Source: Planctomycetota bacterium
GTDB taxonomy: Bacteria; Planctomycetota; UBA8108; SXIK01
Reading direction: 5' to 3'
Length of the DNA: 64,000 nucleotides
Assembly: GCA_965223845.1 (NCBI GenBank)
Contig: CBDCXR010000004.1
Span: 5,088,001 to 5,152,000 of the forward strand
A program made the position numbers and the translations under genes. Position 1 is the first letter of the stretch. Each line of letters starts with the position of its first letter. Positions 1 to 64,000 of this stretch are shown here, one piece after another. Under the pieces are notes generated by a model that worked only from the letters and a program-made list of their open reading frames with translations, searched no databases and was not told the origin of the DNA.

Positions 1-540
1 CGGGTCGATCTGCGCGTGCGGGGGCCGGCTCCGATCTCCCTTCGGGTCGGTCATCGCTCCGCCGATCACGTGGTTTCTCGATTGGACGATGCGCACGAAC
101 GTTTTGAGGCGATCGTGATACGACGTGCCGTGCGCCGCGTCGATCTCGTAGGTCACCGAGAAGAGGGCGTTCAGCGCGTCCATCCCAACGCACCGCTGAA
201 AACACGTGCCGGTGAGTTGGCCGAGCTTCCTCTGCATCTTGCCCTGCCGGACGAGGTCGTCGGCGCTCTCGGCGATATGGAGAAAGCGATTCACCCGTTC
301 GCCCGTGAGCGGCGAGAACGCGGTCGCGAGCTCCGGCTCCTTCACCGCGAGGTCGTAGGTCGCCGCGACGGCATTGATCGAAGGGCGGATGAGCGGGTGG
401 TCCACCGGCTCATCGACTCGATCGCCCAGCGCGTAGACCTCGAGCTTCCGACCACGCAGACTCTCGATGTAGTCCGCGCCCGTTCGGATGGGCGCGAGCG
501 CCTCGGTCGCTTCGCCCGGCGAAGACTCATTCGCTGCCAT
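1..540 (-). CDS. abfD: 4-hydroxybutyryl-CoA dehydratase / vinylacetyl-CoA delta-isomerase (HpaB/AbfD family), N-terminal part; runs off window start
   Basis: Manual translation from ATG at 540 (SD GGAAAGGA upstream): MAANESS...TGADYIESLRGRKLEVY...DHPLIRPSINAVAATYD...VNRFLHI...TGTCFQRCVGMDALNA...GGAMTDPKGDRS. CFQRC (Fe-S ligands) and AMTDPKGDRS are AbfD signatures. Confidence 0.9.
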   Translation of the reverse strand, partial: MAANESSPGEATEALAPIRTGADYIESLRGRKLEVYALGDRVDEPVDHPLIRPSINAVAATYDLAVKEPELATAFSPLTGERVNRFLHIAESADDLVRQGKMQRKLGQLTGTCFQRCVGMDALNALFSVTYEIDAAHGTSYHDRLKTFVRIVQSRNHVIGGAMTDPKGDRSRPPHAQIDP

Positions 541-794
541 CGGATTCCTTTCCGCTGGGCACTAGCTCGCGCGAACGCGTCGACTCCGGACGCGCTCGGG
601 CGCAGATCGCATCGGTGCATCATGTTCGCGTCGTCCGTCGAGAGCCACCGAATTCGGTTCGGCCTTCGAACAATCAGAACCGACCCTGCGCGCCGAGTTC
701 GGCGTTCCGCGCCGCGGGAGGATCGACTACGATGTTTCCTCAGTTCGAGCGGCGTCGACACCTCGACTCCCGGAACACCCGTCGACACGGAACT

Positions 795-3296
795 ATGACC
801 ACGCGCGCGCTCAGCCAGTTCGCCGGACGAACGTCGTTCGCTCTCGCCATCCTGTCCGCGGCGGCCGCCGGCGCTCGGCCGGCGGAGGCTCCTCGCCTCT
901 CCGTCGAGCCGTCGACGATCGATCTCCGAGGACGCGCGTCGGCGCAGAGAATCGTCGTCACGAGAGCGACCGAAACCGACCGCCGAATCGATGTCACCGC
1001 GAGCGCGGAGCTTCGCACCTCCCCTCCGGGACTCGTCTCGATCTCTCCCGGTGGCGTCGTTCGCGCACGTCGCGACGGCTCGGGGACGATGCGCGTACGC
1101 GTCGGAGACGACGAAGCGGAGATTCCGCTGACGGTCGCGAACGCCGCCGTCGATCCACCGCTCACCTTCGAGGGCGACGTTCAGCCGATCTTCACCCGAC
1201 GCGGGTGCAACTCGGGACCGTGCCACGGGAAGCAGCGCGGTCAGAACGGATTTCAACTTTCCCTCCTCGGCTTCGACGACGATACCGACTACGCGGCGAT
1301 CTCGGGCGGCGCCTTTGCGCGGCGGCTCGTTCTTCCGGCGCCGGAGCGCAGTCTCCTCCTCATGAAGCCGACCGGAGAGCTCCCCCACGGCGGAGGAATT
1401 CGAGTCGAGAAGAACGACGAAGACTACGCGACGCTCCTTCGCTGGTTGAGGGCCGGCATGCCCCGGCGCGCCGAGTCGGCTCCCCTGCTCGAGCGTGTCG
1501 TCGTCGAGTCGACGCGCCTCGTCCTCGCGCCCGGGGACACAAGGCAGCTTCTCGTCTCCGCGATCAACTCGGACGGAACGCGCCGGGACGTCACACATCT
1601 CGCGACGTATCTCTCGAGCGAAAGTCCGGTTGTCGCGGTCGACGAAGACGGCCGCATCGCCGCGGGAAGGCTCCCCGGCGAGGCGACGATCATGGCTCGC
1701 TACCGCGGCCGCATCGCCGTCTGCGATGTCCTCATTCCGCTCGAGGGAAACGTCGATTCCGAAATCTACGCTGCTCTACCGCGCTACAACTTCATCGACG
1801 AGCTGGTCTGGGAGAAACTCGAGCGGCTCGGGATCACCCCGTCCAAGCCCGCGTCCGACTCGACCTTTCTTCGGCGCGCGTACCTCGACGTCATCGGAAG
1901 GCTCCCGTCCGCGGACGAAGCCCGCGCCTTTCTGAGCGCCCGGCACGAGACGGCTGCGGATGCACGCGCGCATAGAACCGCGCTCATCGACCGCCTCCTC
2001 GCGCGTCCGGAGTACGCGGACCACTGGGCGAACAAATGGGTCGATCTCCTGCGTCCAAATCCCTACCGCGTAGGCATCAAGGCCGTCCTCAATCTCGATC
2101 ATTTCGTCCGCGACGCGTTCCGCCGAAACCAGCCGTACGATGAGTTCGTCCGGGACGTGGTCACCGCAACGGGAAGCACATTTAGAAACGGCGCGACGAC
2201 GATCTTTCGCGATCGGCGCTCACCGGATGAGATCGCGACGCTCGTGAGCCAGATCTTTCTCGGCGTTCGCATCGAGTGCAGCAAGTGCCACCAGCATCCG
2301 TTCGAATCGCTGAGCCAGGCCGACTTCTACGGCTTCGCCGCGTTCTTTTCCGATATTCGCCGAAAAGGTACGGGACTCTCTCCTCCGATCTCCGGCAGCG
2401 AAGAGTTTGTTTTCAGTGGCGCCGGTGGCAAGGTCATCCACCCGCGAACGGGCGCGGCTCTCTCGCCGAAACCGCTCTTTGCATCGGTCTCCAGCGCCGC
2501 CGAGCACGAGAAGCCTCTCGGCTCGAAACGAGCGCGACTCGCCGAATGGATGGTGCGCGACAACGATCTCTTCGATCGCGCGATCGTGAATCGCGTCTGG
2601 GCCGAAGTGATGGGTCGCGGGCTCGTCGAGCCGGTCGACGATCTCCGCTCGACGAATCCGCCGAGCAATCGCGCGCTGCTCACTGCTCTCGCCGCCGAGT
2701 TTCGACGCGATCAATACGACCTCAAGAAGCTCCTTCGCAGGATCCTCAGCTCGTACGTCTACGGTCTCGCCTCCGCCCCGGGTGAGCGCAACGCGCACGA
2801 CACGCGCCAATACTCGCGGCACTACCGCGTTCGCCTTCGCGCGGAGACGCTCCTCGACGCGGTCTCCGACATCACGGGCGTCCCGGAGAAGTTCAGCGCC
2901 ATGCCTCCCGGCTCACGGGCGTCGGCGATCTGGACTCACCGCACGCCCTCGCTCTTTCTCGACACGTTCGGTCGTCCCGATCCCAATCAGGATCCCCCGT
3001 GCGAGCGGACGTCCGACACGAGCGTCGTCCAGGCGCTTCACCTCATGAACGCCCCGAACCTTCACGCCAAGGTGACGAGCGACGCGGCGCTCGCCGCCAC
3101 GCTCGCAGCGAGCGATTTTCCCGCGGATAAGATCGTCGAGGAGCTGTACTTGCGTACATTCTCCCGCTACCCTGATGAGTCGGAACGCGAAATCGGCCGC
3201 GCGTTGTTCTCGCGCAAAGACACGACGCGGCGACGCTCGACTGAAGACCTCCTCTGGGCGCTTCTCAACACGCCCGAGTTCGTCTTCAAGAACTGA
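795..3296 (+). CDS. Planctomycete DUF1549/DUF1553 (PSD1) protein with Ig-like domains
   Basis: Signal-peptide-like N-terminus from ATG 795; GCNSGPCHG, FLRRAYLDVIGRLP, CSKCHQHP, IVNRVWAEVMGRGLVEPVDD, QALHLMN, EDLLWALLNTPEFVF motifs. Start chosen inside the 615..3296 ORF. Confidence 0.88.
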   Translation: MTTRALSQFAGRTSFALAILSAAAAGARPAEAPRLSVEPSTIDLRGRASAQRIVVTRATETDRRIDVTASAELRTSPPGLVSISPGGVVRARRDGSGTMRVRVGDDEAEIPLTVANAAVDPPLTFEGDVQPIFTRRGCNSGPCHGKQRGQNGFQLSLLGFDDDTDYAAISGGAFARRLVLPAPERSLLLMKPTGELPHGGGIRVEKNDEDYATLLRWLRAGMPRRAESAPLLERVVVESTRLVLAPGDTRQLLVSAINSDGTRRDVTHLATYLSSESPVVAVDEDGRIAAGRLPGEATIMARYRGRIAVCDVLIPLEGNVDSEIYAALPRYNFIDELVWEKLERLGITPSKPASDSTFLRRAYLDVIGRLPSADEARAFLSARHETAADARAHRTALIDRLLARPEYADHWANKWVDLLRPNPYRVGIKAVLNLDHFVRDAFRRNQPYDEFVRDVVTATGSTFRNGATTIFRDRRSPDEIATLVSQIFLGVRIECSKCHQHPFESLSQADFYGFAAFFSDIRRKGTGLSPPISGSEEFVFSGAGGKVIHPRTGAALSPKPLFASVSSAAEHEKPLGSKRARLAEWMVRDNDLFDRAIVNRVWAEVMGRGLVEPVDDLRSTNPPSNRALLTALAAEFRRDQYDLKKLLRRILSSYVYGLASAPGERNAHDTRQYSRHYRVRLRAETLLDAVSDITGVPEKFSAMPPGSRASAIWTHRTPSLFLDTFGRPDPNQDPPCERTSDTSVVQALHLMNAPNLHAKVTSDAALAATLAASDFPADKIVEELYLRTFSRYPDESEREIGRALFSRKDTTRRRSTEDLLWALLNTPEFVFKN

Positions 3297-3381
3297 TGCG
3301 GACGCGCGATCACGCGCGCCGCGATCGTTTCGCTCGCTCGCAAGCGAGTCCCGAGTCAACGTTGAAACCGAAGGAGTCGGG

Positions 3382-4737
3382 ATGGACGTCCATCGGAATT
3401 GCGAAGGGATCAGTCGGCGCGACTCTCTCCAGATCGGACTCGGCACGATCTTCGGCAGCTCGGCTCTTCTCGCCGGCGCGACCCCCGCCGGGGCGCTCGC
3501 CGAGACGCTGCGACTCCGAGATCGCGCAAGTGTCGACCCAGACGCCCCGAAGACTCGGTGCATCCTCATTTGGATGGACGGTGGCCCGACGCACTACGAA
3601 ACGTTCGACCCAAAGCCGGACGCACCGAAGGAGATCCGGGGCGAGTACGGCACGATTCCGACCTCGATCGCGGGCGTCCACTTCTCGCAGCACATGAAGC
3701 GACTCGCGGCCGTGAGCGACAAGCTCGCGATCGTGCGTTCGATCCGCCACAACCACGGGAACCACGGTGCCGGCAATCACTATATGATGACCGGCGCGCC
3801 TACGCGCATTCCCGTCGCGTGCGGTGCCTTCGTGAGCTTCCATCCGAGCATCGGCTCGGTGACTGCGTACTCGCGTCCGTCGACGAGCGGCTTGCCGCGC
3901 TACTTCTCGCTCCCGCGCATGTCGCGCTCGGGAGGGCCGAACTTCCTCGGCGCGCGGTTCGCGCCGTTCGTCGTACCCGACAATCCGAACAGCGCCGGCT
4001 TCCGCGTGCGCGACGTCGGAATTCCCCGGGGTCTCGAACCGGCGCGCTTCGACGATCGCCGCGGACTTCGACGTGAGGTCGACCGACTCCTTCGCATCGA
4101 GGACGAAGCCGCCGGCGATCCCGTTCACGCTCTCGACGAGTACTACGAGCAAGGTTACAACCTCGTCACCTCTCCGGCGGCGCAAGAGGCATTCGACATC
4201 GGCCGCGAACCGGAGACGATCCGCGAGTCGTACGGGCGGTCGAGCTTCGGCCAGCGCTGTCTCCTCGCGCGGCGGCTCGTCGAGGCGGGCGTCCCGTTCG
4301 TCACGGTGTACGAAGGCGGCTGGGACCACCACACGAATATCTTCAAGGCGCTCGACGCGAAGATGCCGCCGTTCGATCGCGGACTCGCGGCGCTCGTGAG
4401 CGACCTCGATCAGCGCGGACTCCTCGAGTCGACCCTCGTCGTTGCTCTCGGCGAATTCGGCCGCACTCCGAAGGTGAACACCCGAGGCGGACGCGATCAC
4501 TGGTCGAATGCGATGTCGGTCCTCTTCGCCGGTGGCGGAACTCCCGGCGGACAGGTGGTCGGAGCGACGGACCGCCACGGTTACAGCGCTGCCGAGCGGA
4601 TTCTTTCGCCGGAGAACTTCGCGTCTACGATCTACCGGAAACTCGGAATCGACCCGGGACAGATCCTCTACACGCCGGAAGGACGTCCCGTTCATCTCGT
4701 CAGCGATCCGGCGCCCATCCGCGAGCTGATGGGCTGA
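3382..4737 (+). CDS. DUF1501 family protein (Tat-exported)
   Basis: SD AAGGAG before ATG 3382; SRRDSLQIG twin-arginine motif; WMDGGPTHYETFDPKP, CLLARRLVEAGVPFV, GWDHH, GEFGRTPKVN..GGRDHW. Confidence 0.92.
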   Translation: MDVHRNCEGISRRDSLQIGLGTIFGSSALLAGATPAGALAETLRLRDRASVDPDAPKTRCILIWMDGGPTHYETFDPKPDAPKEIRGEYGTIPTSIAGVHFSQHMKRLAAVSDKLAIVRSIRHNHGNHGAGNHYMMTGAPTRIPVACGAFVSFHPSIGSVTAYSRPSTSGLPRYFSLPRMSRSGGPNFLGARFAPFVVPDNPNSAGFRVRDVGIPRGLEPARFDDRRGLRREVDRLLRIEDEAAGDPVHALDEYYEQGYNLVTSPAAQEAFDIGREPETIRESYGRSSFGQRCLLARRLVEAGVPFVTVYEGGWDHHTNIFKALDAKMPPFDRGLAALVSDLDQRGLLESTLVVALGEFGRTPKVNTRGGRDHWSNAMSVLFAGGGTPGGQVVGATDRHGYSAAERILSPENFASTIYRKLGIDPGQILYTPEGRPVHLVSDPAPIRELMG

Positions 4738-4741
4738 TCGC

Positions 4742-6466
4742 ATGCCGGGCGCGCGGACTTCGTTCGGCGGACGCGCGCACCGCGATCGTTCGTTCCGCAG
4801 CGCGGCGCACCCGCTCGCGCGCGTCGCTGTCGCGGCTCTCCTTCTCGCCGGCGCGGTGGCTCGTGTCGATGCGGCTCCGCCGCAGGTAAACCACCTCTTT
4901 CCGTCGGGCGCGCGGATCGGCACGACGGTTACCGTCAAGGTCGTGGGATCGGTCGATCCGTGGCCTCCGCTCGCTTGGACCAGCACGAGTGCGCTCGAGG
5001 TTACGGCTAGCGAGAACAAGCTCGAGCTGAGCGTCCGCGTCGACCCCGCCGCGAATCCCGGCGTCCATTGGATTCGTCTCTACAACTCGGAGGGCGCGTC
5101 CGAGCCGAGACCATTCGTCGTCGGAACGCTGCCCGAACTCGTCGAGACCGAGTCGAACGATCGCCCCGAGAAGAGCTGTGCGGTCGAGCTTCCCGCGATC
5201 GTCAACGGCCGACTCGATCGCGCCGCCGATCTCGACAGCTTCGCGATCGAGCTCACCGAGGGCGCGACGCTCGTCGCAGACGTCGAGTCGGCCCGCCGTC
5301 TCGACACGCCGATGGACCCCGTTCTTCAGATCGCCTCCGCCGACGGATTCGTCCTCGCCCAGAACGACGACGACCAGGGGCGCGATCCGCGCATCGTCTT
5401 CACGGCTCCGCGAACGGCGAGCTACCTCGTTCGCGTCTTCGCGTTCCCCGTTCCGCCGAACTCGAGCATCCGATTCGCCAACGACCCGAAGTACGTGTAC
5501 CGCCTCACACTCACGTGCGGCGCGTTCGCCGATCATGCGTTTCCGCTCGTCGTCTCGCGGCTCGCGACTCCAGTCGAGCTCCGAGGCTGGAACATTCCTC
5601 CCGAGCTCGCGCGCGTTGTCGTAGCGCCGAGTTCGGACTCGATCGTACCGCTTCGGCACGGGAGCCTAGCGAACACGCCCGAGCTCACCGTCGTTGAGAC
5701 TCGCGTCGAGACCGAGAAACTCCTCGAGGTCGCGTCTCGGCAAGAGCTGATCGTTCCGTCGACCCTCAGCGGTCACATCTCGCGACCGCTCGAGGCGGAT
5801 ACGTTCGACCTCCGCCTGAAGAACGGCGAACGGGTCGAGATCGAAGTCCTCGCCCGCCGTCTCGGCTCGCTCCTCGATCCGATCGTGCGCATCACAGATC
5901 ACGACGGAAAGGAGCTCGCCCGTGCCGACGACTCGGTCGGCGTCGATCCGCGCATCGTCTTCTCGGCGCCGCGCGATGGCGCGTTCGTCGTCGAAGTGAG
6001 CGACCTCTTCGGGCACGGCGGGGAGCGACACGTGTACGCGCTTTCCGTCGTGACACCGATGCCGGACTTCACTCTCGGGATCGCCGCGAGCGCGTTTGTC
6101 GTCAAGGCCGGAACGCCACTCAAGCTTCCCGTCACGATTACGCGCACGCACGGGTACAAAGGAACGATTGCCGTTTCCGCCCTCGGATTGCCTCCCGGAG
6201 TCGTCTGTGCGCCCGTCTACTCGACCCCGAAAGGAGATGCCGCGAAAAAAGTCGAGCTCGAGCTCACGGCCGCGGACCCGAAATCGGCCGCCCCGTTTTC
6301 GGGCGCCTTCCGCATCGTCGGTCGCGAAGTCGGTCCGTCCGGACGAGAGCGAGCCGCGACGTACCGGCGCGGCGAACGCAATCGACCGCTCTCGAGCGTG
6401 TGGCTCACGATCACCGCTCCGCCGCCGCCCAAAGAGGCCGCGGCCGACGACGCCCCGTCGAAGTGA
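4742..6466 (+). CDS. PPC (pre-peptidase C-terminal) domain protein of the DUF1549-DUF1501 operon
   Basis: PPQVNHLFPSGARIGTTV N-terminus, ETESND, DPVLQI..QNDD..GRDPRIVFTAP and a second DPRIVFSAP repeat; starts 4 bp after the DUF1501 stop. Confidence 0.8.
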   Translation: MPGARTSFGGRAHRDRSFRSAAHPLARVAVAALLLAGAVARVDAAPPQVNHLFPSGARIGTTVTVKVVGSVDPWPPLAWTSTSALEVTASENKLELSVRVDPAANPGVHWIRLYNSEGASEPRPFVVGTLPELVETESNDRPEKSCAVELPAIVNGRLDRAADLDSFAIELTEGATLVADVESARRLDTPMDPVLQIASADGFVLAQNDDDQGRDPRIVFTAPRTASYLVRVFAFPVPPNSSIRFANDPKYVYRLTLTCGAFADHAFPLVVSRLATPVELRGWNIPPELARVVVAPSSDSIVPLRHGSLANTPELTVVETRVETEKLLEVASRQELIVPSTLSGHISRPLEADTFDLRLKNGERVEIEVLARRLGSLLDPIVRITDHDGKELARADDSVGVDPRIVFSAPRDGAFVVEVSDLFGHGGERHVYALSVVTPMPDFTLGIAASAFVVKAGTPLKLPVTITRTHGYKGTIAVSALGLPPGVVCAPVYSTPKGDAAKKVELELTAADPKSAAPFSGAFRIVGREVGPSGRERAATYRRGERNRPLSSVWLTITAPPPPKEAAADDAPSK

Positions 6467-6534
6467 CCGGCGACCGACTCGGACTCGACGGAAATCGCGG
6501 CCGCGGGCTTGCGGCGAAGGACCGCCGAGGCTTG

Positions 6535-7005
6535 TACACTATGAGTGTCCGTCCGGTGACGGCGGTGAGCGGGCAGCGCGGCTTGAGCTGCGGGGGGCAC
6601 CGCGGACGGACCGGAGCAGTTGATCGAAGGATCGAGTAGGGATCACTCGGCGGGTGAGACGATCGACGCCGCGCAGTTGGATCGGTTGTGAAGGACGCGA
6701 AGCCTCGCCGACCCTCCGGTGTCGCGACCTCGGGAGTGTTCCGGTTCGCTCTCGCATCGACGCGGTCGTGGATGCGAAGCACTTGGTCAGCGGACAGGGA
6801 GCCGACTGATTTCGCCTGTTCGTCTCCGACGAACGGCGCATCGATCAGCCGGTGAAGCTAGTGCCTGATCGATCGCGTATTGCTCGTTCAAGCATCAGCG
6901 GTCCTATTGAGGGGGCTTTCGCAAAGTTCCCCCGCGACCGCCTGGGCGAACGCGCTTCCGACGAAGCGCGCTCGCCCGGAGGCAAATGCCAGTGGAGGTT
7001 TCCCG
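6535..7005 (+). promoter_or_regulatory. Candidate -10 box (TACACT) followed by a long hairpin-rich leader upstream of the pfk-like gene
   Basis: TACACT 6535-6540; stems GTCCGTCCG/CGGACGGAC (6547-6611), CGCATC/GATGCG (about 6753-6776), ATCGATCAG/CTGATCGAT (6840-6873), 6898-6941 and 6944-6977. Confidence 0.3.
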
Positions 7006-8271
7006 ATGGCGCGCTGTCTCATTGCAACCTTGGGTGGTGACGCACCCGGAACCAACGCCGTCGTGCGTGCGGTCACGACAATCGCTCTCAAGCGGGGGAT
7101 GGAGGTTTTCGGAGCCAAACGAGGCTGGCTCGGCCTCCTCCGAGAAGAGTTTTGGCGTCTGCGAGAATCGGACGTCGCATCCATTCTTCCGCGCGGTGGA
7201 TCCGTCCTCGGGTCGACGGATACGAAGATCGAGCGCGGGGACGAAGACAGTCAGCGGCGAATCGCTGAAGCGCTCAAGAAGTTCGACCTCGTCGTCGTGA
7301 CCGGCGGACTCGGGAGCTTCGCCGTTCTCGATCGAATCTACGATTCTCAGGACGGACTCGGCATCACGACAACCATGTTCGTTCCCGCGTCCGTCGAAGG
7401 CGAGTTCCTCAATCCGCGCCACGGCCGCCCGGACAACACCGACGAGGTTCACGCCGAGTCGGTCGGCGCCGACACGGCGGGCAATCGGGCCGTATCCGCC
7501 ATCGATTGCCTGTGCGATCAGGCGTTCCACAGCCGGACGGTCTTCCTCGTCGAGTGCGTCGGTTCGAAGAGCAATTACGTTCCCCTTCAAGTCGGGACCG
7601 CCTGCGGCGCGCACCGGATGTACTTGCCTCTCCATCCGCGTCTCTCGTCGAAAGATCGCGAGGAGATTCGATCTCTCTACGGCGGTGAGTTCGATCCGAA
7701 CTTTGTCGACGCGAAGGAGCTCGTCGCTTGGATCGGTCGAACGTTCGAAACGACCGGTCAGCGCTATCTCCTCGTCGTGCTTCCGAGCGGAGTGCCGCTT
7801 CTCAGCGTCCGCCAGGGCGGCAAGCAGCCTCACGGTGTCCACTACGAAGAGATGATCACGTCGGTAAAACCGCTCGAGCTCACCGTTCTCCGGCTCGTCG
7901 AAACGCTCGACGTCCACTTTTCGGGACGCGCCGACTCCGTGCAGGTGCGGCACGTCCTCGTGGACGATCTCCAGCGCGGTGGGCCGCCGACGCTGAAGGA
8001 CCGGACGCTCGGAAGCCTCTACGGGGAAGCCGCACTCGAGGAGTACTTCGCGATCGTCAACGCGACGGGGATCGACACGACGCATCGTGGCAATCTCAAC
8101 CTCCTCGCGATCGAGGGGACCGGTCGCTTCGGCTGGAAATGCATCCCCCGCGAGGGCGTCGCACACCTCTTTCAAGGGGAAGACGCGCGCTCGGGCGGGC
8201 TCGACCCGATTCCGTTTCTTCGTCAGTCGCTCGGACTCGTCTCGGGGTATCGTCCGTTGTCGACGCTGTAG
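7006..8271 (+). CDS. 6-phosphofructokinase (PfkA)-fold protein with degenerate active site
   Basis: SD GGAGG before ATG 7006; TLGGDAPGTNAVVRAV, GGSVLGS, VGADTA, QRGGPPTLKDR match PfkA; GGDG, TIDND and MGR motifs are altered. Confidence 0.8.
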   Translation: MARCLIATLGGDAPGTNAVVRAVTTIALKRGMEVFGAKRGWLGLLREEFWRLRESDVASILPRGGSVLGSTDTKIERGDEDSQRRIAEALKKFDLVVVTGGLGSFAVLDRIYDSQDGLGITTTMFVPASVEGEFLNPRHGRPDNTDEVHAESVGADTAGNRAVSAIDCLCDQAFHSRTVFLVECVGSKSNYVPLQVGTACGAHRMYLPLHPRLSSKDREEIRSLYGGEFDPNFVDAKELVAWIGRTFETTGQRYLLVVLPSGVPLLSVRQGGKQPHGVHYEEMITSVKPLELTVLRLVETLDVHFSGRADSVQVRHVLVDDLQRGGPPTLKDRTLGSLYGEAALEEYFAIVNATGIDTTHRGNLNLLAIEGTGRFGWKCIPREGVAHLFQGEDARSGGLDPIPFLRQSLGLVSGYRPLSTL

Positions 8272-8296
8272 TTGTTTCGCGGTCTCGGATGAGAGA

Positions 8297-8374
8297 TTTA
8301 CACGAAGGGCGCGAAGGAACCGCGAAGAGAGACGAAGTCGAAGACGAGAGAGGGAGAGAGAGAGAGAGAGAGAG
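8297..8374 (+). repeat. Purine-rich intergenic element: TTTACACGAAGGGCGCGA, CGAAG iterations and a (GA)10 tract
   Basis: The 18-mer at 8297-8314 recurs exactly at 63955-63972; perfect GA run at 8354-8374. Confidence 0.6.
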
Positions 8375-8514
8375 TTTGTAAGTTGAGGGTCGGGGGGTGA
8401 AGGCGTGCTCCTTCAGTTCGCCGACCCGCGATGGCGCGGGATGCTATTCTTCCTTGTGAGCGCGCGGGAAGTCGCGGGGCTTCGACCGATAAGGGCGCTC
8501 GCGAGGAGGAAGAG

Positions 8515-8955
8515 ATGACCGAGTTCAGGATGCAGTTCACGGGTTGGAAGGCGGTCGCAATCGGCGCCGTCGCCGTCGCGATTTTCGCGGTCAAATACGT
8601 CTCGATGCAGTCGTCGCTTTCGACGGACGCCGCGAGCGAGATCGAGTTTTGGCTTCGCGGTGAGTACGCGTCGTGGGCGCTCGAGCGAATCGATCTTGAT
8701 GAGATTCGTCGGGGCGATCGAACGGCGATCGATCCGAAGGTGAAAGCCGCGATCGACTCGCAGGACGTCGAGGTCGTCGACATTCGTGCCCGCGGTAAGG
8801 AACCGACCATCGCGCGCGTCGAGATTCGCGTCGGTGGGAAGACCCCGCCGGACGGGAAGAGCGTGCGCTACTACAAGCTCACATACTCGTCGATCATCGG
8901 ATGGCGGGTTGTCCGTGAGACGGGGGCGATGTCCTACTATCTGAAGCTGTTCTAA
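8515..8955 (+). CDS. Small hypothetical protein with N-terminal membrane anchor
   Basis: SD GAGGAGG before ATG 8515; hydrophobic stretch WKAVAIGAVAVAIFAVKY followed by a globular region. Confidence 0.7.
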   Translation: MTEFRMQFTGWKAVAIGAVAVAIFAVKYVSMQSSLSTDAASEIEFWLRGEYASWALERIDLDEIRRGDRTAIDPKVKAAIDSQDVEVVDIRARGKEPTIARVEIRVGGKTPPDGKSVRYYKLTYSSIIGWRVVRETGAMSYYLKLF

Positions 8956-9052
8956 CGTCCGCCAGGACAGGAGAGGCTCGCCCGAGGGGTGAGTCGAGCG
9001 GGAGATGCGGCGACCCGATTCGCCCGGTCGCGTGAGCTCCGTTCCGTCGGCC

Positions 9053-10045
9053 TCAGCGAAGTCGCCTCTCGACGTCCTTCAGGAGCTCTCGCGCGTCCTT
9101 CAGATCGTTGGCGAGGTGCGGGGGCGGTTTCGGATAGGAGGCGACGAGACCCTGAAGAACGGCGCGCGCCTCCTCCAGCCGCTCGAGTGCGATCAACGCG
9201 TCGGCTTGGTTGAGCTTCGTGATCACCACCATACGCTGATCGCTCGGCCGGTGGTCGCCGTAATACTCGAGAAGCTTCTCGAGCAAGATGATCGACTCGA
9301 CGTAGCGCTCATCGGAAATGTACGCCGCAGCGAGATTGATCGCCGCCGATCCGACGAGGTCGGCGTTCTTGAGATGGTACTTCCTCGCCGACTTGAGCGC
9401 GCGCCGGAGGATCCCGACCGCGCGTTTCAATTCGCCGATCTCCACGCACGCCGCGCCCATCGAAATCGCGAGGCCGATCTGGGACTCACTCTTCGGGTCG
9501 CGATCGCCCGAATCTTTCACGGCCTGTTCGAACACCGCGAGGGCTTCGCGGTACTCTCGAGCGTAGTAGTGCGCGATCGCGAGCGACTCGCGGACGAACG
9601 CGGTGTAGTCCTTCGTCGATTCGGGATGGTCTTCGAGCGTCTTCAGTGCCGCGAGATAGACTTTCTGCGCCCGCTTCGGCTTTCCTCCGAGGACGAGCGG
9701 ACGCGCTGCCGCGACGCGCGCCTTGAGAATCTTGAGATCACTCGCGGGCAGGCTCTTCGAGTAGGCGTGCTCGACCTCCTTCAGGCGAGCATGCGCTTCT
9801 TTGAAGCGGCCGAGGCTCATGTACTTCGCCGCGATCTCGCGTCGGAGGCCCTGAACTCGATCGTGAGCGTCCGGGTGACGCTTCCGCCGCGAGGCGAGAT
9901 CGCGCTCGAGCTTCTTGATGTCCTTCTCCGTCCGCTCGACCTCACGGGGATCGATCTGAGCCGCGGCCGCCACCGGACCCGCGATCGCGGCGGCGATGCA
10001 GAGAACGAACCAGCCAGACGTGCGTTTCGGCTTGGGCACCATCAC
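9053..10045 (-). CDS. Secreted tetratricopeptide-repeat protein
   Basis: Signal peptide (WFVLCIAAAIAGPVAAAA) and helical TPR-like units (LAIAHYYAREYREALAVFEQA, NLAAAYISDERYVESIILLEK, ALIALERLEEARAVLQ). Confidence 0.75.
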   Translation of the reverse strand: MMVPKPKRTSGWFVLCIAAAIAGPVAAAAQIDPREVERTEKDIKKLERDLASRRKRHPDAHDRVQGLRREIAAKYMSLGRFKEAHARLKEVEHAYSKSLPASDLKILKARVAAARPLVLGGKPKRAQKVYLAALKTLEDHPESTKDYTAFVRESLAIAHYYAREYREALAVFEQAVKDSGDRDPKSESQIGLAISMGAACVEIGELKRAVGILRRALKSARKYHLKNADLVGSAAINLAAAYISDERYVESIILLEKLLEYYGDHRPSDQRMVVITKLNQADALIALERLEEARAVLQGLVASYPKPPPHLANDLKDARELLKDVERRLR

Positions 10046-10556
10046 TCGGTTTTCCGATCTCGAAGGGAATCGTCAGCTCCCCTACCCCAAACGCAGAAAT
10101 GATGCTGGCCGCGGCGCTTCCGGTCAACGTTCGGTAGGAATTCGCCCCGCTCTCGTAAGCGCGCGGGACGGCTTCGTCGAAACCAGAAAAGGGCGATCGG
10201 CCGCGGGGTCGCGTGATACCATCTCCCGAATAGGAAGGGGTTCGGGTCGTCGAGAGTTGTCGCGCGGATGGGTTCCGCCAAAGTCCGGCTCCGATCGCGG
10301 GCGCAGCGAGCGTTCTCCGCATCGGGCGACGCTCGCTTCGCGCAGGGTCGATTTCGCCACGCCGCTGAACGTCCAGCATCTCGGTGCGAATCGCGAGAGT
10401 GAGCATCGCGCCGAATCCCGGTCCCGCGTCTCTCCTCGTCTCGTCACTCCGCTCGGTTTTCTGAATCCGCACTGACACTCACTTCGTCGACTTCACGGCG
10501 AGTCGGCGCTCGTACGCGCCCGAGGCGAGTGTCGCCCCCTACACCGCCCTTTCTCC

Positions 10557-13500
10557 ATGGCTCTTCGCTCGCTCGCTTTCTCTCTGGCATTGCTTTGCAC
10601 GGTTCCGTGCGGAGCCCAGGGCGTGTTCATCCGAGGAGACTGCGACCAGAGCCAGCGCCTCAACATCACGGATCCGATCTTCACTCTCGAGTTTCTCTTC
10701 GCCGACGGCCGCGAGCCGGTGTGCTTCGACGCCTGCGATTCGAACGACTCGGAACGCGTCGACATCGCAGACCCGATCTATACGCTTCTCTATCTGTTCG
10801 CCGATGGAGCGGAGCCGCGTCCTCCGTTTCCCCACGAAGGTGCCGATCCGACGGCGGCGCCGCTACCGGAGGACGATATCGGCTGTTCGAACGGGCGCAC
10901 CCCCGCCGCCGAGGTGCGCATCTCTCCGCGAGAAGTGCGGTTCGAGCGCCTCGGCGACGCGCTCGCCCTTCGTGTCGTCTCCGTCGACGCAACGGGAATC
11001 CCCGCGGACGTCCACGACGCGCCGACCATCGTCTACGACGTCGCGGATCCATCGATCGCCGAGGTCGACGGTGCGGGAGTCGTCACGGCGACGGGAATCG
11101 GTCGAACGAGTCTCAGCGTGCGCTACGCCGGCGCCGTGCGCACCGTGCCGATCGTCGTCCCCGCCGGGGCGGACGGCGGACCGACGATCCGCGTGATCTC
11201 GCCGCTCGACGGCTCGATCGTCCGCTCGGATGCCGTGATCGTCTCGGGGCTGGTCGCACGCACAACCGCGGTCATGGTCAACGGCGACAGCCTCGAAGTC
11301 GACGATGATCGATTCAGCGGAGAGGTCGAGCTCACCCTCGGCGGGAATCTCCTCCGCGTCGTCGCGATGGGCGATCCCGGTCTCGAGGCGGCGGAGGAGA
11401 TCCGAGTCACTCGCGTCGCTCGCGACGCCGCGGACGTCGTCGGTCCCGACGGGCGGTTTCTCCCGGTCGTGCCGGAACCCTTCGTCTCGTCACCCGACAC
11501 GCGCGCCCCGACCGTTCTCGTGACCTCGCCAGAGCCGGGATCGACCGTCGCGAGCTCGATCGTCCACGTCGAGGGGACGGTCGACGAGAACGATGTCTTC
11601 GTAACCGTCGGCGGGGTCGCCGCGCTCGTCGCCGACCGCTCGTTTCGCGCGACCTTGTCGCTTCCCCCGGGAGAGTCGACTGTCCGCGTCATCGCGACGG
11701 ACGCGCTCGAGAACGTGGGCGAGTCCGAGTTTCGAGTCCGCGTCGAGGCGGCCGCGCCGCGACTCGCGATCGTTGATCCGCCCGACGCGCCGACGCTCGT
11801 CTTCGGAAGGCGAACGGCGCGGCTTCGCGGCACCGTCTCGCCTCCGGGTGCGACCGTCGTCGCGAACGGTCGCCGGGCCGAAGTCAACGGCTCGACGTGG
11901 CAGGTCGACGTCGCGTTTCGCGATGGCGTGCAGCGTCTCGTGCTCGCGGCGCAGAGCTTCGGAGCGGCGGGCGCACCCGTTCGGTCGCAGCTCGTCCGCT
12001 CGGTCGTCGTCGACGAATCGCCGCCGCTCGTCGAACTCGCTTTTCCTCCGGACGGGGAGTTCATCGGAGGCGCGGCGTTCGAAACCGACGCCTCGACGCT
12101 CCTCTGGACCGGCCGCATCGAGGACGCGGGCGGCGCTCCGCGACCCTTCGTCGGCACGCTCGCCATCGACATCGACGGTGTTGCCGCGACGGTCTCGCGC
12201 AACGCGTTCTCCGCGTCAGTCCCGGTTCCGCCCGGCGCGAATGACCTCGAGCTCGTCGCGCGCGACGCCCGCGGGAATGAACTCCGGCGACGGCTGAGCG
12301 TCGTCCGGCGCAGCTTCCCGCGCAGCTTCGAGCTACTCTCGCCCGCGGTGAGTGACTCTCCCCGCGGATCGAACGAATTCCTCCGCGTTCGCGTCACCGA
12401 AAGCGGACGCGTCGTTCCGAACGTCGAGGTGGTCTGGTCGATCCGATGGGGCGAATCGGCGTTCGAATCGCCCGGAACGGGAGTCCGGGAGCGGACAACG
12501 CGAACGTTCACGGACGCCTCGGGCGTCGCTGCCGTCGCGTGGAGCGCCGGAGAAGCAGCTGGGCTCCAAACCGTCGTCGTCCGCTCCCGCGACTGCGCGA
12601 CGCGGTCCTTCGTTCGAACCGTCGCTCACGGCGACGCGACGCTTCTCGTCACCCGCCGCGACGGACCGTTCGTCGTCTCTACGGACGAAGGATCGCGATC
12701 GATTCCGGTTCGCCTCTTCGACCTGGCGGGGAACGAGATCCCGGATGAAGACATCACCACCGAAGTCATCGCCGGAGGAGCGAGCCTCGGCGGCGCACAG
12801 ATCGCGCGCGACCGTACGAACGCACACGGCATCGTCTCCGTCATCGTCACCGTGCCCCCGGACGATGACAGCGAGAGCCTGCTCCGACTCTCTCACCGTG
12901 GCGGCGCCGTGCTCGAGCTAACGGTCGAGGGACGCAAACCGGGAGCGGCCGCCGACACCGACGTCGTCGGCACGATCGCGTATGAAGACGGCGCGCCGAT
13001 TGCCGGAGCGCGCATCACTCTCGCGGGCTGGGAGAGCACGCCGGGGCTCATCGCGGCCACCGACGCGTTCGGTCGGTTTCGCATCGGCGGTGCGCCAAGC
13101 GGGTGCGGAGTGATCCAGATCACTTCGGAGCTCGGCACCGCCTCGCGACCGATCGAGACCTTGACCGGTCGCCGCCTCGAGCTCGGGCGCATCTCGCTTC
13201 CCCAGCCAGAGCTCGTCGACGCGAGGCGCCGCTCCCTCTCGGCGACACAGGTCGAAACGAATCCGAATGGGGCTCGCGTCGTTCTACCCGCGCTTCCGGG
13301 AGCGCAGCTTCACCTCACTCCCCTCGATCTGATCACATCGCACGGGGAGTTCACTCTCGCGGCGCCGCACCTTCACGTCGCTCCCGCTTCGGCGCCGGAC
13401 GGCACGCATCCCATCGGACTCGTCGGGGTCCTGCCCGAAGACGGACGATTCGCGCGCGCGCCGGCGATCGCCCTGCCAGCGATCGGGTCCGCGGGCGACC

Positions 13501-16500
13501 AACGCTTCACTCTTTACGAGTTTCGCGCTGCGGCCGGCGGCTTCGTCGATCTCGGTACGACGGTCGTCGAAGCGGGAACAAAGCGCATCGACGTTCCTCG
13601 CCATCTTGCGCCTCGGTCGGGCGGCTACTTTTTCGCGGCACCATCTCGGCGGCCCCCTTCCGGCGACACCGTGGTCGGGGGACAGATCGCTTTCGTCGGC
13701 CCGGAGGACGGTCAGGTTCCGCAGCGCGCGCGAAGCGAGGTGCTCGGGTTCCAAGTCTACGCGCACTCCGGCGAGCTCTACGTCGAGGAAGAGGACCTCG
13801 TCGTCCGTGGCCGTGGACTCTCGTTTCGCTTCGGGCGACGGTACGAGAGCCGCCACGAATTCGTGGGCTCGCTCGGGAACAACTGGGAGCACGACTACGA
13901 GGACCGCCGCATCTATCCGGGTCTCGGCGGGCGAAACATCGTCCGGGCGAACGGACGAGGGTCCTTCGACGAATACCTCTACGACGCGAACGCGGACGGG
14001 TACATCTCGCCGATTGGCGTCTTCTCTCACCTCTGGCGCGTGGCCGAGGGTTGGATCGAACGGGATCCGGAGGGGATCCGCTACGAGTACGAATCGTTCG
14101 ACGGCACCGCTCGGGCCGGTCGACTCGCGGCGATCGAAGACGCAGCCGGAAACCGGATGGAGTTCACCCGAAAGGAGAACGGTCGCATCGACTTCGTACG
14201 CGACAGCCTCGGAAGGCGAATCGTCTACGAGCACGACGAGCGCGGGCGAGTGCGAAGGGTGACCGATTTCACCGGCCGCCGCGTGGAGTTCGAATACGAT
14301 GCGCGCGGAGATCTCGTCGCCGTCACCGGTCCGGCCGTCGTTGGACTCCCGACGCCGAATCTCTTTCCGAACGGGAAACGGAGCGAGTACCGATACTCGA
14401 GCGGATTCGACGACGAACGCCTCAATCACAATCTCACTCAGATCATCGATCCGGCCGAAGTGATCGGTGCCGGACGCGCGCGCGTCACCATCGAGTACGG
14501 GGAGGGTCCGGACATCGAGACCTTCGACCGCGTGACGGCGCAGGAATGGAGCGTCCCCGACGGAAACGGAAGCGAGTCGAGTCGCGCCGAGTTCGACTAC
14601 GCTTCCCTCGTCGCCCCAGGAAGACCGGATCCGGCGAACGTAGAGGATCTCGAGGAAGCGCTCCTCGGCCCCGCCGCGCGCACGGACTTCACGAATGCCC
14701 GTGGAGTTCGCTCCCGCGTGATCTCGAGCGGCGCGGGCCTACCGCTCGTCGTTCGCGTGTACACGTCACCGGCTCTCGACGATCTCCGCGCGCGCGACCC
14801 GACGCGACGATTCCCCACGCCCGGAGTGGCCCCCCGGCACTACGAGACGAGACGCGAGTGGACCCGCGAAGGGCTTCTTCGCGCGATCACTCATCCCGGC
14901 GGCGATCGAACGCGATTCGAGCACGACGAGCGCGCGCCGCTCCGTCATGCGCAAGCGGCGATCACGCGCGTCGTCGAGGTCCCGCTCGCCGAGGCACCCG
15001 GCGAGGCGACTCCGGCCGTGACGACCTATCGGCGCGACCCCTTCTTCGGTCGCGTCCTCGAGCTCGTCCCACCGCGAGGAAACCGGCCCGGCGCGAACGC
15101 CGAAGACTTCGTCGAGAGGTCGTTCGTCGACTACCAAGAGGGCACGGAGATCGACGAGCTCGCCTCTCGCGTCGGGCGCGACGTCGACACAGTACGCGCG
15201 GCACTCCTCCACGCGGGGATCGAGCTCGGACTCGGTGATCTAAACGGTGACGGGGAAACGAGCCGGGCCTTCGGTCGCATCGTGCGCGTCGTTCGCCCCC
15301 CACTCGAGACCCCCGCCGGTGGAAGTGAGGAGAGCATCGCCACGAAAGCGTACAACCGCTTCGGCCAACTCGTCGAAGAGCGCGACGGGTCCGGTCGACT
15401 CGTCCGCTTTCGGTATCACTCGGAGACCGATCCGGAGGGAGATGGCACCGCGACGAACGGCGAGGGACTGGACCCCGAAACGGGCGGATTCCTCGCCGCG
15501 GAGATCCGCGTCCTCGACGAGGCGGCCGGCGACGAGATCGCACGATCGTTCCGCTACGACGAGTGGGGACATCCTCGCGAACTTACCGACGGACGCGGAA
15601 ACACGTTGATCCACACCTACAACGCGCTCGGCCAGCTCGTTCAGATCCAGTTCCCGTCGCCGCTTCGCTACCGCAGACAGGTCTTCTACGACGCCAGCGA
15701 TCGCGCGACGCTCGTTCGCCTGGAGAACTTCTCGATGACGGACGGCGGGATTCCATTCGCCGTGGCGGAGAATCGCTGGTTCGAGACGAGAATCGACTAC
15801 GACATTCTCCATCGCCCGATCCGAGTCGAACGCGAAATCGAAGAGGGAGAGCTCACCGGCGAGGCGCGCGCGGCGATCACGCGGATTCACTACACGCCGA
15901 CGGGCGAGATCGCGAGAATCGAACGCGACGGCGACGAGGCGAGCGAGGCGTGGCGCTACGACGAACGCGGCCTTCCGCTCTGGCACGCGCGCGGCCCTGG
16001 AACCGCAGACGAAGCCGCGATCACGAATCTTCGCGACGCCGCCGGGCAGCCGGTCGTTCGCATCGATGCGGCAGATTCGGACGGCGATGGCGAGCCGGAA
16101 CGGCAGAGATTCGTTCGCGACGGCTTCCATCGCTCGATCGCAGAGATCGACGCTCTCGGAGGCGCGAGGATCATCGCGCGCGACGTCGAAGGGCGCGCGC
16201 TCGACGAGGCCATCGTCGGGGATCCAGGGCGTGTGGGCGCGGCATCGGGCGGCGGGGACTCGCCGCTCGTTCTGCTCGCGCGCCGCTCATGGACCTACAA
16301 CGCGCGCGGCGGCGTCGAAACATCGCGTCGCGAGCTCTTCGGAGGCATCACGCCGGAGGGAGACCCCCTTCCGCCCGAGACGCTGATCACCCGCTACTGG
16401 TACGACGGCGCAGACCGTCTCATCGCCCGGCGAGATCCGCTCGGTTTGCTCACCGAGCGAGAGTACGACGGCGCCGGACGCCTCGAAAGGATCCGCGAAC

Positions 16501-18878
16501 CCTCCGGCACGACCGAATTCCTGCGCGACGGCAACGGAAACATCCTGCGCGAAACGCGCGAGACGTTGACCCTCGAACCGCTCGTCTCGCCGCCGCCGGA
16601 GGACGATCCCGAGTTCGATGCGAGCGGCCGCTACCGCGAACGCCGGAGCGTCGTTCGGGTTTTCGACCCGCTCGACCGTCCGAGCGTCACCATTACCGCA
16701 TCGGGAGGCGTGTGGCGCGCCCGCTACGACGCCGCGAGCAACATCATCCTCGTCACAGATCCGGAGGGGCCGAACCTCAACCCGGACGCCGATCCCGAGA
16801 TTGCGGGCGTCGTCGATCTCATCGACCCAGAGATTCGCGGCGCGCTGAACGCGCACGGAAATCACATCCGCTACCGGTACGACAATCTCGGCCGACTCGT
16901 CGAATCGGCGCACGAGCTGCGTGCGGGTGGCACCGGCGGCGGGAGCATCGATCGAGACAATCCGTTCAACAACGATGGACTGATCGTCGAGAAGTACGGA
17001 TACGACGCGAGCGGTCGTCTCTCGAGCCGAACGGACGATCGCGGAAACGTGACTGCGGTCGAGTACGACGCGGCGGGGCATCCTCGAGCGAAAACCTATC
17101 CCGGTGGGACGACCGAGACGTATCGCTACGACCGCGACGGCAATTTGCTCGAGCTGCGCGACGCGGGTGGCTCCGTGTTCCGCCAGGAGTTCGACGCGCT
17201 CCATCGCGTCGTCACACGACGCATCGAACGCGGCGAAGGAATCGCGGGAACGACGCTGCAGCGGTTCACGTACGACGGACTCTCTCGCGTCCGAAGCAGC
17301 CTCGACAACAACGATCCGGACGAAGATGGTGACGATGCTCTCCGCGTCGTGAGCTTCGATTCGCTCGGCCGTCGCGTAGAGGAGATCCAGGCGGGGTTCC
17401 CCGTTCGTTCGGGCTACGATCGGAACGGGCGGCTCACTTGGCGCCGGCATCCGGACGGACGGACGATTTTCTCTCCGCGCGATGTCCTCGGAGCGCAGCG
17501 ATCGTTAGCCGACGGAGCGGGTCCGTTCGCCGAGTACCGCTATTTCGGTTCGGGAGACCTCCTCGAGAAGGTGCTCCCGAACGACGCTCGCCTCTCGTTT
17601 CTTCGCGCGCGTGGAGACGAGACTCCGCGGCGGGGCGGCTATCACCGGACGGGCGAGCCGCTCGAGCTCCTCTACACGAATTCGGCGGGCGCCATCGTAG
17701 TCGGCTTCGAGTACGGCAGGAATCGTCTCGGCGATCCGGTCTACCGTCTTCCGCGGCACCAGGGTGACGGCCGCGGCGATGCTTGGCGCTTCGACTCGGT
17801 GTATCGTCTCCGCCGATTCATTCCGAACGTGTTCAATCCGGCGTCGCCGCCGCCCGACCCGACCGAGAAGCTCGACGTCTTTCCCGACGGAAATCACAAC
17901 TGGCATCTCGTCGAGGTCGACTTCCAGCGCACGATGCTCGAGGTGAACGAGCGGAATGAGTACACCTCGTCCGGCGACGAGGCGTACTCGTACGACGGCG
18001 CCGGCAATCTCACCGCCACGGATCGGCTTCGGTTTCAATACGATGCACTCGCGCGGCTGGTCGAAGTGCAGCGCGATGGCGAGCTCGTCGCGCGTTACAC
18101 CTACGATGCCACGGGGAGTTCGAGCTCTCGCGCGTTTCGCGGACGGGGCCAGAGGACGTGGAAACGCGTCGCGATTCCGGCGCGAGGGCAACCGGCGGGG
18201 GAGGTCGCGTTTCTCTACGCCGGATCGGAGCTCATCGAAGAACGCGTTCTCGGCGGCGCACTCCGGCAGTTCGTTTGGGAAGAGATCTCGGGTACTCGCT
18301 CGATCGCCGCACGCATAGAGCGGGTCGGAAGCGAGTTCCCGGCCGTCGATTTCTTCATCGGGAACGCGGAGCGCAGCACCGCGGCCATCCTCGACACCGC
18401 CGGCGCGATCGTGGAGACGACTCGCTTCGACGCGCACGGCATTCCACGAATCATCAACCCCTCGGGGCTCGACCTCGCGTACTCGCGCCGGGGCAACTCG
18501 GGCTTCTTGCCGGGGGCGTACTATGACTACGAGATCGGGATGCACCTCGTCGGCGCGAGGCACTTCGATCCGTCGCTGGGGCGGTACCTGTCGCGCGGTG
18601 GGTCGACGGAACCGCTCACGCGTGCGCCACTCGGCCTAAACCCGTATCTCGTTCCCTCTCTCGGTGGAATTGCCGGCGCCGTGACGGGCGAAGGCACTGC
18701 GCTTCGTCGCGATCCGGCGATCGAGCCGCTCCGGGTCCACGCCGCGCACCGCTACGTGGAGTTCTCGGTCGCGGAGCGCGACGCGAGCGGCGCGCGGGCC
18801 GCGGCTCTCTCTCTCTATCCGCTCGGCGGCCCGCGAGACGCTCCGCGTCGACGAGACAGGATCGATCGAGCGGAGTGA
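10557..18878 (+). CDS. Secreted RHS/YD-repeat protein with N-terminal dockerin, Ig-like stalk and carboxypeptidase-regulatory-like domain
   Basis: Signal peptide; FIRGDCD..NITDPIF..LF..C.DACDSND..VDIADPIY..LF dockerin (about 10626-10853); Ig-like repeats; SGELYVEEEDL..GRGL..RRYES..LGNNW (DUF6531-like, about 13767); many YD repeats; core end YYDYEIGMHLVGARHFDPSLGRYLS. Confidence 0.88.
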   Translation: MALRSLAFSLALLCTVPCGAQGVFIRGDCDQSQRLNITDPIFTLEFLFADGREPVCFDACDSNDSERVDIADPIYTLLYLFADGAEPRPPFPHEGADPTAAPLPEDDIGCSNGRTPAAEVRISPREVRFERLGDALALRVVSVDATGIPADVHDAPTIVYDVADPSIAEVDGAGVVTATGIGRTSLSVRYAGAVRTVPIVVPAGADGGPTIRVISPLDGSIVRSDAVIVSGLVARTTAVMVNGDSLEVDDDRFSGEVELTLGGNLLRVVAMGDPGLEAAEEIRVTRVARDAADVVGPDGRFLPVVPEPFVSSPDTRAPTVLVTSPEPGSTVASSIVHVEGTVDENDVFVTVGGVAALVADRSFRATLSLPPGESTVRVIATDALENVGESEFRVRVEAAAPRLAIVDPPDAPTLVFGRRTARLRGTVSPPGATVVANGRRAEVNGSTWQVDVAFRDGVQRLVLAAQSFGAAGAPVRSQLVRSVVVDESPPLVELAFPPDGEFIGGAAFETDASTLLWTGRIEDAGGAPRPFVGTLAIDIDGVAATVSRNAFSASVPVPPGANDLELVARDARGNELRRRLSVVRRSFPRSFELLSPAVSDSPRGSNEFLRVRVTESGRVVPNVEVVWSIRWGESAFESPGTGVRERTTRTFTDASGVAAVAWSAGEAAGLQTVVVRSRDCATRSFVRTVAHGDATLLVTRRDGPFVVSTDEGSRSIPVRLFDLAGNEIPDEDITTEVIAGGASLGGAQIARDRTNAHGIVSVIVTVPPDDDSESLLRLSHRGGAVLELTVEGRKPGAAADTDVVGTIAYEDGAPIAGARITLAGWESTPGLIAATDAFGRFRIGGAPSGCGVIQITSELGTASRPIETLTGRRLELGRISLPQPELVDARRRSLSATQVETNPNGARVVLPALPGAQLHLTPLDLITSHGEFTLAAPHLHVAPASAPDGTHPIGLVGVLPEDGRFARAPAIALPAIGSAGDQRFTLYEFRAAAGGFVDLGTTVVEAGTKRIDVPRHLAPRSGGYFFAAPSRRPPSGDTVVGGQIAFVGPEDGQVPQRARSEVLGFQVYAHSGELYVEEEDLVVRGRGLSFRFGRRYESRHEFVGSLGNNWEHDYEDRRIYPGLGGRNIVRANGRGSFDEYLYDANADGYISPIGVFSHLWRVAEGWIERDPEGIRYEYESFDGTARAGRLAAIEDAAGNRMEFTRKENGRIDFVRDSLGRRIVYEHDERGRVRRVTDFTGRRVEFEYDARGDLVAVTGPAVVGLPTPNLFPNGKRSEYRYSSGFDDERLNHNLTQIIDPAEVIGAGRARVTIEYGEGPDIETFDRVTAQEWSVPDGNGSESSRAEFDYASLVAPGRPDPANVEDLEEALLGPAARTDFTNARGVRSRVISSGAGLPLVVRVYTSPALDDLRARDPTRRFPTPGVAPRHYETRREWTREGLLRAITHPGGDRTRFEHDERAPLRHAQAAITRVVEVPLAEAPGEATPAVTTYRRDPFFGRVLELVPPRGNRPGANAEDFVERSFVDYQEGTEIDELASRVGRDVDTVRAALLHAGIELGLGDLNGDGETSRAFGRIVRVVRPPLETPAGGSEESIATKAYNRFGQLVEERDGSGRLVRFRYHSETDPEGDGTATNGEGLDPETGGFLAAEIRVLDEAAGDEIARSFRYDEWGHPRELTDGRGNTLIHTYNALGQLVQIQFPSPLRYRRQVFYDASDRATLVRLENFSMTDGGIPFAVAENRWFETRIDYDILHRPIRVEREIEEGELTGEARAAITRIHYTPTGEIARIERDGDEASEAWRYDERGLPLWHARGPGTADEAAITNLRDAAGQPVVRIDAADSDGDGEPERQRFVRDGFHRSIAEIDALGGARIIARDVEGRALDEAIVGDPGRVGAASGGGDSPLVLLARRSWTYNARGGVETSRRELFGGITPEGDPLPPETLITRYWYDGADRLIARRDPLGLLTEREYDGAGRLERIREPSGTTEFLRDGNGNILRETRETLTLEPLVSPPPEDDPEFDASGRYRERRSVVRVFDPLDRPSVTITASGGVWRARYDAASNIILVTDPEGPNLNPDADPEIAGVVDLIDPEIRGALNAHGNHIRYRYDNLGRLVESAHELRAGGTGGGSIDRDNPFNNDGLIVEKYGYDASGRLSSRTDDRGNVTAVEYDAAGHPRAKTYPGGTTETYRYDRDGNLLELRDAGGSVFRQEFDALHRVVTRRIERGEGIAGTTLQRFTYDGLSRVRSSLDNNDPDEDGDDALRVVSFDSLGRRVEEIQAGFPVRSGYDRNGRLTWRRHPDGRTIFSPRDVLGAQRSLADGAGPFAEYRYFGSGDLLEKVLPNDARLSFLRARGDETPRRGGYHRTGEPLELLYTNSAGAIVVGFEYGRNRLGDPVYRLPRHQGDGRGDAWRFDSVYRLRRFIPNVFNPASPPPDPTEKLDVFPDGNHNWHLVEVDFQRTMLEVNERNEYTSSGDEAYSYDGAGNLTATDRLRFQYDALARLVEVQRDGELVARYTYDATGSSSSRAFRGRGQRTWKRVAIPARGQPAGEVAFLYAGSELIEERVLGGALRQFVWEEISGTRSIAARIERVGSEFPAVDFFIGNAERSTAAILDTAGAIVETTRFDAHGIPRIINPSGLDLAYSRRGNSGFLPGAYYDYEIGMHLVGARHFDPSLGRYLSRGGSTEPLTRAPLGLNPYLVPSLGGIAGAVTGEGTALRRDPAIEPLRVHAAHRYVEFSVAERDASGARAAALSLYPLGGPRDAPRRRDRIDRAE

Positions 18879-19129
18879 TCCCGGTCGGACGCTGAGCGAA
18901 GCCCCGCCGACTCCGGCTCCGGGGTCCGTCCCCACAGGGAAATACCGGCTTTGTTCGGGTCCTCGGCATCGCACACCGTCGCTCGCTCTCGCCGGATCGC
19001 TGTTCCCGGGGAGACTCCGGCCCGTCCCGCCTGGAGAGAAGACCGGGTGGATCGTATCCTGGAGCGCGCCGGGCGCCGTCGCGCGCGGACCACTGGGTAG
19101 GTGATTTGAGTCGCACGGAGGAAGGGTCC

Positions 19130-21031
19130 ATGGAGCGCACATCGCTCTCGTTCGCGTTGCTGGCCATCGCCGGCATCGTCTCGTTCGGCGGAGTCGGCGT
19201 CGAGCCGCTCGCCGCGGATGACACCGTTCAAGATTTCAACGCCACCTTTTTCGCCCCACCCGAGGCGCAGCGGTTTCGACTCGACCAGTTCGGGAGCGAT
19301 CCGGCGCCGTCGGTCGATCCCGACGGCTGGGATGATAACTTCCTCCGCATCACCGAGGCGGTGAACAGTCAGCTCAACGTCGTCGCGTTCAATCAAGTTC
19401 ATTCCGGAGAGTACGACCAGCTTCTCATCGAGCTCGAGTTCCGCATCGACAACGGTCCGGGGGGTGCCGACGGCATCGCGGTCGCCTACCTCAATTCCGA
19501 GTTCTACGGTTCGACCACCGGCGATCCGACGCCGAGCATCTCCGAAGAACCGAATCTCTCCGGGTCGTTCGGAGTCGGCTTCGACACGTTCAACAACGCG
19601 GGTTTGGACGAGCCGGACATCAACGCGAGTGAACCCAACTCGGTCTCCGTTCATTTCGATGGTGCGATCGTGGTGAGCGAGCCGATCGACGCTCTCGAGC
19701 TCTCCTTGTTCGAGACTGCCGACCCGGCATCGGTTATGTCGGCGGCGATTCTCGTTTCACCGAGCGGAGGAGACTCCGACGTGACGATCGTCGTCACCAA
19801 CACCGACACCGGCGATACGCTCTCACTCGAAGTCTTTGTTCCCGGTCTTACGCCGTACGACGGCCGACTCGCGATCGGAGCACGGACCGGCGGAGCCAAC
19901 GCGAATCAAGACGTCGACAACATCGTCGTCACCGTCAGCGACGGCGACATCCAAACTGTCGTCCTCGAAGAAGACTTCGAGGACGAGGTAGATCCAGTCG
20001 AGCCACAGCTCCCCGAACCGACCGGCGGGACGGGATACCAGCTTCTCCACCTCGGGAGCAATCCCGCGCCGCAAATCTCGAGCGATCTCCCGGCCCCTGA
20101 AGAGGAAGAGGTCCGCGACGGATTCCTTCGCCTCACGCACGAAGTGGGATCGCAAGCCGGGCTCATCGTCTTCGATGTCACCTCGGATGAGACCGACGAG
20201 ATCACCGCGAATTTTCTCCTTCGCGGCTCGACGATCGAAGGGAGCAATCGCGCGGACGGAGCGTCATTCCTCCTTCTCGACACCGAGGTGTACGGCGAAG
20301 ACGAGGTTTTTTGGGACGGTTTCCGCATCTTTGAGGAGCCGAACCTCGTCGGCGCCTTTGGCGTGGGTTTCGATACGTTCAACAACAACGGCGGCGGCGA
20401 CGGTGTCGAAACCCCGGAACCGAACATCGGAAACCACGTCTCGCTCCATTGGAACGGCGAGCTCGTCGCCGTCGAGCGCTTCGACCGCGAGGACATCGAC
20501 CTCGTAGCGAACGAGTTTCACGAGGTGAGGGTCGCGCTTCTCGACGAGGGAGGGAGCTTTACCGTCTCCGTGTCGATCGTCGACGGCGCCGACGGATCGG
20601 AGCACACGCCGTTCGAGGATGTGCTCATCGAAGGGATGGCATTCAACGGCTCGCCTCGCGTCGCCTTCGGCGCGCGAACGGGTGGCGCGTTCGATCGCTA
20701 CGATATCGACGAGGTGAATGTCGTCTTCCCGGGCGGCGGCGGCGGCGGGACTCAGTTCCGGCGCGGAGAGTGCAACGGCGATCGAGCGGTCAACATCGCG
20801 GACGCGATCTTTCTCCTCAACTCGCTCTTCGGCGACGGAGCAGCTCCGCAGTGCACGGCCGCCGCGAACGTCAATCTCGACGGAGCGGTGAACATCGCCG
20901 ACGCGATCTATCTCCTCAATCACCTCTTCGGCGATGGCAACGAGCCGCCAGCGCCGTTCCCGAACTGCGGACCAGGAGGAGCGATCGACGAGACGCTCGG
21001 GTGTGAGACGACGTCGCCGGATTGCGCTTAG
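19130..21031 (+). CDS. Secreted protein with two L-type (legume/ConA-like) lectin domains and C-terminal dockerin
   Basis: SD GGAGGAAGG; signal peptide; duplicated motifs ADGIAV/ADGASF, FGVGFDTFNN (x2), GARTGG (x2); G6 linker, then FRRGECNGDRAVNIADAIFLL dockerin (about 20756-21028). Confidence 0.85.
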   Translation: MERTSLSFALLAIAGIVSFGGVGVEPLAADDTVQDFNATFFAPPEAQRFRLDQFGSDPAPSVDPDGWDDNFLRITEAVNSQLNVVAFNQVHSGEYDQLLIELEFRIDNGPGGADGIAVAYLNSEFYGSTTGDPTPSISEEPNLSGSFGVGFDTFNNAGLDEPDINASEPNSVSVHFDGAIVVSEPIDALELSLFETADPASVMSAAILVSPSGGDSDVTIVVTNTDTGDTLSLEVFVPGLTPYDGRLAIGARTGGANANQDVDNIVVTVSDGDIQTVVLEEDFEDEVDPVEPQLPEPTGGTGYQLLHLGSNPAPQISSDLPAPEEEEVRDGFLRLTHEVGSQAGLIVFDVTSDETDEITANFLLRGSTIEGSNRADGASFLLLDTEVYGEDEVFWDGFRIFEEPNLVGAFGVGFDTFNNNGGGDGVETPEPNIGNHVSLHWNGELVAVERFDREDIDLVANEFHEVRVALLDEGGSFTVSVSIVDGADGSEHTPFEDVLIEGMAFNGSPRVAFGARTGGAFDRYDIDEVNVVFPGGGGGGTQFRRGECNGDRAVNIADAIFLLNSLFGDGAAPQCTAAANVNLDGAVNIADAIYLLNHLFGDGNEPPAPFPNCGPGGAIDETLGCETTSPDCA

Positions 21032-21140
21032 GATCGCGAGTTCTCACCAGGTTCGCGTGCATCGCCCCGCTCACCGAATCTGGTGAGGACTCCCAACTGG
21101 AGGTCGTGCGAAGGATCTCCAAGGGCAGCGGAGTCGCTTC

Positions 21141-24100
21141 ATGGCTGTTCGATTCGTCGCTATTCTCGTCGGCTTTGGTTTCCTATCGCCGATCGTTCCG
21201 CTCGCAGCGCAACCGGTGGAACTCACCGTCGAGCTCGGTGAAGACGGCGCCGATCTCGCATACGATGCCGCGCGCGACCGCATCTACGTCAGCCTTCCCG
21301 GTGCGAACGAGATCGCGGTTGTTTCTCTCGCGACCCTAGATGTCGTCGACCGCATCGCCGTCGGATCGGATCCGCGCGGCATCGGCCTCAGTCCGGACGG
21401 AGCTCGGCTCTTCGTCGCCCTCAGCGGAGGCCGGAGCGTCGCGGTCGTCGACCTTGAAACGAAGATCGCCGAAGAGGTCGAGATCGATCCCGAGCTTCTC
21501 GGTGGGACTGCGTTCGACGTGGCCGCGCCGTCGGGCGGTCAGGTGTTCGTCTCCGCGTCCGGCGGATTCTCGTGGATCGTCCTCGTCGAGATCGACGAAG
21601 AAGGATTCCCGGCGCGACGCGTTGCGAGCGATTTCATCATCCGCTGCAATCCGACGTTCGCCGAGGATCCGAGCGGCGCAGCTCTCTTCGTCGGCGAGTG
21701 TTTCAGCCCGAATTCCCTCTACAAGCTCGACCTGCCGGATGCGGACGCGCCCGTCGTCGCCGAGGACGACCACGGGTCGGTGAGCGGAACACAGCGGGCT
21801 GCCGTCAGTCCCGACGGCGCGCTCGTCGTCATCGGTTCGGGTCAAATCCTCAGCGCGGAGACCTTGCTCGAGGTGGGCCGCATCGCGCCGGGACTCCCGG
21901 CCTTCGGTGACGCGTCGGATACGGTCCACATGGCGCTCCCGGGAGGAGTCGTCGAAACTTACTCGATCGAAACGGAAGAAAAGACCGGAGAGGTCATGCT
22001 CCCCTGCGAGCTGCCATCGGTCGATCGGTTCGTCGTGCTCCCGAGTGACTCGGGAATGGTGGTATTGTCGCGCGACGTCCTCTGCGGACTCGTCACCCCC
22101 CCGGAATGCACCGAGCCGCCTCCAGCTCCGACCGCTCCCGAGCCGAGCGTCGATGCGGAACTCGATCTCTTCGGACGGGTTGAGCTCTCCTGGCGGAATG
22201 TCGGTGGAACCTGCCCCAATTCCTTCGACGTTCGATTCGGAACGGAAAACCCTTCGACCGAGCTCGCTTGCACGGACCTTCGAGGTACGTTCTGCTCGGT
22301 GACCGAGCTCGAGCGCGACACGACGTACTACTGGCAGGTCGTCGTGCGGAACGATCTCGGCGCGACCGAGGGTCCCGTTTGGTCGTTCACGACGAGTGAC
22401 TTCGACGCGAGCGCTCTCAGTGATGTCGAGGTTCACTTGGGCGCCCGACCCACGGACACCGCGTTCGACGCGGAGCGTCGCCGGATCTATCTCAGCCTGC
22501 CGAACCTCAACGAAGTCGCGGTGGTTTCGATCGATTCGTGGGAGGTCATCGATCGTTTCACCTTCGGCGCCTCGCCCCAGGGAATCGACCTCAGCGCCGA
22601 CGGGTCGACGCTCTACGTCGCGACGAGCGAGAACGTGTCGGTCGTACTCTTCGATCTCGAAACCGGCGGCCGCGCCGCGGTCGGACTCGCGCCGGAGATC
22701 GGAAATGGTGGTGCGTACGATGTCGTCGAGGGCGCTCCGCGCGAGCTCTACGTCTCCGCCAATCCGGGTAGCTCGGGATTCGCGTGGATCGTCAAGGTCG
22801 ACCTCGACGGCGGAAACTCCGTAACCCGCGTCGCCAACGAAACCATCATTCGCTGCAATCCGCGTCTCGCCGTGAGTCCCGATCGCACGAATCTCTACGT
22901 CGGAGAGTGTTTCAGCCCGAACTCGCTCTACCGTCTCGACCTCACGCAGCCGGACGCACCGATCGTCGCCGAAGACTCTCACGGCGAGGTGGGCGGAACT
23001 TCGCACCTCGAGATCAGTCCCGACGGCGAGAGGATCTTCCTCTCGGGCGGTCAGGTGGTTCGTGCCGGTTCGGTCAATCCAGTAGGACGCGTCGAGGGCA
23101 TCTACCCGCGCTTCGGCGATCGAGGAGACGTCGTTTTCGGCCTATCTGATCCGAGCTCGATCGCCGTCTTCGAAACGCGGGGCTTCGAAGAGGTGCACCG
23201 GTTCGACATTCCGTGTCGCGTGCGCGACGTGCGGTCGTTCGTCGTTCTCCCCGACAGCGAAGGCTGGCTTGCGGTCTTCGACGATCGACTCTGCGGCGTT
23301 GCGCCGACGATCGAGTGCACCTCGCCGCCACCGGCGTCAGCCTCCCCTCAGCCGCCGGACGGAACGGAGGACGCGCTCTTCGGGTCGACGCTTCTCGCGT
23401 GGTCGAACGAAGGGTCGAGTTGCCCGAACGAATACGACGTTCTCTTCGGAACGGCAAATCCGCCCGAAGATCTCTTCTGCACCGGACTCAGCGAGTCGCG
23501 CTGCGTGGTGGACGACCTCACGGTCGGCGAGACGTACTACTGGCAGGTCATAGCGCGGAACGCCTCCGGCGAAACGGCCGGATCGATTTGGTCGTTCACA
23601 GCGAGTCCGGGGCCACCCGACGCGAACTTCGGCGTCGAGCTCGACCTTCTGGGTCTCGCGGGCGACAGCGTTCTCGACTCGGTGCGCGAGCTCGTCTACG
23701 TGAGCCTCCCCGAACGAAGTGAGATCGCGATCGTCTCGCTCCGAGCCGCTGCGATCGTCGATCGCGTTCCTCTCGGCGGGGGTCCGCGTGGTCTCGATCT
23801 CTCAGCGGATGGGAGCCGGTTGTTCGTCGCGCTCAGCCACACCGCCGCCATCGCAATCGTCGACACCGAAACGCGCGAAGCGGAAGAAATCGACATCTCC
23901 GCGGCGATCGGCGGCACCGCGTTCGATGTCGCCGTCGGGATGGACGGCCGAGTGTTCGTCTCCGGCGAAGGCCTCGGTGTCGTCGATCCGGGCGCGGGGA
24001 ACGCAGTCGCGCCGCTCGGCGACCACTCCGAGATCGCCTGCGAGCCGCAACTCGTCGCGAGTGCACACGGCCCGTTCCTCTACGTGAGCGGATGCTCGGG

Positions 24101-27100
24101 GGGCGATGCGCTCCTCAAAATCGATGTCTCCCAGGCGAACGCACCGATCGTTGCAAGTGCACCGCCCGCCGATTTCCGCGCGGGTTCGCAGATTTTTCTC
24201 GACCCGAGAGAGACCGTTCTCTCGCTTCCGAGCGGTGCGATCTTCGACGCCGATACGCTCGAGCCGGCGGCGCGGATCGGCGCTGGGATTCCCGCGTACG
24301 ACGAAGACGTCATCTACGTCGCGGCGGCACCGAATCGACTCGAGATCTATGATCGGGCGACATTCCTCCGCGTCGACACGATGACACTCCCCTGCGTGTT
24401 CCAGTCGGCGGGCCAAACCGTCCTCGTCCCGGACGGCCGCGGGTGGATCGTCGTCGGCGAAGACATCGCGTGCGGATACTTCACTGCGCTCGAGTGCGAT
24501 GGCCCTCCTCCGGAGACGCTCATGGAGCCCTCGCCGGAATCCGAAGCGGAAATCGAAGGTGCCGGAGTCGTCGCGTTGTCGTGGACGCACGCGCTCACCG
24601 ATTGTCCGAGTGAATACGGAGTCCTCGTCGGAACGGAGAGCCCGCCCACTGAGCTCCGCTGCGAGAACCTGCGGGAGACCCGCTGCTTCATCGACGACCT
24701 CGAACCCGGCGTCACGTACTACTGGCAGGTCGTCGCGACGAACCCAGAGGGCGAAACCCGTGGGCCCGTGTGGTCGTTCAGCACCATCGCGGTCGACCCG
24801 CGCACGATTCTCGACCTCGTCCTCGTTCTCGACAGCGTCGCTGCCGACCTCGAGCTCGATCCGGGACGGAGGCAGGCCTATGTAAGCGTGCCGGCGGCGC
24901 GAGAGATTCTCGTCGTCTCGACCGTCAGCTTCGCCGTCGTCGATCGCATCGAGTTACCCTTTCAACCGGCCGGCCTCGACCTCGCGACCAGCGGCGACGC
25001 GCTGTTTGCGGCCGTCGCCGACGCCGGTGCCGTCGCGAGGATCGATCTCGAAACCGGCGAATCGACCGAGTGGGACGTGGCGACGGAACTCGACGCGGAC
25101 GCCGCGTTCGACGTCATCGAAAGCGCCCCGGGTGAGCTCGTCGTCTCACCAGCCCCCGTCGGCCGCTCGGCTCGATTCGCGTGGGTCGACACGGCTTCCG
25201 GATCGACACGCACCGCCGCTTCCGCCCGCCTCGTTCGCTGCGGCGCCACGTTCACGATGGATCCGTCGGGAGAGTTCGCCTGGGCCGGCGAGTGCACGCA
25301 GCTCCACAAGCTCGATCTGACACAAGAGGGAGCTCCCGTCGCGGCGGACTCTCCGAGCCAAGCGATCGCGCCGGCCGACCGCATCGCAGTCAGTCCCGAC
25401 GGAGACCGCCTCTATCTCACGACGGGACAGGTGCTGCGGTCCGCCTCGTACCGACAAGCCGGACTGGTAGCTCCGGGAGTCGTTGCCGTCGCGCCGGAGG
25501 GAGACGCGGTCTACGTGGCTGAGACGCCGGCGACGATCGGCATCTACGACGCGAAGTTGCTCGTCCGCGTGGGAGAGATCTCACTCCCGTGTGAGTTTCG
25601 GCGGATCGAGCGAGTCGCGGCGCTTCCTGGAGAACGCGGGTGGATCGTTCTCGGCGATGATCTTCTCTGCGGAGTCGTCAGGCAGAATTCTTGTGCGGAC
25701 GCACCGCCGGCGAGCGCCCCGGTCGTCCCCGCGGACGGCGGCGCGCTCGCGCTGCCATCGGCGAACGGACTCGAGTGGCGCAATCCGGGTGCTGGTTGTC
25801 CGACGGATTTCGACGTGTACCTCGACACTGTCGATCCGCCCGAGACGCTCCTCTGCGAGAACATCGCCGAACCGACATGCGACCCAGGCGAACTCGCGAT
25901 CGATACGACGTATTACTGGCGCGTCGTCGCGCGAAACGACTCCGGCGAGACGGCGAGCCCAGTCTGGTCGTTTACGACGCGTGAGGGCGTCGAGCCCGTT
26001 TTCTCCACCGTCGATATCGAGCTCGACGCCGTCGCGAGCGACCTCGCGTACTGTCCGATGCGTCATGCCGCGTTCGTCTCTACGCCATCGACGAACGAAG
26101 TCGTGATGATCTCGCTTGCCAGTCAGCAGATCGTCGATCGCTTCCACGTCGGTTCGGCACCCGCGAACATCGATTTGAGCAGCGACGGGACGCGACTCTT
26201 CGCGGCCCTCTCCCGTGCGGGGGCCATTGCGATCCTCGACATCGATTCGGGCAACGTCTCGGAAATCGAAGTCGCCGACGTCCTCGGCGACTCACGCGTT
26301 TTCGACGTCGCAGAAGCCGTTCCCGATCGCGTGTTCGTCTCGGCCGCGCCCGGCAGCAACGGGACGTCGACAATCGGCATCGTACGGCTCGACCGCGCCA
26401 ACGAAGTCGTACAAGCAGCGGGCGGGAGGATCATTCGCTGCTCCCCCACCTTCGCGAAGGATCCTCATCGGCGCTCTCTCTACGTCGGCGAGTGTTTCAG
26501 TCCGAACTCGCTCTACAAGCTCGACGTCACCCAGGACACCGCGCCGATCGTGCTCGAAGATCGCCACGGAAGCGTGTCCGGCACTTCGCATCTCGCCGTG
26601 AGTCCCGACGGCTCGCGCGTCTATCTCGCCGGAGGGCAGGTCGTTCGCAGTGGCTCGTTCAATACGGACGGCCGCGTCGGCGCGGGGATCCACGCGTTCG
26701 GCGAGAGCGGTCGAACCGTTTACATCGCTCGCGCGCCCGGTGTCGTCGACCTCTACGATACGGCGACGTACGAAAAAACGGGCGAGTTCGATCTGCCGTG
26801 CACGGTCGAACGCGTCCAGCGCTTTATCGTGCTTCCGAGCGGGAGCGGCTGGCTCGCACTCGCAGACGACCTGGTCTGCGGTCTTCTCCTCGAAACCGAG
26901 TGTACCGAGAGCCCGAGCCCTCCGGCCAAACCGGTCCCCGCGAGCGGCGAGACAGTGGCGGATTCGAGCGGCGTCGTCGCTCGGTGGGAATCAGGTGATC
27001 CGACCTGCGTCACAACGTTCGACGTCCTTCTCGGGACGGAGGATCCTCCGACGGAAGTCGTGTGCGAGAACATACGCGAATCTCGCTGCCGGTTCGATTC

Positions 27101-29666
27101 GATCGTTCCGGATACGCGGTATTTCTGGCGCGCCATCGCGCGAAACAGTCAAGGCGAGACGGCGGGGCCAGTCTGGTCGTTCCGCACTCCGGCGGAAGTC
27201 ATCGACGAATCGATCAATCTCCACTACGACGTCGGCTCCGGCGCGGGCGACCTCGAGTACGACGAGCCGCGGAACGTCGTCTACCTCAGTGTTCCGCAGG
27301 ACGGAGAAGTCCTCGTTCTCGAAGTCGGGACGCTCCGAATTACCGAACGCTTCGACGTTGGACGCGCCCCCCGTGCGCTCGCGCTTTCGATCGATGGCTC
27401 GACGCTCTTCGTCGGTCTCTCGAGTCCACCGACGGTCGTCGCCATCGACCTCGAAACTCGGGAAGCGAGCCCGATCGACGTCAGCGACGTGGTGGAGGAT
27501 CGTGTCACCGACGTCCTCGAAGCGAGACCCGGGGAGTTGTTCGTCGCAGGGACCGGAATCGCCCGTGTACGCCTCGACGAAGGAAACACCGTCGAGGCGA
27601 CCGCGGCCGGGCGGTTCATCCGATGCAGCCCCGTGCTCAAAGTGAGCCCGGACCGCGACTTCCTCTACATCGGCGAGTGCTTCAGTCCGAACTCCCTCTA
27701 CAAGGTCGATCTCAACGCCGAGGGGGCGCCGATCGTGCTCGAGGATCGTCACGGCTCGGTGAGTGGCACGGATCAACTCGCCGTGAGCCCGGACGGTCGA
27801 CGCATCTACCTGACGAGCGGTCAGGTGCTCCGCACGTCATCGTTCAACGAAGCCGGTCGCATCGGATCGGGGATTCACGAGTTCGGCTCAACGGACGAGA
27901 TCGTCTACGCGGCCAGGCCGCCCGGAACGATCGACTTCTATGACACGAGCACCTTCCTCCGAGTCGGCGGAATCGACCTCGAGTGCGAGCTGAGCGTCGT
28001 TCGGCGTCTCGTCATTCTTCCCGATAGTCGCGGTTGGATTCTCCTCGGCGACGAGCGGGTGTGCGCACGCCTTTCGCGGCCGGAGTGCGCCGGCCTGCCG
28101 ATCGATCCGAGCGATCCGAGCCCGAGCGCCGGAGCGGACGGCATTCGCGCGACGCGCGCGATGCTCTCGTGGAACAGTCCGAGCTCCGGTTGTCCGCAGA
28201 CGTTCGAAGTGCGGTTCGGGACGTCGAACCCGCCGGCGGAAGTTCTGTGCCGCGAACTGACCGACGCGAGATGTGCTGTCGATGACCTCGCGCCCGACAC
28301 CGAGTACTTCTGGCAGGTCGTCGGGCGAAATGCCGAAGGAGAGACGGTCGGTCCCGTCTGGTCGTTCCGGACGGATCTCTGCGGAACTCCGCCACTCGAA
28401 GAGGTGAACGTGGCGCTCGGCGCCGACGGGCACGACCTCGAGTACGATCGAACGGGCGGGACCATCTACGTGAGTCTTCCGTCACGAGACGAAGTCGCGA
28501 TCGTTTCTGCGCGCACGCTGGAAGTCGTCGACCGGATCGAGGTCGGCCCGGAGCCGCGCGGGATCGATCTCGCGAGCGACGGAGAGACACTCTACGTCGC
28601 GAACAACGGTGAGCGGACGATTTCGATTGTCGATCTCGCGACGGGCGACGCGGAAAAGATCGATCTCGACGAGTCACTCGGCGACGGTGGCGCGTTCGAC
28701 ATCGCAGAGGGCGCGCCGGGTGTCCTCTTCGTCTCGGCGAATCCAGGTTCAACCGGTCTCGCGTACATCGTCAAGGTCGATCTAAATAGCGACGGTGATC
28801 CGGTGCGAGTCGCCGGGAATCGCATCGTCCGCTGTGATCCCGTGCTCGAAGTCGATCCCGCGCGGCGGTTTCTCTACATCGGAGAGTGCTTCAGCCCGAA
28901 CTCACTCCTCAAGCTGGATCTCGAGGATCCCGAGGTTCGCGTGATCGCCGAGGACGATCACGGGGAGGTGAGTGGCACCGGACGGATCGCCATCAGCCCG
29001 GATGGATCACAAATCATCATCGGCTCAGGACAGGTGCTCGCGACGCGATCCATGCGCGAAATCGGCCGCGTGGCTCGCGGGGTCCACACGTTCGGCGACT
29101 TCGCCGGCGAAATCGTCGCCGGGTCGGCGGAATCGGGTCGCATCGAATTCTACGATCGCGAGAGCTTCGAAAGGCTCGATCGAGTCCCCTTCCCCTGTGC
29201 TCTCGACCGCGCGCGGCGTCTCATCGCACTTCCGGGCGACGACGGGTGGCTCGCGCTCGAAGGAGATCGCCTCTGCGGACTCGCCGCGGCAGCACCGGTC
29301 GATTGCAACGAAAACGGGATCCGGGACGACTGCGACATCGAACGAGGCGCGAGCACCGACCTCGACGAGAGCGGAATTCCCGATGAGTGCGAAGCGCCGC
29401 GCTTCATCCGTGGCGAGGCCGACGGCATGGACGGAGTATCGCTCGGCGATGCGATCGCGATCCTCGACTACCTCTTCTCGCACATGCGGCCGTTCGCGTG
29501 CGTCGCGGCCGCAGACGTGAACGATAGCGGGCGCGTCGACCTCATCGATCCGGTGACGATTCTGCACTATCTCTTTATGAGCGGACGCGAGCCGTGGGCG
29601 CCCTACCCCGATTGCGGCGAGGATCCGACGCCCGACACGCTCGCGTGTGAGACGGGTTGTGAGTGA
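21141..29666 (+). CDS. Giant secreted protein: 7 YVTN/YncE-like beta-propellers alternating with 6 FN3-like domains, Ca-binding DCNxNG repeat, C-terminal dockerin
   Basis: Signal peptide; about 400-aa period; PRGIDLSxDGxRLFVA blades; six (T/E/R)Y(Y/F)W(Q/R)..RN..G(P/S)(V/I)WSF-type modules; DCNENGIRDDCD..DESGIPDECE; FIRGEADG dockerin (about 29403-29663). Confidence 0.85.
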   Translation: MAVRFVAILVGFGFLSPIVPLAAQPVELTVELGEDGADLAYDAARDRIYVSLPGANEIAVVSLATLDVVDRIAVGSDPRGIGLSPDGARLFVALSGGRSVAVVDLETKIAEEVEIDPELLGGTAFDVAAPSGGQVFVSASGGFSWIVLVEIDEEGFPARRVASDFIIRCNPTFAEDPSGAALFVGECFSPNSLYKLDLPDADAPVVAEDDHGSVSGTQRAAVSPDGALVVIGSGQILSAETLLEVGRIAPGLPAFGDASDTVHMALPGGVVETYSIETEEKTGEVMLPCELPSVDRFVVLPSDSGMVVLSRDVLCGLVTPPECTEPPPAPTAPEPSVDAELDLFGRVELSWRNVGGTCPNSFDVRFGTENPSTELACTDLRGTFCSVTELERDTTYYWQVVVRNDLGATEGPVWSFTTSDFDASALSDVEVHLGARPTDTAFDAERRRIYLSLPNLNEVAVVSIDSWEVIDRFTFGASPQGIDLSADGSTLYVATSENVSVVLFDLETGGRAAVGLAPEIGNGGAYDVVEGAPRELYVSANPGSSGFAWIVKVDLDGGNSVTRVANETIIRCNPRLAVSPDRTNLYVGECFSPNSLYRLDLTQPDAPIVAEDSHGEVGGTSHLEISPDGERIFLSGGQVVRAGSVNPVGRVEGIYPRFGDRGDVVFGLSDPSSIAVFETRGFEEVHRFDIPCRVRDVRSFVVLPDSEGWLAVFDDRLCGVAPTIECTSPPPASASPQPPDGTEDALFGSTLLAWSNEGSSCPNEYDVLFGTANPPEDLFCTGLSESRCVVDDLTVGETYYWQVIARNASGETAGSIWSFTASPGPPDANFGVELDLLGLAGDSVLDSVRELVYVSLPERSEIAIVSLRAAAIVDRVPLGGGPRGLDLSADGSRLFVALSHTAAIAIVDTETREAEEIDISAAIGGTAFDVAVGMDGRVFVSGEGLGVVDPGAGNAVAPLGDHSEIACEPQLVASAHGPFLYVSGCSGGDALLKIDVSQANAPIVASAPPADFRAGSQIFLDPRETVLSLPSGAIFDADTLEPAARIGAGIPAYDEDVIYVAAAPNRLEIYDRATFLRVDTMTLPCVFQSAGQTVLVPDGRGWIVVGEDIACGYFTALECDGPPPETLMEPSPESEAEIEGAGVVALSWTHALTDCPSEYGVLVGTESPPTELRCENLRETRCFIDDLEPGVTYYWQVVATNPEGETRGPVWSFSTIAVDPRTILDLVLVLDSVAADLELDPGRRQAYVSVPAAREILVVSTVSFAVVDRIELPFQPAGLDLATSGDALFAAVADAGAVARIDLETGESTEWDVATELDADAAFDVIESAPGELVVSPAPVGRSARFAWVDTASGSTRTAASARLVRCGATFTMDPSGEFAWAGECTQLHKLDLTQEGAPVAADSPSQAIAPADRIAVSPDGDRLYLTTGQVLRSASYRQAGLVAPGVVAVAPEGDAVYVAETPATIGIYDAKLLVRVGEISLPCEFRRIERVAALPGERGWIVLGDDLLCGVVRQNSCADAPPASAPVVPADGGALALPSANGLEWRNPGAGCPTDFDVYLDTVDPPETLLCENIAEPTCDPGELAIDTTYYWRVVARNDSGETASPVWSFTTREGVEPVFSTVDIELDAVASDLAYCPMRHAAFVSTPSTNEVVMISLASQQIVDRFHVGSAPANIDLSSDGTRLFAALSRAGAIAILDIDSGNVSEIEVADVLGDSRVFDVAEAVPDRVFVSAAPGSNGTSTIGIVRLDRANEVVQAAGGRIIRCSPTFAKDPHRRSLYVGECFSPNSLYKLDVTQDTAPIVLEDRHGSVSGTSHLAVSPDGSRVYLAGGQVVRSGSFNTDGRVGAGIHAFGESGRTVYIARAPGVVDLYDTATYEKTGEFDLPCTVERVQRFIVLPSGSGWLALADDLVCGLLLETECTESPSPPAKPVPASGETVADSSGVVARWESGDPTCVTTFDVLLGTEDPPTEVVCENIRESRCRFDSIVPDTRYFWRAIARNSQGETAGPVWSFRTPAEVIDESINLHYDVGSGAGDLEYDEPRNVVYLSVPQDGEVLVLEVGTLRITERFDVGRAPRALALSIDGSTLFVGLSSPPTVVAIDLETREASPIDVSDVVEDRVTDVLEARPGELFVAGTGIARVRLDEGNTVEATAAGRFIRCSPVLKVSPDRDFLYIGECFSPNSLYKVDLNAEGAPIVLEDRHGSVSGTDQLAVSPDGRRIYLTSGQVLRTSSFNEAGRIGSGIHEFGSTDEIVYAARPPGTIDFYDTSTFLRVGGIDLECELSVVRRLVILPDSRGWILLGDERVCARLSRPECAGLPIDPSDPSPSAGADGIRATRAMLSWNSPSSGCPQTFEVRFGTSNPPAEVLCRELTDARCAVDDLAPDTEYFWQVVGRNAEGETVGPVWSFRTDLCGTPPLEEVNVALGADGHDLEYDRTGGTIYVSLPSRDEVAIVSARTLEVVDRIEVGPEPRGIDLASDGETLYVANNGERTISIVDLATGDAEKIDLDESLGDGGAFDIAEGAPGVLFVSANPGSTGLAYIVKVDLNSDGDPVRVAGNRIVRCDPVLEVDPARRFLYIGECFSPNSLLKLDLEDPEVRVIAEDDHGEVSGTGRIAISPDGSQIIIGSGQVLATRSMREIGRVARGVHTFGDFAGEIVAGSAESGRIEFYDRESFERLDRVPFPCALDRARRLIALPGDDGWLALEGDRLCGLAAAAPVDCNENGIRDDCDIERGASTDLDESGIPDECEAPRFIRGEADGMDGVSLGDAIAILDYLFSHMRPFACVAAADVNDSGRVDLIDPVTILHYLFMSGREPWAPYPDCGEDPTPDTLACETGCE

Positions 29667-29783
29667 GAGGCATCTCGCGCCAATTCTGCTCCGAGCCGGG
29701 CGACCCGAAGGACATCGAAGACCCTGAGCGCGCAGTCGACAATCGCCCCTCCAGCTCGCCGCCCGCGAAACCGGCGCTCGGAA

Positions 29784-32700
29784 CTATTCCCGGCGTGTGC
29801 GGTCGAGAAGCGCGCGGGCCTCCTCGGCCAGAGTTCGAATCACGGGGCGTTCCTCGCTCGCGACGACCCCGGTCTCCGCGATCTTGAGAAGCGCTGGAAC
29901 GCGGCTCGCCGCCCGCGAGGGCTCATCTGTCGTCGCGCTCGCCACCGCGAGGACCGCAGCCTCCATGGCCGAGAGCTTTTTGGTCGCCTCCGAGTTCTCG
30001 AGATCAGAGAGCGCGTCGCGATGTGCCTCGAGGAGCGGTTCCCGTTTTCTCGCGCGCAAGAGCGCTAGCGCGCGAGCACGGCGCAGTCCTCGGTGTCTCT
30101 CGGGCTCGTCGAGGGCTTCTGCCGCTTTCGAGAGTAACTCGAGGGCTTCGTTGGCAACCGCTGGAGTCGCGTCATCGGGATCCATCGGAGAGACTAGGAT
30201 CCACGCGAGGGCGATGCGGCACCCCGCGTCGTAGAGACCGCGCTCGACTCTCTGAAGCGCCAGACGAGCCGCATCGACGGCTTCGCGTTGGCGGCCGTGG
30301 TCACGAAGGACGATGGACAGCGAAAGAAGCGGCGCGATCCATTCGGGGCGCAAGGATCGCGCCTTCTCGATTGACCCGAGCGCCGCGCCCTCGTCACCGA
30401 GCCCGTAGTGGGCTTGCGCCGACCAATAGTGAAAGTCGGCGACGTCCGCGAACTCCGGCGCCAACGGCCGCAGAGCGTCGAGAGCTTCGCCGAACTTTCT
30501 CGTGAGCGTGAGCTCGCGTGCCCGCTTTATGCGCGGATCAAGTACACCTAGCCGTACGACCAGTCGAAACGACTCTTCGGGCTCGCGCTCGGCTGGAGTC
30601 GAAGTCGGCGGACCCGACCAATCGAGATGTAGATCGCTCAGCTCGGCTCGCAGCCGCGAAATGTCCCAGACCCGCGTCATGCTGGGCGACTTGGAGGGAA
30701 CGGCGAGCAGTCCTTGCGACAGCGACAACGCGTCGTCGAAGAACGTCTCGTGACGCGATGGTGGCGAGACCCGCATTCGCAGCTCGAGCGACGGAAACTC
30801 GAGCAGACGAATGTCGAGATTCGAGAAACTGTAGGCGACCGAGCGCCCGTCGGCGCTGAACACGACTCGACCCGGCGTGTGCACGCCCCGGTCGCGCGGC
30901 GCCGCCCCGACGCGGCGCCACGAGCCGACCTCGTATACGGCCAGCTCAGCGCTTACGACGGCGAGATGCTGACCGTCCGGAGAGAACCGAACCTGAGAAC
31001 GCGGAAGATGGACCGGAACTTCGATGACCGGCTCTCCCGTCGTCGCATTCCAGATGCGCATGTTGGAGTTCGCGTATTCCCCACCAGCAATCCACCGGTG
31101 ATCAGGGCTCAAGACCGGGTTCTCGACCCATTCGCTCGAAGCGACCGGCACGGCTCGCGTCGACTCGGGTCGGTCGATGGGAACGATGTGAAATCGCTCG
31201 TCCCCATGAATCACCACCGTGCGCGAGCTCAGGTCGACGAGGGATTCGACATTCGCGCGAAGAAGGATCTTCGGCGGACCGATCCTAAGTGTACGTTGCG
31301 TCTTGGCTGCGCCTTCGGAAGCGTCGATCGACTCGCGCCAGGGCCACTGGATGATCCCGAGCTCGCCGCACGTAATCAGAGAGCTCGTTTTCGCGTCGAA
31401 GGCCAAACTCAAGACATGACCCGCGACGACATCACCCACGTGTCGGCTACGAGTTCGATCCCAGAGCTCGAGCGCGGTGCCGCCTTGAATGACGAGCCAA
31501 CGTCCCTCCGGGTCAGCCGTTGCGCCGCGCGAGAGCACCGCGTCGTTGCGACTACGATATCCTCGAAATGCGCCGGATCCGCGAAACGTGTAGAAATCGA
31601 TGCCTCCCCGGCGACGCACTGCCAATGTAGGCCCATCTGAAATCACACTCTCGAGCTCTCCGGGAATGCGGGCGATGGTCTCGGTCGAACTGAAGTCCCA
31701 GACTCGGACAAAACCATCCCAAGAATCGGCGGCGGCAATCCCCCCGCCGGCCGAGACTCGCATCACGGGACTTCCCGGGTCGGCTAGCCGAACTGGATCC
31801 TCGTCGTTGTCCAAGCTGACTCGGTGGAGCTCGGTGTCGACAAAAGCCAGCAGGTCGTCCCCCGAGGAGTTCCAAACCAGCTGCGACTTTCGATGGGACA
31901 AGGGACGACTGTGGACTCGCTCGAGCACGACTTGCGCATCAGCGCTTGAGTAACGAAACACGTCGACGGCTCGCTCCTCACGCCGAGAGAAAGCGAGAAA
32001 CTCTCCGCCGGGACTCGCGGCGACGGAGTGGTAGGCACTATCTGCGGGCAGCAGATCGACTCGAAGCTCGGATTGATCCAGATCGAATATTGCGAGCGAG
32101 TCGTCCGGCAGCGAGCCGATCAAGAAGCGGGAATCGCGAGAGAAGAGTCGCGATCGCTTCAGGTCATGAATCCGTCGTAGCGTCGAATCGGATCGCCAAC
32201 GCACCACGGCGGCGATGCGCCGATTGAGGCCGTCGATCGCCAGCCACTCACCGTCCGGACTGAACTCACAGCGGTAGCTGTCTCTTTCGGTCAACGCGAA
32301 GCTCGCTAGGACCGCGCCTTCCGACCCGGAGACGACGATCTCTCGAGACGGGCCGACCTCGTCGCCATCGCGCAGCGAGTTCGAATCAGATCGGCGGTGG
32401 CGGATGTATGCCATCACTCGCGACTTTGGATGCGTCGCGAGGGGCCGGGCATCGTCGTCCGGGATCGACCAGCTTTTCTCGAGCTCGAAGGCCGGCCGAG
32501 AGAGAACGGCGACCGCGAGATCGCGCAACTCCTGAGACTGCGAGATCGTGGTCGCGCGCTCGATGGCTTCCAAGCTCCGCCGTCGCTGACCGGGGCCCGC
32601 AGGCACGGAACTCTCGCGAGCCGCCGTGACGAGAGTCTCAAACGCTGTCTGGCGGGAGACGACCGCGGAACGAATGGCAAGCGCGGTGACCGCGACCAGC

Positions 32701-33974
32701 AAGACCACGGTCGCGACGGCGAGCAACGCCGCAATCGGATTCCGCTTCGCGGCCAACCAAGCCCGTCGGGTCCGCGTGGTCGGCCGCGCGAGGATGGGGC
32801 GCGAGTCGACGAAGCGTTCCAGGTCGTCGGCGAGGAGCTCGGCACGTTCGTACCGTCGGCGCTCGTCTCGATCCATCGCCTTGGCGACGATCGTCTCGAG
32901 ATCGAGTGGAATCGAAGGGTCGAGGCGCCGGAGCGGCACGGCACTCGAGTGCAAGACCGCGTTCACCAAGGAGGCACGATCGGGTGCGGCAAACGGAGGC
33001 CGAAGCGCGAGCAGTTCGTAGAGAGTGACGCCGAGCGAATAGATATCGCTGCGCGCGCTCGCGCGCGCCGAAAACCGCTCCGGTCCCATGTAGCGCAACG
33101 TTCCGACGGCGTCGCCCGGTGCCGTGAGGCCCTCCGCGCTCGCGTCGCGGGCTAAGCCGAAGTCCGTTACCCAGACCTTGTGATCCTGATCGAACAAAAG
33201 GTTCGAGGGCTTGACATCGCGATGCAGAATACCGCGCTCGTGCGCGTACTCGAGAGCGCGGGCGGCCTGCGCGCCGATGCGCGCGATGCTGCGAAAGTAC
33301 GCGCCACGTTGCTCGCGCGTCGAGCTGTCGCCGAAACCGGATTCGCGGCCGATCTTGGACGCGACATCGACGGGACTTCCATGTCCGCGCTCGGCTTCGT
33401 CGCGCAAATGGCGCATTTCCTCGATGACTCGATCGAGTCCCTGCCCATCGACGAGTTGCATCGTGTAGAAGTGGAAGCCGTCCGCTTCGCCGACGTCGTG
33501 GACGGCGACGATGTTCGCGTGATGCAGCTTGGCCGCCGCTCGGGCTTCCGTGTTGAATCGCGCCAGCGCGTTGGCGCCCGCGGCACCGGGTGACTGCGCG
33601 AGCACCTTGAGTGCTACGCGCCGGCCCAATGACCGCTGCTCGGCCTCGTAGACGACGCCCATGCCCCCGCGACCGAGCTCGCGGATGAGCCGAAACTCCC
33701 CGAGCTGTCGCGTTCGTTCGAGCTGCGTGAGCGCAGATCCTCCGGCAGCCTCGCGCCCTCTCCCTTCGATCAGAACGAGCGTCGGAAAGATCGCATGCAG
33801 CTCTCGTTCGAGCTTCGGATGGCGCTCTACGTACTCCTGTAGGACCGGTCGCTCGCCCCGGCGAACGCGGCTCACGACTTCATCGCAGATTTGCTCGAGA
33901 AGCTTGTCGTCGAGCTCATCGCCGCCGAGCGATTCGCTCAGCGCGTCCTCGTGTCCCTGCGAATCGAAGTCCAT
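29784..33974 (-). CDS. Ser/Thr protein kinase with TM helix, WD40-like propeller and TPR region
   Basis: LGRGGMGVVY, VALKVL, HRDVKPSNLL, TDFGLA, GTLRYMGPE; TM segment IAALLAVATVVLLVAVTALAI; FSPDG/WD repeats; C-terminal TPR-like helices. Confidence 0.93.
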   Translation of the reverse strand: MDFDSQGHEDALSESLGGDELDDKLLEQICDEVVSRVRRGERPVLQEYVERHPKLERELHAIFPTLVLIEGRGREAAGGSALTQLERTRQLGEFRLIRELGRGGMGVVYEAEQRSLGRRVALKVLAQSPGAAGANALARFNTEARAAAKLHHANIVAVHDVGEADGFHFYTMQLVDGQGLDRVIEEMRHLRDEAERGHGSPVDVASKIGRESGFGDSSTREQRGAYFRSIARIGAQAARALEYAHERGILHRDVKPSNLLFDQDHKVWVTDFGLARDASAEGLTAPGDAVGTLRYMGPERFSARASARSDIYSLGVTLYELLALRPPFAAPDRASLVNAVLHSSAVPLRRLDPSIPLDLETIVAKAMDRDERRRYERAELLADDLERFVDSRPILARPTTRTRRAWLAAKRNPIAALLAVATVVLLVAVTALAIRSAVVSRQTAFETLVTAARESSVPAGPGQRRRSLEAIERATTISQSQELRDLAVAVLSRPAFELEKSWSIPDDDARPLATHPKSRVMAYIRHRRSDSNSLRDGDEVGPSREIVVSGSEGAVLASFALTERDSYRCEFSPDGEWLAIDGLNRRIAAVVRWRSDSTLRRIHDLKRSRLFSRDSRFLIGSLPDDSLAIFDLDQSELRVDLLPADSAYHSVAASPGGEFLAFSRREERAVDVFRYSSADAQVVLERVHSRPLSHRKSQLVWNSSGDDLLAFVDTELHRVSLDNDEDPVRLADPGSPVMRVSAGGGIAAADSWDGFVRVWDFSSTETIARIPGELESVISDGPTLAVRRRGGIDFYTFRGSGAFRGYRSRNDAVLSRGATADPEGRWLVIQGGTALELWDRTRSRHVGDVVAGHVLSLAFDAKTSSLITCGELGIIQWPWRESIDASEGAAKTQRTLRIGPPKILLRANVESLVDLSSRTVVIHGDERFHIVPIDRPESTRAVPVASSEWVENPVLSPDHRWIAGGEYANSNMRIWNATTGEPVIEVPVHLPRSQVRFSPDGQHLAVVSAELAVYEVGSWRRVGAAPRDRGVHTPGRVVFSADGRSVAYSFSNLDIRLLEFPSLELRMRVSPPSRHETFFDDALSLSQGLLAVPSKSPSMTRVWDISRLRAELSDLHLDWSGPPTSTPAEREPEESFRLVVRLGVLDPRIKRARELTLTRKFGEALDALRPLAPEFADVADFHYWSAQAHYGLGDEGAALGSIEKARSLRPEWIAPLLSLSIVLRDHGRQREAVDAARLALQRVERGLYDAGCRIALAWILVSPMDPDDATPAVANEALELLSKAAEALDEPERHRGLRRARALALLRARKREPLLEAHRDALSDLENSEATKKLSAMEAAVLAVASATTDEPSRAASRVPALLKIAETGVVASEERPVIRTLAEEARALLDRTRRE

Positions 33975-34058
33975 CGCGCGTCGTTACGGTGACTAACCCG
34001 GGAAACCAATCCTGAGAGAATACTCAAGGCCCCCACGAGCAGCCGTGAGACCGGCAGG

Positions 34059-37000
34059 CTACGGACAAGCATCGTACTCGCATTCAGCGAGGCGGTCATT
34101 CGTCGGATCCGGCCCGCACTCGAACGGCCCCGGCGCGGTAGGTGCCAGCCCATTCGCGAAGAGGTAGTTGAGTGTCGCGAGAGCATCGGAGACGTCAACG
34201 GAGCCGTCATCGTTCGCGTCGGCAGCATCGAGACAGCGCGGCATTCGACCGGTGGCAAAGAGCCAATTGAGCGTCTGCACGGGATCCGCGATGTTGACGA
34301 GACCATCGCCATTGGAATCCGCACGACGGAAACGCCCGCCGACGATCACTTCGACGACGAACGTACACAGAGCACTGTTGCCGGCACCGTCGACCGCAAG
34401 GACGGAGACGCGAGTCTCCCCGGGGGCGAACACCGAACCCGACGGAGGATCCGCCTGCACGTCGACGACGCCGCTGGGATCGGAAGCCACGAGGTCGAAC
34501 TCCACGACGGCCTGGTCCTCACCGAGGGCCTCGATCACCAGTCGATCGGGACACTCGAGTTTCGGCGGCTCGAGGTCGGGGGACACGGCGATGCTACCCG
34601 AGGTGCGCTGCGGCGTGCTGCTTTGCGTGGTGTCGCCCAACTGGACGGCGACCACCGACTCCACTTCCGGGTCGCCCAGGCCATCGACGATCTTGAGCTC
34701 GACCTCCCGCGGTTCGGCGCCCGTCACGGGATCCGGGGTCTCGGTTGACGCGACCTCCAACTCGAGGATTCGGAGCGGTTCCGTCGCATCGAGCGGCGCT
34801 CCGGGAGTCAACACGATCCCGACGACCCACTGACCGGCACCGAGCGCGTCGTCGTCATCGGCGCTGCGCACGAAAAAGCTGTCGACGGCTTCGGGGGCGA
34901 CATCCGGTCCCGGACGAATGGAGCGTATCTCGAGCAAGCTCGAATCGGCGAGCTCGAGGCCCAACTGCACGGCTCCGAGCGGCGCGTCAGACTCTGCCGA
35001 GACGTACGCCTTGAAGAAAGATCCGCTCGAGCGATCGACGACGCCGCTAGAGCCACTGAGACTCGTCGACGGCGGACAGTCGCTCCGAAGCACAAACGCC
35101 GCGGGGTCGGGACGCGGATCATTCGCGCAAGGCAAATCGACGTCGCGCAGGTAAAGCGGATCGCGATTTCGCCCTGGGATGAGGAGGCGCAAGTTACCGG
35201 CGAAGAGATCGAAGTGCGTGAGCTCGTAGGCGTCTCGAAATGGCTCACAGTGACTGAACTCGCCGCCCGCGGTCGACGGAGCGGCGAGACCCGAAAGGTC
35301 GAAGTCGAGAAAGAGCTCCCACGAAAAGTCCATTGGAAGAGAGAGACCGGGAATCTGCGAAATCGCACGCGCCGTCGACAAGCGCGCGCGATCGAGACGG
35401 ATACGCACCTCGCCCAAGAGCGAGTCGCGGGCACGAGCGTCCAGATCGTGGATGAAGACGTCGAACTCATCGAGACCGCTCGTAGGATCCGTGTGCGTAG
35501 CGCCGCGCTCAAAGGTGATCGTTCCGACGAAATCCTTCGTAAAGACGCCGACGCCCGGGATCTCGAGATCTTCGCAGATCGTGATCGCAGCGGTTTCCCT
35601 CGGCGCCCGGATATCGATGTTCCAAAGCTCCGGCAGCGGCGCGAACGGCTCGAGAACACCGTCGCGAAAGAGACCGATACTCGACGAAAACACTCCGTCC
35701 GGCGTCTCCCCCGATAGCGCGACGCGGATGCTCTCGCCGGTGAGCGCAGTGGACGTCGGCTCGAGGACGAGGCGCACGAGCTCGAGATCCACGCCGGGCT
35801 CGATCGCGCTGCCGGGTTGCAGCGAGAGCTGAACGACGGCGTAGTCCAGCCCGCTCACGAGCTCGAGTGAACGAACTGCGTCGGCCGGCAAGTCGGCCCC
35901 TGGCTCGACGCCGCGGATGGCGAAGCGGTCGTCATCAAAATCGAAAACGATCGTCGAGTCAGCGATGGGCGACGGCGAGTCGACATGAACCGATATCGGA
36001 TAGGGTTCGCGCAGACGCTCGGGGTCGATCACCGCTTCCGGGATTCGGATCACGGGCTCGAGCATGCAAACTTCGAGTGCTTCGATGCGCGCGGTCAAAT
36101 AGACCCTCGTGCCCTCGACCAACGCGCTGCTCGCCCAACTGAGCGAAGCGGATTCGAATTCCGAGATCGACCAGCGGGTCGGAAGACTCGGAAACGCAGG
36201 CCGCACGCGAGGAACGAGAAGAAGATAACCATCGTCTTCATGCGGAGGGGTCCATGAATCTTCCGTGAACGAACGCACCACATAGTGCTTCACCTCGGTG
36301 GAAGATTCGCTGGGAGAGGCCAGAAGGTTGCCCCTCGTCGATTCGAACACGCGATCGCCCGTGTCGAGCTCAAAGTCGTTGAGAAAGCGGAAATTCGTGA
36401 ACCCTGGATGCGACGGTTCCGGCTGCAGATCGTACGAGAACCGGCCGGTGATCGGTTGACCGATCTTCGGGGCCGCGCCTACGGGATGGACTGCGGTCAC
36501 GATCGCTCGGAAGCGGACGCAGGCAGTCGCCGGCGCGCCGCAATAGGCGCTCGGCTGTACGAGGACGTCCACTCCGTCGCCCTCGAAAAACGAGTGACCG
36601 GTTGATGAAGCGGACTCGTACGAAAACCGCTGAGACGCCGCGTGAATCGGATAGATCGCCGGCGGCAGACAGAGCGATTGCCAGCCCACGAAGACGGGAG
36701 CTCCGTCGCCGAGACTCCATCGCGTGTCTTCCGGTAGAACGGTGACGACTCGTGGCTCCGTCACGAGCTCGAGTCGTCGATACCCTCCGTGGCCGAGCGC
36801 CGGATCGGCGACCAAGACGAATCCGCTCGGAGACACGGCGTACTCGAGGTGCGGACCGACGTTCGTCAGCGCGAGAGTGTAGCGAGACGGGGCGAGTCGT
36901 GTGCTCGCGTTACCGCGAAAGATCGAGGCGGGTACACCGTCGGCTCCAGATCCCCAACGTCCGTGGTAGCCACCGACATCGAACGACACCGGGTGAGTGA

Positions 37001-38030
37001 CGAGCGAGAAACTCGACGTCCCACCGCTCGCGAGGCTCGAGTCGTCGACGCTGACAAGGCCCGACGGCGAGACCGTGTACGACACGTGGCGGAGATCAAC
37101 CCCCGCAAGCCCGAAGTTGTAGGTGGCGGGCGCGAGCTGGCTCGTTGCGTTGCCCATGAAGATCGACGCCGCGACACCGTCGGCTCCAGTGCCCCAACGG
37201 CCGGGGTATCCGGAGACGTCGAAGCTCACTTCCAGCGTCTCGAGAGTGAACGATCGTTCGCCACCTTGGGCGAGAGCGGAATCCGACGTCGACACCACTC
37301 CGCTAGGCGCGAGTGTGTACCGCACATGGAAGAGGTCGACGCCCGGGAGGCCGAACTGATACGTCGCCGGAGCGAGATGATGAGAATCGTTTCCCAACGA
37401 TATGCTGGCCGCGACACCGTCCGCACCGTTCCTCCATCGACCGGGGTAACCGCTCACGTCGAAGTCGACCTCCAGAGTGACGAGCGAGAGCATGCGATCG
37501 CCGCCCGTCGCCAGAGTCGGATCCGACGAGCTCACGGCGCCACCGGGTTCCACGGTGTACTCCACGTGGCGGAGGTCGACTCCCGAAAGACCGAGCGTGT
37601 AGGTCGCCGCGGCCAGGACGACGCTCGCGTCGCCGGAGTGCAGCGAAGGCGCGTTCTGGTCGTTCCCGGAACGCCAACGGCCCGCGTAGCCGTTCACGCG
37701 GACATCGACCGTCCACGTCAGAAGCTCGAGACGCCCTGTGCCTCCGCTGGCACGAAGGGGATCGTCGGAGGCGACGGTTCCGTCCGCGGCGACGTTGAAG
37801 CCGACCAGCTGATTGTCGACTCCGACGAGCCCGAGATGGTGGTGACCCGGCGCAAGGTCGAGCGTCCGGTCTCCTTCGTAGGCTGGAATCCCGTCGACGA
37901 GCCAGCGGCCGGTGTATCCGCCGATGTCGATCTCGACCTCGACCGCTCCGAGTGAGCTCGGCAGCAGCAGGAGAACCGTCCAGATCGGTCGGTACCGCGC
38001 GTTCGGGTGTCGCTGAGTGTCTCGTTCCAT
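34059..38030 (-). CDS. Secreted protein: five ~80-aa GYxGRW repeats, two cohesin-like domains, HYR-like domain, C-terminal dockerin
   Basis: Signal peptide; repeats at about 36760-37945; cohesin-like beta-sandwiches at about 35610-36060 and 34590-35040; HYR-like DLEPPKLECP..PSGSVFAPGETRV..DGAGNSALCTFVV; FRRADSNGDG dockerin. Confidence 0.8.
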   Translation of the reverse strand: MERDTQRHPNARYRPIWTVLLLLPSSLGAVEVEIDIGGYTGRWLVDGIPAYEGDRTLDLAPGHHHLGLVGVDNQLVGFNVAADGTVASDDPLRASGGTGRLELLTWTVDVRVNGYAGRWRSGNDQNAPSLHSGDASVVLAAATYTLGLSGVDLRHVEYTVEPGGAVSSSDPTLATGGDRMLSLVTLEVDFDVSGYPGRWRNGADGVAASISLGNDSHHLAPATYQFGLPGVDLFHVRYTLAPSGVVSTSDSALAQGGERSFTLETLEVSFDVSGYPGRWGTGADGVAASIFMGNATSQLAPATYNFGLAGVDLRHVSYTVSPSGLVSVDDSSLASGGTSSFSLVTHPVSFDVGGYHGRWGSGADGVPASIFRGNASTRLAPSRYTLALTNVGPHLEYAVSPSGFVLVADPALGHGGYRRLELVTEPRVVTVLPEDTRWSLGDGAPVFVGWQSLCLPPAIYPIHAASQRFSYESASSTGHSFFEGDGVDVLVQPSAYCGAPATACVRFRAIVTAVHPVGAAPKIGQPITGRFSYDLQPEPSHPGFTNFRFLNDFELDTGDRVFESTRGNLLASPSESSTEVKHYVVRSFTEDSWTPPHEDDGYLLLVPRVRPAFPSLPTRWSISEFESASLSWASSALVEGTRVYLTARIEALEVCMLEPVIRIPEAVIDPERLREPYPISVHVDSPSPIADSTIVFDFDDDRFAIRGVEPGADLPADAVRSLELVSGLDYAVVQLSLQPGSAIEPGVDLELVRLVLEPTSTALTGESIRVALSGETPDGVFSSSIGLFRDGVLEPFAPLPELWNIDIRAPRETAAITICEDLEIPGVGVFTKDFVGTITFERGATHTDPTSGLDEFDVFIHDLDARARDSLLGEVRIRLDRARLSTARAISQIPGLSLPMDFSWELFLDFDLSGLAAPSTAGGEFSHCEPFRDAYELTHFDLFAGNLRLLIPGRNRDPLYLRDVDLPCANDPRPDPAAFVLRSDCPPSTSLSGSSGVVDRSSGSFFKAYVSAESDAPLGAVQLGLELADSSLLEIRSIRPGPDVAPEAVDSFFVRSADDDDALGAGQWVVGIVLTPGAPLDATEPLRILELEVASTETPDPVTGAEPREVELKIVDGLGDPEVESVVAVQLGDTTQSSTPQRTSGSIAVSPDLEPPKLECPDRLVIEALGEDQAVVEFDLVASDPSGVVDVQADPPSGSVFAPGETRVSVLAVDGAGNSALCTFVVEVIVGGRFRRADSNGDGLVNIADPVQTLNWLFATGRMPRCLDAADANDDGSVDVSDALATLNYLFANGLAPTAPGPFECGPDPTNDRLAECEYDACP

Positions 38031-38072
38031 CCTCGCGCCTCCGCTTCGGGGTCTGTGTCCTCTCGATACGAG

Positions 38073-38104
38073 TCATCTGCGAGCACACCCCCGGCGCGGG
38101 ACAG
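38073..38104 (-). promoter_or_regulatory. Candidate ECF-sigma promoter CTGTCCCGCG-N13-CGCAGATGA
   Basis: Ends about 43 bp upstream of ATG 38030; both boxes recur exactly upstream of the 45207 gene. Confidence 0.55.
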
Positions 38105-38144
38105 AGAATCGAGCGGCCGGGGACGGCCCTTCCCCGGACGGGTG

Positions 38145-38768
38145 TCAGGCGTCGTCGCCATCCTCGATGAGCGCGCTGAGCCGCCGCAACGCGCGGAGGT
38201 AGCGCTTCCGCGCAGTGTCCTCCTCGAGCTCGAGCACCTGCGCAGCTTCCACCGACGTCAGCCCCTCGTAGTGGCGCAGGGCCAGAATCTCCCGATCGAG
38301 GGGCTTCATTCGGTTAATGGCATCCTCGAGTCGGAGCTTGGACTCAGCGCGCGCCGCGGCGTTGCTCGGCGACGTGAAGTGCCCCACGAGTCGTGCCGCC
38401 AGGACAACCGAGCTCGCGTCCGGGATTCCCGAGCGAAAGATCGAAACTTCTCGCGCGGCGTCGCGATGCGCACCGAAGTGGCGGCGGTGTTCCTGATGAA
38501 GACGTTGAACGGCGAGAAACCGAAGCCAGAGAAAAAGGGAGGAGAACGGCTTAGACCGATGGAACTCCTCCAGTCGCCGGCTGGCCTCCAAGAACGTGTC
38601 CTGCAGGATGTCCTCCGCGTCGATGCGACCCGCGACGCGAGGATGCAGCCGCAGCTCGAGCATCTGCTCGAGCCGCGGACGCTCAAGCTCGAGGACGCGT
38701 GCCAGCTCACTGACGTCCGCGACCTCGAACTCGGGTTTGGAGTTCGATTCGTTCTCGCCTCGATTCAT
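38145..38768 (-). CDS. ECF sigma-70 factor, planctomycete-type
   Basis: RLHPRVAGRIDAEDILQDTFLEA (region 2), LWLR, TSPS linker, DREILALRHYEGLTSVEAAQVL..ARKRYLRALRRL (region 4 HTH). Confidence 0.92.
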   Translation of the reverse strand: MNRGENESNSKPEFEVADVSELARVLELERPRLEQMLELRLHPRVAGRIDAEDILQDTFLEASRRLEEFHRSKPFSSLFLWLRFLAVQRLHQEHRRHFGAHRDAAREVSIFRSGIPDASSVVLAARLVGHFTSPSNAAARAESKLRLEDAINRMKPLDREILALRHYEGLTSVEAAQVLELEEDTARKRYLRALRRLSALIEDGDDA

Positions 38769-38838
38769 TCAACCCCTCGATCCGCGCCCCTTCCTATCGT
38801 CGCGCCTCGCGATCTTACCGCAGCTTGTGCCGAGAAGC

Positions 38839-41800
38839 TCACGGACAGGCCTGCGTCACACACTCCGCCAGTCCGCTCGGAGCGGGATCGCGACCGCAGT
38901 CGTCCGGCCCCGGCGCCGGCGGAGCACTACCATCAGCGAAGAGATAGTTCAGAATCTGCACCGCATCGCTGATGTTGACGCTGTGGTCGTCGTTCGAATC
39001 CGCCGCGTCGGGGCAGGGAGGCGGCAGGCCGTCGGCAAAGAGATAGTTGAGGATCTGAACGGCGTCGCTGATGTTCACGCTACGATCGTCGTTGGCGTCA
39101 CCGCGGCGAAACTCGACGCCGGCAGGCTCGACACGAACGACGAACTCGCAGGCAGACGAATTGCCGGCGGTGTCGCGTGCGGTCACGCGCACGACGGTTT
39201 CGCCGACCGGGAAACCCGCCCCGGATTCGTGACTGGAATCCATCTCGACGTCGCCGCAGTCGTCGATTGCAGTCACTTCGAACTCGACGGGAGTGAGCTC
39301 GCCTCTCGGCAGTTCGTCGACGACGATCTCGCCGGGACAAGAGATCTCGGGTGGCGTACCGTCGGCGAGAACGACCAAGTCGCCACAGGAAAACTCGGGC
39401 TCAATCCCGATGGAGTTGCCGTCGCGCTGAACCGTCACCGTGAGATCGATCGGCGGCGAGCCGAGTCCGCCGACGGGACAGAACCGAACCCGATCACCGG
39501 GCGTAGCCATCGAGCTTGGCCGTACACGAATCGTGAGCGCGCGCACCGCCTCCGTCGCGTCGAAAGTCACTCCGGCGTTGAGAACGAGGCCCACGATGGC
39601 CTGATGATCGTCGAGCTGTGCGGATGTTCCGTCGAGCACGAAGAGCGACTGCACGCTGTCGGGATCGAGATCCGGTCCCGGTGAGAACTCGATCGATTCG
39701 ATGAGCTCCGGACGATCCCACTCGAGACCGAGTTGAAAAGCTGAGACGGGCTCGTCGGCACGCAGGAGCAGGTGCATCGGGCTCTCGAAGCACGGCTGGA
39801 CACCCGTCTCCGCGGCGAAATCTAAGCGAGAGCCGTTCGTCGTAGATACGGGAGGAAGAGGGTCGAGATTCCGAAGCACATAGCGATCTCCCGGACGAAC
39901 TCCACTCGCGCGGAGCACCCAGATGCCCGGAGTCATCGCGTCCGTCTCGAGGCGCCATACGACTTCGGAGCCGTCGCACTCGTCGTCTGGCGTGCCACCG
40001 GCGACCTTGCGTTTGAACCCCGCCGCTCGTCGACCCGGCACGGCTGTCGCGACGACCGTGTGCGTATCATCGAGCAGGTCGAGGCGAAAACCCGTGAGCG
40101 AGCTCGGCGTCACGACTTCGAACCCGGCCGTCGCCGGCGCGCCTTCGGGCCAGCGCATCGCGTGAAGGAGTTGCGGACCGGGATTGCACGTCGCGAGCGG
40201 GCAGTGCCCGTCGAAGAAGAACTCGTGCTCGATGCGCCCATGTGGGTTCCAAATCTCGGAGATGATCTGATCTGTGGCGTTACTCGGCGGATCAGCAGGA
40301 TCGCCGCCGCAACCGGGCAATTGCTGCACGTAGCAACAGATCCAGTCATCGATGGCCTGCGACGTCCGGCGCACGTCATCGACGTTCACCGGGACGGTAT
40401 AGACAACGCGAAGATCGTAAATATCGGCATGTCGCCCGTCGCACGGCAGCGTCAGCGTGAAGCGGTCGAGTCCCAGACCTCGCGGACAGGGGATTCGGTG
40501 CGTGGTGTTGGTCGCGAGTACGCGGCCACTCGCATCGCGCAAGGTACTCGGCACCGCACCGCTCGTGATGAGGAGATTAGACGCCGCGACGACGTTGCCG
40601 AGACCGCAAGTGGACGCCAAGTCGAGGCAGTCCTCGACTTCCGTGGGGAGCGTAATACTGAAGACGTCGACGTCGTCCGGACAGTGAAAATTGAGCCTCC
40701 TTACGACCAGCTCGTTGACGATGAACTCATTTCCCTCAGTACGAGTGAACTGCGCCGCGCTCAGTTCGGCGGCTTCGGAGTTCCTGTCGTTCGGTTCGAA
40801 ACCATCGGATGCCCTCTGACCGAGAGCTCGGATCGTGCCGCTGAGGTGATACACCGTGTCGTCCCCGGCGACTTCGAACGGAAGCGGGTCGCGGAGGAAG
40901 ATCGGCACGGACCTCCACGTCGAGAAGCCACTCACTCCTCGCGTACTCTCACTCGTGTCGCGGGAGCGCACGCCGAATCGGGACCGAGCGAGGCCACTAC
41001 CCGCGTGAGATTCCGTCGTGACTTGAACTTCGTACGGCATGCATTCGCGAGCGGAGGGAGCGGCCGCAATGACGAAGTGGTCCTCTTCGTTGAGCCCGCT
41101 CGCTGTGTAGTCGTGTAGACCGAGATCGCGCTCCTCGAAGACCTGGAAATCGGAGACGGGAAACTCGATCGCCGTCCCCGGCGTGTCGTTCGTCTCCCGG
41201 CGCTGCGCTTCGGGAATACAGAAGCTGGCTGCGAAGTCGCTTTCGGGATCGCGGTACTCGTCGCGCGCCAAGACCGGCGAGAGAACGCTCGGGCTCGTTC
41301 GCGGCGAGAGTGCGCGAACGAGAGCCAGATCCGCCCGCAAAAAGCGTCGCACGCGGGGATCGCTGCGCGGCGGCGGCGAACGCAGCGCCGTTGATCGCAG
41401 AATGTCCCGGATTTGCCGGTGACTCAGCGATGGATTCGCGGCGCGCATCAAAGCGACCACACCGCTCGCGATGGCGCAGGCGCTACTCGTACCGCCGACA
41501 AATTTCTCGGTAAAGGGCCCGCAGGAGGGACCATCGCCTTGGGGAGCTGCAACTCGGGCCGAGTCGATGACCCAAATGTCTACCGAAGAGCCGAACAAGT
41601 GGAGATTGTCGTAGCTGGCATCGGTCGCCCCTACGGCGATGCAGTTCGGGAGAATCGCCGGAATCAGGTGAAAGCGCTCGATGGTGGCTTCGCCGAAGGG
41701 TTCCGTCGCGTTTCCGGAGGACGCGAGACAAACGACGCCTCGACGCACGGCGAACTCGAGCGCGTCCTCCATGGAGTCGCGGGCTTCGGAGAGAATCGCC

Positions 41801-44800
41801 ACGAGCGTGAAGCAGAGGTCGACCGCCAAGGGTCCGACGGGCGGAACCGGAACTCCGGCGGTCGCGGAGATGATCGGAAGGGCGGTCTGTAACGCGGCCC
41901 CCACCACAGGGCACGCGAGGGCCGTCCACGGATTCGAGAAGTTGAGTCCCGCGATCTTCGTCGGAATGCCGAGGCTCATGTTGATGACCTCGCAGCCATC
42001 GATCGTCGCCTTGCGGATGGCTTTGTCGAGATCGTGGAGGAACCCGAGACCGCCGATGTTGTAGAGCCGAAGCGCCGCGACCTGGCCACCGACACCGGCG
42101 ACGCCCACTCCGTTGTTGTGCTTCGAGCCGAGGATGCTCGCGATGCGGGTGCCGTGAAACGGACCGCCGAATCCAAAGGTCTCACCGAGACCGAACGGAT
42201 CCGCCACACCGCGCACGAAGTCGAACCCACCGAGAATCTCGATGTCGCCCGAGAGCTCGGGGCAAAAGTTCGTATCGATCACACCGACGGCGACGTGCTC
42301 CGTGGCGCGCTCTGCTACGGGAATGTCGAGATCGAGAAGCGACGTCATCAACCAGGCGGCACCGATCCCTTGGATACAGTCGCGCGCGTAGACGTCCCGA
42401 AACGCGTCGCCGGATGTCGGGATCGTTTCTCCCGACGCGTTGTCGGGTCCGTTGAACGGGTCGTTCGTGATCGGCCGATCGAACGATTCAAGGACTAGGT
42501 TCGGAGATACTTGCGATCCACGCAGCGTTTCGTCGGCGATGACCGCGAGGAGCGCGTGGAGTTTCGGGTCGGACACCGCGAGCTTGTCGTCGAGCCCGAG
42601 CAGCGTGAGCATGTCCTCGAGACCGGCCCCATCGACCGCGCCGGGATCGATTCGATAGAGAAGCGCTGCGCCGCCGGCGTCTTCGCTGCCGGGAAAGGAC
42701 CCGTCGTCGACGAGCGTCGCGTTCCAGCGGCTCTCGAAGCGCGCGCGGTCGACTTCGTCGCGCGGAGCGAAGATGACTTGGTCGAGGCCGAGGTGCATCT
42801 CGATGCCACTACCGGATAGAACACCGAGCGGACGCGGCGGCTCACCGGGTGCGCGACCGGGCACTTCGGGTACGGGCGGGGTCAACTCCGTGTCGACAGG
42901 CAGCAACCCCAGCGGTTCGCTGGCCCCGGTCACGCGTGCGATCGCGGCTGCCGTCGACTTGACCGACGGTTCGGATCGCGGATCGAACCAGTAGGCCACG
43001 AGACGGTCACCCGGCTCGACAGAGAGCTGCTGGTCTTCCGGGCCCGTCGACTCGAGCGTCAACACGAGGGATCCGGGATCGGGAGTGAACACCGAGCCTC
43101 GGTCGACGAGCTCGACGCGCTCGACGTCCTCGGTCAAGGTGCTCGCGACCCAAACCTCCTGCACAGCGTCGAGACCCGGACCGCCCGCATAGAGATAGAA
43201 ACACGGGTCTACAGCTCCGGCCGGATCGTAGCGATAGCGATCGAAGTGGAGCGTGGGCGGCGGCGCCGGCGGCGGTTGCGGCTGGGGCTCTGCCTTCGTG
43301 TAGTCGGCGCCTTCGATGATGTCCACCGCGAACGTCTCACCGAGCTCCTCGATCTGTTCCTCGGTCGCGAGACCGATCCCAAGGACGTCGATCGTGTCGT
43401 GAATCCAAAGCTCGGAGAAAAGCGAGTCGAGGAGCGCGTTGTGATGCGAGAGCACGCCCTGCGCGCGAACCACCTTCAGGGGCGCGCTCGTCGGTACCTC
43501 CGGTAGTCGTTCGAGCACGAAATCGATCTCACCGCGGTCTTGTCCGTCGGCCCCCGAGTCGTGATCGATGACGAGAAAGAGCGGCTTGTCATCTAGGCGC
43601 GCGATGAGAGTTTCACCTCGACCACGTCCCTGCGCGTCCGTCGCGATGAGGCAAGATTCTGCCGAGCAGTTTTCCAGAAGTGCCAGCGAGAGATTTGCCT
43701 CGTCTTCTCGCGGTCGCGCGAAGATTCGATAGTCACCGGGCTCGGCAACGCTCAGAAGGCAAACGAGGTCCGCCCCGGCCTGCTGCCCGGGCAGACAGGA
43801 GAGCCCGTCGAACTCGTTCGAGGCGCCGGCAAACGAGATTACGGAAGTCCCCTCGTCGAGCATGATCGGACTCGAGCAGGAACCATCTGCGCCGTCAGGC
43901 GCCATCGCGTGGGAAACCTCCAGCCACGTCTCTGGCCTGAACGGATTCGAACCAGGCGGGAGAACGGCGGCCAGGGGATCGTCCGTTCCCGTACAGACAC
44001 CGCTCCAACCCGTGTGGCGGAGGGCGACATCGAAGCCACCGGAATCGAGAGCGTCGAAGAGCTCGCGGGCGAAACGAATCTCGACGCTGAGACGACCATC
44101 GTTCCCGAGGTCGAGCCCGGCTTCGAGGCGGTCGGGGCCCGCACATTCCTCGCCGGCACACTCGATCCACTCGTCCCCTTCGAGACGCATCGCCCGAACG
44201 CCCCCGCGTGCGAGGTCGACTCGCGCACCGACGGGCTCGGGTGCCGGCAGCACGGGATCGTCGCCCGCACGAGCGCGCAGATAAACGTCGAGCGCGTGGG
44301 GTTCTTCGCCACCTGGAGGTCGGGGAAGGCCCTCCACGGCGACGAAGTGCTCGCCGTCTCGATGTCCGATTCGGATCCGCGCCTCCATCCGGCTTTCGAA
44401 ACTCGCGTAGCTCAAGAACCCAACTGGGGAGCCGGGGTACTCGACGACCGGATTGAGGATGCCATCGATCGTCGGCGTCGTGAGCAGCTCGGGAATCCAC
44501 GCCGAGGCGGGCAGCACTCCGAACGAACTCGGTTCACCGAGCACAGCTCCAACGGGCGTCGTCCCGTCGATTCCGCGAATGAGCTCTCGTCCTCCTCCGT
44601 GAGGCAGAACCGCCACGAGCCCGGCGGCGCCGCGAACTTCCCGCTGGTAGTCGGCGCGAATCTCCTCGGCGCTGCGCGCGTAGTTCCAGATGCGGACCTC
44701 GTCGAGCAGACCCTCAAAGGGATGCCCGATGGCGAACCAATCCCCGGCACTCTCTCTCGACGCATCGATCCACACCGCGTCGGCGAGCTCGCCGTTGACG

Positions 44801-45207
44801 AAGACGAAGGCCGGCGACGGTGAGTCGTCCGTGCTGCGCTCGACCGTGACCGCGAGGTGGCACCACGTGCCAGCGGGGACGACAACATCCGTCTCGACGG
44901 GCGCGTCGAAGCGGTAGGCCAGTGTTAACTTGTTCGGGTCACCAATCCGCGGCTCCTCGAACCAAATCCCCAACCCGCCGATCGCCGTCATCGGATAGCC
45001 GTTGTTGGTGTTGTCACGACGAATCCAGAGCTCGAGCGTCGTCGCATCGGGAGGCAGATAGCTCGGGTGCGCGTAGACGACGCCTTGACCCGATGTGTAG
45101 TGCGTACTTCGAATCGTCGTCGCCCGAGTGATTCCTTGGGCGTGAACTTGCGCGCAAACGGCGAGAGTGAAAGAGAAGGCGAGAGCGTGGAATACGGACG
45201 AGCGCAT
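38839..45207 (-). CDS. Secreted multidomain S8 (subtilisin-like) peptidase with LamG, PPC-like, cohesin-like, HYR-like and C-terminal dockerin domains
   Basis: SD GGGGGG before ATG 45207; signal peptide; LamG (TLELWI..WCHLAVT..FEGLLDEVRIWN); triad VAVGVIDT (D about 42275), FHGTRIA (H about 42155), GGTSSA (S about 41486), plus INMSLG and ASSGN; cohesin-like about 39370-39830; HYR-like; FRRGDAND dockerin. Confidence 0.87.
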   Translation of the reverse strand: MRSSVFHALAFSFTLAVCAQVHAQGITRATTIRSTHYTSGQGVVYAHPSYLPPDATTLELWIRRDNTNNGYPMTAIGGLGIWFEEPRIGDPNKLTLAYRFDAPVETDVVVPAGTWCHLAVTVERSTDDSPSPAFVFVNGELADAVWIDASRESAGDWFAIGHPFEGLLDEVRIWNYARSAEEIRADYQREVRGAAGLVAVLPHGGGRELIRGIDGTTPVGAVLGEPSSFGVLPASAWIPELLTTPTIDGILNPVVEYPGSPVGFLSYASFESRMEARIRIGHRDGEHFVAVEGLPRPPGGEEPHALDVYLRARAGDDPVLPAPEPVGARVDLARGGVRAMRLEGDEWIECAGEECAGPDRLEAGLDLGNDGRLSVEIRFARELFDALDSGGFDVALRHTGWSGVCTGTDDPLAAVLPPGSNPFRPETWLEVSHAMAPDGADGSCSSPIMLDEGTSVISFAGASNEFDGLSCLPGQQAGADLVCLLSVAEPGDYRIFARPREDEANLSLALLENCSAESCLIATDAQGRGRGETLIARLDDKPLFLVIDHDSGADGQDRGEIDFVLERLPEVPTSAPLKVVRAQGVLSHHNALLDSLFSELWIHDTIDVLGIGLATEEQIEELGETFAVDIIEGADYTKAEPQPQPPPAPPPTLHFDRYRYDPAGAVDPCFYLYAGGPGLDAVQEVWVASTLTEDVERVELVDRGSVFTPDPGSLVLTLESTGPEDQQLSVEPGDRLVAYWFDPRSEPSVKSTAAAIARVTGASEPLGLLPVDTELTPPVPEVPGRAPGEPPRPLGVLSGSGIEMHLGLDQVIFAPRDEVDRARFESRWNATLVDDGSFPGSEDAGGAALLYRIDPGAVDGAGLEDMLTLLGLDDKLAVSDPKLHALLAVIADETLRGSQVSPNLVLESFDRPITNDPFNGPDNASGETIPTSGDAFRDVYARDCIQGIGAAWLMTSLLDLDIPVAERATEHVAVGVIDTNFCPELSGDIEILGGFDFVRGVADPFGLGETFGFGGPFHGTRIASILGSKHNNGVGVAGVGGQVAALRLYNIGGLGFLHDLDKAIRKATIDGCEVINMSLGIPTKIAGLNFSNPWTALACPVVGAALQTALPIISATAGVPVPPVGPLAVDLCFTLVAILSEARDSMEDALEFAVRRGVVCLASSGNATEPFGEATIERFHLIPAILPNCIAVGATDASYDNLHLFGSSVDIWVIDSARVAAPQGDGPSCGPFTEKFVGGTSSACAIASGVVALMRAANPSLSHRQIRDILRSTALRSPPPRSDPRVRRFLRADLALVRALSPRTSPSVLSPVLARDEYRDPESDFAASFCIPEAQRRETNDTPGTAIEFPVSDFQVFEERDLGLHDYTASGLNEEDHFVIAAAPSARECMPYEVQVTTESHAGSGLARSRFGVRSRDTSESTRGVSGFSTWRSVPIFLRDPLPFEVAGDDTVYHLSGTIRALGQRASDGFEPNDRNSEAAELSAAQFTRTEGNEFIVNELVVRRLNFHCPDDVDVFSITLPTEVEDCLDLASTCGLGNVVAASNLLITSGAVPSTLRDASGRVLATNTTHRIPCPRGLGLDRFTLTLPCDGRHADIYDLRVVYTVPVNVDDVRRTSQAIDDWICCYVQQLPGCGGDPADPPSNATDQIISEIWNPHGRIEHEFFFDGHCPLATCNPGPQLLHAMRWPEGAPATAGFEVVTPSSLTGFRLDLLDDTHTVVATAVPGRRAAGFKRKVAGGTPDDECDGSEVVWRLETDAMTPGIWVLRASGVRPGDRYVLRNLDPLPPVSTTNGSRLDFAAETGVQPCFESPMHLLLRADEPVSAFQLGLEWDRPELIESIEFSPGPDLDPDSVQSLFVLDGTSAQLDDHQAIVGLVLNAGVTFDATEAVRALTIRVRPSSMATPGDRVRFCPVGGLGSPPIDLTVTVQRDGNSIGIEPEFSCGDLVVLADGTPPEISCPGEIVVDELPRGELTPVEFEVTAIDDCGDVEMDSSHESGAGFPVGETVVRVTARDTAGNSSACEFVVRVEPAGVEFRRGDANDDRSVNISDAVQILNYLFADGLPPPCPDAADSNDDHSVNISDAVQILNYLFADGSAPPAPGPDDCGRDPAPSGLAECVTQACP

Positions 45208-45269
45208 GAATCACCCCCCTTCGAATGACGGGATCGCCCGGGTCCTCCGAGCGGCCCGGGTTCGAGTCC

Positions 45270-45300
45270 TCATCTGCGGGTGAAGCGCTTCGCGGGACAG
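45270..45300 (-). promoter_or_regulatory. Candidate ECF-sigma promoter CTGTCCCGCG-N12-CGCAGATGA
   Basis: Ends about 63 bp upstream of ATG 45207; identical boxes to 38073-38104. Confidence 0.55.
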
Positions 45301-45585
45301 CCCGGTGCGGCAAGCGTCGTCGGAAATCCCGCCTCTTCACGCTCGTGAAGGATCTCCTAGACGAAAACACGAACCGTCGGCACGTGCGGCTGATCGCATG
45401 CGTGGCGGCGAGGGAAATCGACGACGCGACCGGAGGATGCGAGTCGATCGAGTGACGATTCTTCCCGACCTCGAGGTGGAGGTAGGCGTGGCCGCTCGAA
45501 CCACGATCGAGGAGCGGATCTGGCGGCGATTACGCTCGAGTGTACGATCCGCTGCGAGTGAACGCGTCGCTCGCGTCTTCGATCG

Positions 45586-48500
45586 CTACCACCGAGTCGC
45601 CCGCAGAAACGCGAGGAGATCCGCGAGCTCCGCAGGCGTGAGCTGGTCCGCGAGCCCGCTGGGCATCAGCGACACCGCGCTCGGCGCGATTTCCGCGACC
45701 TCGCCTGCGGGGATCCGAACTTCCGTGTCCGCGCCGGTGATGAGATGGAGCTCGCGCGCCGACTCCGAGCGGACGATGCCGGTGAAGGTCTCGCCGCCCG
45801 TCGTCAGCGCGTCGATCGACTCGTAGCTTCGCGCGATGCTCGCGCTCGGAAAAACGAGGGACTCGAGAAGATCTCGCTCCGACCGGATCGTTCCGATGCG
45901 CGTCAGGTCGGGACCGATCTTTCCGCCGAGATAACCGATCGCGTGGCACGCGGCGCAGGCCGTCTTCTCGCTGCGGAACACGGCCTGGCCGCGCCGGACG
46001 TCGCCGTCTGGAAGGGCACTCAGCAACTCATCGAGACGCGTTCGCCGCGCATCGGCATCGACGTCGAGAGTCGCGAGGAAACGAGCTCCGGCGGCCCGCA
46101 CGGTGGCGGGTCGTCCTTCGAGCCACTTCGAAAACGACTCACGGCGGAGCGCGGTCTTCGCCGGAGCGCGCGAGAGTGAGGTGACGACGCTCGCACCGAG
46201 CTCTTCGTTGTCGACGTGGCCGACGGCTTCGACCACGGACGTGATCTCGAGCGGGCCCACGGTCTCGAGCGCCGCGATCGCCCGACGTGTCTGCGGTGCC
46301 GTGAGCTCGGCCGTCGCGAGCGCATCGGTCGCCGACGATCGCTCGTCGCGCGCGGACGCCCCGAGTCCTTCCAGTGCGAGCGAGAAAAAACGACCGTCGA
46401 GTGCTTCGACGCTCGCCGCCGCGAGTGACCGGAGGCGCGCGCCCTTCGGTCGATCGTTGTCCGACGCGATGGCGAGCAGCCCGCCGCGAAGGGACGGGTC
46501 GGCCTTCGCGGCGTTCGGAAGTCGCCGGGCCGCAGCGACCGCCTCGGCCTCGAGCGCCGGTTCGCGCTTCAGGACTTGCCCGAGCGCCCTCGCCCACACC
46601 GCCGGCGCGTCCTTGAATCCAGATGAAGCGAACAACGCGAGGAGCGACCGCCGCCACTCGACCCGGATCTCGCTTTCGACGAGCTTCGCGAGGGTGCTTT
46701 GGATGTCCGTAGACGCGAGAAGCCCAGCGGCGACTCGACGCAGCGCCGCGAATGACTCGTCCGTCGCATCGGGCGCGAGGAGCGCGCGCTCGATCGCTTT
46801 CGCCACGTCTCCGCCCCACTCGGGCCGCCGGCCGACGATCCACTCCGCGGTTTCTCGCACCGTCTTGTCGTTCGCGTCGAGCAACTCGCAAACGACGCGG
46901 GGATCCCATCCCCCACTTCGCATTTGATCGACGGCGATCAGAGTTGCGACGCGCGCGCCCGCGGATTCGCTCGCGAGCCCTCGGCGCGTCGCCGTCGCGT
47001 CATCGATCTCGATGAGCGCAAAAGCGAGCGAGTGGGCGAGGATCCGATCCGTCGTCCGCCCCGCTGCGCGAAGCAGCGGAGCGACAGCCGCCGAATCTCC
47101 AATGCGTCCGAGAGCTTCTGCTGCGCTCCGGCTGACGGCTGGCGCGTCGGCAAGGAGGCGAACGAGCGACGGTGAGGCTTCGCCGTCGCGGACGAGCCCA
47201 CTCACGTGCGCGGCGACTTGCCGGACGGATGCCTCCTCGTCAGCGAGAGCTCGGCGTACCGCGCCGCGGGCCGCTTCGCCCTCGATCCGCGCGAGAGTCC
47301 AGACGGCGTTCCGCTTCGCCTCTGCACTCGACGGCCGCGAGAGTACCCGACCGAGCGCCGGAACAGCTTCGCTCCCTCGGCGCCCTAGCGTCTCGATCGC
47401 GCGGGATCTCACGCGCGGCCGCACGTCTTCGAGTCGCTCGACGAGCGCGTCGTTCGTCGCCCGGTCCCAGTCGATCGTGAGCCCGCGCGCATCGTCGACC
47501 ACCGCCGCGCCTTTTCGTCGAAGGCGATAGATGGCGCCGAGGACGTCGGGCTTGAAGAGCTGCGACGTCGGGCAGCAGATCTTGTACCAGCCGCCCGTAT
47601 CGACGACGAGAAGGCTCCCGTCTGCATCCTCGATCACGTCGGTGGGATGGAAATCAACATCCGTCGACGAGATCAAATCTGAATCTCGCGACGTGAACGA
47701 CGCTCCGTTTGGCGCGAGCTCGTGGCGCGTCACCTTGTGGAGGTTGAAGAGACACGTAAACAGGTTTCCGCGGTAGTCTTCGCCGAGCCCCGTCGACTCG
47801 TAGAACGCGAGCCCGCACGGAGCAGCGGGACCGAGGTGCGACAGCACCGGCATCACGTCTCCCGTCCGCGGGTGTTCGTCGATGACGCCGTGACGCTTTC
47901 CGTAGACTCCGCCGTAAATCGCGTGGACGAGCCCGTCGCGCTTTCCCCCGCCCGGATGCTGAAAGAAGGTCGTCGAGAAGATGCGCTCGCCCGCCGGAGT
48001 GAAGACGACCTCGACGGGATTGTCCATTCCGCCCGTCATCACCGGCTCGATCTCGCCGCCTTCGGGCCGCCGGCGAAAGATGTGCGCCGCACGCGTTACG
48101 AACGGCGCTCCGTTCGCGCGCGCGTACTCCTGCTTCGCGAACGCGCCCTTACACCAATAGATCCACCCGTCGCGGCCGAGATACGGTCCGTGAAGATCGT
48201 TCGCGCAGCCGGTGAGCGTCTGCGAGAGCCACTCCTCGCGCCGATCGGAAACGCCATCGCCGTCCGTGTCGGTCAGCTTCCAGATGCTCGGTGGAGCGGC
48301 GACGTAGAGGGATCCGTCGTGCCAGAGCGTCCCCTCGGGAAACATCATCCGATCGGCGAAGACGTGGCTCGCATCGAAGACGCCGTCGCCATCGCGATCC
48401 TCGATGCGAAGAATGCGGTGCGGCCGATCTTCGAGCTGTTTCACGACCTTGTCGTTCACGCCGGCCGAGTCGGCGACGTAGAGGCGACCCTCTTCGTCGA

Positions 48501-48672
48501 AGTCGACACAGATCGGACGGAGGACGAGAGGCGGCGGCGCGACGAGCGTCAGCTCGAAACCATCGGGAATCCGAAACGATCGGCTCCCGACGCGCACGGT
48601 GTCGGCTGAAAGAGGCACATGGAGGAGGGCGAACAACGAGGCAGCGAGCAACGAGCAGCGTCCGAACAACAT
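45586..48672 (-). CDS. PVC-type membrane-bound dehydrogenase-like propeller + HEAT repeats + c-type heme domain
   Basis: FRIPDGFELTLVA, DFDEEGRLYV, DRDGDGVFD, GMDNP, DFHPTD..DGSLLVVD; HEAT block; GDVRRGQAVF..CAACH..GPDLT..LLESLVFPS, SLMPSGL. Confidence 0.9.
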   Translation of the reverse strand: MLFGRCSLLAASLFALLHVPLSADTVRVGSRSFRIPDGFELTLVAPPPLVLRPICVDFDEEGRLYVADSAGVNDKVVKQLEDRPHRILRIEDRDGDGVFDASHVFADRMMFPEGTLWHDGSLYVAAPPSIWKLTDTDGDGVSDRREEWLSQTLTGCANDLHGPYLGRDGWIYWCKGAFAKQEYARANGAPFVTRAAHIFRRRPEGGEIEPVMTGGMDNPVEVVFTPAGERIFSTTFFQHPGGGKRDGLVHAIYGGVYGKRHGVIDEHPRTGDVMPVLSHLGPAAPCGLAFYESTGLGEDYRGNLFTCLFNLHKVTRHELAPNGASFTSRDSDLISSTDVDFHPTDVIEDADGSLLVVDTGGWYKICCPTSQLFKPDVLGAIYRLRRKGAAVVDDARGLTIDWDRATNDALVERLEDVRPRVRSRAIETLGRRGSEAVPALGRVLSRPSSAEAKRNAVWTLARIEGEAARGAVRRALADEEASVRQVAAHVSGLVRDGEASPSLVRLLADAPAVSRSAAEALGRIGDSAAVAPLLRAAGRTTDRILAHSLAFALIEIDDATATRRGLASESAGARVATLIAVDQMRSGGWDPRVVCELLDANDKTVRETAEWIVGRRPEWGGDVAKAIERALLAPDATDESFAALRRVAAGLLASTDIQSTLAKLVESEIRVEWRRSLLALFASSGFKDAPAVWARALGQVLKREPALEAEAVAAARRLPNAAKADPSLRGGLLAIASDNDRPKGARLRSLAAASVEALDGRFFSLALEGLGASARDERSSATDALATAELTAPQTRRAIAALETVGPLEITSVVEAVGHVDNEELGASVVTSLSRAPAKTALRRESFSKWLEGRPATVRAAGARFLATLDVDADARRTRLDELLSALPDGDVRRGQAVFRSEKTACAACHAIGYLGGKIGPDLTRIGTIRSERDLLESLVFPSASIARSYESIDALTTGGETFTGIVRSESARELHLITGADTEVRIPAGEVAEIAPSAVSLMPSGLADQLTPAELADLLAFLRATRW

Positions 48673-48779
48673 GCAATCCTCTCGCTCCGGTCCCGTCTCC
48701 CCACTACTTCAGCTTATTCGTCTTCCTTCGCGACCCTCGTGCGAATTCCCCTTCACAGTCGTCACGAGCGTCCGAGACT

Positions 48780-51227
48780 TCAAAACTCGCGCAGACGAGA
48801 CGACGCCTTCACCGCAGCCTCGATCTTCTTGAGCGACTCTTCCGCCGCCGATCGAAGTCGCCAGTGCGTCTTGTCGTTTTGGACGATCTTCCGGAGCACC
48901 TCGACTGCAGGAACGGATTCGGCGCCGAGCTCGCCGAGCCGCCGAGCCGCGAGTCCCTTGACGAACGGGTGCTCGTGATCGAGCGCTTTCACGAGAAGCG
49001 GAACGGAGCGAGGGCCGATCTTCCGTAGCGCCTCGAATGCCGCTCGACGCTCGTAGCGACTCTCGAGGAGATCGAAGAGGATCGGGACGGCGATCTGAGC
49101 GTCGTCGCCGAGATCCCCAAGCGCCTCGATGGACGCGTTGCGAACGCCTGGGCTGTCGTCACGGAGGCATTCCGTCAGGATCTCCGCGACCGCTTTTGGG
49201 TCGGGGTGGATCGCGGCGATCGCCTTCGCTGCGGCTGCACGCACCTCGGCGTCCTTGGCGCGCAGAGCTTCGCGGGCCTGCTCGCTCGCGTTCGCGCCTG
49301 CAGCGCCGATCTTCGTCAGCGCGGAGAGCGACGCGAGGCGCATCTCCGATGAATCCCCGCTCGCGGCAACGCGGCCGAGCGCCGGTGAAGCGTCCCCCGC
49401 GCCGGGCCCGATCGCGCCGATCGCATCGACGGCGGCTAGTCGAAGCTCGGCGGCCGCGACTCCGCTCGGATTCTCTTCGACGATTCGAACGAGCGACGGG
49501 ACGGCCTCGGCGGCACTCGACCCGATCGCTCGAATCGTTCCCACCGCCTCGACGCGCAACTCGTCCGACTCTTCGCTGAGAAGCGCGGCGATTCCCTTCG
49601 TAGCATGGCCGGCGGCTGAACCGACGCGGCGCGCCGCTCGGAGAGCCGCGAGACGGACCTCTCGTTCGCTCGATCCGAGCGCCTCGGCGATCGCCCGCGT
49701 GATCTCGCGCGGATCTCCACCGTGCGCCGCGAGGGCTTCGAGAGCGGCAGCGCGAACGAACGCATCGGGATCTCGCGCACAGGAGGAGAGCGCGTCGCGA
49801 AACGCGCTCGCGGTCTCTTGATCGACGGAAGCGGCCGCACGCGCAGCACTCGCACGCACTCGCGCATCCGAGTCCGCGAGCGCCTCGGTGAACGCCTGCT
49901 CGACCGGCGCACCGCTTTCCGCGAGCACGCCGAGCGTGCTCACCGCCCCCGCGCGCACCGCCGGCGAAGCGTGCCCGATCGCCGCGAACACCTCGTTCTG
50001 AGCGCGAAGCGCCGCTCGGGCGAGACTCGCCTCGAGTGCTTCGCGCGCCGGCCCGCGAAGCGCATCGTCCTCGAGCGCACCGAGAATGCTCGGAACGGCA
50101 TCTTCGCTCCGAGCGAGCGCCCCGGCGAGATCGCGCCGAACCACGTCGTCGCGCGCTCCCCGAATGGCCGTCACGAGGGTCGCACTCGAAAGACCGCTTC
50201 GCGCACCGATTCGAGCGATGACCGACGCGACCGACCGCGCCGCTGCGGTGTCGTCGCTCTCGAGCACGGGAATCAAATCGGGAAGCACTCGTTCGCGGAG
50301 CGCGGAAACCTTGATCACCGCGATCTCCGCGGCCGAGCGAACGCCGGCATCGGCGTCAGCAAGGGCCGGGCCGACGAGCGACGCGTAATCGTCCACCGGC
50401 GCGTCGGTCTTGCGAAGCGACCCGAGCGCGGCCGCCCGGAGCGACGGCGTCGTCGAACGCGCGAACGCGAGCAGCTCGGCGGCCGCTCCACGCGCGTCCG
50501 GCCCGAGCTCGCCGAGCGCGGCGATGAGTCCGAGCGTTCGGTGCTCGCTCGATGCGGACGCGTCTCCGTTGGCACGCTCACGCGCACTCGAGAGTTGCGC
50601 GACAAGCGGCGGGACGGCGTTCGCCCCGAAGCTCACGAGCGCCTCACCGGCTCTCCGGCGGACTTCGACACTCTCGTCGCCGAGACAGTAGACGAGCTCG
50701 GGGAGTGCGTCGATTCCGGCTTCACCGACCCACGAAAACGCGAGCGCCGCGCCGGCTCGAGTGCTCGCGCTCTCAGAAGCGAGCCGCTCCGTGAGCTCGG
50801 CCACCGATGCCGAACCGATCCGGCCGAGTGCGTAGGCCGCGCGGTACACCCTCTGCCCCCCGCGACGCGAGCCCGCGCCGAGCTGCTCCGAGAGCGCCGC
50901 GACGGCGTTCTTCGCTCGGGGTCCGAACCGGGCGAGCGCAGTGATCGACTGAAACCAAACCTGCTGGTCGGAGTCGCCGAGAGCGCGCGCGAGGGCATCG
51001 ACGGTCTCGTCGATACGCTCCGCTCCCAGACGCTCTACTTCCGCGGCATCCAACTGCGCGATCTGGTACGCCGCCTCGCGCCGCGTCCCGAGATCGGGAT
51101 GAGAAAGCTCGCGCGTCCAGCGATCGAGCGGCGAATCCTTCTCGGCGTCCTCGGGACTCGCCGCGGCGACGCCGGCTCGGGCGACGACGGCGAACGCAAC
51201 CAGGCAGAAGAGTCGTCGGCTTTTCAT
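48780..51227 (-). CDS. Secreted HEAT-repeat protein
   Basis: Signal peptide; many LxDxDxxVRxxAAxALG-type repeats. Confidence 0.85.
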   Translation of the reverse strand: MKSRRLFCLVAFAVVARAGVAAASPEDAEKDSPLDRWTRELSHPDLGTRREAAYQIAQLDAAEVERLGAERIDETVDALARALGDSDQQVWFQSITALARFGPRAKNAVAALSEQLGAGSRRGGQRVYRAAYALGRIGSASVAELTERLASESASTRAGAALAFSWVGEAGIDALPELVYCLGDESVEVRRRAGEALVSFGANAVPPLVAQLSSARERANGDASASSEHRTLGLIAALGELGPDARGAAAELLAFARSTTPSLRAAALGSLRKTDAPVDDYASLVGPALADADAGVRSAAEIAVIKVSALRERVLPDLIPVLESDDTAAARSVASVIARIGARSGLSSATLVTAIRGARDDVVRRDLAGALARSEDAVPSILGALEDDALRGPAREALEASLARAALRAQNEVFAAIGHASPAVRAGAVSTLGVLAESGAPVEQAFTEALADSDARVRASAARAAASVDQETASAFRDALSSCARDPDAFVRAAALEALAAHGGDPREITRAIAEALGSSEREVRLAALRAARRVGSAAGHATKGIAALLSEESDELRVEAVGTIRAIGSSAAEAVPSLVRIVEENPSGVAAAELRLAAVDAIGAIGPGAGDASPALGRVAASGDSSEMRLASLSALTKIGAAGANASEQAREALRAKDAEVRAAAAKAIAAIHPDPKAVAEILTECLRDDSPGVRNASIEALGDLGDDAQIAVPILFDLLESRYERRAAFEALRKIGPRSVPLLVKALDHEHPFVKGLAARRLGELGAESVPAVEVLRKIVQNDKTHWRLRSAAEESLKKIEAAVKASSRLREF

Positions 51228-51270
51228 CGATAGAACTCTGTCTCTCCGCCGACGCGGGCTGCGGAGTCTC

Positions 51271-52650
51271 TCACATCGTCAAGTAGCGAAGCGAACCCGT
51301 GCTGTCGCCGAACGACTCGACCGGAGCGCCGGCGCGCTCGAGCATCGACACGAAAAGATTGCAGACGGGCGTCTCGTGCGAGTAGCTGATGTGCCGGCCG
51401 GTATCGATGGTCCCGCCGCCTCCGCCCGCGAGGACGATCGGCAAATTCTCGTTGTTGTGGCGGTTGCCGTCGCTGAGCCCACTTCCGTAGACGATCATCG
51501 AGTTGTCGAGAAGCGTGCCGTCGCCCTCGGGGATCGACTTCAGACGCTCGAGGAAGTAGGCGAGCTGCTCGACGTGGAAGCGATTGATCTCGCGGATCTT
51601 CGCGTGATTCTCGGGGCGTCCCTGGTGGTGGGAGAGTTGATGGTGCCCTTCGGAAACGCCGACTTGGCGGTAGCTCCGATTGCTTCCCGCGCTCGCGAAC
51701 ATGAACGTCGACACGCGAGTGACGTCGCCCTGGAACGCGAGGACCATCATGTCGAGGAGAAGACGCAGATGCTCTTCGTACTCGAGGCTCTCACCCGCCG
51801 TGCTCGGGAGCCCGCTCGGCTCGACGAGCTCGCCATCGATCTTGACGGCGGAATCGAGTCGGCGCTCGATCTCGCGGACTCCCGTTAGATACTCTTCGAT
51901 CTTTCGTCCGTCGGTAGCGCCGAGGCGGGCCTTCAAGCGGCGCGCGTCATCGAGAACGAAATCGAGAATGCTGAGGCGCTGCGCCTCGCGACGTTTCTTC
52001 GATTTGTCGACGTCGCGCGCGATGTCCCCCGCGAAGAGCCGGTCGAACACGCGGCGCGGGTCGAGCTCCTTCGCCATCGGCGTCGTCGGAGAACGCCACG
52101 AGATGTTGTGTGAATAGGCGCAGCTATACCCCGAATCGCAATTCCCCGCGTTGCGTCCGCCTTCAGCCGCGAGCTCGAGCGACGAAAAGCGCGTCGCTTT
52201 TCCGATGCGTGCGGCTGCGACCTGGTCGACCGAGACGCCGACGCGGATGTTCGCGCCCGAGGTCTTGATCGGTTGAGCTCCCGTAAGAAATACGGACGCC
52301 GAGCGCGCGTGGTCCCCCGCGCCGTCGCCGTTCGCGCGCCCCTTGTCGTGAGTGAGTCCGCTCAGAACGAGAATGTCGTCCTTCACGCTGCTCAGCGGCT
52401 TCAGGATGAAGGGGAGCTCGTAGCGCGATCCTTCTGCGGTCGGAGTCCAATCCGGCATGTGCGCGCCGTTCGGGACGAAGATGTAACCCATGCGGACCGG
52501 CGGCTTCGCGGAGCGCTTCGCCGACGATCCGAGTCCGCCCGCGAGAGCGGTCGCCGGCACCATCGCTTCGAGGAAGGGAAGCGCCACCGCGGTTCCGACT
52601 CCCCGGAGCACCGCCCGCCGCGAGATCGTTCCGTCGCTGCTCGTCGTCAT
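51271..52650 (-). CDS. DUF1552 family protein (Tat-exported)
   Basis: ATG 52650 overlaps the upstream TGA (ATGA); SRRAVLRGVGTAVALPFLEAM, VPNG, SVDQVAA, CDSGYSCAY, HHQLSHH, TLLDNS..GSGLSDGNRH. Confidence 0.92.
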   Translation of the reverse strand: MTTSSDGTISRRAVLRGVGTAVALPFLEAMVPATALAGGLGSSAKRSAKPPVRMGYIFVPNGAHMPDWTPTAEGSRYELPFILKPLSSVKDDILVLSGLTHDKGRANGDGAGDHARSASVFLTGAQPIKTSGANIRVGVSVDQVAAARIGKATRFSSLELAAEGGRNAGNCDSGYSCAYSHNISWRSPTTPMAKELDPRRVFDRLFAGDIARDVDKSKKRREAQRLSILDFVLDDARRLKARLGATDGRKIEEYLTGVREIERRLDSAVKIDGELVEPSGLPSTAGESLEYEEHLRLLLDMMVLAFQGDVTRVSTFMFASAGSNRSYRQVGVSEGHHQLSHHQGRPENHAKIREINRFHVEQLAYFLERLKSIPEGDGTLLDNSMIVYGSGLSDGNRHNNENLPIVLAGGGGGTIDTGRHISYSHETPVCNLFVSMLERAGAPVESFGDSTGSLRYLTM

Positions 52651-55028
52651 CGTTCTGCTCCTTCCCCCCGGCGCATCCTGAACGGAGCGGACCGGACAAC
52701 TCCGTGAATCATGGTCGTCAGCTTGTAGTCGTCTCGGGCGGCCGCTTCGACGATGGCGTCCACCGCGCACTTGTCATAATACTCGAGCCCGCGCCCGATG
52801 GCGTAGGTGAGAAGCTTCTCCGCGAGCGCCTCGGCGAAGCGGTTCGCGTCCTCGAGGAGGATTTTCTTGAGCCCCTCTGGGCCATCGAACTTCCGGCCAC
52901 TCGGGAGCTCGCCGGACGCGTCGATGAGAAACGTCCCATCGAATTCGCGCCACGCGCCGATGCCGTCGTAGTTCTCGAACGCGAAGCCGAGCGGATCCAT
53001 CTTGCGATGGCACTGCGCGCAACTCGGGTCCTCGCGGTGCTTTTCCAAGCGTTCGCGAAGCGAACCGGAGAGAATCGCTTCCTGCTCTTCGCTGAGATCG
53101 CTCACGCCGGGTGGCGGCGGTGGCGGCGGCGCCGCGAGGATCTCTTCGAGAATCCAGAGGCCGCGCTTCACGGGCGACGTGCGCGTCGGATTCGACGTCA
53201 GCGTGAGGATACTCGCTTGCGTGAGGAGACCGCCGCGGTCCCCGGCATCCACGCGGCGGAATTGAGGGCCCTCGACATCCTCCATGCGGTAGTGCCGAGC
53301 GAGTCGCTCGTTCACGAACGTGTAGTCTGCATCGATGAAGTCGAGGATGCTGCGGTTCTCGCGCAATACGTACGCAAAAAACGTCTCCGTCTCGGTGCGC
53401 ATCGCGTCGCGCAGCTCCTCGTCGAACGAGGGGAAGGCCTCGCGGTCGGGCTCGACGCCGGCGAGCTGGCGCGTCTTGAGCCACTGACCGGCGAAGTTCT
53501 CGACGAACGCGCGCGCCTTCGGATCCGCGAGCATGCGATCAATTTGCGCGCGGAGAATCGCGTCCTCGGAGAGACGGCCGTCTTCCGCGAGGCCAAACAG
53601 CTCGGCGTCGGGCATGCTGCTCCAGAGAAAGTAGGAGAGCCGCGACGCGAGCTCCCAGTCGCTCACCGGCCCAATCTCGGCCGCGTCGCTTGGGTTCGGA
53701 TGGAGCTCCACGCGGAAGAGGAAGTGCGGTGAGACGAGAACGGCCCCGAGCCCGACGCGGATCGCTTCCTCGAACGGTGCCCGCTCCTCCACCGCATTCG
53801 TGACGAGCTCGACGAGTCGATTGAGCTCGGCGTCTCTGAGCGGCCGACGGTAGGCTCGCCGGCCGAACGCGGCCAGGATTTCTCGTGAGGCGCGCGCGAC
53901 ATCGTGCTTCGAGTCCGGGCGCGCGATGAGTACGGGCGGCGGGCCGTCGACCGTCTGCTTCGCGGGGACGACGTCGACCCAATCGAAGAAAAAGTTTCGG
54001 TCACCGCGGAGCGCCGGATCCGGGTGGCGGTCGTTGACGTAGTTGTTGACGTACGCGACGCCGATGCGATTCTTCCCCCGTTCGACGCGCGTTCGCGCCG
54101 TGTAGACGCGCGGGCTGTCCTCCTCCGCGGCGACGTCGACCACACGGACGTCCTTTCCGCCCAAGCGTATCGCCATGCGCGCGACTTCGGGCCCCGCCTG
54201 CTGCGCAAAGGCGCGGACGCGAAAGACGAACTCACCCGCGTGCGGAAACTCGTACTCGGTGAACGCCTCACCCGTTCGATAGAGCCCGAGAAATCCACCG
54301 GCGAACGGCTGCGCGGCGGCGTCGTTTTCCGCGTCCCACGCCTCGGCCTCGAGTCGCACGCTTCGATCCGGGCGCTGGCGCTCTCGCTCGAGCGCGACGT
54401 CGAGCACGGACTCCGCGGCGTCGAGGTACTTCTCGAAGAGGAGCGGCGGCATCGAGAGGACGTCGCCGATGTTGTCGAAACCGTAGCCGACGTCGTCGGC
54501 GGGAAACTGATCGCCGGGACGAACGTCGACGCCGAGGAGATCTCGTACCGTGTTGTTGTACTCCGCGCGATTGAGGCGGCGAATCGTGACGCGACCGGGG
54601 TCGACCTCACCCGAGCAGTCGTAGCTCTCGAGCTGGTGGTGAATCCACGCGCTGATCGCCTGGCGCTCGGCTTCGTCGGGCTGCCGCTTGTCCGAGGGTG
54701 GCATCTCGCGCTGAACGAGCATGTCGAGCACCTTCTCCCACGTCTTCCGATCCTTGAGGACGGAGTCGGGGCTCGTGTAGATGCTCAGGTTCAGCTTCGC
54801 CGTCTGCTTCCGCCGGCCGTGACAGCTCGTACAGTAGCGGCGGAAGAACGGGCGGACGTCGCGCTCGAAGTCGAGCGTCTCGCCCGCGGCGGCGGTGGCC
54901 GGACGAGCCTCCTCGCCGCTCGGAGTCGGCGGATCGTCCGCCGCGAGCGCGAGACTCGGGCCACGGAGTCCCGGGAGACCGACTAAAATCGCGGCGAGGA
55001 CGGCCGCGACGGGGGCGCGCGCGTTCAC
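52647..55028 (-). CDS. Planctomycete cytochrome c / DUF1587-1595-1592-1588-1585 protein
   Basis: GTG 55028 followed by a signal peptide; CTSCHG..EMPP, RRLNRAEYNNTVRDL, ELASRLSYFLWSSMPD, NFAGQWL, RTSPVKRGLW, CAQCHRKMDPLGF. Start is an estimate within the 52647..55148 ORF. Confidence 0.9.
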   Translation of the reverse strand: MNARAPVAAVLAAILVGLPGLRGPSLALAADDPPTPSGEEARPATAAAGETLDFERDVRPFFRRYCTSCHGRRKQTAKLNLSIYTSPDSVLKDRKTWEKVLDMLVQREMPPSDKRQPDEAERQAISAWIHHQLESYDCSGEVDPGRVTIRRLNRAEYNNTVRDLLGVDVRPGDQFPADDVGYGFDNIGDVLSMPPLLFEKYLDAAESVLDVALERERQRPDRSVRLEAEAWDAENDAAAQPFAGGFLGLYRTGEAFTEYEFPHAGEFVFRVRAFAQQAGPEVARMAIRLGGKDVRVVDVAAEEDSPRVYTARTRVERGKNRIGVAYVNNYVNDRHPDPALRGDRNFFFDWVDVVPAKQTVDGPPPVLIARPDSKHDVARASREILAAFGRRAYRRPLRDAELNRLVELVTNAVEERAPFEEAIRVGLGAVLVSPHFLFRVELHPNPSDAAEIGPVSDWELASRLSYFLWSSMPDAELFGLAEDGRLSEDAILRAQIDRMLADPKARAFVENFAGQWLKTRQLAGVEPDREAFPSFDEELRDAMRTETETFFAYVLRENRSILDFIDADYTFVNERLARHYRMEDVEGPQFRRVDAGDRGGLLTQASILTLTSNPTRTSPVKRGLWILEEILAAPPPPPPPGVSDLSEEQEAILSGSLRERLEKHREDPSCAQCHRKMDPLGFAFENYDGIGAWREFDGTFLIDASGELPSGRKFDGPEGLKKILLEDANRFAEALAEKLLTYAIGRGLEYYDKCAVDAIVEAAARDDYKLTTMIHGVVRSAPFRMRRGEGAER

Positions 55029-55240
55029 GTAAAACCTTTCGCAGCAATATCCTGTGCGGCCAATGATCGTAACGGCCGGGCGCTCCATTTTGGAGGAGAA
55101 GCTCCGCGGATCTTTGACGACAATCGCGGGCCGCGGGCGTCCACGCACCGTCCGCGGAGCGCGGGCTCAGCACCCCGCACGCCGCTCGGTTCGGACGGAG
55201 CGCGCTCGGCTCGTCGCAAGACCTTGCCTCTCGGCTCTTT

Positions 55241-56152
55241 ATGAAACCCCTCCCGCCCCGGAAAGTTCTCCTCACCGGCGTCACCTCCATCCATGGTTGG
55301 CCGATGTTTTCGGCCCTTCACGACCGCGCTCCTGGCTCCGTGCTCGGCATTCGACCGCCGGGGACGGCAGCTCCGGACGGTGAAGACGTACGCGAGGCGT
55401 GCGTCACGGACGAAAACGCGTTGCGCAGACTTCGCGACGAGTTCGCTCCCGACGTCGTGATCCACGCCGGCGGCGTCTGCGATCTCGACGTCTGCGAAGC
55501 GCGCCCGCGGTGGGCGGAAGAGCTCAACGTCGGCGGTACGCGAACGGCCGCACGAGTCTTTCGCGACGTCGAGCTGTTCGTTTACTGCAGCACGGACCTC
55601 GTCTACAGCGGACGGCGACCGCCCCCGAACGGATATCGAGAGAAGGATCCCGTCGACCCGATCAGCGTCGTCGGTCGAACCTACGCGCGAGCCGAGCGCG
55701 AGGCGAGCACCGTCAGCCGCCATCTCATCCTTCGTCTCGGCCTTCCGCTCGGCGCGTCGATTCAGGGCGACAAGGGCGCGGTCGACTGGATCGAGAGCCG
55801 ATTTCGAAGGCGACTCCGAGCGACGCTCTTCTACGACGAGGTGCGGAGCGCGATCCCTTGCGACGAACTCGCCCGTGCGGCGCTCGAGATCGTCGATCGA
55901 ATCGACGAAGCGCCGCGAGGCGTGCGGCATCTCGGCGGCGAGCGCGGGATGAGCATCTACGACATCGGCCGAGACGTCCTCGAACGCGGCGGATACGACC
56001 CCGCGCTTCTCGAACGTCGTTCGCGGCTCGACGAGATCGACGGCCCACCGCGGATCGGAGATGTGCGGCTCGATTCGTCGGCGTTTCGTCGTTGGTCGTC
56101 GGATCTGGAACTAGCCCGAGTTAGGTCGCGCACCGCCGAGGAGTTACATTGA
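55241..56152 (+). CDS. RmlD-like extended SDR / sugar-nucleotide-binding protein (atypical motifs)
   Basis: KVLLTG, PDVVIHAGG..DVCE, LNVGGT, STDLVYSG, YREKDPVDP, LFYDEVRS, HLGG..SIYD follow the RmlD layout. Confidence 0.8.
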   Translation: MKPLPPRKVLLTGVTSIHGWPMFSALHDRAPGSVLGIRPPGTAAPDGEDVREACVTDENALRRLRDEFAPDVVIHAGGVCDLDVCEARPRWAEELNVGGTRTAARVFRDVELFVYCSTDLVYSGRRPPPNGYREKDPVDPISVVGRTYARAEREASTVSRHLILRLGLPLGASIQGDKGAVDWIESRFRRRLRATLFYDEVRSAIPCDELARAALEIVDRIDEAPRGVRHLGGERGMSIYDIGRDVLERGGYDPALLERRSRLDEIDGPPRIGDVRLDSSAFRRWSSDLELARVRSRTAEELH

Positions 56153-56156
56153 ATCC

Positions 56157-56651
56157 ATGAAACTGTTCGCCCTCGTCGCCTGCATGTTTCTATCCGCCGC
56201 CTGCTGGCGGCGCGCGCCGCTGCCACCGAGCGCGTTCGCCCGGGATCTACCGCTTATCGATGGGCTCGAGTACGCCAGCAGCGCGATCGCCGGCGTCGAG
56301 ATGGGCGGGTCTCAATTGCGAAGCTCAACCAACACCAGCGGAACGGGAATGGGAACCATCACCGGGCGAACGATTGTCGCATCGCTCCATTGCCCGGCGG
56401 AAAAGCGAGGCGAGTTCGTCCGCGCGCTCGCGCAGTTCTTTCGGGACGAGATCGAAGCTGCCGGGGGATTTCTCAAGGAAATCCCACGGGGCGCGGTTGT
56501 TCGCGACGGAGCGTGGTTCGATCTCGAATACGGCATTAAGCCCGATGGGGCCGCGGGCAAGATCAGCGTCCGTTTCTCCGACGAGGATGCCGGAGATTCG
56601 CGGTTTTCTCACCGCGTCGTACTCGTCTTTCACGAGAGCGTCGAGCACTGA
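56157..56651 (+). CDS. Hypothetical lipoprotein, paralog 1
   Basis: MKLF..LSAAC lipobox; shares HCPAEKR.EFVRA.AQ.FR.EIE.AGGFL.EIP with the next gene. Confidence 0.8.
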   Translation: MKLFALVACMFLSAACWRRAPLPPSAFARDLPLIDGLEYASSAIAGVEMGGSQLRSSTNTSGTGMGTITGRTIVASLHCPAEKRGEFVRALAQFFRDEIEAAGGFLKEIPRGAVVRDGAWFDLEYGIKPDGAAGKISVRFSDEDAGDSRFSHRVVLVFHESVEH

Positions 56652-56710
56652 GCTCGGCTCGTCCCGAACGCGACCTCGGTGGCACTCGACCCCACAGCTA
56701 GACTGGCCCC

Positions 56711-57208
56711 ATGAAGCTGAAGCTGCTCTTTCTCACGACCTGCGTTCTTCTCTCGGCCGCCTGCTCGCGGCGCCCGCCGCTTTCACCGAGCTCGTTCGCG
56801 GAGAGTCCTCTACTCTACGAGGCGCTCGAGGACGCCGCCGACGGGATCGATGGCATCCGATTCGGCGGAAGCCAGTCGGGAAGCTCGAGCGGCAGCCGAG
56901 GTGTCGATCAGGAAACCGTCACGGAGAGAGCGATCGTCGCGGCGATCCACTGCCCAGCGGAGAAGCGGAACGAGTTCGTGCGCGCCGTGGCGCAGTCCTT
57001 CCGGGAAGAAATCGAGCTGGCCGGGGGGTTCCTCGAGGAGATCCCACCGGGCGCCGACTTGAGCAACGGCGAGAAGATCGAGCTCAAATACGGCATCGAA
57101 ATCGACAACGCCGAGGGCAAGATCAGGATCCGTATCTCGGACGCAGATGCGAGCTCATCGTTTCCTCACCTGGTCGGCGTCGAGTTGGTGGAGACGGTCA
57201 CGTACTGA
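56711..57208 (+). CDS. Hypothetical lipoprotein, paralog 2
   Basis: MKLKL..LSAAC lipobox; colinear with 56157..56651. Confidence 0.8.
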   Translation: MKLKLLFLTTCVLLSAACSRRPPLSPSSFAESPLLYEALEDAADGIDGIRFGGSQSGSSSGSRGVDQETVTERAIVAAIHCPAEKRNEFVRAVAQSFREEIELAGGFLEEIPPGADLSNGEKIELKYGIEIDNAEGKIRIRISDADASSSFPHLVGVELVETVTY

Positions 57209-57242
57209 GCCCCATCGAACTCTCGAGGGGAACGTTCGGGCT

Positions 57243-59555
57243 TCACTTCGCGTGCAGGCGAATTCGACTCACCGCGCAATTGTTTCCCTCGAGACGCCGG
57301 GCGACGACGGAGAGCGTCCCTTCGCGCGTGTCCCTCGCTCCGATCGGAATCGCGACCGGACCGTCGCCTCGCCCGACAAAACAGCGCTCGTCGTTTAGAA
57401 GATACTCCTGCACGCGTCCGCCGCGGTCGCCTTCGATGACCAGATGGCCGCGAAAGCTCTTCGGAACGCGCAGCTCGAACTCGAGCGGCTGATTGTCGTA
57501 CCGGCGGTCGTGATAGAACCATTGGTGGCTCGAGCCATCGGTCCACGCGAGCCCGCTCCGCACGCGATGCGCAAAGCCCTCGGCCTTCTCGGCGACACGG
57601 TCGGCGCGCGACGTCCAACGAGTGTTCCCGTCGGCTCGCTTCGCCTGCGCGCCACACGCGACATCGAGCACCCGCTTGCCGAGCGCGGGTGGATGGTGAA
57701 CTCGGAGCGCAGCGAGCGCTCCGTTCAGTCCCGAATGCTTCGCGAGCTCGACCTCGAGCTTCCGGTCACGGCTGTGGCGGGGCCGAATTGCGAGATAAAC
57801 CTCACGCTCGTAGGTCGCTGAACCGCGCGGGTCGCCGTCGACGCGGATCCCGTAGGATCGGCCGGTCTCCGGGACGAGAACGGCGACGCCGGCGAACTCG
57901 GCCGGGACGTCGATGACGACCTGCATCGGACGGCCGCCGTGGCGCGGATCGCTGAAGAACCAGTGGTGACCCGACGGTTCCTTCCAGGAGAGGCCGTTCC
58001 GAACGCGGTACGCGAAGCCTCTCGACGCACGGCCGCGATCGTACGCTCGTTTCCACGGGACGCCCTGCCCGGCGGGGCCTCGAACGCCGCACTCGACCCG
58101 AAGCGCGACCGGTCCGAACGCGGGCGCTTCGGCGCGACAATTCCACGTGACGAAACCCCAGCGCGTGAGAAGCTCGAGCGACGCGAGGTCTCCGTCGACG
58201 AGATAGTCGATGTACACGCTACTCACGAGGCGCGGATTGCGCAGGTCTCGCTTCTCGAGTGGATACGTTTTTGCGCGAAGTGCTTTCCGCAATCGATCGT
58301 GAAAACCGCGCAGCAGCGTCTCGTCGCGAAGGAAGAGCTGATAGAAAACGTAGTTCCAAATGAGATAGTACGGCCGGTTCTCGCGGGGCTGTCGTTCCGT
58401 GCGAAAGTACTGCGCGACGTTGATACCGAACTCGTCGAGACCGGCGCGCCGGATCGCTTCAGGGTCCTTCCCACGAAAGGGCGGCCACGCGGCTTCTTCC
58501 TTCGTCTTCCCCCAGAGCTTGACGTCGCCGAGGCAGCAGGCGAAGAACGCCTCGCCTTCGCGAATCCAGGCGGGCATGTCGCCGTTGCTGGCATAGTTCT
58601 CCTGAAAGCAGTGCGTCATTTCGTGGGTGACGTTCCCCGATTCCGGGTTGAGGAGTCCCTCCTCGTCGACGAAAAACGTACTTCCCGATGCGTGCGCCGC
58701 ACCACCCGCCGAATCCTTGGCGGCGCTCACACAGAACGTGAGCGGGAGCGACGGCGGCTCGTGGCCGAGCTCGGCGCGAAGAAACTCATAGACTTTTTCG
58801 AGCCGCTCGAACACCTCGTCGACTCGCTTGAGAGTCGCGTTCTTCGTGTGCGGCGAGAAGAAGATGCGGAAGTGCCCTTTTCCGCGTCGATCGAAGCGGA
58901 GACGCCGGCGAAGAGGCGGCGGGATCGCGTTCGCTTCGCTCACGGAAGCGGCGTCGAGAAGGATCTCCCCCGGCTTGGCGGGCGTGAGCTCGAGCGAGTA
59001 GCTTCCACCCCGGAGCGCTCCGAGCGCGAGCGTCCCCACAGCGAACGACTCGCGCTGAATCTGTTCCTGGAGGCGGAGACGGCCCTTCCACGCGACTCGA
59101 TCGCCTGCACCTCGAATCTCGACGCCGAGAGATGCGCCTCTCGACAGCGCCGAGTAGCGAATCGCGAGAACGGCGGTGTCGAAATCGCGCTCCGTCTCAA
59201 ACGGGATCTCGAGTCGATCGTCGCGGCCGCGCCCCCACCCGTTTCCGATCGCGTAACCGCGTGAAGCGACCATCGAATGAAGGGGTTGTTCCGCGCCCCG
59301 CACTTCGCCCGTCTTGAACGCGGTTTCGAGCTCGATCGTAATCGCATCGGAAGCGATGGCCGGTTCCGAACGGAGTGGCGCCCACGGCCAGCTCACCATC
59401 GCTCCGACGGCTAACGCGGCGATCAGACACCCGAGTCTGCCGGTGAAGAGATCCAAACGAAGGGCGCGGAGGAAGACGAGTCGAAGGCGATGGTGAGGAG
59501 TCGAGTCCGGAGAGGCGGAATCGACGCGAGAGCTCGGTCGCACTGCTTCCTCCAT
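57243..59555 (-). CDS. Membrane-anchored or secreted gluzincin metallopeptidase with CBM-like N-domain and two C-terminal repeated beta-domains
   Basis: Likely start ATG 59555; hydrophobic LGCLIAALAVGAMVSW; VTHEMTHCFQ plus PAWIREGEA third ligand; duplicated GFA(Y/H)RVR.GL.W....H.WF domains. Confidence 0.75.
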   Translation of the reverse strand: MEEAVRPSSRVDSASPDSTPHHRLRLVFLRALRLDLFTGRLGCLIAALAVGAMVSWPWAPLRSEPAIASDAITIELETAFKTGEVRGAEQPLHSMVASRGYAIGNGWGRGRDDRLEIPFETERDFDTAVLAIRYSALSRGASLGVEIRGAGDRVAWKGRLRLQEQIQRESFAVGTLALGALRGGSYSLELTPAKPGEILLDAASVSEANAIPPPLRRRLRFDRRGKGHFRIFFSPHTKNATLKRVDEVFERLEKVYEFLRAELGHEPPSLPLTFCVSAAKDSAGGAAHASGSTFFVDEEGLLNPESGNVTHEMTHCFQENYASNGDMPAWIREGEAFFACCLGDVKLWGKTKEEAAWPPFRGKDPEAIRRAGLDEFGINVAQYFRTERQPRENRPYYLIWNYVFYQLFLRDETLLRGFHDRLRKALRAKTYPLEKRDLRNPRLVSSVYIDYLVDGDLASLELLTRWGFVTWNCRAEAPAFGPVALRVECGVRGPAGQGVPWKRAYDRGRASRGFAYRVRNGLSWKEPSGHHWFFSDPRHGGRPMQVVIDVPAEFAGVAVLVPETGRSYGIRVDGDPRGSATYEREVYLAIRPRHSRDRKLEVELAKHSGLNGALAALRVHHPPALGKRVLDVACGAQAKRADGNTRWTSRADRVAEKAEGFAHRVRSGLAWTDGSSHQWFYHDRRYDNQPLEFELRVPKSFRGHLVIEGDRGGRVQEYLLNDERCFVGRGDGPVAIPIGARDTREGTLSVVARRLEGNNCAVSRIRLHAK

Positions 59556-59857
59556 CGTTTCGCCCAGGCGTATTCGCACGCGGCCCTCGGGAGATCGAAC
59601 TGGCTCCGCTGCATTTAGGACGCCGACCGCAGATCCTTTCTTAGGATCGAGTTCGGCCAGTGCCGGGACGGCTTGGCGAGGCTCGAGTCCCGCGGGCGAC
59701 GGCCCCGGCCCACGCTCACGGCCAAACGCCCCGTCCGCGTTGCCTTCCGCTGGCCGCGACGTTGCAACTCGCATCGCCACCCCGGAAAATCGACCTCTCC
59801 CGCGCGGCCCGGGAACATCTTCCGAACCATGACCGTGAGCCCACGAGACCCCTCGAC

Positions 59858-60448
59858 GTGTCCGACCGCGCAGCCATCGAGCTCCTCTCCCGAGTGTCCG
59901 ACGGGGACAGCGACGCCGCACGCGAGCTGATGCCGCTCGTCTACGACCGCCTCCGGGAGCTCGCCCAGAGTTACTTCCTGCGTGAGCGGGCGGGACACAC
60001 CCTTCAGCCGACGGCCCTGGTCAACGAGGCCTTCGTTCAGCTAGCCCACCGCGATGATCGTGACTGGGCGGGTCGAACCCACTTCTTCGCGATCGCATCG
60101 AGCGAGATGCGTCGCATCCTCGTCGACCACGCCCGGCAAAAGCGCGCGGTCAAGCGCGGCGGCGATCGACAGCGAGTGACCCTCGATGGCGTCGCGGTCG
60201 AGCTCGCGCCGCAGATCGACGCGATCGCACTCGACGAGGCCCTCGCCTCGCTCTCGGAGATCGATGCTCGGGCGGCGCGCGTCGTCGAGCTCAGGTTTTT
60301 CGGAGGCCTCACCGTGGATGAGGTCGCGGCGATTCTCGGTGTCACGTCGCGCACGGTCCGACACGACTGGCGAGCCGCGCGGGCCTGGCTCCTTTCCGAG
60401 CTCGAAGAACGAGAGGGCGATGGATTCTCGCCGGTACGAGAGAGCTAA
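59858..60448 (+). CDS. ECF sigma factor, TIGR02999/ECF43-like
   Basis: LMPLVYDRLRELA..ERAGHTLQPTALVNEAF, HFFAIA..MRRILVDHAR..KRGG, VVELRFFGGLT..VRHDWRAARAWL. Start GTG 59858 is an estimate. Confidence 0.92.
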   Translation: MSDRAAIELLSRVSDGDSDAARELMPLVYDRLRELAQSYFLRERAGHTLQPTALVNEAFVQLAHRDDRDWAGRTHFFAIASSEMRRILVDHARQKRAVKRGGDRQRVTLDGVAVELAPQIDAIALDEALASLSEIDARAARVVELRFFGGLTVDEVAAILGVTSRTVRHDWRAARAWLLSELEEREGDGFSPVRES

Positions 60449-63400
60449 GGCACTCTTCCTCGAAGCCGTCGAGCTTCCGCTCGACGAACGCGAGCGCTTC
60501 CTCGACGAGCGCTGCCGGGACGCCGCGGAGCGGAAGCGCATCGAATCGATGCTCGATCACGACGCATCGGACCGCGGGGACGGGGACGGCGCCGAAGACC
60601 CCCTCGCCTGCGTCGACGACGACATCGGCCCGTACGCCATCCGCGGGCACCTCGGCGAAGGTGGTTTTTGCGTCGTGTACCTCGCTGAGCAGACGACTCC
60701 CATCCGGCGCGAGGTCGCGCTCAAGCTGATCAAGCCCGGCCTCGACACCCGAAGCGTGATCGCGCGATTCGACGCCGAACGCCAAGCGCTTGCGCTGATG
60801 AGCCACCCGAGCATCGCGCGCATCCACGACGCCGGAGTCACCGCTCGCGGTCGCCCGTACTTCGTCATGGAGTACGTTCCCGGCGCTCCGCTCACGGACT
60901 ATTGCGATCGCCATCGACTCTCGATCGCCGAACGACTCGAGCTCTTTGTCCAGGTGTGCGACGCCGTCCAGCACGCTCACCAGAAAGCCATCGTCCACCG
61001 CGATATCAAGCCGACGAACGTCCTCGTGATGGAGCACGAAGGAACGCCGCTTCCGAAAGTGATCGACTTCGGGATCGCGAAATCACTCGAACGAAAACTC
61101 ACGGCGGAAACACTTCACACCTTGTCGGGCGAGTTCGTCGGCACGCCCGAGTACATGAGCCCGGAACAAGCGGGGGGTTCCCCCGAAACCGTCGACACGC
61201 GCACCGACGTCTATTCGCTCGGCGTCCTTCTCTACGAGCTCCTCGCTGGTCGCTTGCCGTTCGAGAGCTCTCTCGTTCGCGATTCGAGTGTTCGAGACAT
61301 CCCGCGCATCATCCGCGAATACGAGCCGCAGAGACCGAGTGTGCGACTCGGGAATCTCGACGACGCCACTCTCAAGGAGATCGCCGCTCTCCGACGACGG
61401 GAGCCGAGCACGCTCGCTCGCGAACTGCGCGGCGATCTCGACTGGATCACTCTCAAAGCGATCGAGAAAGATCCGGCGCGCAGGTATCCGACGCCGTCCG
61501 AGCTCGCGCGCGACCTCGAGCGGCATCTCCATCGAGATCCCGTTTCCGCACGACCGCCGAGCTTCGCCTATCGCGCACAAAAACTCTGGCTGCGAAATCG
61601 CGGACTCCTGACGAGCTTGGCGGCGATCATCGCGACTCTCGTCGTCGGCGTCGTTGTCAGCCTTTCGCTTTACGTCGAAGCGAATCGAACGAACGACGAG
61701 CTCGAAGCGTCGCTCGAACGATCGGAAGGGCTCCGCCTCACGGCCAACTCGACGTCAGCGCTCGAATCCGATCCGGATCTCGCCCTTCTCCTCGCGCTCG
61801 AGGGAGCTCGAAGATACGACGGCCGCGAGTCGAGATCGGCGGCGCTCGCAGCCCTGGCGCGTCTCGTCCCCCACCGAACCCTCGTCGGTCACTCCGCGTG
61901 GGTTCGATCGGGCGATTTCAGTCCCGATGGCGACCGATTCGTCACCGCTGCGCTCGACGGCACCGCGCGCGTCTGGGACGCCGCGAACGGAAAGCTCGAA
62001 AGCGTGATCCGGGTCCACCGCGGAGGACTCGAAGCGGCGCGATTCAGTCCGAACGGCCAAGCGATCGCCATCGCATCCCGCGACGGCACGGTCTCGGTGT
62101 CGACGCCGACCGGAGACCCACGACACCACTTTCGCGGACCGGAGAGTGCCGTCTTTTGGCTCGCATGGATCGACGACGAGCGACTGGTCGCGGCATGGAC
62201 CGATCGCACGGTACGTGCGTGGAACGTCGTGAGCGGCGAAGAGAGCGCCTCGATCTCGACCGCCGGGGAACGGCTCGTCGTCGCCGACTTGAGTCCCGAC
62301 GGTAGCCGGGTCGTCGTCGGAACGGAAGGCGGTCGCGCTGCGCTGTGGGGACTCGACGACTCGGGCGATCGCGTTCGACTCGGGGCGCATGTCACACGCG
62401 TGATCGCCGCCGAATTCGGTCCCGACGGCGAGCGTGTCTACACCGCCGACTATCATCGCGCGTACGCGTGGGACGCGAACACCGGACGACAGCTTCACAC
62501 GTTTGCCGGCGTCCGGCCGAACATCCACGGACTGCGGTGCTCGCCGGATGGCCGTTGGCTCGTCGCGGTGACGGACGATCGCAGCCCCGCGCTTTGGAAT
62601 ACGGAGACGGGAGAGCGCGGCGTCGTCTTCGACGGTCATGCATCGAGCGTCGTCTCGGCGGCGTTCAGCTTGGACGGTCGCCGTCTCGTCACCGGCTCGA
62701 TCGACAATACCGCGCGCGTGTGGGATACGGAACGCGGCGCCCTACTCGAGACCTTGCTCGCTCACCGCCACAAAGTGACCGATGTCGTCTTCAGTTCGGA
62801 CGGGAGTCGCGTCGGAACTGCGTCAGGCGACGGGACGGCCGCCGTCTGGGACATCGACGCGGCGACGCTCGGGCGCCTCGCCCACGAAGACGATGTCCGT
62901 ACGATGGAGTTGTCGCCCGACGGCCGGCTCGCTCTCACCGGGACGAAGGGAAAGGAGGCGATCGTTTGGGATGTTGCGAAGCGAAAGCGCCTCGCCACGC
63001 TCACCGGTCACCGTGGATCCGTCGTAGTCGCCTCGTTCAGCGCCGACGGCCGCTCCGTGCTCACGCAGTCGATCGACCGCACCGCACGCCTCTGGGATGC
63101 GGCGACCGGCGAAGAGAAGCAGCGGTGGTTTCACGACTCGAGTCTCGTCTTTGCGAGTCTCAGTTCCGACGGAGAGAAAGTCTGTACCGCGGAAAAAGCT
63201 TCGTCCGTGGTGAGGATCTTCGATTTGCAGAGCGGTGAGCTCGCTCGCGAGCTCGAACCGGGCGCGAGACTCATCTGGCGCGTCGGGTTCTCGCCGGACG
63301 GAAGTCTCGTTTTCGCGACGACGAATCACGGAGTGTTCTTTTGGGACGTCGATACCGGCGAACAGCGAGTCGTTCTTCGCGGACACGAGGTGCGCGCGTA

Positions 63401-64000
63401 CGTAGCGGACTTTCACTCGGGAAGCGGACGCGTCCTCACGACATCGCACGACACCACGGCGCGGGTCTGGGATTTGTCCAGCGGAGAGGAGATCGTCCGA
63501 CTCGCACACGAGAAGCAACTCGGCGTCGGTGAGTTCAGCCGCGACGGTCGGCGCGTGATCACCGCCGCGAGCGAGCTCGTCGCTCGCGTTTGGGACGTAG
63601 AAACGGGCGCCGTGCTCGTGACGTTCGCGGGACACGAGGCGAGACTGACCTCCGCGGTGTTCAGTCCCGACGAACGTACGGTTCTCACGGCGTCGTTCGA
63701 CGGCACCGCGCGCATCTGGAATGCCGACAGCGGAGTGGAGCTCCTCGTCTACTCCGGACACACGGGTCGTCTTCTCCGCGGTGCGTCCTTCACGCCCGAT
63801 GGGCGCTGGGCCGTGACCGCGTCGATCGACAACACGGTTCACATCTGGCCGGTGGATCCGATCCCGTTCGCAGAGTCGGTGCGGCCGCGCGAGCTGTCGG
63901 CTCGGGAGCGCGCTCGGTTTGGGATTGGGGTTTCCGGTTTGGCTGGGGCGACGGTTTACACGAAGGGCGCGAGGGCAGAAGCGAAGGCAGAGGAAGATGA
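60420..64000 (+). CDS. Ser/Thr protein kinase with TM helix and WD40 repeats; runs off window end
   Basis: Manual translation from ATG 60420 (overlaps the ECF 3' end): MDSRRYERAKALFLEAVEL..., LGEGGFCVVYLAEQ, VALKLIK, HRDIKPTNVL, IDFGIAK, GTPEYMSPEQ, then many GH..FSPDG..TAS.D.TARVWD repeats; no in-frame stop before 64000. Confidence 0.92.
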   Translation, partial: MDSRRYERAKALFLEAVELPLDERERFLDERCRDAAERKRIESMLDHDASDRGDGDGAEDPLACVDDDIGPYAIRGHLGEGGFCVVYLAEQTTPIRREVALKLIKPGLDTRSVIARFDAERQALALMSHPSIARIHDAGVTARGRPYFVMEYVPGAPLTDYCDRHRLSIAERLELFVQVCDAVQHAHQKAIVHRDIKPTNVLVMEHEGTPLPKVIDFGIAKSLERKLTAETLHTLSGEFVGTPEYMSPEQAGGSPETVDTRTDVYSLGVLLYELLAGRLPFESSLVRDSSVRDIPRIIREYEPQRPSVRLGNLDDATLKEIAALRRREPSTLARELRGDLDWITLKAIEKDPARRYPTPSELARDLERHLHRDPVSARPPSFAYRAQKLWLRNRGLLTSLAAIIATLVVGVVVSLSLYVEANRTNDELEASLERSEGLRLTANSTSALESDPDLALLLALEGARRYDGRESRSAALAALARLVPHRTLVGHSAWVRSGDFSPDGDRFVTAALDGTARVWDAANGKLESVIRVHRGGLEAARFSPNGQAIAIASRDGTVSVSTPTGDPRHHFRGPESAVFWLAWIDDERLVAAWTDRTVRAWNVVSGEESASISTAGERLVVADLSPDGSRVVVGTEGGRAALWGLDDSGDRVRLGAHVTRVIAAEFGPDGERVYTADYHRAYAWDANTGRQLHTFAGVRPNIHGLRCSPDGRWLVAVTDDRSPALWNTETGERGVVFDGHASSVVSAAFSLDGRRLVTGSIDNTARVWDTERGALLETLLAHRHKVTDVVFSSDGSRVGTASGDGTAAVWDIDAATLGRLAHEDDVRTMELSPDGRLALTGTKGKEAIVWDVAKRKRLATLTGHRGSVVVASFSADGRSVLTQSIDRTARLWDAATGEEKQRWFHDSSLVFASLSSDGEKVCTAEKASSVVRIFDLQSGELARELEPGARLIWRVGFSPDGSLVFATTNHGVFFWDVDTGEQRVVLRGHEVRAYVADFHSGSGRVLTTSHDTTARVWDLSSGEEIVRLAHEKQLGVGEFSRDGRRVITAASELVARVWDVETGAVLVTFAGHEARLTSAVFSPDERTVLTASFDGTARIWNADSGVELLVYSGHTGRLLRGASFTPDGRWAVTASIDNTVHIWPVDPIPFAESVRPRELSARERARFGIGVSGLAGATVYTKGARAEAKAEED
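63955..63972 (+). repeat. Second copy of TTTACACGAAGGGCGCGA element
   Basis: Exact 18-nt match to 8297-8314, followed by similar purine-rich CGAAG/GGAAG sequence. Confidence 0.55.

Follow-up and report, generated by a model that had tools for sequence, protein, structure and literature searches.

Five secreted proteins encoded at positions 10557–45207 of the window (the whole stretch of 64,000 nucleotides that was analysed) carry one and the same module, which sequence comparison identifies as a dockerin in each case. Giant secreted proteins with a dockerin tag reach a comparable density in only one other stretch of the genome. The locus is probably a crowded section of a docking system that spans the whole genome, its genes being neighbours and not components of a dedicated complex. 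A first-pass annotation had proposed a non-cellulolytic cohesin–dockerin surface machine with these five proteins as a candidate. The dockerins, cohesins and non-cellulolytic cargo of that proposal stand, but one dedicated machine is not supported, and annotation of the locus as a stand-alone machine is unwarranted.

Cohesin–dockerin assembly is understood almost entirely from the cellulosomes of Firmicutes. Here, an order of Planctomycetota gives about a tenth of its coding bases (11% of bases in this genome) to dockerin-tagged non-cellulolytic proteins, with cargo that ranges from binders and CotH/LTD proteins to one RHS protein and every S8 protease of the genome. Provided that the pairs bind as proposed, they would constitute a general protein-display or matrix-building system with consequences for particle attachment and feeding in these bacteria, and would supply many docking pairs that are stabilised by disulfides and potentially orthogonal. 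The mesh considered below would, if real, provide surface display and toxin delivery through docking, as an alternative to the usual systems.

Architecture of the locus

The seven genes of the locus form two co-directional strings with gaps of 71–228 bp. The plus strand carries P0001 (10557–18878, 2773 aa), P0002 (19106–21031, 641 aa) and P0003 (21141–29666, 2841 aa). The minus strand carries P0006 (38839–45207, 2122 aa), an ECF-type sigma factor gene (38145–38768, 207 aa), P0005 (34059–38030, 1323 aa) and the kinase gene P0004 (29784–33974, 1396 aa), with the sigma factor gene placed between P0006 and P0005 and P0004 following P0005.

P0001 consists of a signal peptide, a dockerin, Ig-like domains (Glucodextran_B twice, CarboxypepD_reg), DUF6531, an RHS/YD-repeat shell and a tail of ~90 aa. 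The RHS/YD repeats are strong (Pfam, 176.9 bits; TIGR01643, 140.9 bits) and the RHS-associated core is weak (TIGR03696, 20.3 bits versus a cut-off of 32.5). The C-terminal tail that follows this core matched no toxin family. P0002 carries a signal peptide, two weak legume-lectin/LamG-like β-sandwiches (30.3 bits for the legume-lectin-like match versus a cut-off of 78.3) and a dockerin; its true start is probably an ATG a few codons inside the open reading frame. P0003 is built of a signal peptide, seven units of ~400 aa, each a β-propeller plus FN3 (seven matches, counting the unit itself), and a dockerin.

P0005 contains a signal peptide, ~90-aa repeats, a first cohesin, a linker domain, a second cohesin, a HYR domain (34347–34577, minus strand) and a dockerin. 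P0006 contains a signal peptide, a LamG domain (Laminin_G_3, 44659–45090, minus strand), a subtilase S8 domain (Peptidase_S8, 41386–42159, minus strand; Pfam, 67.8 bits), a cohesin, a HYR domain (39130–39363, minus strand) and a dockerin. Subtilase-type Asp, His and Ser motifs, which we take to be the catalytic ones, are visible in the P0006 translation. All four S8 proteases of the genome are dockerin-tagged.

The remaining two genes encode the regulators that the first-pass annotation had seen embedded in the cluster, and both are borne out. P0004 is a Ser/Thr protein kinase that has WD40/TPR-like repeats and a transmembrane segment but no dockerin. The sigma factor scores above the cut-off for sigma70-ECF; the best-matching family is TIGR02984, a subfamily specific to Planctomycetaceae, where its 149 bits stay below the cut-off of 183.75. 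Sigma–kinase pairs are frequent in this genome region, and a second kinase-WD40 gene starts at 60186.

The shared module is a dockerin

The dockerin is N-terminal in P0001 (10617–10865, plus strand), where it directly follows the signal peptide and lacks the Cys-rich tail, and C-terminal in P0002 (20747–21025, plus strand), P0003 (29397–29660, plus strand), P0005 (34062–34340, minus strand) and P0006 (38842–39120, minus strand), an arrangement that the first reading of the sequence had described correctly. An alignment over ~92 columns confirms that all five proteins have one duplicated Ca-loop/helix module in common, with 19 invariant columns, 44–49% identity of the modules to the first of the five and an obvious internal duplication. 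A type I dockerin is ~60 aa long and consists of two tandem ~22-residue segments, in each of which a helix comes after an EF-hand-like Ca loop. The two segments that mark this family (PF00404) are found in all five modules and in the consensus of 318 modules from the genome; each module has two copies of the loop D-x-[ND]-x-[DS]...D with a helix behind it. The consensus additionally shows a conserved Cys before the second loop, a Pro/Cys-rich tail and three conserved Cys columns in all.

Profile searches with Pfam Dockerin_1 (gathering cut-off, 22.9 bits) gave a divided result. P0006 scores above the cut-off (26.9 bits), P0002 (22.3 bits) and P0005 (20.7 bits) fall just under it, P0003 reaches 13.6 bits with the isolated module only, and P0001 has no match. 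Searched against the PDB at E ≤ 1, the profile of the five modules returns 23 sequences, led by 4uyq_B (2.5e-5); apart from one pair named only 'serine protease', all are dockerin-bearing or dockerin-named chains. By these sequence comparisons, the module is a lineage-specific, cysteine-containing, type-I-like dockerin; it probably serves as a general docking tag.

Three divergent cohesins in P0005 and P0006

Cohesin (PF00963) is a β-sandwich of ~140 aa. Three domains at the locus, called cohesin-like by the first-pass annotation, are identified as divergent cohesins by modelling and sequence comparison. The domain of P0006 (39358–39810, minus strand) has a confident AF2 model (pLDDT 91.8), whose listed Foldseek matches in the PDB are nearly all cohesins, including the top ones (best E 1.7e-4, TM 0.57–0.68). 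The second domain of P0005 (34575–35033, minus strand) is 36% identical to it (phmmer E 2e-12). The first domain of P0005 (35586–36068, minus strand), a divergent domain that lacks relatives outside this protein, is less well supported. Among the listed matches of its model (pLDDT 69.4), those at E ≤ 0.001 are cohesins without exception; the model was folded with an alignment of cohesin-family sequences and is therefore biased towards the cohesin fold. The window domains are counted as having the cohesin topology, a jelly-roll β-sandwich of ~140 aa.

None of the three matches the Pfam Cohesin profile (PF00963) even at E ≤ 10, so they are tied to cohesins at the sequence level only via the genome's own cohesins. 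An hhalign comparison of the P0006 domain with those cohesins, seeded from Pfam Cohesin matches, gives a probability of 98.6% (E 9e-16), and an iterated HMM built from them finds the three domains with i-E values of 1.3e-7, 0.0018 and 0.0026, the last belonging to the first domain of P0005.

The cohesin subfamily of P0005 and P0006, with its cohesin–HYR–dockerin ending, is rare (26 of 1.84 billion representatives). A dockerin lies downstream in 18 of the 24 representatives from outside the window. Eight of these dockerin-bearing sequences were scanned; six contain HYR, and their N-terminal cargo is variable (VWA in three, LamG in one, TSP3 in one). Judged by sequence, cohesin–HYR–dockerin is thus a portable C-terminal cassette.

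A probable genome-wide docking system

The genome contains 329 matches to the module in 308 reading frames, of which 318 modules in ~300 frames are near full length. The module ends within 30 aa of the stop codon in 269 of the 318 and lies more than 100 aa before it in 47; among the latter are the N-terminal module of P0001 and internal modules interspersed alternately with cohesins. Cohesins number 68 in 45 frames, giving ~4.7 dockerins per cohesin. A dockerin is also carried by 43 of the 44 strong cohesin frames, in Coh-Doc, Coh-Coh-Doc and (Doc-Coh)n arrangements; the sole cohesin frame without one has instead an Arg-rich stretch behind a hydrophobic segment at its C-terminus.

A Pfam scan of a random 55 of the 294 dockerin frames outside the window shows what the system carries. 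The commonest families are CotH (10), LTD (10), FG-GAP (5), CHB_HEX_C_1 (5), Fn3_assoc (5) and Laminin_G_3 (3). Pfam Dockerin_1 at 1e-5 detects only 6 of these 55 carriers.

By count, the clustering of modules at the locus is modest, with five in 34.65 kb against a genome mean of ~1.4; at least five are present in 325 of 7835 sliding windows (4.1%), the maximum being 10. By coverage it is strong, since 85% of locus bases lie in dockerin-tagged frames versus 11% genome-wide. Coverage of at least 80% occurs in only 22 of 15670 windows of 35 kb, which fall into two regions, one of them the locus.

In a tree of all 318 dockerins, the five local ones are scattered and form no clade; they join only at the root. 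Only those of P0005 and P0006 (62% identity) are mutual nearest neighbours. The module is present in all 20 relatives of the same order that were searched, at 78 to at least 150 copies per genome. Of 40 further genomes drawn from across the phylum, just 2 have it at E ≤ 1e-10. Homologues of the cargo cores, in contrast to the module, are found in only one to three of the 20 relatives and always on different contigs, and none of the other cores adjoins the P0006 homologue at the three loci that were fetched. The five genes are not kept together in any relative examined, and conserved synteny is absent. In one relative (G005), a full-length P0006 orthologue is adjoined by a sigma-like frame of weak similarity (24.6% identity, E 7e-9).

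Possible assembly and alternative explanations

The module's identity, its census, its lineage distribution and the lack of synteny are the established part of the explanation. We infer cohesin–dockerin binding at the locus. Each protein would be exported through Sec, as the N-terminal signal-like sequences suggest, and its dockerin, presumably loaded with Ca, would plug into a cohesin. Because cohesin proteins almost always have a terminal dockerin themselves, such adaptors could chain into a protein mesh, either surface-bound or extracellular. The mesh would show binders (lectin/LamG, propellers, VWA, LTD, CotH), proteases and, at this locus, the RHS protein, and P0005 and P0006 may be cargo and adaptor at once by virtue of their portable C-terminal cassette.

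A dedicated, co-regulated surface machine, in which the sigma factor and kinase switch on the P0006, P0005, RHS, lectin and propeller genes and three cohesins assemble five dockerin proteins into a complex that binds and attacks particles or cells, would account for the dense co-directional strings around the two regulators, for the exceptional coverage, for the rare cohesin subfamily common to P0005 and P0006 and for P0001 being the only RHS protein of the genome with a dockerin. It is nevertheless improbable, given that the five dockerins are ungrouped among 318, that the cores are dispersed or missing in relatives and absent beside the three P0006 homologues, and that sigma–kinase pairs such as the one at the locus recur in this region. 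The stoichiometry is also against it: three cohesins face five dockerins, both cohesin proteins themselves have a dockerin at their end, and the window shows no anchor. With 318 copies genome-wide, the module is largely what the first-pass annotation had itself set against its machine, a generic tag on unrelated proteins. The preferred reading, a dense patch of a genome-wide system, leaves room for a locally co-regulated subset on account of the coverage, the co-directional strings, the sigma factor and kinase, the kinship of P0005 and P0006 and the sigma-like frame in G005.

The module could instead be mainly a sorting or anchoring tag, either a Ca-dependent, disulfide-locked C-terminal signal for an export or attachment system or a binder of envelope glycans, with the cohesin-like domains serving another role. 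Its usual position next to the stop codon, the excess of dockerins over cohesins and the three conserved Cys columns agree with this, and ~300 carriers per genome together with lineage restriction resemble known C-terminal sorting signals. Such a tag is an unlikely explanation for a module that is far from the stop in 47 cases, N-terminal in P0001 and alternating with cohesins elsewhere, and whose PDB profile search returns homology to dockerins only. Moreover, cohesins have expanded alongside the module, with fusions of the two in 43 of 44 frames, which is hard to explain unless they interact. Extending the genome-wide docking system to its limit, one Planctomycetota order would have the largest cohesin–dockerin interactome yet seen (~300 dockerins and ~70 cohesins per genome, 11% of bases in tagged frames), forming a head-to-tail extracellular mesh that displays adhesins, all four S8 proteases and, here, a dockerin-tethered RHS protein for contact-dependent attack. 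Head-to-tail polymerisation is possible, as almost every cohesin protein is dockerin-ended; the extension as a whole is speculative and unlikely.

Relation to known systems

Cellulosomes consist of dockerin-bearing glycoside hydrolases and a scaffoldin with a CBM and a cell anchor. Type I dockerin–cohesin pairs of cellulosomes (PF00404/PF00963; for example PDB 4uyq, 5lxv, 6kgc and 1ohz) have in common with the present system the duplicated Ca-loop-plus-helix dockerin and the β-sandwich cohesin. Adaptors with both modules are likewise known from the scaffoldins of Ruminococcus flavefaciens, whose cohesin is the top structural match. The present dockerin differs in its Pro/Cys-rich tail and in the Cys that precedes its second loop; further differences are the poor reach of Pfam Dockerin_1 (6 of 55 sampled carriers) and Cohesin (none of three window domains), ~300 carriers per genome, a planctomycete host and a window without an SLH or sortase-type anchor. 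A cellulosome was rejected as the identity of the system: the Pfam scan matched no glycoside-hydrolase family in the six window proteins, where the first-pass annotation had recognised none either, and no catalytic family of this kind is among the 25 listed of 33 families matched in the 55 sampled carriers. Peer et al. (2009) reportedly found cohesins and dockerins outside cellulolytic organisms, often on one protein and with protease or binding-domain cargo; to our knowledge, the scale, lineage restriction and Cys-tailed variant seen here were not part of that survey.

The 'planctosome' of Nemodlikiaceae is a closer parallel, and the first-pass annotation was apt in naming it. As modelled by Andrei et al. 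(2019, PMC6461901), this non-cellulolytic system has few parts: one LTD/P-domain anchor with a cohesin, one adaptor with dockerin, HYR and cohesin domains, and peptidase cargo of the M12B and M14 families. In domain content, that adaptor matches the cohesin–HYR–dockerin ending of P0005 and P0006, and LTD proteins are common among the dockerin carriers of this genome too (10 of 55). As far as the published passages go, the present system differs in its S8 peptidase, in the placement of the cassette at the end of large cargo proteins and in its ~300 dockerins; the window has neither an LTD/P-domain anchor with a cohesin nor an M12B or M14 peptidase. A marked increase of dockerins in some genomes of kelp-associated Planctomycetes MAGs was ascribed to gene duplication, and the dockerins were read as cellulosome-related CAZyme parts (Ji et al. 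2017, PMC5264255). The passages of that paper on these modules contain no cargo analysis or cohesin–dockerin tandem architecture.

P0001 could be a surface-held RHS protein, because its RHS/YD shell comes with a signal peptide and the window shows no PAAR/VgrG context. WapA is a Sec-exported, surface-held RHS/YD protein of this kind. Unlike WapA-like proteins, P0001 has a tail of only ~90 aa without a matched toxin family, no immunity gene is evident, and its tethering would be via the N-terminal dockerin. Among the three RHS proteins of the genome, P0001 is the sole dockerin carrier.

Gene organization of the locus

The locus consists of seven genes arranged in two convergent strings (10557–45207) with intergenic gaps of 71–228 bp inside each string. 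The forward string encodes P0001 (10557–18878, + strand, 2773 aa), P0002 (19106–21031, +, 641 aa) and P0003 (21141–29666, +, 2841 aa). The reverse string encodes, in transcription order, P0006 (38839–45207, − strand, 2122 aa), a sigma factor (38145–38768, −, 207 aa), P0005 (34059–38030, −, 1323 aa) and P0004 (29784–33974, −, 1396 aa). When the translations are read by eye, all five large non-kinase proteins display a signal-peptide-like hydrophobic stretch at the N-terminus. Four DNA sequencing runs, all of a single study, and no listed RNA run contain this stretch of DNA.

The domain content of these proteins was assigned with Pfam and NCBIfam profiles. P0001 is made up of Ig-like domains, DUF6531 and strong RHS/YD repeats with a weak match to the RHS core, followed by a C-terminal tail of ~90 aa to which neither collection assigns a family. 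P0002 carries two legume-lectin-like domains, both weak, and P0003 contains seven copies of a propeller-plus-FN3 unit (the first unit, used as a query, gives seven matches including itself). P0006 combines Laminin_G_3, Peptidase_S8, whose Asp, His and Ser motifs are seen in the sequence, and HYR; HYR is also found in P0005. The sigma factor is of the ECF type, with the best match to the Planctomycetaceae-specific subfamily TIGR02984 (149 bits, below the cut-off of 183.75). P0004 is a protein kinase with WD40 repeats. Another Ser/Thr kinase, whose WD40 array is very large, is located at 60186–63998 (+) and continues past the end of the window. Such genes seem to be frequent here, so the presence of a kinase inside the cluster is less significant.

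The flanks carry planctomycete-specific families, typical of Planctomycetota: PSCyt2/PSD1 paired with DUF1501 at 615–4737 (+), and DUF1552 paired with PSD2-5/PSCyt3, with a CBM60-like insert in this pair, at 51271–55148 (−). Directly upstream of P0006 are two large HEAT-repeat proteins (45586–51227, −), one of which carries DUF7133 together with a cytochrome c domain; no dockerin was found in either.

Dockerin identity of the shared module

The duplicated module that the first-pass annotation recognized in five proteins is indeed common to all of them. Its copies align over ~92 columns, 19 of which are invariant, with 44–49% identity to the first copy and a clear internal duplication. Judged from its sequence, this module is a dockerin, as had been proposed. 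Only the P0006 copy (26.9 bits) meets the Pfam Dockerin_1 cut-off, the P0002 (22.3) and P0005 (20.7) copies fall just under it, the P0003 module scores 13.6 when isolated, and P0001 has no match. Searched against the PDB, a profile of the five modules matches 23 sequences with E ≤ 1; except for one pair whose name is just “serine protease”, these are dockerins or dockerin-bearing enzymes (best match 4uyq_B, 2.5e-5). In the consensus of all genomic copies, an L-x-x-L-F helix follows each of two D-x-N-x-D-G...D loops. Cys is conserved in three columns: the first, which precedes the second loop, has it in 307 of 318 copies, and the other two belong to a Pro-rich tail. To our knowledge, canonical dockerins do not have these three cysteines.

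The cohesin domains of P0005 and P0006

The three cohesin-like domains, two in P0005 and one in P0006, are divergent cohesins. None of them matches Pfam Cohesin even at E ≤ 10, and their joint profile finds only 26 representatives in 1.84 billion proteins, P0005 and P0006 counted. The AlphaFold2 model of the P0006 domain, computed from a 22-sequence alignment, has a pLDDT of 91.8. Almost all of its PDB matches are cohesins, with TM-scores of up to 0.68 and the R. flavefaciens ScaC cohesin (5lxv, E 1.7e-4) as the best match; a PDB sequence search with the P0006 cohesin profile gave one chance-level match only. A family seeded from the genome's own Pfam Cohesin matches (4 of 16 above cut-off) and then iterated had, by round four, taken in the P0006 domain (i-E 1.3e-7) and both P0005 domains (about 0.002). 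Its alignment with the P0006 cohesin family by hhalign has a probability of 98.6% (E 9e-16). Domain 2 of P0005 shares 36% identity with the P0006 domain. Of the three, the case is weakest for domain 1. A search of 5.8 billion proteins gave no homologue of it, so its model (pLDDT 69.4) was built from an alignment of distant cohesins and is biased towards the cohesin fold. All matches to this model listed at E ≤ 0.001 are cohesins, and by language-model similarity the domain is closest to cohesin clusters (score 0.90). The cohesin assignment of the first-pass annotation is upheld, least firmly for this domain. A predicted complex of the P0006 cohesin, the P0001 dockerin and two Ca ions scored 0.24 against a mark of 0.32, which counts neither for nor against binding.

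Spread of the module in the genome and in the lineage

A genome-wide dockerin census, suggested in the first-pass annotation, was performed by running a five-module HMM over every stop-to-stop frame of 60 aa or more in the 7.93-Mb genome. It returned 329 matches in 308 frames, 318 of them near-full modules, or about one per 24.8 kb; because stop-to-stop frames were used in all censuses, protein counts are approximate. The module ends within 30 aa of the stop in 269 of the 318 cases; in 47 it is separated from the stop by over 100 aa and is either N-terminal, as in P0001, or alternates with cohesins. The genome's cohesin family comprises 68 domains in 45 frames, usually laid out as Coh-Doc, Coh-Coh-Doc or (Doc-Coh)n, and a dockerin is present in 43 of the 44 strong cohesin frames.

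The cargo was sampled by drawing 60 of the 294 non-window carriers at random, 55 of which were scanned against Pfam. Dockerin_1 at E ≤ 1e-5 detects only six of these 55, and standard annotation therefore badly undercounts this dockerin variant. The commonest cargo families are CotH (10), LTD (10), FG-GAP (5), CHB_HEX_C_1 (5), Fn3_assoc (5) and Laminin_G_3 (3). No glycoside hydrolase had been recognized in the first-pass annotation, and this is borne out both by the Pfam and NCBIfam scans of the proteins of the locus, where none was matched, and by the 55 carriers, where no glycoside-hydrolase catalytic family occurs among the best 25 of the 33 Pfam families matched. All four S8 peptidases in the genome carry the module (in one it is N-terminal, with a weak score), as does only one of the three RHS proteins.

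All 20 relatives searched, from the same family or order, carry the module, with between 78 and at least 150 matches per genome. In an even phylum sample of 40 other genomes, by contrast, E ≤ 1e-10 is reached in only two: a member of the same class with at least 127 matches and a second genome with a single match. The expansion is thus a feature of this lineage rather than of Planctomycetota at large. In a search of genome contigs, the P0006 dockerin was found at 18 loci, mostly labelled Planctomycetota MAGs and a few with other submitter labels; the same search gave no relative of the P0006 core.

A probable patch of a lineage-wide docking system

The first-pass annotation interpreted the five dockerin proteins and three cohesin-like domains as one dedicated surface machine. 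That reading is supported in part, namely for the dockerins and cohesins. A local specificity group of the five window dockerins was also considered and is ruled out by a tree of all 318 modules, on which their common ancestor coincides with the root. Ranked by identity, the other window modules stand 9th–217th of 317 for three of the five, and the one pair of mutual nearest neighbours among them is formed by the P0005 and P0006 dockerins (62% identity). Shared synteny, also raised at that stage, failed to appear among the 20 relatives, where homologues of the P0005 N-terminal part, the P0003 unit and the P0006 core occur in one, one and three genomes, respectively. No other window core lies near the P0006 homologue at any of the three loci examined. 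The sole relative with all three parts (G005) has them spread over four different contigs; its P0006 homologue is a full-length orthologue with cohesin and dockerin. Upstream of it lies a sigma-like frame of weak similarity.

By count, the locus is only mildly special, as at least five modules occur in 4.1% of 34.65-kb windows (maximum 10). By coverage it clearly stands out: dockerin-tagged frames account for 85% of its bases, compared with 11% over the genome, and it is one of only two regions of the genome at 80% or more. A chance cluster of five genes is rejected as the whole story because of this coverage statistic. The other such region, G000:C4:6639501-6681152 in the host genome, has three similar-sized frames of ~1500–1540 aa and one of 2925 aa.

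The locus is most economically read as a dense patch within a cohesin–dockerin docking system of the whole lineage, in which P0005 and P0006 would be cargo and adaptor simultaneously. We infer export, Ca binding, cohesin–dockerin binding, chaining and an anchoring site for its components. The genes around the sigma factor may form a locally co-regulated subset. That the module is a pure sorting tag is less likely, since it also occurs in internal and N-terminal positions and is fused to cohesins.

Relation to known systems and candidate scaffoldins

The locus belongs with the non-cellulosomal cohesin–dockerin systems, as a variant of them. Among non-window representatives of the P0005/P0006 cohesin subfamily, 18 of 24 have a dockerin ~95–180 aa downstream of the cohesin. 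HYR separates the two in six of the eight representatives scanned, and the N-terminal cargo of these eight varies (VWA in three, LamG in one, TSP3 in one), which makes the cohesin–HYR–dockerin cassette a portable C-terminal unit. The “adaptor” of the planctosome model (Andrei et al. 2019, PMC6461901) has the three kinds of domain found in this cassette. Dockerin expansion by duplication is described for kelp-associated Planctomycetes MAGs (Ji et al. 2017, PMC5264255). In the accessible literature on planctomycete dockerins and cohesins, to which the supplements of both works may add, we found no report of ~300 carriers per genome or of an RHS protein tagged with a dockerin, and no description of the Coh-Doc tandem rule or the Cys-tailed dockerin variant.

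Elsewhere in the host genome, an array of seven adjoining frames of ~490–700 aa (G000:C4:1046648-1064341) combines, in every frame, one to three cohesins with a C-terminal dockerin and looks like a scaffoldin/adaptor gene cluster. Of the 45 cohesin frames, a single one (G000:C4:3659749-3661626, −) has no dockerin. Its N-terminus is signal-like, it contains one cohesin and PKD-like repeats, and at its C-terminal end a hydrophobic segment precedes an Arg-rich stretch. As a lead only, these last two features make it a candidate anchor, or cell-anchored scaffoldin. Beside the P0006 homologue of one relative (locus L076, G002:C232), a frame at 7174–12267 (+) has four dockerin-profile matches, of which three are internal and one is very short, and is another multi-dockerin protein.
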